This document shows positions 1 through 64,000 of a stretch of 64,000 bases of DNA, in pieces. The notes under the pieces were generated by a model. The model was not told the origin of the DNA. It ran no database searches and was given only the letters and a program-made list of their open reading frames with translations. Origin of the DNA: Euglena gracilis (taxonomy: Eukaryota); NCBI GenBank assembly GCA_039621445.1, contig CP154954.1, positions 32,465,455 to 32,529,454 on the forward strand, given 5' to 3'. The translations under genes were made by a program, and so were the position numbers. Each line of letters opens with the position of its first letter. Within the stretch, counting starts at the first letter, position 1.

Positions 1-894
1 ATTTTCTAGCGAATAGTCACCAGCGACCATTGGTCGGGCCGACTAGTCGGCCCGACCACCATTTTTAGTCCACCCCCCCCTCTAAAAAAGTTTTTAACCC
101 CCCCCCTCCAAAAAAATTTCATTCAAATGACTCGAAACCCACCCAAATGCCCCAGAAACTCCCATTCGGGGTCCATTTGCAAAAAATTTTGGGTAATATC
201 TTCTTTTTGATCCAGTTCTGTGAAACTTGGGAGTGAAGGGGCTCCGTGCGGAAAATCGTGGGTTACCAAATTGCGGGTCGGGCCGACCTGACCGGCCCGA
301 CCTGTGGGTGCTTATCGACCTGTGTTGGTCGGGCCGACCAGGTCGGGCCGACCCACAATATTCCGCACTACCCCCCCCTTCTGGAGATTTAAGCCCCCCC
401 TGAAAAAAAACGTTTATCCAAATCACCCCAAAACCAGTCAAAACCCACTTAAATGGCTTGAGAACACCCCAATCGGGGGTGAATATGCAAAAACTTGGGG
501 GGGGGGGAATGCCCAAAAAGGGGTCGCACCGTCAAATAGGGGGTGCTTCAGCACAGAATCCCCCCGGGCAGTCAATTACCACCCCCCCCCCCCTAATTGA
601 CCGTGGGACCTCTCCACGGGACCCCCCTTTTGGTCAATTAGGGGGGGGGGTCAATTAGGGGGGGGGTACCGTCAATTAGGGGGGGGTACCATCAATTAGG
701 GGGTGCTTCAGCACGGAATCCCCCCGGGTAGTCAATTAGGGGGGGGGGTCGAAAAATTTTTCCCCGGGGCGATCGGTCAATTAGGGGGGGGGTCAATTAG
801 GGGGGGGGGGGGGTGGTGGTAGGGGGTTGAAAAAATTTTCCTGGGGCGTTTGGTCAATTATTAGAGGGGGGTTTGAATTAGGGGGGGGGAGGTG

Positions 895-1500
895 GTAACA
901 AAATCCCTTTGCTGCCGGACCGTTTTGTGAGCATGCGCAATCAGACACCCATTGTCGGAGTGCGCCTTCAGCGCCCTTGGTCGTCTAGCGGGGGGGGGGG
1001 CTGCCACCCCCCGCCCCCCCCCCCCCCCCAAACAAAATCCCTTTGGTCGTCTAGCGGGGGGGGGGGGGGCTGCCCCCCCCCCCCCCCCGCACCCCCCGCC
1101 CCCCAATAACAAAATCCCTTTGGTGCCGGACCGTTTTGTGTGCATGCGCAATCAGACACGCATTGTCAGAGGGCGCCTTCGGCGCCCTTGGTCGTCTAGC
1201 GGGGGGGGGGGTTACCGCCCCCCCCCCCCGCACCCCCCCCCGCCCCCAATGACAAAATCCCTTTTCTGCCGGACCGTTTTGTGTGCATGCGCAATCAGAC
1301 ACCCATTGTCGCAGGCGCCTTCAGCGCCCTTGGTCGTCTAGCCGGGGGGGGGGGGCTGCGGGGCCCCGCCCCCCCACCTCCCCCCCGCACCTCCCCCCCC
1401 CCCCCAATGACTAAATCCCTTCGCTGCCGGACCGTTTTGTGAGCATCCGCAATCAGACACCGATTGTCGGATGGCGCCTTCGCCCTTGGTCGTCTAACCC
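895..1500. repeat. Minisatellite (ACAAAATCCCTT...TGGTCGTCTAGC + polyG/polyC), about 4 full copies plus a short one
   Basis: Direct tandem copies. Confidence 0.85.
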
Positions 1501-1504
1501 GGAG

Positions 1505-1665
1505 CCCAACCCCAACCCTAACCCGAAACCCTAAACCTAACCCTAACCTTGAACGTAACCCGAACCCTAACCCTAAACCAAACCCTAAACCTTAAACGTA
1601 ACCTGAACCCTAACCCCAACCCTAACCCGAAACCCTAACCCTGTACCAAACCCTAATCCGAACCC
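1505..1665 (+). repeat. Degenerate interstitial telomere-like (CCCTAA)n tract
   Basis: CCCTAA/CCCAAC/CCGAAC hexamer variants; shorter tracts at ~3170-3200 and, reversed, ~5505-5540. Confidence 0.75.
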
Positions 1666-1680
1666 TGGCCCGGTCCTAGG

Positions 1681-3153
1681 CGGTAGACTGGGGGGGGGGG
1701 GTCCTGGGTGGTCGGCCGACTAGTCGGCCGACCACCCAATTGGTCGGCCGACTAGGCCTGGTCGGCAGCTAGTCGGCGAGACAGGGGGGGGGGGGTCCTG
1801 GGTGGTCGGCGGACTAGTCGGCCGACCACCCACTCTAATGTAGTTACGGGCCAGTCTCGCCGACTTTTTATGAAGAAAATTGTATGCAAACTAGTCGGTG
1901 GCTAGTCGGTGGGCATAAAAATGGTCTGTGGCGGGTCCAAACCACCCGGAAATGGTCCGGATGGGGCCAAATAAGTGCCTTACACCAACAGGAACACCCT
2001 CAGATGGAAATTTTTGGTCGGTGGGGGGTCGGTGGGCCCTTGATGGGGTCCGGAGGGGTAAAAAACCAATGACGAAACAGGGATTACATGAAAATCCTTT
2101 AGAAATGCAAGCATTCTGCATCAGGACAGGCTGAAAACTCCCCCCTCCACCCCCACCCGAGCCCAGATAACAAAATCCCTTCTATGTTGGCAACATACTC
2201 AGGGGCTAAGTCGTTTTTGTGGCTCACTTTGGCATAGGCGGGGGGGGCTCCGCCCCCCCCGCACCCCCCCCCCCTCAAATAAAAATCCCTTCTATGTTGG
2301 CAACATACTCCGGGGCGAAGTCGTTTTTGTGGCTCACTTTGGCATTGGGGGGGGGGGGGGGCGGTTCCGCCCCCCCACACCCCCCCCCTCAAATAACAAA
2401 ATCCCTTCTATGTTGGCAACATACTCCGGGGTTAAGTCATTTTTGTGGCTCACTTTGGCATAGGCGGGGGGGGGGCTCCGCCCCCCCCGCACCCCCCCCC
2501 CTCAAATAACAAAATCCCTTCTATGTTGGCAACATACTCCGGGGCTAAGTCGTTTTTGTGGCTCACTTTGGCATAGGCGGGGGGGGCTCCGCCCCCCCCC
2601 GCACCCCCCCCCTCAAATAACAAAATCCCTTCTATGTTGGCAACATACTCCGGGGTTAAGTCGTTTTTGTGGCTCACTTTGGCATAGGCGGGGGCTCCGC
2701 CCCCCCCGCACCCCCCCCCCCAAACCACAAAAAACCCTCTATTTTTGGAATATACTTGGAGGGCTAAGTCCTTTTGTGCAAAATTTGACTTATATTGACT
2801 TATATACAACGGATAGAGGTGTTCTTTTGCCAAAAGTGGCCCAAAATGGACATTTTCCCCCAATTTTTTTGCATATTGACCCCCGATTGGGGGGTTCTGG
2901 AGCCATTTGGGTGGGTTTTGACTGGTTTTGGGGTGATTTGGACAAAATTTTTTCTCAGGGGGGGGGCTTAAAAGTCGGCGAAACTGGCCCGTAACTACAT
3001 TAGAGTGGGTGGTCGGCCGACTAGTCGGCCGACCACCCAGGACCCCCCCCCCCTGTCTCGCCGACTAGCTGCCGACCAGGCCTAGTCGGCCGACCAATTG
3101 GGTGGTCGGCCGACTAGTCGGCCGACCACCCAGGACCCCCCCCCAGTCCACCG
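1681..3153. mobile_element. Element with ~185-bp terminal inverted repeats and an internal minisatellite
   Basis: 1681-1868 is the reverse complement of ~2969-3153; arms contain the palindrome GGGTGGTCGGCCGACTAGTCGGCCGACCACCC; no TSD recognised. Confidence 0.8.
2165..2725. repeat. ~118-bp minisatellite, 5 copies
   Basis: AAAATCCCTTCTATGTTGGCAACATACTCCGGGG...GGCATAGGC + polyG/polyC. Confidence 0.88.
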
Positions 3154-4475
3154 TTTCCCACTCCCTGGCCCAAACCCTAACCCCAACCCCAACCCTGACC
3201 CAGTTTGCATCATACATTTCTATCACATCAGCAAAGCTTTTCCAACAGCTCCATTCTATAAAAAAAAGAAGCTCTGTCAAAAAATAAACAGCTCCATTCT
3301 GAAAAAAAGAAGCTCTGACAAAAAAGACCATCCAAAAAAACCCGGAGAACTGGAGTGGCCGGGGACCCGCCTGAAAAGAAAACCCCGTGCCAGAAAAAAA
3401 AGGAGTTTACAAAGGTCAAAGGCGGGTCAGCACCACAGTTTGTGGGGCTGGGCAGCCGTGGGCCAAAGGCCCTAAGAAAGGAGCTTTGGCGGGGGGGGGG
3501 GGGGGGGGGGGCCCGAGGTCAGTTTTTTTTGCATTTTTTGACACTTTTGCTGTACTGTCTCAACACAGGGGGGGGGGGGGGTCCTCGGGTCCCAACTGTA
3601 CTGCCAACCCCCCCAAAAATTGGCCAAAAACCGGCGCCGAAGGCGCCAGAAAAAAATTTTAGGGCCTTTTTTTGGTCCAAAAAGGCCATTTTTGGTGTCA
3701 AAATTTTCACATGTCTCGGACCGTTCGGCACTGGGGGAGGGGTCCCAAAAATCCCAACTGTACAGGGGGGGGAGGGGGGGTCCCCAAAAAACCCCAACTG
3801 TACTGCCGTCGCCCCAAAGCCCGGGAGGGCGCCTTTTTCTTAATCAATCGAATAATAATCGAATAATAATCGATTAATCGTTCGCCCCGATTAATTGTTC
3901 GGTCGTGTAATTGAGCAACCCCGCCGAGCCCCCCCCCCCCAATTGCAATTGTACCCCCCGGCCGGAGCCCACAAGGGTGCCGTTGGGGGAGGGTAGTTTC
4001 ATGCTGGCGATTTTGGGGCAGTTTTGGTTGTTGTCCAATTTTTTCCCGCCAAAGACTCGGTGCGCCGTTTGCCGAAACTCCTCCCTCCCCCGACTCCCCT
4101 CCCCCCTTTGCCTAACGGGCCACAAAAAATTCTGACCACCAAAAGAATGACCCGAAAACATTGGTTTTCCAACAGTTTTTCATTGCTTTGTGGAGATAAG
4201 GTATGGGTGAGGTAAGGGAAGAAGGCCATCGACCTCGATGCAGCCTAGAATAATCTAAACACTGGAAATTCGGAATTTGCCCATCAAGTGTCAAATGCTG
4301 AATTCGGAATTTGCCACCCAAAATTTGGAACTGGCACACCAAATTTGGCTGCCGCTCAAAATTGGTTTAACAACATGACCCGGTTTTCGTCACGCTTTCG
4401 TCATTGTTGGTGGAGGCTACATTTTTTTGCCCATTTGAAGTCATCCTTTACCAATTTTTGTCCATTTTTCTACAC

Positions 4476-4589
4476 ACAAATTGTGGCTGAGCCCAGATTT
4501 CAGCCTGAAAACGTGTTCAGGGGCCCCCTTCGGGGGCCCTCCTGCTGAACACGTTTTCAGGCTGAAATCTGGGCTCAGCCACAATTTGT
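4476..4589. repeat. Perfect hairpin, ~44-bp arms
   Basis: ACAAATTGTGGCTGAGCCCAGATTTCAGCCTGAAAACGTGTTCAG and its reverse complement. Confidence 0.9.
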
Positions 4590-7511
4590 TTAAAAACGTT
4601 TTCAGAGCCCGCCAAATGCCTGCCCTGATTGTGGTCATGATTCACGCCAAGGGAGAAAAACGCGAAAACGTGAAATTCGGTCCGAAAAAAAAGCGCTCTA
4701 ATGGAAAACGTGCCTTGCCACAGATGCCCTAATGGAAAACGTGTCATTGCACAGATGCCCTCATGGAAAACGTGTTACCCCTCCCCCATGACTAAACCCA
4801 CCGCAAACTTTGTGAGCACCGTGAAGCGTGGAAAAAATTGATGACCACCACTGGCCATCTGTTGAAAAGAGCTTTCAATCGATGGGTAACTTGGTACCCA
4901 AACGTTGCAAGCAGCCCGAGATCGTCAGATCGGCCAGAATCTGAGTCGAAATTTGTGGTGGTTTTGGGTGCTGCTTGGTTTAAAATGCTTAACGAACCAT
5001 ACAGAAACGATTTTTCTATTCGAATTGAGGAAATCTGGGGTCCACGGAGGTACAAGATTTGTGAAATTAGGATTTCCCAGTGACAGGAAACAACAGTACC
5101 AGGCGGCGTGGCTGAATTTGGTGGTTGTCACTAGTTGTTTGATGAGCAGAGCTTTCGGATGAGGGGTGAGTTTGTACCTGAACAATTTTCACAGTAAGAG
5201 ATATGATCGTCGAAATTTGTCCGAATGCATTTTCGGACGATTTTCCGTCTTACACGTGATTTCCACAAATGCCCTAATGGAAAACGTGCCATTGCCACAG
5301 ATGCCATAATGGAAAACGCGTCACTGCCACAGATGCCCTAATGGAAAACGTGTTCATGACCATAAATTTCAGGGCAGGCATTTGGCAGGCTGAACACATT
5401 TTTAAATTTCAGCTTATCTTTTTTGACAACACCCCGGCTTCACGCTCAACCTGGGGTTCTGAACCCCGATTCGGTCGTGAAGCCGGGGCCCCCTGTACAG
5501 TTTGAGGATTGGGGTTTGGGTCAGGGTCAGGGTTAGGGTTACGTTTGTTGCTTGCCCACCCAAACAAAACACTGGTGACCCAAAGAGGGGGGTCCGACTT
5601 TCCCCCTGGGTGATTTTCACTCTTCATGTAAAGGAGACTAGGCAGAGGGGGGGTGAGGGGCGCCAATTTTGGGGGGGGGGTGGCTGGGGTGCCCGGCGCA
5701 GGCCACATTTTGGCCTTTTTTTTCAAAGAAATGTGATTTCACATGTTAAATGATTCAAAAAAATGCGTCACTTTTCTGGTCATTTTTGGGTCGGGACGGC
5801 AATTTTTCAAGGGAAAAAAATGTTCAAAAACTTTCTTTTGGTTCCCCGTCATTTTTAAGAAATTTTGGTGAAATTGATTTTTTTCGGCAAAATGGGTGAA
5901 AACGACATTGCGGGAAGCCTACATTGTTGTTTTGGGAGTACCCTCACCCCCCCCAAAAGTCCCCCCAAGTGACGAAAAATTTTGGCAAGTTTTTGTTTAC
6001 CCCCCCCCTCAACTGGCCATTTTCCTTCGGCACCAAAAGCGCCGAAGGACCCCCCCTCCAAAAGTGTCCCCCCCTCAAGAGTGGCCATTTGGGGTGTCAC
6101 GTCACTGGGAAAGCTGGGTGCTGTTAGACAGGCTGTTGGACGGGTTTCTCTTATTTGGCCCGTTTGATGCTTTGGCAGCCTTGGGGAGTTATTTCCAAAA
6201 TACAGATTTTCTTGCTTGCAGATGGACCCTGTTTTATCATGCGCGTTTTTGGGGGGGCATTCTAAGGGCGTAACTCGAGCTACACACAAAATTAGCATTA
6301 AAATGGAGTATTTTTTTTAGCGCAAGCCCAATGGGATATTTGTCTATTTGGCGGGAGTTGGCAAAACAAATGTCAACTCTGCTTCACAGTGAATAAAAGT
6401 TTGATTATCATTTTTTTCCAGATCATTATGAAAATTCGGTTTTCCAAATTCTTGTTCCTGGTCGCGGTCTGGGGGGGGGGGGCGCCTTCCCCCTCCCCCC
6501 CATTAACCCTCACTCTCCCCTTCCCATTTTTTGTGGACATTTCATTTTTCGATTTTGAAAAATGTTCTAAAGCGTGAAAACTTTTTGCTGTCCCCGGGGG
6601 GTGGCTTGACCTCCCTCCCCCCGGACCCCAATAACAGTCAAAGCCTTTTTCGGATTTTTTTTTGCAAATTTTTTGAGTGACCTCAATACAGAAAGCACAT
6701 AAGAAAGGGTTCCACCCCCCCACACCCCCACAAAGGCTTTGGGAGCACCAATATTTGAAATGTATGCGACTTTGGGTCCCGTGTCTGACCCAGTCAATAT
6801 TCCCTTGAAAATGGCCATTTCAGGTTCCGGCACCTTCAGTGCTGTGCGATGTGTATAGCAGTGCCCATTGGGCAGTGCTATACCACATCGCACGGCGTCG
6901 AAGTTGCCGGCCCGAAAATGGCTTCTGATACGAAAACTGTGTTCAGAACGCCGGTTCGGGCGTGAAGCCGTGTTTCAGAACGCCGGTTTGGGCGGCAGAA
7001 ACACGGCTTCACGCCCGAACCGGCGTTCAAGGAATCACGGCCAATTTCGCCCTAAATACCCATTTTTTGAACCTTTTTGAGCATTTTTGACCTCCTTTGG
7101 GGGAATGGCGATGTCGATCAGCCGATTGAAGTTTTCACAAATGTGATGCCATGTTACCCATCAATCGAAAGCCCTTCTCAAGGGCTTTTGACAGATGGCC
7201 ACAGGATTCAGCAATAATGCACACAGCGCTTATTTTCAGCGATCGTGTATTCCAAAATTTGACATCTTAATTTGTGAAATCCCACACCTCAGGTGCCATA
7301 CAGCATATCAATCGAAAGCTCTCCCCATGAGCTTTCATTTGGTACCCTCAGAACTCAGCCACACTGCACAGCGCCCTGAAAATCGCCGATCGCATGTTCC
7401 GACCTTTTTGGCAAATTCCAAATCCACTGTTCACCTGCCATGTTGCCCCTTGATCAATAGCCCTTCTCAAGGGCTTTCAGCATATGGCCTTAGATTTCAG
7501 CCGTGCTGCAC

Positions 7512-7551
<40 letters not shown>

Positions 7552-8447
7552 CCATACAGCACATATAGCGCGTATACCACACATACCATGGTATATATAT
7601 ATATATTCTATTTCAGAAATCCCCCAAATTTGACCAAATGAAATTGTTGCACAAAATACCCCAATTTCTGGCCAAATACCCCCCCAAAAACTGCTCAGAT
7701 ATGATTGCCACGTGTCTAAAAACCATTTTGGACACTTTTTGGCACTTTTTATTTTGGGTCCCCTGGACACTGTCTTTCCGCCCGAACCGGCGTTCTGGAC
7801 ACCAGTTCGGGCGTGAAGCCAGAGCTTCAATACATGGTTTCAAGAAAAAATGCCCACCCCAAACCCAACCCCCCCTCCCCCCCGGGTCGAGAGTGCCCAA
7901 CCCCCCTGCCTGCTCATAGCACCTTGGGGGCGGGGGGACTTGCTCATGAAAGAAGCTGGAGAAATCCATCCTCGTAAAGGCACTCATAAACCAAAACTTT
8001 TGTCCTGTTCGGACAAAACTCAGCATTCAAAGAAAACATTCAAGCAATGAAGAAGAGAAGGAGGAGAACAGAATCCACGCAAATAAACGGACAGCGTTTT
8101 GGGCTCTCGGGCCTGCACTGCAAATGTTTTTGTTGGGGCCAAGACTTTTGGGAGCAAGGAGCCTTAGAAAAATATGGACCTCGGTTCTGGATTCGGGAGG
8201 AATCTACAACGTCAGCGGGGGGGGGTTTAAGACCGTCAGCGGGGCCACACTTACTGTCCATATTTGGTCGAGGTTTCCATTTTCCCTTGCGCACCTGTGT
8301 GATATTTGATCCATTTTTAGCATATTTTTTTTCATAAAAAATCAAGAGGGTATTTTTTTCCTGAGAGTTGACTCTGGGGCTTTACTTTATTGGAGGAATT
8401 TTTTGAGGAACATCATTATATGCAAATTTTCATTGGTTGTTCCACAG

Positions 8448-8574
8448 AACCGTGTGTATTCACCTGGGATGAATTTCAAGCTCCCATTTGTGGAGTGGCC
8501 GATAATTTATGACTGCCGGACACGACCTTCCGAAATATCATCTGCCTCTGGAAGTCGTGACTTGCAAATGGTCA
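8448..8574 (+). CDS. PHB: Prohibitin exon (3' boundary uncertain by a few nt)
   Basis: ccacag| acceptor; [10 protein letters not shown]...GSRDLQMV motif. Confidence 0.9.
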
Positions 8575-11500
8575 CAAAAGGTGCTCTTTGCTGGGAATCG
8601 CGAATGTGGTAACACCACTGATATCTTTTCCCAATTTGGCTGCGTTAAATTTTTTTCCAGCAAGGGAGTGAACTTTTTGCAGGCTGCCCCAAAAACCCCT
8701 GCGGTTTTTTTGTTGTTTTATTCTCCCTCTGGCAACGTTTAAATTAACCCTTTTGCGTTCAATTTCACCCCCCTGAAAAGTTGATGTGGAACCAATTCCT
8801 TGCAGCCGGCGCCCTCTATCCTTGGAATGAATTGACTAATTCTCGCAAAGAAATGACAGAACTGATGAAAAAAATTTAACAGAATTCCTGAGCGTTTTCA
8901 CAGGGTTTTTTTGAAAGTTTTTGACATGTTTTTTTGCATGGTTTTGAAACAAATGGCATTTTATTTGAATTTTTTTTAGTCCCTGAAACTGCCCTATTGC
9001 ACAAAACGCCACACCAACGTTTCAATTTCTGTGTCAATTTTTTGCAGAAGTTTGTCAAAGTGTCTCGCAAGTGCTGTCAAAGTTTTCGAATAAATTTTGA
9101 ACATTTTTTCAAAAATTCTGTCAAAAAGTTCCAAAAACTTGTCAGCAGCTCCTAGCCGGGCTGTGGAATCCTGGGGGCCACTGAAAGTTGGGAGGAGGCT
9201 TGTGCTTAGTCGGGTGCCCACCCCACGGTGGGTGGGTGGGTGCTAGGGGCAGGCACCCCATAGCACCCACCCACAGGCAGGGCAGGGTGGGGTTTTGGGG
9301 GGGTGCCTGCCCACAGCAGGCACCCCCCTCCGACCCCGACGCCAAAGGCGCCGGGGGCCCAGAAAAGGCCATTTTTAATGAAAATTTTCTGGGTCCCCCC
9401 GGACCCCCCCCCCGGGTGGGGTGTGCCCACTAGGGGCAGGCACCCTATAGCACCCACCCTCCCCCCCCGGTCGGTAAGCACAAGCATGGTTGGGACCAGC
9501 TTAGTGAAGCTGGGCTGGAACAAAAATATTTTTGGCGCAACGCGCCAAAATTTTTGCAAGAATGGTTCAAAACAGTAACAGGGTGTCATTTGCCGAAACG
9601 AAGTGGACCCATCCCCCTGGGGGGGGGAGTCCAGCCAGCCAGCAGCTTTTTTCCAGCCAGCAGTCGTTTTCGCCCCGTCGACGAGTTTTGATTTTTTTCC
9701 AGCCGCCCTTTGTGCGGCTGGACAGTAACAGATTTTTGACTTTCGAGGGAAATTGGGCAGAAACGGGTCGGATTTGGGCTAGCTAGTGCATATTTGGGGT
9801 CAAAAAAAAAATCCATTTTTTGCATAATTGGCAGTTTTTTGGGCATTTTTTTGGCTTTTCGATTTTTTTTTGGAACCCAATTTGACCCCGGGTCGGGCCC
9901 ACTTCTAGCTGGGGGACCCCTATGGGGGGGGGCAAGGGGGGATTGCCTTTTTCCAGCCAGCCCAATTTTTTTCAGCCAGCCCATTTTTTTTTCCAGCCTC
10001 TGAGGTGGACCCAGGGAGGTCACTGCGCGATGTCTTGTTCAAAATGGCCATGGTTTTCTCCAATCTTTGGCTGAAATATCCCAACCCATTTTTTTGCTAC
10101 CCGCCAGGTCCAGCCACCCCCCCCCCCCCCCCCCCGGAACCCCCACTTAACCAACACCTTTTTTCCAGCCAGCACCTTTTTCCAGCTAGCCCACGGGACC
10201 CCCCATCCTCATACCTCAATGGGAACTGTGCTCATGTCTGAGATCGTTCCATTCTTGTTGACATCGATGATAGGTCTGGAGAATATTTCTGCTTTTGGGT
10301 TGGCCGAACAGCATCTTTGACCTGATCTCACACTCCGAGTTTTGTACCGCCCTGGCAATGACCTTACACAGCTCTATCGCACACTTGGGACAAATTACGC
10401 CCAGCGCCTCTTGCCGTCCGTGGGTGTGCTATTGCGAAGTAGCTCAAAAAAACTGACCTGCTTTGCATCATGCTGGCGCTTGGAACACATTGCCACATCA
10501 TCTGTTTACCACAAAGTGTCAAAGTGTCAAGCAAGAAAGGTCAAATAGTGTTTTCTTTCAACTGAAGCAAACACGCCAAATACAAAAGCCCCCCCGGTGT
10601 GAATTTCGGTGTGAAGACCCTTGGGGCCATGTGAGGGGAAAAACTTTTCTGGGTGGCCTACAACATTTTGGCGGTCTTCAAATGCGGTAAAATGCCAATA
10701 TGTCAGAATTTTGGGTTGCATATCTCTTATCGCGTACCGAAATGTGCATTTTTTGTGCAGCATGGAGTTCTGCTGGAATACTGTTTTATCCACCCAAAAA
10801 TTTCTGTTTTTTTCCCTGAATGGCATCATCCCGCGGGCTTCACATTTGGGGTGGGGGCTATGTAGCTTGAGGTTTTATTTCTTCAGAGTTAGCGAAGCTC
10901 ACCACCAGGGAAAGGGGGGGGGGTGAAGAACCCCCACCCCTGGGCAGGTAATGAAAACAGCGGATTATCACCATGACCTTGGACCCATTCCCTGAATTTT
11001 TTGCGGGCGCCTGGATCCTGGCTTTCTGAATCACCTCTGTTTGACCCCCCAACTCCCTGCCAGGCCCGGGTTATTCAGCCGACAAGGGGTCCAAACTGGG
11101 TAGGATTAACCCCCCCCCCAATTTTGACTCTGCCATTTGGCTGGGGTGTTATTTTCGGTCAAAAGCTTTTTTTTCGGAAATAATTCAAGAAAATTCACAT
11201 TGCATTTCGGAAAGTGTCTGCCAAAACAAATGTGCCCCAGAGACCCTTTATCGCCCCTGGATGCTGTTTTAGCTGCCGAGTGTTGTGACCAATGACGTGG
11301 CAAACGGGCATGTGCATTGGATGAAAAGGCATCTATTTCCAATGCCAAATCAAAAGAATCAGCCAATGTCGCGATTTTGGAAAACCATCGTTCCAAAATG
11401 GATATTGACCAAAATTGAAAGCATTCCATACGGACATGCCTGGTTTGTGTTCTGGCCCGCTTTTTTTTTTGCCCAAAACAGCCATTTGGGGGAGTTTTTA

Positions 11501-14500
11501 GGCCTTTTTTGGGTCTAAAATCAATTTTTCAAACTATTTTGAAGGAAAGGAAGATGAAGGAAATGTCCGACGACCAAAAGATGAAGCCCTCGGAATGCCC
11601 TATCCAACCATGTTTTATTTTTTTCCCAACTCTTGATGTAGCCCGAGTTACGGCCATTCTTCGGCCAACTTTGGCCCATTTTCGAGTCCATTTTGGGCTG
11701 GTTTGGGGTGTCGAAAATCGATGTTTCAAAGATATCTCGAAAATGGAAATTTCAAAATATCTACAGGATGGGCAAATCAAAGGAAATAACTGTGGACCTA
11801 AAAATGAAGCGTTAGGACCTCTGACACCCCGTACAGTACCAGGGGGGGGGATAAGCAAGCATTTCTTGAAAAAATTGCATGGTTGGAAAATTTGTGAAAA
11901 GTCGCATTTTTTACAATTTTTTGCACATTTACCTTTACGATGGTTTTTTTTTGTACAGGCAAACTGCTCTATTACAAGGAACTGGAAGTTGCATATTACA
12001 TAATTTCTGGACCGATTTCACGTCAACAGCAGTGAACCACTGGGTAAACCACCGTGCGATTTTGCACCTTTGCACCATATTTGCTTTTGGTGCGGCACTT
12101 TGCAGTGTTTTTTTGGCATTTTTGAAAAAATTTGCAAGACATTGTTTTGCTGATGTTTTTATGGGTTAGAAAAGCGCAAATAATTGTCCAGAATATGCAC
12201 TGTGTTGCATAGGAAAATGCTGTTGCAAAGTGACAAATTTTCCCCCGAGGAGGTGAAAAGTGAGATGGAAAAAAGTCCTCTAGCAGAAAAGTGTACAACC
12301 CCGCCGAGCTCCTGAAGGAATTTACATGCAAATTGAATTTTTTGCATTGCTTTGCACTTTTTTCTACGCTTTTTTGCATTTTTGCATTGAATATTTTGGT
12401 CCTGGAGCCTGTACAGGGTGATGGAAGGCCCCAGTTATTTCTTTGGGTCTCCACCATTTTAAGATATTTTGAAATGTTCGATTTTTTGACCCCAAAATGG
12501 CATATGTTTGTGGCCAGACGCCTAGCTGGTCCAGGCGGCCTATATGCAGGGGGTGGGGATCGCACCTTGCCCCGTTTTGATCTTTTTTTGGGTTACAAAA
12601 TTGGAAACCTTCAAAATATATATCTGGCCAATTCTTTAAAAAGCCATTTGTAATGTTATTTTGATTCCCCTGCAACTGAACGCTGCGCCAGGCCGCCGGG
12701 CCGCCGGGCAACCATGTCTCCCAAGCATCTGCTGCTCCATGCCACCATTAGGCAAGTAAAGAGCTCTACACAAAACCTGGTATTTAGCAGGCTTTTGAAG
12801 GGATTGCCGGGCCCCCCCGGGGGGGGCTGGACTGCAGCTAGTCCAAATTTGGCTAGTGGGTTTTCTAGCAGACCCCCCCCCCCCGGGGGGGCTGCTAGCA
12901 GGGCTAGATAGTGGAAAATTTTTTCCCAGTGACCGGCGCGAAGCGCCAAAAATTTTTTTGGGACCCCCAAAAATGGCCAAAAATGCCCGTTTTTGGCCAT
13001 TTTTGGGAATTTTTGGAGCAAAATCAGCCAAAAACCTGTTAAAAACCTCATTTTCAAGTCCAGGGGAGCCCGGACCCCCCGGGGGGAGGGGGGTCTAGCT
13101 AGTCCACTTTTTCCAGTGTCTAGCCGATTGGCTAGCCAGTACCCCCCCTGGGGGGTCCTTAAGCAAAAGCCTGGTATTTAGGCGTCGAACCAAACCCCTT
13201 AAACCCCCTGGGGGGCTTTACATTTGAGGATGGTAAGCTTTTTGAGAGAGGATTTATAATAATTCTTTCTTGCTTCACCAGGTGATTCAATGTGTGTTTT
13301 TTTGTTGTTGATTCCTTTGCCCAGTTCTTCTGTTTACAGGGTGGACAAATATTCAGGTTGTTTTTATTGTGCTTTTTGATCGGTGTCAGCTCTCACACCC
13401 CTCTTCCACGAAGCCCCAGACAAAGTGATTAACAGTAACTGGAAAATGGTCTAAAAATTGCCCCAAAACGACAGAAAATGCATGCATGGCAACAAATATT
13501 GACTTCTCAGGCATTTTTTTAGGCAAAGTTGCCTAATTTGACTCTTCAATGAAAAGAAAGGACAAAACATCTTGACACATAGCAGAACAGAGCTAAAACT
13601 GGTTGGATATTGAATTTTACCATTCTATTTTTCAAAAAAACACACACAAACACCGTTTCACCAAAATGAATGAAATTGTTTTTTTTTTAACCATAATGCC
13701 TTTTATCATATGTTTTGTCACTGTAATTTTTGTCTATGCTTTAACCTCACTGCAAAAGTTCCTAGAACTCGTTTGGTAATACCTTTTTAGACTCTGGACA
13801 AGGGTGGCCAAAATGGACTCAACCCCAATCCACCACTGATCTCCAACCAGTCTCACTCAACTCCCAGTCGCAATTTGGGTCCAGCTCACTGCAGCCAGAT
13901 GTCACCAAAAATTCCCAAAATTCTCTGGGTTTACCTTGAGGTGTGCCCAAACATAGCTATGGCTGCTGGATTGTTTCACAACTGAATTTGTGGTTTTTGG
14001 GGAGTTTCAGCTAGCCTGATCCAGCTTGGCAGCCAGCTTCCCCCCCCCCCCAGCCAGGGCATTAAGTGAGCGTTGGCTTTGTATATGGAGGGGGGGCCAA
14101 CCCCCTCCCTAGAGGGGGTGGGGTCTGGGGACCCCCCATACAACCAAATTTTTTTCTTCCCCGGAGAAAAAATTAACCCCCCCCCCAAATATAAAGCCCC
14201 CGGTTTTATATTTGGGCGGAAATTTCAAGACCCCACAGGGGGTTTTATATTTGGGGGGGTTTATATTCAATCGGATAAATCAACTTTTTGGCGGGACACA
14301 GTAGTCACTTTTTCGGTCCAAAATCACAAATATGTCCACCTGGGGGGTCAAAAATTTTCCCTTTTTGGTCGAAGGAGCAATTTTCAAACGTTTTTGGTAA
14401 AAATTGCACCCAAATCTGCCAAAAATCGCAATTTCAGGAGAGATTTTGTCGACTTTCCGGTCGCGCCAGAGGGGGGGTTTTACATTCGGGCGGGGTTTCA

Positions 14501-17500
14501 AGGTCCTCAGGGGGGTTTTATCTTTGGGGGGGGGACGGGGGTGCTGGACCACCCCGCTGCCCGGGGAGGGGGGTCCGGGACCCCCCCTTCCCCCTTCTCT
14601 CACTTAATACCCTGCCCCCAGCCCAGGGTTGTACAAGAATCCCCAAAATTCTATGGGCGGGCTGCCCCCCCAGCAGGCCTTCCCGTATTTCGAGGGGTGC
14701 CGGTGTTTAATTCAAAGTTTTCCTTGGGCAGTGCGTGGTGGGGGGGGGTTGACCCACTCCTTCCCACCTCCTGGGTGGGGGGTCAGACCCCCCCCACACC
14801 AGGCTTTCGAGCACAGCCGCGCCCCACTGCAACCATCCAGCACCTTCCATGATATGTTTCAATTCAGTTTCACCAGTGGTTTGTCTCTGAGAGTTTCCCA
14901 CAGGCTATATGATGATGTTTCGGATTGCGTGTTATGGCTTCACAGGAAACGAGGTCATGAAGTCTGTCCTGGCACAGTACAATGTTTCGGAGTTGCTGAC
15001 GCGCCGGCAGGATGTCAGTGCTGAGATCAGTACGCATCTCGTGAACCGCTGCAAGCAGTTCAACGTGATGGTGGAGGTGTGTGCTTTACCTTTTGGCCAA
15101 TTGTTTGTTAGAAATCAACAGGAAATAGCTGCAGGCATTTAAAGTAGTGCCATGTCGAATTGGTTTAATCCCATCTAATAAGACAGGGCCTCTACAGGAG
15201 CAGTGTTCAAACAGGAGCACCCCATCTTGAACAAAAAGCATTCACCACACAAGCACTCCTCCCCAGTCCACCCAAACAGAAGGATGGGAAGCCTTTCAAC
15301 GGAGTTGCGGCAAGCTATTGCATAATTTTCCCAAAGGAAGGAAGTATTTTTGGCTAAGAAGGCATTTTTTTGACTTTCCCCCTCCCCACAAATGCCTGAT
15401 TCATGTGGGATTTAAGAGGTGAGGGATGAAGAACAAGATGCAATGACGTCTATGACATAAGCCGGAACCAAAATTATAGAGCCCCCCTTGCTGGAAGCTG
15501 CGTGACGTCCAATAAATGTGCAAAGCCCTCATACAGCCTGCATTTATTTTTCATAGTTCGCACATCTGTTCAGTTTTTGTAAGAGGTTTGGAAGTATTGC
15601 TTTTTTTGTTTCCAAGCAGGTTTTTCAGGTGCTTCTTTGAGTCCCGGGTAGTGCCAGGAGCAAGTGTGGAGTAGGTTGGGCTCTTCGCAGGCACATCATG
15701 TCCCCTTTTTCCGCCCCCTCCTGCAGGACGTGGCCATCGTGCACCTCACCTTTGGGCGCGAGTACTCCTCCGCTGTGGAGGCCAAGCAGGTGGCGCAGCA
15801 GCAGGCGGAGCGGGCTCGCTTCCAGGTGGAGCAGGCAGTGCAGGAGAAGCGCAGCAAAGGCAGGGTCCGGTCGGGTCGGGGCAGTTTGGCGGGGGGGGGG
15901 GGGGCTGGGCTCTGGGGGATGGCTGAAAGTTCGATATGAGATGAAGGCTGCTTCCGGGTTTCGTTGATTTCTTTTGGGTCTTTGGGCGAAGAAAGTTTGC
16001 AGGTTCAGGTGGTCTTTGGGGGGACAGGCACCTTGTGTTACGTTGAGGACCTTCAGGACCACCCTCAGGTGTAAGGGGCAAAAAAAACAGCCGATTTGGG
16101 GATTGAACGGGGTCAAAATTAGAAAAAATATAAGGCCAAAAAACCCACATTTTGACGTTTTGGGTGGATGGGATATGGTCCAATATTGCCAGAAATCATC
16201 TCCCCCCCCCCCCCGAAGTCGATCTGTTTTTACCAAAATGTGGATATTCTCGGTCATTGTTCCTGTGGGGTTTTGACTGAATGTGCGGGGCGGGTTTTTT
16301 TTTTTGCTTGAGGAAGTCCTTTGAGAAATGCACCTGTATTTGTCATGCTGTATCAGTGACAGCACCCTGCATCCAATTGTCCTTGCAGAGGGTGAGGCAG
16401 AATCAGCTAGGCTGATCGGAGATGCCGTCAAGAAGAACCCGGGGTGTGTAGTGTGTGGCATGCCTCGTCCACTCAATGGATGCCTCACTTCCAACAGGCA
16501 TATGTTTTAACTCTTCCTTTTGATTGCTGAGGTTCCCCCATAGGCATGTTTCTCATTCACTTGCAATTGAACATTCCCAGTGTCAGCTGCAAAGGTACAA
16601 TTTTCCTCACCCCACACCGAGACCTGACATCTACTACGAGTGGTAAATATGAAAGGCAGCTTTTTTTTTGATTTCTGGCGGGGTCCCACTGTAAAGCGAT
16701 CCAGGGACTGAAGGCACTTCTGCTTTGGGCCTGGAAACTTTATATGTGATGGGTGGGGGGCGGACGACCACCCCCACCTCCATCATCCCAACCCACTTTT
16801 TCCGGTTTTTTTTTTCATATGTGTCAGGATTTTTAAATAATTTTGCTTCGGTGCTGAAGGAATTTTTCTTAATGCGACCACTCCTCCCATGCCCTCCTGT
16901 GCCTGCTCCGAAGGTGAACATGGCGAAACACATTTTTGGGCATTTTCAGGGGGAAGACAAGAAACCCACGCTTCCTTTTGTTAAAAATGGGACCCTTTTG
17001 CAAATAAAGGCTGTCATAAGTCATTGTAAAATCTTGTTAAACTTGGAGGAGGTGTTTAGATCTGGGGTCTCCCAGATCTGGTCTCCAGATGTGCATGCAA
17101 AAGGACACGAAAGGTATTGCTTTTTTGCCATCTAAAATCTGCAGATTGACACCCACAGTTGAATGTTTCCAGGTTTGCATTTTTGGGTGGGGCTTCAATT
17201 TCGCCCCTGCATCGAAACAGCCACCTAAATTTTCCACCTCAAAAATAATAATTTTCGAACAATCAAAATTGGCAATCAATTGCCAGTTTTTTGATGTGTT
17301 TTAAAAATGCATGAACTTTTTTTGCCAAAATAGAATTGGTTGACGTAAAATTAATTAGCTGTCCCAATTTGTTTGATCTAATGGCAAGCCCTTTCCTGGA
17401 AAGGAGTTAAAAGGATTTCCATTTGTGGATGGTTTGCCATTCAGAATACGTCGGTGGTTTTTTCAATTTAAGCCGATCGTTCTACTGGGGAGGGGAGAAC

Positions 17501-20500
17501 CCCCCCCCAGAAAATTTGGAATCCTGACTTTTGGTTTCCTGAGCCTCCGCGGAGCTTGGTACCTGAGCCTCTCCGGAGGCTGGTTCCTGACCCTCCGCGG
17601 ATCCTCCTCGTAAGTGACCAATTTTGTACGCAGGCTATGTCTATGAAACAAAAAGAAAATGGTTTGAACGGTTGACCCTCACCCCCCCCCACTCCCCCCA
17701 CTCTCCCACATTAATGCCCAAAATGGAGGAATTTATTTTCATATTTCACCCCCACACCCCGCAAAAAAAAGAAAATAAACAAAGCTTTTGTTTCTTCGCA
17801 CCCACCCCCCAGCGCACCCCCACCCCACAAAAAAAGGAAGTTAAATTTTTGGTTCTTTCCCTGCAACCCCCCAAACCCCGCCTTTTAGCAGAGCCCAAGA
17901 GCTTTGCGTGCCCAAATCAATTTGCCGAGGGGAATGCCAAAAAAAGATTTGTCCAAATAACTTTGCCCTCATCAAGAAACAAAAGTGAAAAGCGATGCAT
18001 CTTTCTGGAAAAGAAGGAGGCAAAAAGTGCAAAGAAACGCCACAATATTTTGCTCTCCAGTGAAGAGGAGTATTAAATTAATTAAATTCATCACAGCACT
18101 GTTTGATGTCAAATTGCTTGAAGAAAAAGTGGCAAATCAATAATAATTTTGCAGGGTTCCAGAAAAGGTGGTCCACTAATTTTGCAGGGACAAAGTCATT
18201 CATGGACCCCTAGTGTTCCTTCCCCCCCCTGTCGCTGTTATCATCAGACAGCCACCGGACCCCACCGGACCCCACCGGATCCCACCGGATCCCACCGGAT
18301 CCCACCGGATCCCACCGGATCCCACCGGATCCTGACGACGGGGCAAAAGATCCTGAGCACCTGGCTGGGCCCATTGCTGTTGATTGCCTCTTGATGCCTT
18401 GTTGATGGCCTCTTGGTGTTCTCTGCTTTGCGGTTTTCCATCACAAAATCATGTATTTTGGGTTCATTTTTCAAAAGCAGGGTCGACCCCCCCCACCTCC
18501 CGGTTGGGGGGTCCACCCCTCCACCAGGACTTCCCATTCTGCCGTGGCCTGCCCCGAAAAGACCATTACATACCTCTCCCCTCTTCCCCTGGAAGTTGGC
18601 AACCAGCCCAAACAATCACTTAGTCATTGACCAACCCCCTCCCTTGCACATTGTGTAAATCGCCCAAAAATTCTGACGCTCTGTAAACGGAAGAGGAAGA
18701 ATATACAGACCTTTTTGGTCCTCTGTCTGCGATTGAAGTACTGGGTCATTTGGAGATGATGGGGGAAACCGCGTGAAAAAAAAACAGGAGAATGCAAAGA
18801 AGCGGTTTTCCGCTTCCTCAACCCCAACGAAATAATTTTTGAACAGATCACTAACCCCCCCCAAATATAACCCCCCCCCCAAATGCAAAACCTCGCCCAA
18901 ATATTAAAACCCCCTGAGGACCTTGAAACCCCGCCCGAATATAAAACCCCACCTCAGGCGCAAAGCGCCGGAAGGAAAAAAAATGACAAAATCTCTCCTG
19001 AAATTGTGATTTTTGGCAGATTTGGGAGCAGTTTTTACCCAAAAGTGTGAAAATTGCTCCTTCGCCCGAAAAGTGAAATTTTTGGACCCCCAAGGGTGGA
19101 CATATTTGTGATTTTGGACCGAAAAAGTGACTGCTGGTCCCGCCAAAAAGTTGATTTTTCCGACCGAAAAAAAAAATATACCCCCCCCCCCCAAATATAA
19201 AACCCCCACGGGGGTCGTGAAATTTCCGCCCAAATACAAAACCGGGGGTTTTTGTATTTGGGGGGGTTATATCAGAAGAAGAATACCACTGAACAATCTG
19301 AATAGGAAATTACACTGCATTCATTGAAAACATCAAACCCTCAAGAGAAGTAAATGTTATATGTTGGTGAGTTGCACACATTGCATATACGGTTAAAACC
19401 AGGGCGGTCCATAAGGGACGGGAAGTTTTTTTTTTTTTTTCGTTAAGGACCGCCCCTTAAGGACCGCCCCCCCGACCAAGGATCGACCGGGACTTGAACG
19501 GGGGTCGAAAACCAAAAAGTCGAAAAACGCAATTTTTGACGCTATGGGCGGATGGGCGATGTTCCAAAAGTGCCAGGAATCACTTTTTTTCCCGAAGTCG
19601 ACCCGTTTCGGGCAAAATACGGCCACTTTTCGGTCATGGATTTTCAAAAAAATTTTCTCAGCTGTGCCGGGACGGGATTTTTTTTTTTTTTTTTTTGCTT
19701 AAGGACCGCCCTGGTTAAAACTGGCCAACACTTACTCTCGTTATAGCATGTGGGTAGCAATTAATTCAATTCAAGGAAGTTCAACTTAAAATTTTTGACT
19801 TTGAAACTTTGAAATTTTGAGAACAATTTTACGGGGTTCAAATTTGACTCCAAAAATATTACCAAAAATGTTGTGCAAGGTTGCAACAAAACTTTGACCT
19901 ATTTTGGGACCCGTATAGGGGGTCCCCTAAAACCCCCCAAACCCCATTTTTTTCACATCTTCTAAAATTTCAACATTTCTCATATTTTGATTTTGAGAGG
20001 TTTTTGAAGCAAAAAAAATGCCATTGAAAATCCAAAAAGTTTCCAAAGAGAAAAACTCTCAGTAAAATTCGAATGCTCCAAAATTTGGTCCCATTTTTTT
20101 GACCTGCATTTTTTTTTGATCCCCCTCCTGATAACTAACAATTTTCAACCCGAAAATTTTGGAGATTTTTTTGGGGGAAATGTTGTTTTCCATCAAAAAA
20201 TGATGTATTTTCTTAGGTGGCCTAACTCGCACTTAGCTTTGAAAGGGACTGTAAATTTGCGCCGACGCGCAAATCTAAAAAAAGTCTGTTTTCAAACACC
20301 GTGGCCTGAGACTCAGGACAGTCTGAAGATAGTGTCTCCCTGCACCCCAGGGCCTGGGGACGAAAGCAACGACTTGGAACTCCACGGTCTACTGTCACAG
20401 CGTTCCCGGGGCCCAGTGTGCATGAACACAAAGCGCCGGGTGATGAAACAAGGGGACTCCATTGTGCATTTGCGCTTTGGCGCAATTTTTTTTCATTACA

Positions 20501-23500
20501 AAAAAATAAAACCATTTGCGCTTTGGCGCAATTTTTTACTTTTTGTATTTCAACATGTGGGTGACCATTGCCACACTTGCACAATGATAACAATATATGT
20601 GTAAACGTGTGTTTCCATTGCGCCAAAGCGAAATGGGTAGGCTCATGAAGAATGGAAATTTAATAGGTATATTGCGCCAAAGCGCAAGCAGAAATACAAT
20701 TTTTAAAATTGCAAAAACAACATGGCCGAAGCGCAATATAACTGGTTAAAACTTATCTCACAACGCAGGGAGAAAACGGCCCTGGTGGAGTAAGAACACC
20801 AGAGGGGATAGAGCAGAAAAATGTAGTGCAGGTGGATGGCAGCCTACTCTCAGTCACGTTGCCTTAAAATTGGTCAACATTGCGCGTCGGCGCAAGAGCC
20901 ACGTTGCTTTTACAATTTTAAAAATATATTTCTATTGCGCTTTGGCGCAATATAACTCTTAAATTTTCATTTTGCAAAAGCCTACCCATTGCGCTATGGC
21001 GCAACAGCCATCAATTTTTATTTTCTATTTTTATCACTGCCAGTAGAGAAAGCAGTCCTGGGAGCATCTCATCACCAGAGCGGACAGAGCTCAGGTGGAG
21101 GGAAACCTTGCCTGGGACAGGAAGCCAACCCCCTGGTGTGTGAAAGCAACCACCAACTACTTGATATCCAGACGTGTCTTGTCCTGTACGTTGTGAGCCC
21201 AACTTCCAGTGCCAGAGATTCCTCCCACTTACCTCGTAGTTACAGTGTGGCTAAAAATTACGGAAGACAAAAATTACGGCAAAAAAAATTACGAGAAAAA
21301 ATTTTTTGGCAAAATTTTTATTTTTGAAAAATTAATTTTGGCAAAATCTGATTTTTTTCCAGAAAAATTTCTTTCTTCCCTTCAACCAGCGATTAACTGT
21401 ACTCCAAGGAAGGACAACCTCTTTGAACTCACTCTTGGCGTGGCGATCAATAGCTCCTCGAATCCCATGTTGGCATGCCCAATCTGTGATAATTTTTGTG
21501 TAACCGTCTGTCCAAACATGAGGTTTTGCCTTGGAAGGTGCAACCTCATCCAACCAACACAACACATGGGACGGCATGTGAATTCATGGCTAACGAGGAG
21601 AAAAAGGAAAACTAACAATTCCTTCTTTTAATCAGCAGAGGGAAATTTGGAAGGACAATGGTTCATATTACGAGTGTGAAAAACGTGGCCACAAGCGCAT
21701 TCTGACAGATTCCGAAATGGCTGAGGTGCAAGATGCACAGAAAATGAGGTCTGGTCCCCATGAAGGATTGACCTCCAGCACAGGTGAGCGACATTTTTCT
21801 CCTGGTTGCGTGTTCAACGTATTTTTCTGTCCCCCAGTGGCTGCAATCGCTCGAGTTTTAGTGGGTGGATGGGCGACGAAAGAGGTCATTTTTCTCTATG
21901 GATTTTTCATTGAATGTGCTGTGACAGTGGAGTTTTTTTTTATTTGCAGAACCGCCCCGCCTCAAAGCGTCCCTTCGTGCTGAGTCCACACATCCTTGTG
22001 AATGTCGCACACAAACAGCCCGTAAATGCGTTCGCTGTGACGAGTTTGTGTGTGAGAGTTGTTTTGCTGGCCACGAAGACACAGTGTGTCACTGACTCTG
22101 AGGAGTCAAAGCATGGCCGTCCCAGCATTGTGCTTGTGGCTTCCCAAGAGGGCGTCGGAAACCGACGGAGAGAGAAAATTACGAGGAAAAAAATTATGGC
22201 AAAATTTGGATATTTTGCCAAAATTTCTGTCTTCTGTAATTTTTAGCCGCACTGTAAGCATGCCTGAGGGGCCCTTCTTTTTCGCCGACTTTTGAAAGTC
22301 GGAAAATACCTGTTTGGAAAATAACAGGCACCAGATGAACCCTGGGAGTCACAGCCGAGGAAACATTTTTTGCACGCCGAAAAGGTGCTTTAAAGAAGCT
22401 CGTCACCCCCTTTTTCTCACCCAGGATTTGAAGCACACAACTTTGGGGATGGGCGAATGGATTGAGAAATCGAAATGGTCCATTAACAACGGCGGAGAAG
22501 GGAAGACATGTTGACACACTTTTTTTTTTGGTAATTGCAACCCACCAGACAGCCACATCACACCGGGCAGATGGAGGACATGGTTCAGCCAAAATGTGTC
22601 TTTCTGTCAACATCCCAAAAACCCTACTTTGTGCACCGAGTGCAAGGTCACTAAGGCTCCACAGCCCACCGCCCACGATTTGTCTTATTGGAACAGCCAC
22701 TCCCTCCCCAGTGCCTGAATAGTTGAAAAGCACCAACCGAGCTTCTGGCACAGCAGCGTTCAAACCCCCCTCATCATTCTCCTCTATCGCCCACCTTCTC
22801 ACACAGCACGAACACATTCAAATGCATCTGCTTTTTGAAAGGACACTGCGCTTAAGCGCAAATTTTTAATTTGCGCTTAAGCGCAAGTTAAAAATCTGCG
22901 CTTAAGCGCAAGGTAAAGCAGAAGCCCCCTGAGCTTATGGGAGTCCCTCTGATGTGTTACGGTGTGTTGGGGGCCCTCTCTGAACGGCCAGTGTGCGGAC
23001 TTGGTGAGGAAATACATTGCGCCGAAGCGCAATGGACATGCCTACGTAATGCACTATTTGATCATTCAGATTACACGTCAACCGTGTGTTTGCATTTCTC
23101 GTTTTTTGCATGATGCTTTGCGCTTCGGCGCAAGGTATTTCCTCACCAAGTCCGCACACTCGCCGTTCAGAGAGGGGCCCCAACACACCATAACACATCA
23201 GAGGGACTCCCATAAGCTCAGGGGGCTTCTGTTTTAAATTGCGCTTAAGCGCAAATTTTTTACCTTGCCTTCTGTGCCCGGCAGTGTGGGGCCTGAAGTT
23301 GCTCACCAGACGTTGGGACAGGTCCATGGGCTTGCCCTCCATCCCCCCAACACCGCCCGCCTGGGCGGTTCCCACTGTACCGTTCCTCGCACTTCAAGCA
23401 CCCAGGGATCACAACTCTGTGATATGCCATTTTTTCCCCCAACTTTTCACGTGCATGCAGAGTCCACCCTCTGGACGCCTCAGCAGGCAACCCTTAACGG

Positions 23501-24177
23501 ACGCATCGCAGATCCCAAAAAAAAAAAGCAACAAAAAGGGCCAAATTACACCCGGACTGTGTAGCACCATCAGGGGAGCACAGTAGAGGCTTCAAAAACG
23601 AGGGACTCGCAATGGGGGTTTTGGCACTTTTTTGGGTGAAATTCACGTGTCCCGGCGGTCAAACCCAGGGTTTTGAACCTTTTTTAAAATGCTGCACAGG
23701 CTGAAAAACACCAAAATTGGGCCTGTTCCCCAGGTCCCAACATCGGAAAATGATGCACACGCCACCGTAGAGGGTCTCCGCGGAACTAGAGGGTCCAAAG
23801 GGTGTACCGCCGGGTCTCAATAAGTTTGAAAATTTGCGCCAAAGCGCAAGCTAAAAATCAAAACCTTAAGTGCAAGTTAGGCCGCCTAAGATTTTGGGTT
23901 CATTTTTCAAAGCAATTTTTTTTTTCAAAAAATTTCCCAGCCAAAATCCTTATTTTTCAGCTGAAGTGTATTAGGACAGATTTTTTTTTGCTCAAGGACC
24001 GCCCTGACAGAAGAGCATCAAATCGCTTCATTATTCATTTTTTATTTTTCCAGGTTCATGCAGCTGCGACAAATCGAAGCAGCCCGAGACATCGCTATCC
24101 TTCTGAGCAATGGCAAGAACCGCGTGATGCTGGATGCGGATACCCTGTTGCTTGACCTCAAGCCTCGGTCGTCGTAA
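8448..24177 (+). CDS. PHB: Prohibitin (SPFH/band 7 family), multi-exon, 5'-partial. Exons ~8448-8574, ~10325-10423, 14946-15076, 15727-15857, 16375-16443, 24054-24177
   Basis: Joined exons read [91 protein letters not shown]../[32 protein letters not shown]../[56 protein letters not shown], colinear with the prohibitin consensus. PHB1 vs PHB2 not resolved. Confidence 0.95.
9195..9488. mobile_element. Decayed hAT-like MITE
   Basis: GCTTGTGCTTA / TAAGCACAAGC inverted ends; flanks GTTGGGAG/GTTGGGAC (7/8). Confidence 0.65.
10325..10423 (+). CDS. PHB: Prohibitin exon
   Basis: [34 protein letters not shown] donor at 10424. Confidence 0.9.
12788..13173. mobile_element. hAT-like MITE family B
   Basis: TIR CAGGCTTTTG / CAAAAGCCTG; perfect TSD GTATTTAG; internal GCTAG motifs. 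Confidence 0.85.
14055..14614. mobile_element. hAT-like MITE family C, with an internal segment also present inverted at ~18850-19270
   Basis: TIR CAGGGCATTAAGTGAG / CTCACTTAATACCCTG; TSD CCCCCAGC. Confidence 0.82.
14946..15076 (+). CDS. PHB: Prohibitin exon
   Basis: cacag| ... |gt; [43 protein letters not shown]. Confidence 0.93.
15727..15857 (+). CDS. PHB: Prohibitin exon
   Basis: ctgcag|; [43 protein letters not shown]; followed by a non-conventional intron. Confidence 0.93.
15858..16374 (+). other. Non-conventional (euglenid-type) intron
   Basis: aggCAGGGT...ACCCTGcatcc; no GT/AG; removal gives the in-frame [13 protein letters not shown]. Confidence 0.85.
16375..16443 (+). CDS. PHB: Prohibitin exon
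   Basis: [25 protein letters not shown] donor at 16444. Confidence 0.9.
18255..18332. repeat. Tandem CCGGATCCCA 10-mer
   Basis: Direct tandem copies. Confidence 0.9.
19400..19713. mobile_element. hAT-like MITE family A, copy 1
   Basis: TIR CAGGGCGGTCCATAAG / CTTAAGGACCGCCCTG; perfect 8-bp TSD GTTAAAAC. Confidence 0.92.
21243..22254. mobile_element. Tc1/mariner-like element, decayed
   Basis: TA|CAGTGTGGCTAAAAATTACGGAAGACA ... TGTCTTCTGTAATTTTTAGCCGCACTG|TA. Confidence 0.75.
22897..23253. repeat. Foldback element with ~135-bp inverted arms
   Basis: ~22897-23032 is the near-perfect reverse complement of ~23117-23253. Confidence 0.88.
24054..24177 (+). CDS. PHB: Prohibitin last coding exon
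   Basis: Polypyrimidine tract + cag|; [40 protein letters not shown] then TAA. Confidence 0.92.
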
Positions 24178-25779
24178 GTCACAAAGCATCTCCTCCTTTC
24201 TGTGATTTTTGCATTTTTTTTCTCTTGCGGCAGACAGCACCACGAGTGCCTTCAGGGCTGCTTTGTACCTAGCAATACCAGAGGGGGGGGTCAGACACCT
24301 CTTTCCCTCTCATTATTTGATGCGCATTTCACGTTTCCTCACCATTATGGCAGAAGCTGGCAAAGAGCCAAGCCATTTCCCTACTCCACATTTTCCCGCA
24401 GAACATCTTGCATGTTGGGGATGGTTCGCTCATTTTGGTGGGGAATGGCCCCGCTCAATATTGCGGACAACCATCTGCACACCGTTGTGTTGTTGACCCA
24501 CATCTCGTGTAAATGGCACGTTTCCGGGACATTGTCTGCCATTTTCAATTGCAGCGCTCTGAGGTTGCCACACCGTGTCGTTGACTCACACCTGCGTCAA
24601 CGGCACATTCCTGGAACACTGCCGTGCCTTACCGGTGACCCTCAGCCGATGCAAAGGAGCAGATGCCCCCACCTTTCCCTCTCGGATGACTCGCGCAGGG
24701 CGGCGACGGTTGTTTCTTGGCCGCTCCGGGCAGTGTCCGGCTGGGCAGGACTGTACCTACCGCAGACCAGGAGCCTTTGGCCCCTCCTTTTCGCATGCTT
24801 CCAAATCGTCGTCGCCTCTGGTTGTTCCAAGCATGTCGCCATGCACCCGAGGGTTTTCATGAGCGATGCCACACAGCGCATGTGATGTTGACCGCAATAG
24901 AAACGCGAGGTGTGCGTTCCCCACTGGCATTTGAAAGCTTTGATGATTTGGCCTGGAAAGCGGAGGCATCCCATGCTTCCTTAATGATAGCATACAATGC
25001 AGTCACTTTCATATGGAGTGCCACAGGTGACTCGCTACTCCTTCACGACTGTGCGCCGCTAACCTCGCCGATGCTGAGACTGAGTCGCAGCTGAAATGCT
25101 GGAGGCAAGACTGAGCCGCTCGTGGTCCGTTCGATATCTTTGGGGTTCTCTTCAAAGCTCTGTCCAACATGGGGGTCGAAAATGGGAAGTCGAAATTTGT
25201 TTTTGATGGATGAGCGATGGTCCAAGGATGGTGGAAATCAATTTCCCCCTGATTTCAACCTGTGCTTGCCGACGAACGCCGATTTCACAAGTAATTCCTG
25301 TGTATAGTTCAATGTCCCAGGATTATTTTTTTTTTAATTTCAGGTCCGCTTTCTTTACCATGGATGCCCACAGCAATTTAATTTGCAGCATCACATCTGC
25401 CAAGCCCCCGAGAGTCAACTGCTCAGGGTTACAAAGCTCTTGGATATTGCGATTTCCATATGTGCCAAGTATCAAGGTCGGGATGTAGCTTTTGTAGATT
25501 GCTGCAGGGTGCCTTACAGTTTCCCACAAAAATTGGAGTCTTTTGTTGGATTAGGACCCAGAAAAGATGACGTTAATCCGGCTTTTCTTGTTTGTTTTGG
25601 ATTTTGGATGGCTTCTTTGCTTTGGCCACCTGCCTATGGCAATTAATTGGTCCTTGCCAAGTGGTCTCTACCTGTTGTCCTCCCCTTTCAAAATATGCCC
25701 CCCCCCCCAAACAACAGGGTGGGGTCTGCTGACCCCAGACCCCCCGGAGGTCAGCACAAACCACACGGGGGGGGGGGTA

Positions 25780-26075
25780 GATCTGGCCTGGGGGGGGGGG
25801 GTAGTGGGCCGACCTTAGGTCGGCCCACGGTCGCCAAAGGTCGCCAAAGGTCGCCCTTGGTCGATGTCAAAAAGCGTTCACCCGGGCAAATTAGCGCGAC
25901 ATACAAACAAAAGGAGTTGCACACACAAGGTATTTTGTTATTTTAGGGCCGCCGAACAGTTGCCTGCGGCGCTACAATGCAAAAAAAACTGAGTAGGAAA
26001 TACCCATAACGACCTTTGGTGACCGTGGGCCGACCTAAGGTTGGCCCACTACACCCCCCCCCCCCAGGCCAGATC
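25780..26075. mobile_element. MITE-like inverted repeat element
   Basis: GATCTGGCCTG(G)nTAGTGGGCCGACCTTAGGTCGGCCCACGGTC arm mirrored at ~26008-26075. Confidence 0.7.
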
Positions 26076-26807
26076 CGGGAGCCCAGACCACACAGTGACA
26101 CAGTTAACCACCCAAATATAAAGCCCTCCCGGCTTTATATATGAGTGGGATTTCAAGACCCTCAGAGGGGGCTGAAATTGGGGGGGGGGGCTTCATATTT
26201 GGGGGGATCAAACTTTGCTAGGTGGGCTATAGCTGGCGTCCTTCAACTTCAGTCCAATTCCAATTTTTATTCGGGGGGGGGGTCACTATTCGGAAAAGCG
26301 GTCGAAAACCAGGGGGTCCGAGCATTATCGAAGAAATTTCTTTGTGGGTCTACATTTCAACCAACGTTCTGAATAGTAGTCCCCGGGGGCTTCTATTCAG
26401 GGGGTTTACTCTTGTGGATGCATTGGATCATTAAACGTAAACTCACCCAACCCTCATTTAACCAATGGCTGAAGAAAGCACTTGCCGTCCCAATTGACAG
26501 ACAATCCATGGGGAGGGCCTCCTATTCGGGGGGGGGGCTTCTATTCAGGGAGGGGTTTCCAACACTTCCCCCCAAAAATGTGCAATTTTTATCTGGAAAT
26601 GGAGCTGTCTGGTAAAAAAAGTTCATCTACCCAAAGATGTCTGCTTTTTCCTGAATGGCACCATTGCCTGGCTCCATATTGGGGGGGGACCTGGGTGGCT
26701 TTATGTTTGGGGGGAGGGGTGATACCTACTCGGTACACCACCCTCGCCTGGCTGGCTGGCCCCCGCAGCGGCCGCCCGGTATCCCCACCGCGCTGCATGG
26801 CCGCGGC

Positions 26808-41244
<14,437 letters not shown>

Positions 41245-41604
41245 CCCTCGCTGGTCCTGGCTGCAGCCTGGGCCACCGTCCCTTCCCCCCCCCCCCCCGC
41301 GTACCTCGTCAGCATCACTGCGTACTGCAGCCCGTCCACCACATTGTGCAAAAACTGTGTGCAAAGATTGCGTTCCGCTGCTTTGTCAGGCTTCAAACGG
41401 ACCTCCATTCCATCATCCGACCATTTGGCGCTCTCTCAAAGAAACTGGCCCTTCACCTCCCCCACCATTACCTTGTGCCAGAGTATTCAGAGCAGACCTT
41501 GCCAAAATGGAGCGCAGGCAGAAGCCCCCCCCCTGTTTGTTGCCTGTGTCTGACCTCCACGTGCGGCACGCAACATAATTTCAAAGGCTCAGCGGGCATC
41601 TGCT

Positions 41605-41633
41605 GCCCCCCCCCCCTCACTGCAGGTCAGCAG
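41605..41633 (+). promoter_or_regulatory. Candidate spliced-leader trans-splice acceptor for KRI1
   Basis: C-rich tract followed by CAG acceptors just upstream of the ATG; no upstream exon seen; SL trans-splicing is general in euglenozoans. Confidence 0.45.
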
Positions 41634-41634
41634 T

Positions 41635-41790
41635 ATGGCTGCCGAGCCCAAGAAGGCTGCACTGCTTGGCAGTGACGACAGTGACGGGGAGGCGGCGCCG
41701 AAGAAGCTCTCGCTGTTCGGCGAGGACGACGACGGGCCGGCCGAGGAGGGGGAGGGGGCGGTACCCAGCGCCCTCAACTCCCTGCAAGTC
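41635..41790 (+). CDS. KRI1: KRI1 first coding exon
   Basis: ATG after a C-rich tract and AG; MAAEPKKAALLGSDDSD...NSLQV; in-frame join to DKKYA via a paired intron. Confidence 0.8.
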
Positions 41791-43993
41791 GGCCAGGGCC
41801 TGGCAGACCGTTCAAGTTGGGAAATGGAGACCCAAAGCACGCATGATCGTGCTACGAATGAGCAGTCGATCAATCGGGGGGCATTCACCACACAACAAAC
41901 TGGGCCAGAAAAGTTATCGCCGGCCATAAACAGACAAGAAGCCTCAGTGCAACTAAGGGGGGGGGGTGGATCAAGAGAATTTCTCCACATTCATGGTAAA
42001 TTCTAGATACATAGAACTCACAAAACTCATGAAAGTTAAAGTTCATTTTGTAAAGCCATTCATCCCTGATTTACCCCCCAGTGTTAAAATCTTGGCAAGA
42101 TTTCCCTGGGTTTTAAGTTTAAGCAGGGTAAATTTCCCCTGCTGCAAAACAATGCTTTGTCAAACAAGTTCACCATAGTTTTGTCAGCTCCCATCAGCTT
42201 TTTGCAAAAATTTTAGTTCCCACCTTTTTTCCCTTTGTTGGGGGGATGGACTTTCTCAGGTACCAGGTAATTCAACAAAGAAGAAATGAAGCATCAAGTG
42301 TAGACCCGTCCAAAGTGGTAACCCTGAATCACGCCCTCCACATACACAAATGTTATGTGCAAAATGCAATATTTGCATATGTGTGGTGTGTACAGATGTA
42401 TATCCATATAAGCAGCAGATTTACTAAAGCTGGCGGGTGCTGGGTTGCAGCGCTGGGGTCACAAGATCCGAACTCAATTGTCTACAGAAATTTTCTTTTC
42501 CCTTCCCAACGGCAACCCACCAGGCCTTGGGGGGGACAAGAAGTATGCCTCAACGCTGCTGCGTCGGAAGCGGGAGCAGGAGCTGCGGCTGATGAGGCAG
42601 AAATTCGGGAACCAGGGGGTTTTCCAAGCCAGTGCGGACCCCACCCTGGGGGGGAACCGGCCAGCACCTTTTCCCCAACCAGCAAGGGAGTCGGTTTTGG
42701 GGGTGTAGTGTCACAGCACTACACCCAGTGTTGTACTGTCACAGCACACCTCCAGTGCTGATGGCATGCTGAGAGTGGCCATTTCCAAGGGACGTTGACC
42801 CAAACTGACCCCCTCTCCTGCCATTGGAGCAACAACCACCCCCAGGCGCCACCTCTCTTTACAGAAAAGCCTGATCACAACCCAGGACAGCCAGTTGAAT
42901 GTTGCTCTCCCCCCCCTCAGATGGTCCACAACAGCCAGCGCCATTCTCCAGCTGGCCTCTCCCCCTATAGTCCGAAGAAAGTCCCCTGTCCGCGATGCGG
43001 GAGATGACGACGATGACCTCTCCACAGACGAGACGTCGGACGAGGACGGCTTCATGCTGAGCGACAAGAAGAAGATCGAGATCTCCAACGTGCTGCAGGC
43101 AGTCCGGGCTGGGGGTCAAGGGGCCGCTCGAGGCTCTGTCCGGAAACTCACACAGAATACCCCTGTCTGCTGGGGGGTGGTTCGGCCGCTCAAGCAGGGC
43201 AAAGCGTAATCTGTGACGTCTCCTTTGTTGTTTGAACAGTTTAACGTTTGTTTTCTTTTTGAGCGCATTGATAGCGAAGGCCTCAAGAGTTGTCACATCC
43301 ATTTGCATTTGTGTGCATTTGTGCAGAGAGGAGTCGCCAGACTGACTGCATAACTTAGCAAGTTGCTCCTTGCGCTAACCCCGTCTCTAAGCACCTGCCA
43401 TCCCCTCTTCCCCCTAACAGTCGAGTGGCGCCGTGAGCGTGACACGTCCCGCCTCCAGGAGGAGCGGTTCTTCTACGACAGCGAGTCCGGCAGCTCCACG
43501 GATGGTGGGTACGTCACCGACCCGCAGAAGAAGGGCCGCTACACCGTGAAGTCCCAACTGTGGGACGCTCTCGGGGACGATGAGGACCTGAGCAAGGCCA
43601 GCGCCCACCATCCCTGTGATGAGGAACAGCGAGCACATAGCAAGCTGGCATGGGAGAGAGTGGAAATGGGCAGAGGAATGATCTCCGGCAAAGAATTTAT
43701 ACGCTGGAGAAGGTTGTGTTCACAGTGTCCGCCTGATGCATTGTTAGGCTGTGGCAGTGTGTGTGCGCGCACGCGTGTGTGCGTACATGTGGATCACTGG
43801 TGTTGTGTACCGCCTTCACATGGAAAGTTTGCCCACTGGTTATGGAGAGTATTTCTTCTGTTCTGCCACCATAATTTTTGTTGCGGGGCGACGTGTGGGA
43901 CTGCCTTGCAGCAGACCCGCACGTCGCCCGTACCACCACAACCCCACACTGACAGTCAAATGATAGACAGACAGACAGACGGACAGACAGACG

Positions 43994-44029
<36 letters not shown>

Positions 44030-47000
44030 GCAGATGCGACTTGCAACGGCTGCCATCCAATTTCCCCGAATGGTGGGCGGTGCCCAGGCTCGAAGACCTG
44101 GCTCGGACCTACGAGGACCAGGACAGGCAGGGGAACCGAATGATCCCTGCAGCTGAGCGGCAGAAGGCGAAGGAGGAGTTCTTGGCGCTTGTGCGGGAGG
44201 CGGAGACCGGGATGCAGAACTGGTCGCTGAAGGTGTGCGGCAGGGCATGAGCTTTTGCACATTCTCTGGTCGTCATGACGAGTCGATTGCCAGCAGGAAC
44301 AGGCTCCTTGTCAACCCGGAAGACCCCGGCGGGGAGGGACCCTGTCCCAGTCCCCTCGTCAAGAGGGGGTCTGGGTATGAGCAAGCCCAAGGCACCGAAT
44401 ATTCTCTGGAAAAAAAAATGGCCAACGATGACAGGGAAGTGGGGTCCTGCTGACCTGGGTCCACCATTTCCCAGGGACCAGAAAAAGAAGCCTGATTGGG
44501 AAGTTGGTGTGACGTATTTTTCTTCGTCTTATTCAAAGGCACCGCACATTCCAAGCTGCCACGCCCCTCCCAAATCCCACAAACACTTGACACCAGAGGG
44601 GAGCATGTGCAAAGCAAAAAAAAAATCTCCAGGTGAAAACGAAGATTTGAAATATTGAAGACGGCACAAAACTACAAAAAAATTTCGGGTGCACATTTTG
44701 AGACCAAGGCCGTTGAAGAATAAACAAAAATATGAACAAAATTCACCGATGTGCAGGTAACGCCCCCAGATCCCTCTCCTTCTTCTAATTATCATTATTT
44801 TGGGTTCCTCGCCAGGCTGAACCCAACGCAGTGCAGCCTGCCATCAAGGTTCAAATGGATCCGGAGAGGTGGGAGTGCCACACCCCGAGGCTTCAAGCCG
44901 GAGACTTGCGCCAACGTGATGCCCACCTCGGTGCCGCCGCCCAAGTGCCCAAACGTTTGGGTGCCCGAGCACACAAAGGTGGGTTGGCCCGTGCCCCGCC
45001 ACCGTCACAGGAACGGCAGCCCTCGGCAGAGGACGCCGCGACGGCCCGGGAGCTGGACTCCAAGTTCTGGCAGACCCGGCAGGGGCGGGCACTGAAGCGG
45101 GACCTGGAGCGCCGCGTGCAGGCCCGGTCCAAGCTGGAGCAGCTGTTCTCCAACGAGCAGGGCGGGCGGGAACGGCTGCCCCGCCTCCTTTTTTTGTTGT
45201 GCCACATGCAGAGGGGGCTGCTGCACATTTATGCCATTTGAAGAGGACACCGGAAACCTCATTCTGTCTGGTTCTGGCTCGTACACCGAGAGCACCCTCA
45301 GTGAACTGGTTGCAGCAGCACACGGTTTGATGAATGTCAAAATACAATCACGTGGTGCCCGCAAGACATTTATCTTTGTCAAAAAAAAAGTTGCACCAGC
45401 CTACCCTCATTGCTGGCTGCTTGGCATTTCCCAACCCAGGTTGTGCCTGGGACCAGCGGTCCCACTTGCCCTGGCCTCAGTTCCAAGGATCCCAAGGAGG
45501 CATTCCTGAAGAACCAGTGCCCCCCTGGACTGGAAACCTGGGACCACTTCGGGGAGACAAGGTTCCATCCGCCCGGCGGAAAGATGGTTGTGGCATGGGG
45601 GGCCCTGCGCCGACTACTTCATAAACGACGGATGGTCGTGGACAAAGGCAACGGAGGAGGCGGAGGAGGCGAAACCGAAGCGGAGGTCGGCCAAATCCCG
45701 AGGGGAGGCGGCCGGCGAGGAGGAGGAAGAGGAAGGGGCCCCAGAAGAACCTCCGGAGGCCCCTTCATCCACTGGCCACACCCGAGGTGACTTCGAATGT
45801 TCTTGCTGGTGAGGAAATTTTTTGTTGCAAATTTAATCCTTCATTTTTGTGTTCTGCTCCAGAGATATAGCATGGAAATTGGAGAATTCGGAATTAAGTT
45901 ATGATTTGTTCTGTCATCCGATTATTCTTCTTGTTATTGACATGACACCTCCCACCCCTTTATGGGTTGAGCAGGGGTTGTGTGGAGATTCATACAACTA
46001 TTGTAAGGCTCATATTTCATCACCCTTGGCAAAGCACCAAAAGCTGAAAAAATCTGATAGAAGGGAGAGGAAGGGAAGCCAGCTAAGCAAATTTATGTGA
46101 GGAAGGAGATATGCAATATTTTGTTCTGTTTCTTGTTTGTTTCAAATATGGTGCTCATTTCTTTTCTGGCTAAAAACCCTCTCTCTTTGTTCACCACCTC
46201 ACGTGTGCTTGGGAGGACGAGGAGTTCACCAACAACCAAGAGGTTTTTGAACATGCATATGAAGAGTTCAAGTACCACCACCAAGAAGAGGTATATGTGG
46301 CTTTTTGTTCACAGTGGGCACAGGGGAGAGAGTATGCAAGTTGCATAGGTTGCATCTGTTTTTCATAATACAACTTCTGGATAATTTTCTTGTCTTTTTG
46401 CACAGTTTTCATTTTTTTTGAACAATGAAAAATGTTGGAACGTGTGCATTTTAGGACTTTTTTTGTGTTTTGACCCCCCATTCTCCAAAATTTTCAATGT
46501 CATTTCACAGGAAAATCTTCTACCTCATCAGAATCACATGCATCAAATCAAATCACAGGCACCTTGAAGTTGCATACACCAATTTTTGTATTTGTATTTT
46601 CAGTTGTTGCATCATGAAAATGGGTGAATGCAATTGGGAAGGCAACCGTGGCACTTTGCAAGTTTGCACCACGCTTGCTTTTGGTGGACAATTTCTTCTA
46701 TGGTTCCTTCTTTTTCGTTTTTTTTTTAAATAAATGTGGAAACTCTTTTGTTCATGCTTCCGTGCTTTTTGGTGGATAAAAGTTCGAATGATTTTTCAAA
46801 ATGTGCACTGCGTTGCAGGATGAAAAATGTTGCATAATGAAAAATTTCCCTGGCGCAGATGAAATATTTTCTCCACCAGTCTACCTTAGCGGTGCAAATT
46901 GCCCATTTTTTTCAATTTCTGTGCGTTTGAGGTGCGCGGGTTTCCGCTTACGATACCCCACCGTTTTGTGCTCAAAATTTTGAGAGGATGACACCAGCAC

Positions 47001-50000
47001 AAAAATTTGGGTGGTTTGGGTCCATTTTAGGCATTTTGACAAAATGGCGATTTTGAAAATTTATGGTCGTTTTGGGGGGGTTTGGAAAACACCCCCCTGG
47101 AACGTCCTGAAATTTTAAAAAATAGAAAACAGCTGGAGAACGCCTGGCCTCCGGAGCCCCGGTTGTTTGGCGATGCTGCCGGACCCCCCCTCTGGAGGGG
47201 GGGTGACACGGTGTTGCAGGTGAAGAAGAGGCAACCGCCTAAGCAACCCGCCCATTTTTGAGCCTCTCGTGAGTCCCGAGGAGCAGTGATGGGGAGGTGA
47301 ACAGACAGCACTGCCCAAAAGATGCCATAATTTCTTGGAAGAGATGGTTTAGGCGGTAAACCGTGCAAAATTTGTTTTTGTGATGAAGGGACGCTGCCCT
47401 AACGGAGGGGACTGATTTGGGAATAACATTAAAAATAAGGTTAGGCGGTTTACCGCGTAAAGAAGTGCTGATTCCGCAACGAGGTGTGCGCTGTGTGTGC
47501 TTGCCCCGGGTGTCCTGATTGGTTTACAAGCTCCCCAGCATCCTGCTCCTCCTGGGCTGTGCACCACACCGTATCATTTAGCAGCGCGGGATGACAGTTG
47601 GACCAAGGAAGGCACGGGAGGGAGGGGGGCGCGGTTGCCTGTGCTGCTATCCGGAACAGAGGGGCTGGGAAAGGCTGCAACACCATTCTGGCCATCACAA
47701 GTTCAAGAACTTGTGGCAAAGGTGGACTGAAATGGGATGCGGTTTGAGTGCGTGGTGCCCTTAATTTGTCAGCGCACAAGTTCCCTGCTGATGACACAGC
47801 TGGGCCACGCAAAACTGAACATTTTTTCCCACCTGTCAACTTCTGCTGAGAGATGCTCAAAATTTTTTTGTTTGAGGAGGTGCGGAAACAGAACACAACT
47901 TTTTTTTGGAAGTTTTTGTAAGACCGTTTGCAGGCGGATCTCTGTGCACATGAATGCATGAAACGTTGGAAAGATTCATGCACAGCTGACCAGAATCGGT
48001 GGGGTGTTGTATTTTTATTTTGTGTGGTGGATGGTGCTGTGTCGGGGTGGGGTGTCACACACGGCAAATGAATGATATGGGTGAGTTGGAGATCTTTAGG
48101 CGGAAACCCGCGCAGAAGGGTTTTGAAATGAGAAACGTTCTAGTTTGTGGATGACACGTGGGAGCAGGAAGTGGGAACGCGCTGAATCCTCTAGAAGTGG
48201 GTCATCACGTGAATTTATTAATGAATAAATTTGGGGGAGAGGGAGGAGATTTTGAGACGTTGGTGAATGGTAACAGTGGGCGGTTATCTGCGTATTTCGT
48301 TTTTATTTTGCGCGGGTTTCCGCCCAGATGAGGTTTGGGCGAAAACCTGTGTGGAGCTTGTTGTTGTCCTGATGGGTTGTGGTTGTGATGTTTTGGTGTC
48401 CCGAAGTGTCTGCGTCGGTGGTCGGTGTCGGCGGCACAATGTTTGAAAGTTGGGCGGGACAGGTTGAAAGGAAGCTGTGGCTGTGGCTGAGAGGAAAGGA
48501 AGCTGAAGCTGTGGCTGCGGCGGCGGGACAGCAAGCACCCGACCAGGCGGAAACCTGCCTGGCATTTGAGCAGGACGCGGACACCCTCCTCTCCAATGAG
48601 GAGGCGGTAATGTTCCCCCTGGCTAGCGGTGAAGGTGTCATGTGCAGGGAGAGCAGTGGAACGCATGTGTCAGTTGCCAGGCCAGGTGAGCTGCGGTGGA
48701 GGTGATATTTTGTTACTGTCCCGAAGAACAGCCAAAAACCTGAGGTTGATATCTCAGGAGGAACAAAAGCACCTCCCAGGGCCCTCCACTTGGAACCCAA
48801 CGGTGTTTGTGGTCCAAAATCAGGGTTTGGGGAAGGCTGACGAAGAAGTGATTCAAGATATGGACGGAGAAACGCCTGTTTCAGCAGCTGGTGGCAGCAG
48901 TTGAAAAATTTTGTGGGGTTTTTGGAAGGAGTCCTCCAAGTTCTGAAAAATTCAAGGCCTTTTTAATTGTTTTTTGAAAGAGTTTTACAGCATTTTTCCT
49001 TTGAAAAGCTGCAGTTTTTGCTGAAATTCAGACAAAATGCCCAAAGCACCTCTTTTTTTCTGGCTCTTCTTCCTTCGGGTCCGGCAACATGCTTCCGGAG
49101 GAGGCAACGGTGGTCTCCACAGTTAGAAACCACGTGGAAGGGGGGTAAACCAGAAGGTTGTCATTCTCAACCAACGCCGGGTCGATGTTTGACCCGGTGC
49201 ATTTGGCTTCCATCCATGTAATCAGCCTCAGCACAAGTGTGTCCGGTCTTTTTGGAAACCACCCCTGTTCTGAGTGCCCAAGTTTAAGGGCTGCCCGTCT
49301 CTGCTCGTTTGGTCAAACCCTGCTGGTGCCATCTCCTCTCCCTGGTTTCCATAAACCTCCACCTCTCAAGCTCACCACAATGCGCCAGACACCATTCAGT
49401 TGCAAATTGCCTGGCATCCTGGCAACAAAGTCTGTCGTCCGTGTACTCCGCAAAGCTTCACGCCTGTGACTGGCAATATTTTGCAAACAAACCAGCAGAG
49501 TTCATTTCTAGGGCGGTTTCTATCTTCCACCCCCATCCCATCGTCCACGAATGTTTTGCTTCTTCTGCCCACCCTTAACCCGGCCAGGCGGTTTCCCGCC
49601 TGACTTCTCTGACCTCACAGCTGGTATGCCCCCCCCCTCCATCTCATATGTTGTGTCTGTGCAAACCGCGTTTCCATCCGAACTCATAAAAGGAGACCAG
49701 GCCTCGGTGCTCAAGTGTGACAAGTCAGCTTGTTGGCCTCCTGAGCGGGTACTCTGTTTTTTTGTTTAAGCGGATAACCGCCTACGTCGTCTCTTGGTCC
49801 ACATCCAACCCCATGCCAACTCCTCAATGGTGTTTTTAAATTATTGTGGAAATGGTCAGGCGGTGAACCGCCTGAACCAAAATTGTTGGTGGGGGGAAAG
49901 ACTTTGTGGATTTTGGCTCATACCGGATGCTGCGAGTGCAGAGTTTCATAAATCAGTTGCTGCTTCTCTTTTTTGTTTTTGGGTCGTTTTAAACAGGAAC

Positions 50001-53000
50001 CTTTTTCTATCCAAGTGCGTTCTATACAAATGGGGAGGGCAGGATATCGTCGGGTGGCACCTGCCCACGTCGCCAGGGAGTTCCCCAACTACCATTGGCT
50101 ACGGTGTTACTGTCCCCCAATCCAGAGACCCCAGCAGGCAATGGCGCCTGGCCTGTGCCAGTCTCGACACAGGGAGGGGGGGGTGAGGGCAACACCACCA
50201 GGGCACCACCATTGTTTTTTCTTTACTCCAAGATGGATTTCCGCCTACACCAAGTCGCCAAAAACTCACCACGTGTACACACACAGCAGGCGGATTCCCT
50301 CCTACCAATCGTCAACTGTTTGTGTTATTGTAGCCGATAATCCGTGTACCATTCTTTGTTTTCATTTTTTAGGCGGTAATCCGCGTACAAGTTTATTCTG
50401 CGTGGATATCCGCCCAAACATTTAACTCCGTCGTCTGTCACCTCTTGTTTCGTTTTAGGCGGTTATCCGCATACACTTGCAATATGCATTTGTTTCTCAA
50501 ATACCGTTAATAACATAAATCATGAAGACACAGCCCCGTGTCACACCCATTCAAAGTCAGTGTTTTTCCACCCATTTCAAACAGTTCCAGTACACCCCCC
50601 AACTCACACAATTCACGCACAATCGTAAATCGTTTAAGCGGAATACCGCGCAAAACCAATTCCGGAAAATTTTCGACCAAAGCTGCCACACACCCTTCTC
50701 AACCTAAAATTTTGTGCCTTTTTAGGGGGGTTTCAAAACAGCCAAAAAACGTCAAGAAACACAAAAATTGGTTGGGCAATTTGCGCCGCCTAAGTCTACC
50801 CCTGCTGATTTTGCATGTTGGGAAGTTTCCATTTTCGCTCGTATTTGATGACTCGTCAGAAAAAAATTCCAAGGTAGGGTAAGCAACATGGGTTGCCTGA
50901 GTGCCTTCCAGCTTGAGATTGAAATGCCTCCCCCCCATTTTCTCAATTTGCTCGCTGGACAGGTGGAATCCGCCATATTATTGAAACATTGGCCATCACT
51001 GCCATCATAGGAAGTAGTGTACAGTCTGACCTTTTTCAAAAAAGGTTGGTGAGATGGCTGGCAAATTCTTGAGGGGACAGGCTCAAAGGAAGTTGACAGC
51101 GACAGGAAAGACACAGGGAGAGGAGGTTCACTCCAACTGGAACACCAATGCAAAGCTTTAGTTATTTTCTCCTCTGAACCGTTGTTGGGGATGCCAGCAA
51201 CCTTTTTTTCACTGTTGAGTTTCCTCATTTCCAAATTTAACTTGACAGTCTGAAGTTTAAACTTGAACGTTTAAGGTTTAAGGTTTTTTTTAAACGACCC
51301 AGGGACCCAGCGTGCGCAGATGGGCCTGGCCCGACCAGGCTTCTTTTTAACTTGGAAGACCCCGGGGCCGGGGCCAGACCCCCCAGGGGCTCCTGGGCCA
51401 GAGGCCCAGGTGTGGGTTTCAGTGCGAACCACCAAAATTTTTTGGAAAATGCCCTTAGACGGCCCGATTGGGATGGTCCCCACCAGGGGTCTTAAAAAGA
51501 AGCCTGGGCCCAACCCCTGGGGCCGGCCTGGGTGGGGGCTTTGGGGCAAAAAAAACTGCCCAGGTGACAGTTGATGGGGGGTGCAAATCGGGTGGGGGTG
51601 CAACAAGGCAGCGCAAGGGATGCAAAAATGTGCAAAAGGGTGCAAACTATGAGAAAGGTGCACTTTTTTGAAAGGGCCCAAAGGGCCCAAAACCGACCCT
51701 CCCCGAGGGGTGGGGGGTGTCTGGTATGGGCAGGAACCCCATGCCAAGGCACCCCCGGGCTTGTCAAAAGAAGCCTGTGCGCACCCCTGCACAGTCTGCT
51801 GGGCTGCCTTCCCACTGGGGTCCGCAGGGCTTCACGGAGCAGATCGCGGCGCCACAGATGGGGCCTAGCCTGCGGCGCAAGGAGTCGGCCCGCAAGAAGC
51901 GGCGGGAGCTGCAGGCCGAGAAGGAGGCGGAGCGGGAGCGCACGTTCCAGGAGGAATTGAGCTCAGGCGACCCCTGGAACGTGATTGATGGTGGACTGCG
52001 CTGGCGAGTGTGTGCACGAGGGGGGTTACATATGTGTCTGTCGAGCGGGTATTTGTGGGTTGTGCACATTGCGTGTTGTGTGTTGTGTGTTGTGTGTTGT
52101 GCACATTGCGTGTTGCTGTATGTCTACTATGTTACGTGTGAAATTGAAAAGTTTGTGTATTGCAAGGGTCTCATGGCGCTGCCGCGTGAAGATGCAGAAG
52201 AAGAAAGCATTGCAAGAGAAGTCAGCCCTGCTGAAGGAGATTGCGGGCGCCAAAAGCCGAAAGCCACTCATACAGTGTCCATCTGTATGTATTAATGCGC
52301 ATATTCCTGGACCGCAGAATAAATAATAAAGGTTCATAATTGGCGCATTGGGTTACCTGAAATGGGAAAAAGTGTCATGGGCAATTTATTTCAGCGCCTT
52401 TTTTTTTGTCAATAACAGTGGTCTCCGCAAATGTTTCTGCATTTCAACATGTTGTGGAATGTCCAACGCTACAGAATTTACAGGGGCAAAGGAGAGGAAC
52501 ATGAAATTGTGTGAAGGGCTGCGGTGCACTGGCGGTGGAGCCGGACCCCGAGCCATGCGATGGGTCGCCCCGGCACAGAATGGGTCTCGCCCGCAAGGAC
52601 CGCTTCTCAGCGGACCTCCTGCACAAGATCCGCCACGCCTCCCTGGAGGAGTACGACCAGCTCATGGCGCAGGTGTTCAACGACGACTACTACGAGGAGG
52701 CGGACACCGCGCAGGGCCCCGCTGAGGGCGGAGCAGGGCCCCAGAGGCTGCATGGGCGAAAACGATGGTTCCAGTCATTTGGCACCCGTCCGGGTCATTT
52801 CCTTTTTAGGGGGAACATAGACACCCCGAAGTCATACCCCCCCCCTAATAGTGCTGCGGGGCCAATAGAGCTGCGGGTCCAAATAGTGCTGCACCCCCCG
52901 CCGGATGAAGCGAGCGTCCAATAGTGCTGCACCCCCCCAAATCACAGCAATGTGAAATGCGTAGAAGCTGGTGCAGCCTACTGCAGGCACCGCTTTTAAT

Positions 53001-55502
53001 CCGCAGAGAAGGGAAAGGGGGCAAATTCCCACCAGAACAACTCATAGAAGTCGTCCGAAGATGAACCACACAACCTCACCAGCCTCAGAGAAGGACATTG
53101 AGCAGACAAAAAGGGTGCCTGTGGTGATAGGTCGGGACTAAGAGGCACCCAGTCCAATAGTGCTGCAGGTCCAAATAGTGCTGCACCCCCCACCGCCGGA
53201 GGCGGCCGTCCAATAGAGCTGCGGGTGCAATACTATTTGGGGGGGTTTACACACAAAATTGCGCACAGATATGTCACCCTCATATCAAACGACCACCCTG
53301 TCAAGCGATCATCCCTTCCCTGTTCAGAGAACCCCTTTCAGGAGGGTTTTTCGTGTTTCAGGGACAGGGCGGTCCATAAGGGACGGGAAGTTTTTTTTTT
53401 TTCGTTAAGGACCGCCCCTTAAGGACCGCCCCCCCCGACCAAGGATCGACCGGGACTTGAACGGGGGTCGAAAACCAAAAAGTCGAAAAACGCATTTTTT
53501 GACGCTATGGGCGGATGGGCGATGTTCCAAAACTGCCAGGAATCACTTTTTTTTCCCGAAGTCGACCCGTTTCGGGCAAAATACGGCCACTTTTCGGTCA
53601 TGGATTTTCAAAAAAATTTCCCGGCTGTGCCGGGACGGGATTTTTTTTTTTTTTGCTTAAGGACCGCCCTGTTCAGGGAAGCCGAGTATCCCTCTGCAGC
53701 GATCACCCCCCCCCCCCCAATCAGAGGACAGACAAGGTTGTCTGCTGCGTGCTGAACACTTCAGGTGCATGCTGACTCCTGTCCCGGCGGCACCCTGGCA
53801 GGAATTTCCACCCGGAGGCCGAGGACTGGACAGAGCAGCCGGAGCTCCGCAAACTGCTCGGCACGGATGCGTCGTGGGAGAAGCGCCAGCTCGTGGCATC
53901 TGTGTTCAGCGAGACCCCGACGGCCACGGAGGCCGCAAGCACGCAGGCTGATGGGCCAGCGTTGGCCAGAGCAAAGGTTTGTTTGGATGCTGAAGGAAGG
54001 ATGTGCGTGGGAACGGCTGCCAAATCACGTCCATTTTCAAAAGTGTTATCATGTTGTGCCAACCGTCCCCTACCAAAACTCAGAACTTTCTCCAACGCCA
54101 TTATGAAGATGTTTACCAAACCAAATTCGTCAAGTCTGTGGCAAATGATCTTTCGGATCGCCCTGCCTTAGACCAGAAGGTTTGGACCCCCCAACTGAGC
54201 ACAGGAACGCACGAGGAAAGGGCATTTCCTTGAAAGGCAAAAGTGGAAATGTGGTTTTGAACAAACAGGTGCCAATACAACGAAGGCTCAGCGACACCAG
54301 AAAAAAAATTGATTTCTGGCATCTTTGGAGAGGTGCGCCAATCCACCCAAATCATAGCAAGACTCGGTTCAATTTTACAATTTCCCCTAGTTTTGAGCCC
54401 TGGATGGCAGCTTGGCTTCTCGTGGCATTTTTTTTTGGGGTATGTTCCACTTAAGAATCTCCCTGGTCTGAAGCGAATGCCTGGACAGGGGTGGTAGGTC
54501 ACGGGAGGTGGGGTGGTCGTTGCTTGGGTCGCGGCCGGCCGCGGCACCTGCCTCCCATAAACCAGCCTCCCGTGAGTCCCCATCGGGACTGGATGTCCGG
54601 CGGTGATGGTCCCGCCGTGGCCCCTCCGGGCCCCCACCCTGGCCCCAGCAGCGGCGGCGGCGGGGGCGGAAAGGCGCCGGCCGGGCCGCAGGACTCCGAC
54701 AGCGACAGCGACGGGGACGATGCGGGGCGGCGGCGGCGGCGCACGGTGAGCAAGGAGACGCTGCAGCGGCAGCTGGAGGAGGAGGCCAGGGCAGGGGGGG
54801 GGGGAGGGGCTGGCCGGATTGCAGTCGCCGGGGCCCCACTGGACCTGCTTTGAAGGTCTCTTTTGACGATTTTAGCAAATGGTGGATGCCTGTCGACGTC
54901 AGCTCGCCTTGGGTAATGCAAAATGTGGGTTTATTCTGGTTTCTGACCCCTCCCATGTGAAGACCCCCAGCTTTAAGCAGGATTTCAAGACCCGCATGCA
55001 AAAATCAAATGTCCCCGCACATCGTTTGGGGGTTTCCTTGGAATTTTCCTTTCCTTTCTTCTTTGTAGAAGTTGAAGTGGATATTTTCTCCCACACCAGC
55101 ATTCATGGCCGAGAGGGGTACTTAAAAAAAAAGCTCTCAGCGGCCCTCACACATGGTCTTCCTCTTTGAGGATGGATACAATTTGTGCCAAACCCCCCCA
55201 GTCCTGCCAGAGGTACAGTACACCCAGAAGGAGATAGACGAGCTGGGGTACGAGGATGTCATTGCGGGCGGCACCGTGAAGTGCCGCTTCAAGTACCGCG
55301 GCCATGCCTCGCCCTGGGACTAGTGCGGCTGTATTTGAACCACTGGGTCGTCAACTCACTCGGTTGTTTCAGTCGGAGTGACGGTCTCCCAGTCAGCCGC
55401 TGCTCAACCTCCCCACACCTGGGGCCACACACACGGCGAGGGCGGCGCATGCTCTCAACATCGACCCCATCCGCTTCGAGGGGCTGGACACCACTGACCT
55501 CC
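41635..55502 (+). CDS. KRI1: KRI1 homolog (40S biogenesis factor), multi-exon, 3'-partial. Exons 41635-41790, 42535-42609, 42994-43101, 43420-43595, 44088-44232, 44816-44848, 45011-45154, 45479-45511, 45612-45773, 46213-46290, 51828-51960, 52181-~52253, ~52531-52708, 53803-~53960, ~54590-54783, 55212-55299, 55457-55502
   Basis: Colinear KRI1-like motifs: VDKKYASTLLRRKREQELRLMRQKFG, acidic tract, EAFLKxYFINDGW, EDEEF..FEHAY..KYHHQEE, SLRRKESARKKRRE, KKKALQEKSALLKEIAG, EYDQLMAQVFNDDYY, and the C-terminal domain LGYEDVIAGGTVKCRFKYR/NIDPIRFEGLDTTDL. Confidence 0.88.
43964..44030 (+). repeat. (GACA)n microsatellite
   Basis: Direct observation. Confidence 0.95.
46213..46290 (+). CDS. KRI1: KRI1 exon
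   Basis: EDEEFTNNQEVFEHAYEEFKYHHQEE; GT donor at 46291. Confidence 0.8.
46885..50794. mobile_element. 3.9-kb TIR DNA transposon (CTTAG ends, 5-bp TSD), copy 2
   Basis: Ends CTTAGCGGTGCAAATTGCCC / GGGCAATTTGCGCCGCCTAAG; TSD TCTAC; extra internal blocks relative to copy 1. Confidence 0.88.
51336..51506. mobile_element. hAT-like MITE family D
   Basis: TIR CAGGCTTCTTTTTAA / TTAAAAAGAAGCCTG; TSD GGCCCGAC/GGCCCAAC (7/8). Confidence 0.82.
51828..51960 (+). CDS. KRI1: KRI1 exon
   Basis: ccgcag|; PSLRRKESARKKRRELQAEKEAERERTFQEEL. Confidence 0.82.
52834..53249. mobile_element. MITE-like element with repeated AATAGTGCTGC motifs
   Basis: Imperfect inverted ends CCCCCCCTAATAGTG / TACTATTTGGGGGGG; many internal motif copies. 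Confidence 0.55.
53365..53671. mobile_element. hAT-like MITE family A, copy 2
   Basis: Near-identical to copy 1; 8-bp TSD TTCAGGGA. Confidence 0.92.
55212..55299 (+). CDS. KRI1: KRI1 C-terminal domain exon
   Basis: VQYTQKEIDELGYEDVIAGGTVKCRFKYR. Confidence 0.88.
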
Positions 55503-55568
55503 TGCCAGGGACCCTGCCTCTGTGACCCCTTCGGGGGTCAAACTCGAGATCGAACACAATCTGCGTAC

Positions 55569-58500
55569 CTCTCTCTCTCTCTCTCTCTCTTTCCGCACAC
55601 AGCGGTAAAAGAGCCAGGCGGTTTCGGATCCAGCCGGGCCTTCCTTGTCGATGCCCCCGACGCCCGGCTGGTGGGGGCAGACCGCCTGGTGACGGGGCAC
55701 TCATGTTCCGCGGGTGGGCGAGTCATGGACCCCAAGGGTATGCGGACCCTCAGGGCCACCCACGGCTCCATCCAGGCAGGCGAGATACAGCCCCGTGGGC
55801 ACCCACCTGGAGAGCGGCTCCGCGTGTTGCATGGCCCTCGGGTGCTGCCGTCACCCGAGGAACGGCCCAGGAACTCCGGTTGCCAGGAGCGGGGACCCCG
55901 GGGGCCACTCGCCCCACTCCTTGGCGTGAAGGTGGTCACCACTCTGGGATACTCTGGTCCACGGCCGGCGCCGATTGGGGTCCTGGCACCCCGTCAGCCC
56001 GCCTCCTTCACCCAGAGATGGGCCAGCCTTCCCGGAGCTACAGCCCGCATAGAGCCACTTGCTTCGACCCCAAGCAAGGTGTGGGGTGCCCGACCCGCGA
56101 CTCACCAGGAGGGTAACCGGCTTCACCCACACGTGGCCCTTTCCTCTGCGGGGGCCACTCGCCCCACTCCTTGGCGTGAAGGTGGTCACCACTCTGGGAT
56201 ACTCTGGTCCACGGCCGGCGCCGATTGGGGTCCTGGCCAGGGCGGTCCATAAAGGACGGGAAGTTTTTTTTTTTTCGTTAAGGACCGCCCCTTAAGGACC
56301 GCCCCCCCGACCAAGGATCGACCGGGACTTGAACGGGGGTCGAAAACCAAAAAGTCGAAAAACGCATTTTTTGACGCTATGCGCGGATGGGCGATGTTCC
56401 AAAAGTGACAGGAATCACTTTTTTTCCCGAAGTCGACCCGTTTCGGGCAAAATACGGCCACTTTTCGGTCATGGATTTTCAAAAAAATTTCCCGGCTGTG
56501 CCGGGACGGGATTTTTTTTTTTTTGCTTAAGGACCGCCCTGGTCCTGGCACCCCGTCAGCCCGCCTCCTTCACCCAGAGATGGGCCAGCCTTCCCGGAGC
56601 TACAGCCCGCATAGAGCCACTTGCTTCGACCCCAAGCAAGGTGTGGGGAGCCCGACCCGCGACTCACCAGGAGGGTAACGGGCTTCACCCACACGTGGCT
56701 CTTTCCTCTGTGCCGACTTGCACTGGAGGCTGTGCGGGCGGGACTTTGCGCTCGAGTCCTTGCAGGCCGAGAAGCACCACCTCGGTTGCTGCGTGGGGTG
56801 GCCTAGCTGATGTTTGTAAACCGCGTCAGCTGGCGGGAGCCCATATTCTTTTCGCCGTGGGCGGTGGCGGCGTCGGCTCACCCCAGACTCCGAGCCCCTA
56901 GCCGTCTTGGGCTGTGTGGGGAAGCGCTTCAGTCCCATGCGCCTGGCCTCGAAGGGCTCGCAAGCGCTAGTTGCCCGGAAGGAAGGCCGGGACTTTTGTT
57001 CCACCCGTTGTGGGGTGGCCGCGGTTTCCCGCGTGTCTCTCTCTTTCCGCACACAGCGGTAAAAGAGCCAGGCGGTTTCGGATCCAGCCGGGCCTTCCTT
57101 GTCGATGCCCCCGACGCCCGGCTGGTGGGGGCAGACCGCCTGGTGACGGGGCACTCATGTTCCGCGGGTGGGCGAGTCATGGACCCCAAGGGTATGCGGA
57201 CCCTCAGGGCCACCCACGGCTCCATCCAGGCAGGCGAGATAAAGCCCCGTGGGCACCCACCTGGAGAGCGGCTCTCCGCGTGTTGCATGGCCCTCGGGTG
57301 CTGCCGTCACCCGAGGAACGGCCCAGGAACTCCGGTTGCCAGGAGCGGGGACCCCGGGGGCCACTCGCCCCACTCCTTGGCGTGAAGGTGGTCACCACTC
57401 TGGGATACTCTGGTCCACGGCCGGCGCCGATTGGGGTCCTGGCACCCCGTCAGCCCGCCTCCTTCACCCAGAGATGGGCCAGCCTTCCCGGAGCTACAGC
57501 CCGCATAGAGCCACTTGCTTCGACCCCAAGCAAGGTATGGGGAGCCCGACCCGCGACTCACCAGGAGGGTAACGGGCTTCACCCACACGTGGCTCTTTCC
57601 TCTGTGCCGACTTGCACTGGAGGCTGTGCGGGCGGGACTTTGCGCTCGAGTCCTTGCAGGCCGAGAAGCACCACCTCGGTTGCTGCGTGGGGTGGCCTAG
57701 CTGATGTTTGTAAACCGCGTCAGCTGGCGGGAGCCCATATTCTTTTCGCCGTGGGCGGTGGCGGCGTCGGCTCACCCCGGACTCCGAGCCCCTAGCCGTC
57801 TTGGGCTGTGTGGGGAAGCGCTTCAGTCCCATGCGCCTGGCCTCGAAGGGCTCGCAAGCGCTAGTTGCCCGGAAGGAAGGCCGGGACTTTTGTTCCACCC
57901 GTTGTGGGGTGGCCGCGGTTTCCCGCGTGTCTCTCTCTTTCCGCACACAGCGGTAAAAGAGCCAGGCGGTTTCGGATCCAGCCGGGCCTTCCTTGTCGAT
58001 GCCCCCGACGCCCGGCTGGTGGGGGCAGACCGCCTGGTGACGGGGCACTCATGTTCCGCGGGTGGGCGAGTCGACCCTCGGACCAGGCCATGGGACTGAA
58101 GCGACCCACCACCAGACGGCTAGGGGCTCGGAGTCTGGGGTGAGCCGACGCCGGAACGCCCGGCGGGCATGGCTCGGAGCTCGCGGTCACATCGCCACCA
58201 CCGCAGCCGAGGTGGGCTTCTGGCCTGCACGGACCCGGCCAGTCCGCCCACAGCCTCCGTGCAAGTCGGCACAGAGGAAAGAGCCACTGGGGTGAAGCCC
58301 GACCCTCCTGGTGAGTCGCGGGTGGGCTCCCCCACACTTGCTTGGGGTGGCGGGGCTTTGCGGGCTGTAGCTCGGGAAGCACATCTCTTGAAGGAAGGGC
58401 TAGGGGTGCCAGGACCCAACCGCGCCGTGGCAGAGTGGTGAGCCACCTTCCGCCGGAGTGGGGGCGAGTGGCCCCCGGGGTCCCGCTCCTGGCAACCGGA

Positions 58501-61500
58501 GTTCCTGGGCTGTGGGGACGCGCACCCCGAGGGCCATGCAACACGCAGCCGCTCGGTGGTGCCCACGGGGCTTTTGCCACCCGTGGGTGGCGGGGCCCAT
58601 ACCCTCTCTTTTCCGGACTCGCCCACACAGCGGAAAAGAGCCCCCGTCACCAGCGGTCTGTCCCCCCATGCGGGCCTCGGGGGCTCGCAAGCGCTAGGCC
58701 CGGCTGGAAGGCCGGCTTTTGTTCCACCCGTTGCGGGGGTGGCCGCGGCCCGCGGTCTCCCCCCACAGGCGAGACAAAAGCCCGGCCTTCCTTGGGACTA
58801 GCGCGTGCGAGCCCTTCGAGGCAGGCCTGGTGAAGCGCTTCCCACACGCCCGCGGGTGGGGCGGAGTCTGGGGTACCGACGCCACCACCGCCCACGGCGA
58901 ATGGGCTCCCCACTGACGCGGACTCTGGCCACCCCCGGCGCCGATTGGTCCTGGCCTGCACCCGAGCCACCCGCCCCACAGCCTCCGTGCCAAGTCGGCA
59001 CAGGGAAAGGCCACTTTGGGGTGAAGCCCGACCCTCTGGTGATGGGGTCGGGCTCCCACACCGCTTGGGGTCAAGCAAGGCTCTATGCGGGCTTCACCCA
59101 ACTGGCCACTCTGTGAAGGACGGGGTGCGGGGGTGCGGACTCGCGCCGGCCTTGCAGGCCGAGCCACACCACCTCGGAGTGGGGGGTGGCCTAGCTGATG
59201 TTGTAAACCGCGTCAGCTGGCGGAGCCTCCTTCCTCGGGTGGCGGCAGCACCCGGACCCGAGCCCTCTTGCCGTGGGTGGGGGGCTTCAGCCTGCCATGG
59301 AGCCTGTGGGCCTGGCCTCGAAGGGTCCGCAGTTGCCCGGAAGGAAGGCCCGGAAGGAAGGAACTTTTGTTCCACCCGTTGTGGGGTGGCCGCGGTTTCC
59401 CGCGTGTCTCTCTCTTTCCGCACACAGCGGTAAAAGAGCCAGGCGGTTTCGGATCCAGCCGGGCCTTCCTTGTCGATGCCCCCGACGCCCGGCTGGTGGG
59501 GGCAGACCGCCTGGTGACGGGGCACTCATGTTCCGCGGGTGGGCGAGTCATGGACCCCAAGGGTATGCGGACCCTCAGGGCCACCCACGGCTCCATCCAG
59601 GCAGGCGAGATAAAGCCCCGTGGGCACCCACCTGGAGAGCGGCTCCGCGTGTTGCATGGCCCTCGGGTGCTGCCGTCACCCGAGGAACGGCCCAGGAACT
59701 CCGGTTGCCAGGAGCGGGGACCCCGGGGGCCACTCGCCCCACTCCTTGGCGTGAAGGTGGTCACCACTCTGGGATACTCTGGTCCACGGCCGGCGCCGAT
59801 TGGGGTCCTGGCACCCCGTCAGCCCGCCTCCTTCACCCAGAGATGGGCCAGCCTTCCCGGAGCTACAGCCCGCATAGAGCCACTTGCTTCGACCCGAAGC
59901 AAGGTATGGGGAGCCCGACCCGCGACTCACCAGGAGGGTAACGGGCTTCACCCACACGTGGCTCTTTCCTCCGTGCCGACTTGCACTGGAGGCTGTGCGG
60001 GCGGGACTTTGCGCTCGAGTCCTTGCAGGCCGAGAAGCACCACCTCGGTTGCTGCGTGGGGTGGCCTAGCTGATGTTTGTAAACCGCGTCAGCTGGCGGG
60101 AGCCCATATTCTTTTCGCCGTGGGCGGTGGCGGCGTCGGCTCACCCCGGACTCCGAGCCCCTAGCCGTCTTGGGCTGTGTGGGGAAGCGCTTCAGTCCCA
60201 TGCGCCTGGCCTCGAAGGGCTCGCAAGCGCTAGTTGCCCGGAAGGAAGGCCGGGACTTTTGTTCCACCTGTTGTGGGGTGGCCGCAGTTTCCCGCGTGTC
60301 TCTCTCTTTTCCGCAGACAGCGGTAAAGCAGCCAGGCGGTTTCGGATCCAGCCGGGCCTTCAGTGTCGATGCCCCCGACGCCCAGCTGGTGGGGGCAGAC
60401 CGCCTGGTGACGGGGCACTCATGTTCCGCGGGTGGGCGAGTCATGGACCCCAAGGGTATGCGGACCCTCAGGGCCACCCACGGCTCCATCCAGGCAGGCG
60501 AGATAAAGCCCCGTGGGCACCCACCTGGAGAGCGGCTCCGCGTGTTGCATGGCCCTCGGGTGCTGCCGTCACCCGGGGAACGGCCCAGGAACTCCGGTTG
60601 CCAGGAGCGGGGACCCCGGGGGCCACTCGCCCCACTCCTTGGCGTGAAGGTGGTCACCACTTTGGGATACTCTGGTCCACGGCCGGCGCCGATTGGGGTC
60701 CTGGCACCCCGTCAGCCCGCCTCCTTCACCCAGAGATGGGCCAGCCTTCCCGGAGCTACAGCCCGCATAGAGCCACTTGCTTCGACCCCAAGCAAGGTAT
60801 GGGGAGCCCGACCCGCGACTCACCAGGAGGGTAACGGGCTTCACCCACACGTGGCTCTTTCCTCTGTGCCGACTTGCACTGGAGGCTGTGCGGGCGGGAC
60901 TTTGCGCTCGAGTCCTTGCAGGCCGAGAAGCACCACCTCGGTTGCTGCGTGGGGTGGCCTAGCTGATGTTTGTAAACCGCGTCAGCTGGCGGGAGCCCAT
61001 ATTCTTTTCGCCGTGGGCGGTGGCGGCGTCGGCTCACCCCGGACTCCGAGCCCCTAGCCGTCTTGGGCTGTGTGGGGAAGCGCTTCAGTCCCATGCGCCT
61101 GGCCTCGAAGGGCTCGCAAGCGCTAGTTGCCCGGAAGGAAGGCCGGGACTTTTGTTCCACCCGTTGTGGGGTGGCCGCGGTTTCCCGCGTGTCTCTCTCT
61201 TTCCGCACACAGCGGTAAAAGAGCCAGGCGGTTTCGGATCCAGCCGGCCCTTCCTTGTCGATGCCCCCGACGCCCGGCTGGTGGGGGCAGACCGCCTGGT
61301 GACGGGGCACTCATGTTCCGCGGGTGGGCGAGTCATGGACCCCAAGGGTATGCGGACCCTCAGGGCCACCCACGGCTCCATCCAGGCAGGCGAGATAAAG
61401 CCCCGTGGGCACCCACCTGGAGAGCGGCTCCGCGTGTTGCATGGCCCTCGGGTGCTGCCGTCACCCGAGGAACGGCCCAGGAACTCCGGTTGCCAGGAGC

Positions 61501-64000
61501 GGGGACCCCGGGGGCCACTCGCCCCACTCCTTGGCGTGAAGGTGGTCACCACTCTGGGATACTCTGGTCCACGGCCGGCGCCGATTGGGGTCCTGGCACC
61601 CCGTCAGCCCGCCTCCTTCACCCAGAGATGGGCCAGCCTTCCCGGAGCTACAGCCCGCATAGAGCCACTTGCTTCGACCCCAAGCAAGGTATGGGGAGCC
61701 CGACCCGCGACTCACCAGGAGGGTAACGGGCTTCACCCACACGTGGCTCTTTCCTCTGTGCCGACTTGCACTGGAGGCTGTGCGGGCGGGACTTTGCGCT
61801 CGAGTCCTTGCAGGCCGAGAAGCACCACCTCGGTTGCTGCGTGGGGTGGCCTAGCTGATGTTTGTAAACCGCGTCAGCTGGCGGGAGCCCATATTCTTTT
61901 CGCCGTGGGCGGTGGCGGCGTCGGCTCACCCCGGACTCCGAGCCCCTAGCCGTCTTGGGCTGTGTGGGGAAGCGCTTCAGTCCCATGCGCCTGGCCTCGA
62001 AGGGCTCGCAAGCGCTAGTTGCCCGGAAGGAAGGCCGGGACTTTTGTTCCACCCGTTGTGGGGTGGCCGCGGTTTCCCGCGTGTCTCTCTCTTTCCGCAC
62101 ACAGCGGTAAAGAGCCAGGCGGTTTCGGATCCAGCCGGGCCTTCCTTGTCGATGCCCCCGACGCCCGGCTGGTGGGGGCAGACCGCCTGGTGACGGGGCA
62201 CTCATGTTCCGCGGGTGGGCGAGTCATGGACCCCAAGGGTATGCGGACCCTCAGGGCCACCCACGGCTCCATCCAGGCAGGCGAGATAAAGCCCCGTGGG
62301 CACCCACCTGGAGAGCGGCTCCGCGTGTTGCATGGCCCTCGGGTGCTGCCGTCACCCGAGGAACGGCCCAGGAACTCCGGTTGCCAGGAGCGGGGACCCC
62401 GGGGGCCACTCGCCCCACTCCTTGGCGTGAAGGTGGTCACCACTCTGGGATACTCTGGTCCACGGCCGGCGCCGATTGGGGTCCTGGCACCCCGTCAGCC
62501 CGCCTCCTTCACCCAGAGATGGGCCAGCCTTCCCGGAGCTACAGCCCGCATAGAGCCACTTGCTTCGACCCCAAGCAAGGTATGGGGAGCCCGACCCGCG
62601 ACTCACCAGGAGGGTAACGGGCTTCACCCACACGTGGCTCTTTCCTCTGTGCCGACTTGCACTGGAGGCTGTGCGGGCGGGACTTTGCGCTCGAGTCCTT
62701 GCAGGCCGAGAAGCACCACCTCGGTTGCTGCGTGGGGTGGCCTAGCTGATGTTTGTAAACCGCGTCAGCTGGCGGGAGCCCATATTCTTTTCGCCGTGGG
62801 CGGTGGCGGCGTCGGCTCACCCCGGACTCCGAGCCCCTAGCCGTCTTGGGCTGTGTGGGGAAGCGCTTCAGTCCCATGCGCCTGGCCTCGAAGGGCTCGC
62901 AAGCGCTAGTTGCCCGGAAGGAAGGCCGGGACTTTTGTTCCACCCGTTGTGGGGTGGCCGCGGTTTCCCGCGTGTCTCTCTCTTTTCCGCACACAGCGGT
63001 AAAAGAGCCAGGCGGTTTCGGATCCAGCCGGGCCTTCCTTGTCGATGCCCCCGACGCCCGGCTGGTGGGGGCAGACCGCCTGGTGACGGGGCACTCATGT
63101 TCCGCGGGTGGGCGAGTCATGGACCCCAAGGGTATGCGGACCCTCAGGGCCACCCACGGCTCCATCCAGGCAGGCGAGATAAAGCCCCGTGGGCACCCAC
63201 CTGGAGAGCGGCTCCGCGTGTTGCATGGCCCTCGGGTGCTGCCGTCACCCGAGGAACGGCCCAGGAACTCCGGTTGCCAGGAGCGGGGACCCCGGGGGCC
63301 ACTCGCCCCACTCCTTGGCGTGAAGGTGGTCACCACTCTGGGATACTCTGGTCCACGGCCGGCGCCGATTGGGGTCCTGGCACCCCGTCAGCCCGCCTCC
63401 TTCACCCAGAGATGGGCCAGCCTTCCCGGAGCTACAGCCCGCATAGAGCCACTTGCTTCGACCCCAAGCAAGGTATGGGGAGCCCGACCCGCGACTCACC
63501 AGGAGGGTAACGGGCTTCACCCACACGTGGCTCTTTCCTCTGTGCCGACTTGCACTGGAGGCTGTGCGGGCGGGACTTTGCGCTCGAGTCCTTGCAGGCC
63601 GAGAAGCACCACCTCGGTTGCTGCGTGGGGTGGCCTAGCTGATGTTTGTAAACCGCGTCAGCTGGCGGGAGCCCATATTCTTTTCGCCGTGGGCGGTGGC
63701 GGCGTCGGCTCACCCCGGACTCCGAGCCCCTAGCCGTCTTGGGCTGTGTGGGGAAGCGCTTCAGTCCCATGCGCCTGGCCTCGAAGGGCTCGCAAGCGCT
63801 AGTTGCCCGGAAGGAAGGCCGGGACTTTTGTTCCACCCGTTGTGGGGTGGCCGCGGTTTCCCGCGTCTCTCTCTCTCTTTCCGCACACAGCGGTAAAGGA
63901 GCCAGGCGGTTTCGGATCCAGCCGGGCCTTCCTTGTCGATGCCCCCGACGCCCGGCTGGTGGGGGCAGACCGCCTGGTGACGGGGCACTCATGTTCCGCG
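55569..64000. repeat. Tandem array of a GC-rich ~892-bp unit inside a KRI1 intron; continues past the window end
   Basis: Landmark CTCTCTTTCCGCACACAGCGG recurs at ~55585, 57040, 57933, 59409, 60302, 61195, 62087, 62980, 63873; units near-identical. Confidence 0.96.
56238..56541. mobile_element. hAT-like MITE family A, copy 3 (inside the satellite)
   Basis: 8-bp TSD GTCCTGGC; empty site present in the other satellite units. Confidence 0.95.

Follow-up and report, generated by a model that had tools for sequence, protein, structure and literature searches.

CAG...CTG MITEs with 8-bp TSDs match the border geometry of nonconventional introns in Euglena gracilis

Where euglenid nonconventional introns come from, and why their borders are asymmetric, are questions that have stood since the 1990s. 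A 64,000-nucleotide stretch of Euglena gracilis nuclear DNA (GCA_039621445.1 CP154954.1:32465455-32529454; “the window” refers to this whole stretch, as analyzed) carries nonconventional introns alongside MITEs with similar ends. The original prediction, made from the sequence of the window, read these MITEs as a candidate hAT-type, intron-generating system whose 8-bp TSDs match the intron borders. It also stated that a MITE origin had been suggested before, and this was borne out, as such an origin has been proposed since 2014, without a named transposon family or a rationale for the 3- and 5-nt spacers (PMC3935182). Earlier publications thus cover the MITE origin and also describe “TIR” ends and “TSD-like” repeats at the junctions. 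Our literature search found neither the hAT link nor the 8-bp arithmetic for these introns, and we regard the two as a plausible, testable refinement of the known MITE-origin idea.

The four predicted MITE families were confirmed. They comprise six copies (coordinates are given without strand), all of which begin CAGG and end CCTG (6/6). The three family A copies are 95 to 97% identical to one another and share the TIR CAGGGCGGTCC. Copy A1 (19400 to 19713; 314 bp; TSD GTTAAAAC, 8/8) lies inside a 7.6-kb GT-AG intron of a prohibitin gene, A2 (53365 to 53671; 307 bp; TSD TTCAGGGA, 8/8) is nested in the nonconventional intron at 52709 to 53802 of a KRI1-like gene, and A3 (56238 to 56541; 304 bp; TSD GTCCTGGC, 8/8) sits in an 892-bp satellite, at unit position 9/10. 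Family B (12788 to 13173; 386 bp; TIR CAGGCTTTTG; TSD GTATTTAG, 8/8) and family C (14055 to 14614; 560 bp; TIR CAGGGCATTAAG / CAGGGTATTAAG; TSD CCCCCAGC, 8/8) share one 4.5-kb GT-AG intron of the prohibitin gene, and family D (51336 to 51506; 171 bp; TIR CAGGCTTCTTT (CAGGCTTCTTTTTAA); TSD GGCCCGAC/GGCCCAAC, 7/8) lies inside a 5.5-kb GT-AG intron of the KRI1-like gene. TSD identity is perfect in five copies, with a single mismatch in the sixth. The termini read CAGGG in families A and C and CAGGC in B and D, the TIRs span 10 to 16 bp, and the end motif of family A is repeated subterminally. Related sequence is also present. The core of family C recurs at 18896 to 19266 (minus strand; 84%) without the family C termini, an old and diverged family-A-like MITE (approximately 16005 to 16322, plus strand) with no recognisable TSD is nested in the prohibitin nonconventional intron at 15858 to 16374, and a solitary family A right end (...GCTCAAGGACCGCCCTG; 23981 to 24006, plus strand) lies some 50 nt before the final exon of prohibitin.

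We compared this anatomy with shuffled controls. Among 1127 CAG...CTG pairs with a TIR identity of at least 8/10, the flanks were identical at 8/8 positions in five and at 7/8 in two, and these seven pairs were the six MITEs and one spurious pair. In five shuffles that preserved composition, no 8/8 pair and one 7/8 pair arose in total, which the MITEs far exceed. The ninth flanking base is mismatched in A2, C, and D, and so the TSD is 8 bp and not longer. For A3, seven other units of the 892-bp satellite are paralogous empty sites (flank starts at 55968, 57424, 59793, 60686, 61578, 62469, and 63362), in which the site is uninterrupted and GTCCTGGC is single. This proves the A3 insertion. Taken together, these results show the MITEs to be real non-autonomous DNA transposons of E. 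gracilis that moved recently by a cut-and-paste mechanism.

With hAT elements of the Ac/Ds, hobo, and Hermes type, the MITEs share the 8-bp TSD, short TIRs starting with CAG, and subterminal repeats of the end motif. All six copies have a CAG/TAG-type terminus as in hAT elements, for which the consensus is YARNG, although families B and D begin CAGGC rather than with a YARNG-type end. The hAT target preference is given as nTnnnnAn / GTNCGNAC in the portions available of two papers (PMC10368747; PMC3276498, Table 4). Against the hAT-type motif GTNNNNAC, our TSDs agreed at 15/24 specified positions, a post hoc count over only six copies. They carry T at position 2 in 4/6 and A at position 7 in 3/6, a small sample, and the P element has a similar target; the P superfamily, according to a source available in part, likewise makes 8-bp TSDs, with the target GTCCGGAC. 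Merlin was the only DNA transposon that we found reported for E. gracilis, with 8-bp TSDs (8 to 9 bp for the superfamily) and TIRs that begin GG (PMC8101967). We rejected a Merlin assignment: the MITE TIRs begin CAG, the TSD directly abuts the C, and shifting the boundary destroys the direct repeat. A search of 49 translations from the window returned no transposase family, hAT included, and our literature search found no paper naming hAT in Euglena. The predicted hAT label stands on the 8-bp TSDs and CAG...CTG ends, and we consider hAT the best guess for the superfamily, judged from TSD length and termini.

The nonconventional introns against which these elements can be compared number 15. 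Thirteen are in the KRI1-like gene (41635 to 55525, plus strand; 16 exons, with two further GT-AG introns), which was modeled from RNA joints and takes its name from weak exon-wise Pfam matches (Kri1, E=2e-4; Kri1_C, E=0.16). Two are in the prohibitin gene (8448 to 24174, plus strand; six exons, with three further GT-AG introns), where residues 66 to 291 of the E. gracilis protein EG_transcript_16185 could be mapped exactly. At least 13 introns had been predicted to have a 3-nt spacer upstream of a CAG-like triplet and a 5-nt spacer downstream of the complementary one. We found this arrangement in 13/15 (3/3 pairs in 10, CA/TG alone in 3), with a strict CAG/CTG pair and N5 in only 5/15. Many introns had also been said to begin CAGGG like families A and C, which is the case for 6/15; 4/15 begin CAGGGC.

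All of these introns are on the plus strand. In the 5' part of the KRI1-like gene they are 41791 to 42534 (GGC CAG...TTG GGGGG; 10-bp terminal helix), 42610 to 42993 (AAC CAG...CTG TCCGC; 12-bp helix), 43114 to 43440 (GGT CAA...GTG AGCGT; CA/TG pair only), and 43596 to 44087 (GGC CAG...GTG CCCAG; TIR match 13/14). At position 41790, the window has C and the RNA has T. The intron at 45155 to 45478, slid by +1, reads GAG CAGGGCGG...GCCCTG GCCTC, and its first 8 nt are the family A terminus. Further downstream are 45774 to 46212 (GGC CAC...GTG CTTGG), 51961 to 52180 (GCT CAG...ATG GCGCT; CA/TG pair only), 52255 to 52594 (AGC CGA...TCG CCCGC), 52709 to 53802, which contains A2 (GCG CAGGGC...ACCCTG GCAGG), 54784 to 55211 (slid +2; GGC CAGGGC...GTCCTG CCAGA), and 55300 to 55456 (slid +1; GGC CAT...ATG CTCTC). 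The prohibitin introns, with borders from protein mapping, are 8574 to 10323 (ACA AAAG...CTTT GACCT) and 15858 to 16374 (slid −1; AGG CAGGGT...ACCCTG CATCC). Two introns of the KRI1-like gene do not fit. The one at 45512 to 45611 (AAC CAG...CTG CGCC) has only 4 nt as its 3' spacer and thus a spacer sum of 7, and 53938 to 54646 has CAG and CTG, but its spacers total 11 in every allowed register.

Could the splicing machinery handle a MITE as an intron? The euglenid nonconventional splicing code was recently defined by experiment as 5'-N3CDG-/-CH'GN5-6|R, with a strict 3-nt 5' spacer, a 3' spacer of 5 to 6 nt, and a purine as the first base of the next exon (Nomura et al. 2025, PMC12501133; on these introns see also Milanowski et al. 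2014 and 2016). The 13/15 introns of the window described above follow it. In the accessible text of that paper, CAG/CTG and terminal pairing are essential for splicing, and wholly artificial 50-bp inserts carrying the features of the code do splice. MITE ends together with the TSD supply what this code asks for: CAG/CTG, a helix at the termini, and spacers of 3 and 5 nt. In predicted RNAs of each MITE with N3 and N5, CAG paired with CTG in 10/12 copy-orientation cases, a purine followed N5 in 10/12, and both held in 8/12. According to the published junction rules, both junctions share one consensus, in which the cut falls between a pyrimidine and a following purine, as would be expected from a duplicated target site.

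A MITE with its two TSD copies would thus reproduce the code: 3 nt, CAG, terminal helix, CTG, 5 nt, and a purine. The machinery cuts 3 nt upstream of CAG and 5 nt downstream of CTG, and would therefore remove the element and exactly one 8-bp TSD length and so restore the original exon, in either orientation. This arithmetic, as put forward in the original prediction, is correct. Exons would then tolerate such MITEs, and nonconventional introns would probably arise from them. The dependence may also run the other way, with the 3+5 spacing of the code adjusted to the 8-bp duplication. The prediction went further and held that the TSD explains the asymmetric offset, which is right for the sum of 8 but not for the split. 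Spacers of 4+4 or 2+6 would be equally scarless, and the TSD length therefore fixes only the spacer sum. As speculation, the 2-nt difference in offset could stem from an RNase III-like enzyme that cuts the two strands of the terminal helix in a staggered way. We lean toward mobile CAG...CTG MITEs with 8-bp TSDs, which the code could splice without a scar, as the likely source of nonconventional introns.

Within the window, however, none of the six copies acts as an intron. Unlike the euglenid introns, they are not spliced units but sit in other introns (three in prohibitin GT-AG introns, one in a KRI1-like GT-AG intron, and one in a KRI1-like nonconventional intron) or, in one case, in the satellite. 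None of the 15 RNA joints listed, out of 37, for 36600 to 56599 borders A2, A3, or D, and A1, B, and C fall within GT-AG introns according to the protein mapping. It had been proposed to look for introns that are full-length MITE family members and for excess identity of the 8-mer that precedes CAG with the 8-mer that follows CTG, and neither was found among the 15 introns of the window. No intron matched another intron or a MITE in the window end to end, the only matches being nested MITE copies. The 8-mers agreed in register at 38/120 positions versus 35.8 expected (permutation p=0.36), and shifted registers gave 27 to 39 matches. Position +2 of exon 2 was A in 11/15 introns, and its mirror, position −4 of exon 1, was T in only 2/15, though hAT target motifs are palindromic. 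The predicted intron-generating MITE system is thus supported by its arithmetic and its fit to the code but not by the window's own copies or by an 8-mer relic. These copies are passengers in existing introns and in a satellite, and the link from MITE to intron origin is plausible rather than demonstrated here.

These negative results are what would be seen if ordinary transposons accumulated in introns, the machinery needed a CAG/CTG-closed hairpin for structural reasons, and the shared CAG ends and the match of 3+5 with 8 bp had no historical link. CAG-type ends and 8-bp TSDs are, per a source available in part, widespread in hAT elements of organisms without such introns. With about 10 possible lengths per spacer, we estimate that a sum of 8 has a prior chance of roughly 1 in 10. 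Nevertheless, several independent features would have to co-occur by chance, namely CAG/CTG, a helix at the termini, spacers that total 8, and a consensus common to the two junctions. Loss of the relic is, moreover, expected in old introns, since spacer sequence is unconstrained in the published code. Data from Euglena agilis also argue against coincidence: a strain-specific, recently gained nonconventional intron in gapC has direct repeats of exactly eight nucleotides at its junctions (available portion of PMC4770533), and 84.4% of E. agilis introns are reported, in a partly available source, to be “slidable” via junction repeats. We therefore consider coincidence unlikely, though it deserves serious weight.

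The authors of the gapC study themselves, in the same portion, read the 8-nt repeat as double-strand-break repair. Under an origin by such repair or filler DNA (Milanowski et al. 2016), junction repeats would be repair microhomology or fill-in instead of TSDs, and the MITEs would be unrelated. The short junction repeats here, with slides of 0 to 4 nt among the RNA joints listed, agree with this. Repair predicts neither CAG...CTG inverted-repeat ends nor a fixed length of 8, however, and the same genome carries elements that make exactly 8-bp duplications beside CAG/CTG ends, which leaves this origin improbable. That the MITEs instead descend from mobilised nonconventional introns, for example through a transposase recognising the CAG...CTG hairpin, would account for the common CAGGG(C) termini and recalls the circular RNAs reported for excised introns (PMC11282704, in part), but we find it very improbable given that 8-bp TSDs, empty sites, and subterminal family A end motifs are marks of DNA cut-and-paste elements and that no MITE family member occupies an intron position in the window.

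Should the 8-bp TSD reading hold, the kind of transposon behind these introns can be named, and the need for the two spacers to total 8 is explained. Young introns would then be expected to have 8/8 flanks, and junction repeats would not exceed 5 nt on the left side or 3 nt on the right side. A knock-in system suited to testing this reading exists, as described in the available part of PMC12501133. A broader version, which we offer tentatively and with some doubt, is that nonconventional splicing serves in practice to erase hAT-type insertions at the RNA level. The offsets would exist because their sum equals the 8-bp TSD, any insertion into an exon would be removed scarlessly, and most of the hundreds of thousands of introns would be fossil insertions with decayed flanks.

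The closest known parallel is that of introners, transposon-derived spliceosomal introns in Micromonas and others whose TSD is co-opted for a splice site (Huff et al. 2016; Gozashti et al. 2022; review PMC11282704, in its accessible part). In contrast to introners, which occur in many near-identical copies, the 15 introns of this window include no near-identical family. The shared logic is that an intron arises from a DNA transposon that has TIRs and a TSD, with the TSD helping to make removal exact. While the spliceosome removes introners, the nonconventional machinery would act here, and MITE-derived nonconventional introns would represent a second, non-spliceosomal route from transposons to introns on a genomic scale.

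All six MITE copies named in the original prediction were found to have the claimed ends and flanks. Family A, with terminal inverted repeat (TIR) CAGGGCGGTCC, lies at 19400-19713 (A1), 53365-53671 (A2), and 56238-56541 (A3), and its copies share 95-97% pairwise identity and carry the target-site duplications (TSDs) GTTAAAAC, TTCAGGGA, and GTCCTGGC, respectively. Families B (12788-13173; TSD GTATTTAG), C (14055-14614; TSD CCCCCAGC), and D (51336-51506; TSD GGCCCGAC/GGCCCAAC) complete the set. The description of CAG(G)...(C)CTG elements with 8-bp TSDs was therefore confirmed, with five copies matching at 8/8 positions and one, family D, at 7/8. In three copies the ninth base is not shared between the flanks, so the duplication is 8 bp long. 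Scanning the window for CAG...CTG pairs with TIR identity of at least 8/10 gave 1,127 candidates, with flanks identical at 8/8 positions in five and at 7/8 in two; these are the six MITEs plus one spurious pair. Five shuffles produced in total no pair with 8/8 flanks and one with 7/8.

The strongest evidence that the MITEs are real comes from A3, which sits inside a satellite. The same 20-nt left flank joins the right flank directly in seven other satellite units, with a single GTCCTGGC; A3 thus fills a site that is empty in these seven. The satellite itself is an 892-bp GC-rich repeat (~67-70% GC) that occupies 55582-64000 and begins just past the stop codon of the KRI1-like gene described below. 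It comprises at least nine units of 98-100% identity, one of them without positions 171-812; the segment at 58072-59093 is inverted and diverged (76-78%). Part of the array has RNA read coverage. The long open reading frames (ORFs) matched no Pfam family, and the satellite has no recognizable coding content. We considered whether reads ending at 56148 reflect splicing across A3. These reads continue into the canonical satellite unit, which is present at seven places, and are best read as derived from other, identical units.

Two other sequences were not counted as copies. A relative of family C at 18896-19266 shares only the core and is without the family C termini. The element at 4883-7160 (TIR TGGGTAAC; perfect 8-bp TSD TCAATCGA) does not have CAG-type ends and belongs to none of the CAG families; it is 2.3 kb long, is inserted into palindromic sequence, and contains four long ORFs in which no Pfam family was found. 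A second family D-like right terminus (TTGTCAAAAGAAGCCTG) also occurs at 51761-51777; it lies ~270 nt downstream of the full family D element and has no matching left end. The family A terminus had no matches in a metagenome scan.

Two plus-strand genes provided the introns. Prohibitin residues 66-291 were placed by protein mapping exactly on six exons at 8448-24174, and the exon at 14945-15076 is 100% identical to a transcript-derived E. gracilis prohibitin (EG_transcript_16185), which identifies the window as E. gracilis nuclear DNA. The protein mapping gave two nonconventional and three GT-AG introns. RNA mapping over 36600-56599, using two RNA-type contig sets and two raw RNA-seq runs, defined the second gene at 41635-55525 with 15 joints (the 15 listed of 37 in this interval). 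Among the 15 joints listed, 13 are nonconventional and 2 are GT-AG. The joined exons give an open frame of 605 residues, and weak exon-wise Pfam matches (Kri1, E = 2e-4; Kri1_C, E = 0.16) suggest that the product is a KRI1-like protein. At 41790, the last base of exon 1, the window has C and the RNA has T (contig depth, 203.2, plus seven raw RNA reads); T yields a continuous reading frame, and the mismatch is probably a strain or allele difference. Within nonconventional intron 1, a segment of ~50 nt (41911-41961) is common to many RNA reads that diverge to either side of it (loose ends in 37 and 24 reads); it looks like a short dispersed repeat carried by many transcripts.

We read the intron registers after allowing each joint its permitted slide. 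As the original prediction stated for at least 13 introns, 13 of the 15 nonconventional introns have 3 nt, a CAN-type triplet, its complement, and 5 nt; all three pairs form in 10 of these, and CA/TG alone in 3. The two others have a 4-nt 3' spacer and a spacer sum of 11, respectively. A purine starts the next exon in 14/15 introns, and the element begins CAGGG in 6/15 and CAGGGC in 4/15. This geometry is real and matches a known code: from knock-in experiments in E. gracilis, Nomura et al. reported 5'-N3CDG-/-CH'GN5-6|R, with a strict 5' spacer, a 3' spacer that tolerates one extra nucleotide, and an absolute need for pairing (PMC12501133). Artificial 50-bp inserts were also spliced (PMC12501133).

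We then asked how the MITEs fit this code. Each copy, extended by the 3 nt and 5 nt that its own TSD would contribute, was folded in both orientations (12 cases). In 10/12 folds, a terminal helix of 8-16 bp was predicted with CAG and CTG paired at its base; the would-be first base of the next exon was a purine in 10/12 cases, and both features occurred together in 8/12. Artificial inserts with just these features are spliced, which makes for a strong inference that splicing would excise such a MITE from an exon and restore precisely the original 8-mer. The further proposal that the TSD accounts for the asymmetric 3/5 offset was not borne out. When the duplication is perfect, the message is the same however the 8 nt are split, so the TSD explains the total length of the two spacers and not how it is divided. 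An A at exon 2 position +2, found in 11/15 window introns and in 43/55 published introns, recalls position 7 of the hAT target. We did not count it as support because its palindromic mirror, T at exon 1 position -4, is present in only 2/15 introns.

To test for a TSD relic, we anchored the 15 introns on the CAN/NTG pair and scored the 8 nt preceding CAN against the 8 nt following NTG. The result was negative: 38 of 120 positions matched versus 35.8 expected from non-self pairings of flanks (permutation P = 0.36), and shifted registers gave 27-39 matches. The 15 nonconventional introns carry no TSD relic. As a refutation this is weak: the eight spacer positions within the intron are reportedly free in sequence, and the introns may be far older than the 95-97% identical MITE copies.

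None of the six MITEs in the window acts as an intron. B and C lie inside a 4.5-kb GT-AG intron of prohibitin and A1 inside a 7.6-kb GT-AG intron of the same gene, while D lies inside a 5.5-kb GT-AG intron and A2 inside a 1,094-nt nonconventional intron of the KRI1-like gene. An old, diverged family A-like element is nested in a 517-nt nonconventional intron of prohibitin. MITE insertion therefore enlarges existing introns, which fits the great variation in length of homologous introns between E. agilis strains (PMC4770533).

The same 5.5-kb intron holds the second copy of a segmental duplication (37241-39841/46885-50795; 86-91% identity). Both copies have repeated AGGCGG-www-CCCGC motifs and high RNA word depth. 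The second also contains two further blocks (~620 and ~660 nt), which we rejected as young introns or MITEs since CAG/CTG ends, TSDs, and TIRs are all absent from them. Tandem units of ~125-165 nt with many runs of G and C fill 39870-40600, where word depth in RNA-type contigs is ~3600 compared with ~200 for the exons of the neighboring gene, which suggests a transcribed element that is highly repeated. Long, inverted (GT)n and (CA)n microsatellites lie ~800 nt apart (35243-35372 and 36087-36266). Units of 113-145 nt that contain long G and C homopolymers form arrays at 896-2778 and 1693-3144, and a 176-nt inverted repeat (98% identity) pairs 1693-1868 with 2970-3144. Rfam gave no matches in the window.

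A MITE-like origin of nonconventional introns was proposed in 2014 (PMC3935182) and restated in 2018, 2024, and 2025. In the 2024 review, CAG/CTG is already called a TIR, and the repeats at the junctions are called TSD-like (PMC11282704); the terms "hAT" and "8 bp" are absent from its available text, as are "hAT" and "duplication" from that of the PNAS paper. In the literature searched, we found no published link of hAT or of TSD length to these introns. The sole intron whose gain was observed within a species is intron 4 of gapC in E. agilis ACOI 323 (Milanowski et al. 2016, PMC4770533). Its direct repeats are eight nucleotides long, longer than those of the other introns analyzed there, and were attributed to break repair (PMC4770533). 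Eight nucleotides is also what the TSD interpretation predicts, here from an independent source, albeit in a single case. Taken together, the MITE and intron observations stood. Their interpretation is coherent, can be tested, and refines a hypothesis already in the literature; both the 2025 code and the 2016 case of eight-nucleotide repeats strengthen it. What the window contributes is limited to the transposon side of the argument, and we lean slightly toward a link from MITEs to introns.

As to the superfamily of the MITEs, a Pfam search of 39 long ORFs from the window returned no family, hence no transposase. P elements also make 8-bp TSDs. So do the Merlin elements of E. gracilis, whose TIRs start GG (PMC8101967), whereas the window MITEs start CAG. 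Hermes and hobo, both with 8-bp TSDs, prefer the targets nTnnnnAn and GTNCGNAC (PMC3276498, PMC10368747), and the six MITE TSDs match GTNNNNAC at 15/24 positions in a post hoc comparison. Our best guess is that the MITEs are hAT elements.

Follow-up and report, generated by a model that had tools for sequence, protein, structure and literature searches.

What is the tandem array at the right end of a 64,000-nt stretch of the Euglena gracilis genome (hereafter the window), and how could it have arisen? Between positions 55569 and 64000 an 892-bp unit with a GC content of ~67% is repeated head to tail: six copies are complete and uninterrupted, another is interrupted, and two are partial (Table 1). 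The full copies are 98.9-99.8% identical to copy 6, which served as the reference. The array continues up to the window end; its right boundary is situated beyond it, as would be a target duplication if one exists. An earlier description made from the letters alone, here called the sequence-only reading, had proposed a head-to-tail array of a ~892-nt unit. The unit and all 13 motif strings named for it were recovered, whereas the array itself is not a clean one: copy 1 is rearranged and carries a MITE, and a scrambled block separates copies 3 and 4.

Table 1 Features of the array and its surroundings (positions in the window)
Feature	Position	Strand	Remarks
KRI1-like host-gene exon, probable	55210..55302	+	PF12936 (start of Kri1_C), E 0.025, profile 9-29 of 89
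(CT)11 tract, left end of array	55569..55590	+	11 units counted; putative role
Terminal copy 1	55584..57037	-	unit 1-565, then 316-892; MITE-interrupted
MITE inside copy 1	56238..56541		304 bp; terminal inverted repeats; 8-bp target duplication
Full copy 2	57038..57931	-	894 bp, 99.7%
Partial copy 3	57932..58072	-	unit 1-141; hammerhead retained
Scrambled block	58073..59408		72-77% match to unit, mostly inverted
Full copies 4-6	59409-60300, 60301-61193, 61194-62085	-
Full copies 7-8	62086-62976, 62977-63869	-
Partial copy 9	63872..64000	-	truncated by window end
Type III hammerhead motif, example copy	62115..62190	-	GUC, C17 at 62181
Other hammerhead copies	55614-55689, 57068-57143, 57962-58037, 59439-59514, 61224-61299, 63008-63083, 63902-63977	-
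Internal GA tract, unit junction	62085..62092	-	last bases unpaired in prediction
35-nt double hairpin	62048..62082	-	directly 3' (RNA sense) of GA tract

The unit had been called non-coding on the strength of 1-2-nt indels between copies. The assignment holds but that argument is weak, with four indels among seven array sequences, which may moreover be assembly errors. It is better supported because Pfam profiles matched none of the 13 frames of the array region (87 frames were scanned) and two long frames lack homologues: a plus-strand frame of 327 aa that spans the junction, between the 95th and 99th percentile of shuffled sequences, has none, and a 184-aa minus-strand frame has none among longer proteins, a weak test. 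Nothing in the 64-kb window reached the Rfam gathering score. The ribozyme scan proposed in the sequence-only reading returned no ribozyme family; the only matches were to bacterial sRNA families at E 1-9 and were dismissed as chance. The SINE-like origin once considered gained no support, as the tRNA search and Rfam both came back empty. Motifs of snoRNA clusters, RNase MRP, SRP and HDV-like folds, compared by eye and by a motif count, did not fit.

A descriptor search identified a hammerhead-shaped motif of type III on the minus strand, intact in eight of the nine copies and mutated in copy 5. None of 3000 shuffled units matched the descriptor, looser stem lengths included, and a single weak match lies outside the array (46489-46554). 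The helices follow the order III-I-II-III with stem III open, and comprise 9 bp (III), 7 bp (I) and 3 bp (II). The core reads U3 C4 G5 A6 C7 A8 A9 and G12 A13 A14 A15.1, in a position numbering consistent with the published one. The NUH triplet, G5, A6, A9, G12, A13, A14 and the pairs A15.1-U16.1 and G10.1-C11.1 are all as in the consensus. Positions 3 and 8 retain Watson-Crick pairing, with U3-A8 in place of C3-G8; the canonical U4 is absent, and all eight intact copies have C4. The sequence-only reading had reported no canonical hammerhead core. This is correct insofar as CUGANGA does not occur, but a variant core on the minus strand had escaped it, and its two nested stems, the strings of which are indeed present, are parts of this type III motif.

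The two core changes differ in their expected consequences. According to PMC3088659, the U3-A8 pair is natural and active, and it has also been found in Penelope-like elements (PMC4209133), whereas U4C is described in the former source as lowering in vitro activity considerably. A search of 121 bases with Rfam hammerhead models did not match the motif, even when E values as high as 10 were allowed. A paralogous 195-nt contig from sequencing run X1 matches the array only at 61225-61297, that is, over the motif between and including the two strands of stem III. It has the canonical U at position 4; this is a single contig of depth 3.2, and its U4 may be an error.

A second peculiarity concerns the loops. 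Loops I and II contain 10 complementary bases, a complementarity reached in 24 of 200,000 random pairs of segments from the unit, with the real pair counted. In the minimum-energy nested fold (-43.0 kcal/mol) the loop-loop helix is formed and the core is buried; forcing stems I and III gave -34.5 kcal/mol, placing the inactive fold 8.5 kcal/mol lower. Stems I and II had a probability of 0.00 in this model, which excludes pseudoknots, and the pairs of stem III reached 0.88-1.0 in the predicted monomer. Self-cleavage of the motif is doubtful because of the U4C change, the lower energy of the inactive fold and the failure of Rfam models to match it, and we would give measurable cleavage an even chance. 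We think that the ribozyme would be slow or mostly switched off, because the 10-bp helix between loops I and II can replace stems I and II.

The unit as a whole had been called highly self-complementary, and folding it as linear and circular RNA against shuffles had been proposed. The description applies to the minus strand, and there only moderately. The minus strand folded better than its shuffles in linear (z = -2.64) and circular form (z = -3.9, equalled by 0 of 45 shuffles), whereas the plus strand did not (z = -1.16 and -1.3, the latter equalled by 4 of 45). With the hammerhead removed, the values were -3.3 (0 of 60) for the minus and -1.1 (7 of 60) for the plus strand. Perfect stems of at least 7 bp numbered 16, compared to 9.2 ± 3.1 in shuffles (7 of 200), and those of at least 6 bp 35, compared to 31 (52 of 200). 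The paired fractions (plus and minus strand) were 0.70 and 0.67 versus 0.68 and 0.66 in shuffles, and none of the 120-nt sliding folds had z < -2.4.

The ends of the units provide a clue to their multiplication. As the sequence-only reading had noticed, the array starts at a long CT tract, (CT)11, and each intact internal junction retains a short one, (CT)4 to (CT)6. The (CT)11 tract merges with the unit's own GA tract, which in RNA sense lies ~90-100 nt 3' of the predicted cut. In the predicted monomer, part of the GA tract is paired in a hairpin; of the seven bases that follow, six have unpaired probabilities of 0.5-1.0, and one more base reaches 1.0. The array terminates at a GA/CT tract with the polarity expected for target-primed reverse transcription, and the (CT)11 tract appears, judging from this layout, to be the genomic target and the primer of reverse transcription. 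That the GA tract might be the purine tract of an LTR element was considered but rejected, since the end of the array falls within it. The 35-nt double hairpin is present eight times in the window, every time within the array, and is a candidate recognition or "tail" element. It also occurs in contigs of 511 and 1597 nt from runs X1 and X4 that are otherwise different.

The unit is probably a young non-autonomous retrozyme-like element, and most likely relies on Penelope-like elements for its reverse transcriptase and endonuclease. A retrozyme-like nature had already been suggested from the letters, and it is now backed by the minus-strand hammerhead in eight of nine copies, the minus-only folding and the GA/CT polarity of the end. 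In the proposed mechanism, minus-strand transcription would read through several units, and a nicked genomic (CT)n end would pair with the unpaired GA tract and prime cDNA synthesis internally. The template would have to be continuous across the cut, that is, an uncut multimer or a religated circle, because priming at this site on a linear monomer with both ends cleaved would yield only ~100 nt of cDNA. In a religated circle, the 9-bp stem III would keep the ends together. Copying of such a continuous template would produce head-to-tail copies, and later DNA-level duplication and the MITE would have altered the locus. Accumulation of circular RNA is possible, though we rather doubt it. No autonomous partner was found in the window, where two long frames are without homologues.

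The most serious alternative is that a single retro-inserted copy, or a partial dimer, grew into a satellite at the DNA level, by unequal exchange or slippage; the hammerhead would be a passive relic, and RNA would have had no role in producing this array. Copy 1 would fit such a history, with 250 bp duplicated internally and a greater divergence than the inner copies show (five substitutions in its first part compared to the other copies), and C4 together with the competing fold suggests low ribozyme activity. However, each substitution in copies 2 and 4-8 is confined to a single copy, without the shared subsets expected from stepwise exchange, although polishing could erase these. Furthermore, the unit consensus is the dominant sequence in runs X1 and X4, and expansion leaves the CT-tract end unexplained and still needs a retro-insertion. 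We regard this scenario as unlikely.

A smaller probability attaches to the possibility that most of the array's length was created during assembly, with reads from other loci inflating and homogenising what had been a short insertion containing an inversion. The scrambled block gives it some substance, being a 1.3-kb, deletion-rich mixture of both strands inside the array. In its longest alignment to the unit, 325 bases are deleted, 35 inserted and 61 substituted, and the block corresponds to ~1.7 inverted units compressed by many 1-3-nt deletions, with short forward words intermixed. From this pattern, the block probably reflects an inversion or fold-back that the consensus renders wrongly, and the assembly may have distorted the copy number. 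The near identity of the inner copies points in the same direction. Against this, contigs spanned the unit junction in three of the four runs examined, which are independent, and copy 1 has its own MITE with a target duplication. Moreover, an assembly product would alter the copy number and not the nature of the unit.

Among the sequencing runs listed, 16 of 24 hold at least 94% of the unit's words; runs X17 and X18 contain near-identical partial pieces rather than diverged relatives. Closed contigs of 922 nt were found in runs X1 and X4, one of them from a leaf-litter metatranscriptome with a depth of 33. Tandem DNA, a tandem transcript and a circle would all give such closed contigs equally well; strand, ends and circularity cannot be read from contigs, and that X1 is RNA is only a guess. 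The leaf-litter run may contain the host or be contaminated with it, and DNA may be present in RNA libraries. These contigs, and the type III hammerheads with loop pseudoknots described for delta-like circles in PMC7936874, could be taken to favour an endogenised viroid-like circular RNA that replicates from RNA to RNA and was captured as a concatemer. However, the type III descriptor matches one polarity only (other ribozyme classes were checked via Rfam alone), the fold is branched and not rod-like with an ordinary paired fraction, the sequence is identical across runs without quasispecies variation, and the unit also occurs in runs guessed to be DNA. Scans of viral contigs with two patterns returned no match, and we consider a viroid-like origin very improbable. 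Four metagenome pattern matches were discarded upon inspection as chance because their flanks do not pair as stems.

The host gene around the array was traced by two profile matches, PF12936 (Table 1) and PF05178 (52505-52921, E 5e-4), both under the Pfam cut-offs. Judging from these positions, the array probably occupies, in antisense orientation, an intron further downstream in a KRI1-like gene. Euglenids have tandem clusters for several non-coding RNAs, and an array that is tandem, apparently transcribed and probably located inside a ribosome-biogenesis gene might recall host RNA genes of the snoRNA, snRNA, SL, SRP or MRP type, but we give this next to no credence in view of the lack of any Rfam family, tRNA, perfect C box or Sm-like site, the antisense orientation, and the fact that the hammerhead is the part most exactly shared with the paralogue.

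How does a retrozyme-like element of this kind compare with known systems? Retrozymes have been described with type III hammerheads in plant LTR elements or with type I hammerheads in animal tandem repeats. Animal non-LTR retrozymes, for which a non-autonomous origin from Penelope-like elements has been proposed (PMC7229834; bioRxiv 10.64898/2026.07.22.740005), resemble the unit in being non-coding, head to tail and free of LTRs, with a hammerhead in each unit; the feature by which they are recognised, two or more successive hammerhead-bearing units in a tandem repeat that does not code for protein, is present in the array. They differ in having type I motifs, units of 150-450 bp and a GC content below 50%, compared to a type III variant core, 892 bp and 67% in Euglena, and in that their cleavage and circles have been demonstrated. 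Plant LTR retrozymes (PMC4918200) share type III, 600-1000 nt between cuts, a GC content above 55% and the lack of coding capacity. However, they are mostly dimeric, depend on Ty3/gypsy elements and have LTRs, a primer site, a purine tract and 4-bp duplications, whereas the Euglena array is a long tandem without an LTR-internal-LTR structure and ends inside a GA tract at a microsatellite. The unit therefore mixes plant and animal retrozyme features and extends them to a euglenid; our literature search, which covered main texts of mostly freely available papers, found no report of such an element in euglenids.

Penelope-like elements offer further parallels. Non-autonomous Chlamys elements such as MRC1 (PMC8557442) are multicopy and head to tail, with microsatellite targets, inverted neighbours and a 30-40-bp tail, and head-to-tail insertion at a microsatellite is seen here at one end of the locus, at (CT)11. 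Most Chlamys/Naiad elements lack canonical hammerheads, and the main text of that paper does not mention Euglena. For Poseidon of Anolis (PAc, PMC11167929), reverse transcription starts internally at a stem-loop of mostly uncut RNA, 85-92 nt past the hammerhead cut by subtraction from the published figures, and the hammerhead cleaves only once protein is added. PAc is autonomous and its start site is not homologous to its AT-rich target, whereas pairing of a CT primer with a GA template is proposed for Euglena. As for the motif, the accessible parts of PMC3088659 and PMC7936874 contain U3-A8 covariation, a viroid U4C and Watson-Crick contacts between stems I and II as separate variants with contacts of 4-6 bp; the Euglena motif combines U3-A8 with C4 and has 10 complementary bases and a competing nested helix.

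The layout forces a testable statement, namely that with priming on the GA tract full-length copies can only come from uncut or religated RNA, and it is relevant to the still unsettled function of hammerheads in Penelope-like elements. As a tentative and, on present evidence, unlikely extension, the unit could represent a third kind of retrozyme, tandem and Penelope-dependent, with a type III hammerhead in which loop pairing over a full helical turn acts as an off-switch. The RNA, as a multimer or a circle, would stay continuous until a partner protein binds and would be copied repeatedly from the microsatellite primer on the GA tract, and plant and animal retrozyme features would be united in a euglenozoan. 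If true, such an abundant natural element could show whether circular RNA serves as a template for Penelope-type enzymes. With two core changes and 10 complementary bases in its loops, the 76-nt motif is inexpensive to assay.

The MITE in copy 1 has further copies in the window, at 19400-19713 and 53365-53671, each with its own 8-bp duplication; we take the 304-bp copy within the array to be hAT-like.

The unit of 892 bp (GC ~67%) is repeated head to tail in the array, which starts on the left with a (CT)11 tract, and 4-6 CT units are kept at intact junctions. When copy 61194-62085 was compared with the window by BLAST, five further full copies without interruption aligned at 98.9-99.8% identity, and in addition a terminal copy that is interrupted and two that are partial. 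The sequence-only reading had correctly described the tandem arrangement and its (CT)n start, but the array has irregularities. In copy 1, unit positions 1-565 are followed by 316-892, and a MITE of 304 bp, flanked by an 8-bp target duplication, is inserted in this second part. Furthermore, a scrambled block matches ~1.7 inverted units at 73%, with scattered forward words mixed in (325 deleted, 35 inserted and 61 substituted bases); judged from its sequence, the block is probably an error of the consensus at an inversion or fold-back. The substitutions in inner copies are all private, which fits a single copying burst; polishing could give the same pattern.

The same reading had reported no canonical hammerhead core, but the two nested stems that it flagged are pieces of a type III hammerhead fold on the minus strand, whose variant core it had overlooked. 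Our motif descriptor left position 4 free and allowed any Watson-Crick 3-8 pair; these relaxations were picked after the motif had been seen, and they make the null wider. Of the nine copies that lie outside the scrambled block, the relaxed descriptor matched all but the mutated copy 5, and it matched none of 3000 shuffled units. Between loops I and II, 10 bases are complementary, a value reached by 24 of 200,000 random pairs of segments from the unit, the real pair included. A 195-nt contig from the public sequencing run X1 matches the unit only at 61225-61297, that is, at the motif itself, with seven differences, and provides independent support for the motif. One of the listed differences makes position 4 the canonical U (depth 3.2; the letter may be an error). 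According to PMC3088659, hammerheads with a U3-A8 pair occur in nature and are active, while those with U4C are considerably less active in vitro but still allow viroid infection; U3-A8 is also described in Penelope-like elements (PMC4209133). The Rfam hammerhead models gave the motif no score. We regard it as hammerhead-like and as a candidate ribozyme. The descriptor matched once elsewhere in the window, probably by chance.

Like the lack of an Rfam score, the best pseudoknot-free fold of the motif (-43.0 kcal/mol) speaks against activity: the two loops pair with each other in a nested helix, and the core is buried. With stems I and III forced, the fold reaches -34.5 kcal/mol. Since stem I is the best fold for prefixes of 38-54 nt, the active form could arise during transcription. 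The loop pairing may be a kissing contact or may serve to switch the ribozyme off, and the energies agree with a switch without proving it.

The whole unit, previously called highly self-complementary, is moderately structured, and on one strand only. The minus strand beats shuffles in linear (z = -2.64) and circular folding (-3.9; 0 of 45 shuffles as good), also with the hammerhead removed (-3.3; 0 of 60), whereas the plus strand does not (-1.16; -1.3, 4 of 45; and -1.1, 7 of 60, respectively). The share of paired bases is unremarkable, and the fold branches instead of forming a rod. Stems of at least 7 bp are enriched ~1.7-fold (7 of 200 shuffles), and stems of at least 6 bp are not enriched over shuffles. 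The proposed Rfam ribozyme scan matched no family, nor did searches with the other Rfam families and for tRNAs, and the reading frames had neither a Pfam match nor a homologue. One frame, of 327 aa, is unusual when set against shuffles (95th-99th percentile) and likewise lacks homologues.

Motif polarity and folding would make the minus strand the RNA. In RNA terms, the left end of the array is a 3' end that falls within the GA tract. This tract is predicted to be partly unpaired and follows the predicted cut at a distance of ~90-100 nt on its 3' side. A genomic (CT)n end may pair with this tract and prime cDNA. Since a monomer cut at both ends gives only ~100 nt of cDNA, full copies would need a template continuous across the cut. 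This could be a multimer that stays uncut, or a circle in which stem III keeps the ends together (pair probabilities of 0.88-1.0 in the predicted fold). The geometry is the same in the Penelope-like element of the anole: according to PMC11167929, initiation takes place internally, at a stem-loop that lies 111-118 nt into the ORF, and the hammerhead cut is at 26 nt; the RNA used as substrate is mainly uncut, and it is cleaved only when protein is present. For Chlamys, PMC8557442 describes head-to-tail arrays of non-autonomous elements and, for the clade, a preference for microsatellites and frequent inverted copies. Because of this geometry and these habits, we read the unit as probably being a non-autonomous, retrozyme-like element that depends on Penelope; an autonomous partner was not found in this analysis. 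In a bolder reading, which we consider unlikely, the element is a type III retrozyme with a switch, and its circular form is copied from a primer provided by a microsatellite. The retrozyme-like interpretation in the sequence-only reading gains partial support from the type III motif, the above-shuffle folding of the minus strand and the array end in the GA/CT tract, with the ribozyme itself a candidate.

Animal non-LTR retrozymes resemble the unit in its proposed working mode, but the unit departs from them in hammerhead type, size and GC (PMC7229834; bioRxiv 10.64898/2026.07.22.740005). Plant LTR retrozymes share these three features with the unit, but their LTR layout is absent from it (PMC4918200, PMC7761336). 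In our literature search, no description of elements of this kind from euglenids came up, and the word 'ribozyme' is absent from the main text of a Euglena genome paper and of an eccDNA preprint.

Sixteen of the 24 listed runs, including runs guessed to be DNA, contain at least 94% of the sampled unit words; in one of these, the contigs add up to only 2 million letters, a hint of high copy number. Four runs (X1, X4, X17 and X18) were compared with the unit in detail. X1 and X4 contain a closed contig of 922 nt with the same sequence as the array consensus, which fits a circle, tandem DNA or a tandem transcript, the strand not being given by contigs. A contig of run X17 spans the unit junction, and X18 contains two inner pieces. 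X4 is a leaf-litter metatranscriptome in which the whole unit, in its consensus form, reaches a depth of 33; this may reflect presence of the host, contamination or abundant RNA. Other contigs of X1 and X4 share a 35-nt double hairpin next to the GA tract but differ beyond it, and some contigs of X1 share inner blocks, so that, judged by these contigs, there are related but distinct elements.

Positions and properties of the array, its motif and neighbouring elements
Feature	Position	Strand	Properties
Array	55569-64000
Scrambled block	58073-59408
Stem III		minus	9 bp, ends in GUC
Stem I		minus	7 bp
Core		minus	U3 C4 G5 A6 C7 A8 A9
Stem II		minus	3 bp, G-C closed, then G12 A13 A14 A15.1
Other descriptor match	46489-46554	minus	canonical CUGAUGA core; GU-rich weak stems (4, 3, 4 bp)
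327-aa ATG frame	60966-61946	plus	longer than one unit, crosses junction
MITE copies	19400-19713, 53365-53671, 56238-56541		304-314 bp, 95-97% identical, perfect 8-bp target duplication each
KRI1-like short exons	51830-55510
2.6-kb element, two copies (86-91%)	37241-39841, 46885-50795		~25-bp terminal inverted repeats; second copy with two insertions, apparent short target duplication
Telomere-like hexamer repeat	1494-1666		degenerate, 26 copies
Palindromic or inverted-repeat elements	4476-4589, 6946-7028, 22847-23268, 20618-21004		probably further MITE families

Short exons upstream of the array resemble a KRI1 orthologue, with weak Pfam matches in the correct order to Kri1 (E 5e-4) and Kri1_C (E 0.025, positions 9-29 of 89). 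From these matches, the array would be intronic, within a KRI1-like gene and in antisense orientation to it. The intron after ~55300 has, by eye, complementary ends, which we take to be like those of euglenid nonconventional introns. One of the three MITE copies (56238-56541) is inside the retroelement, and one is probably in a KRI1 intron. The telomere-like repeat lies within a GC-rich tandem repeat cluster.
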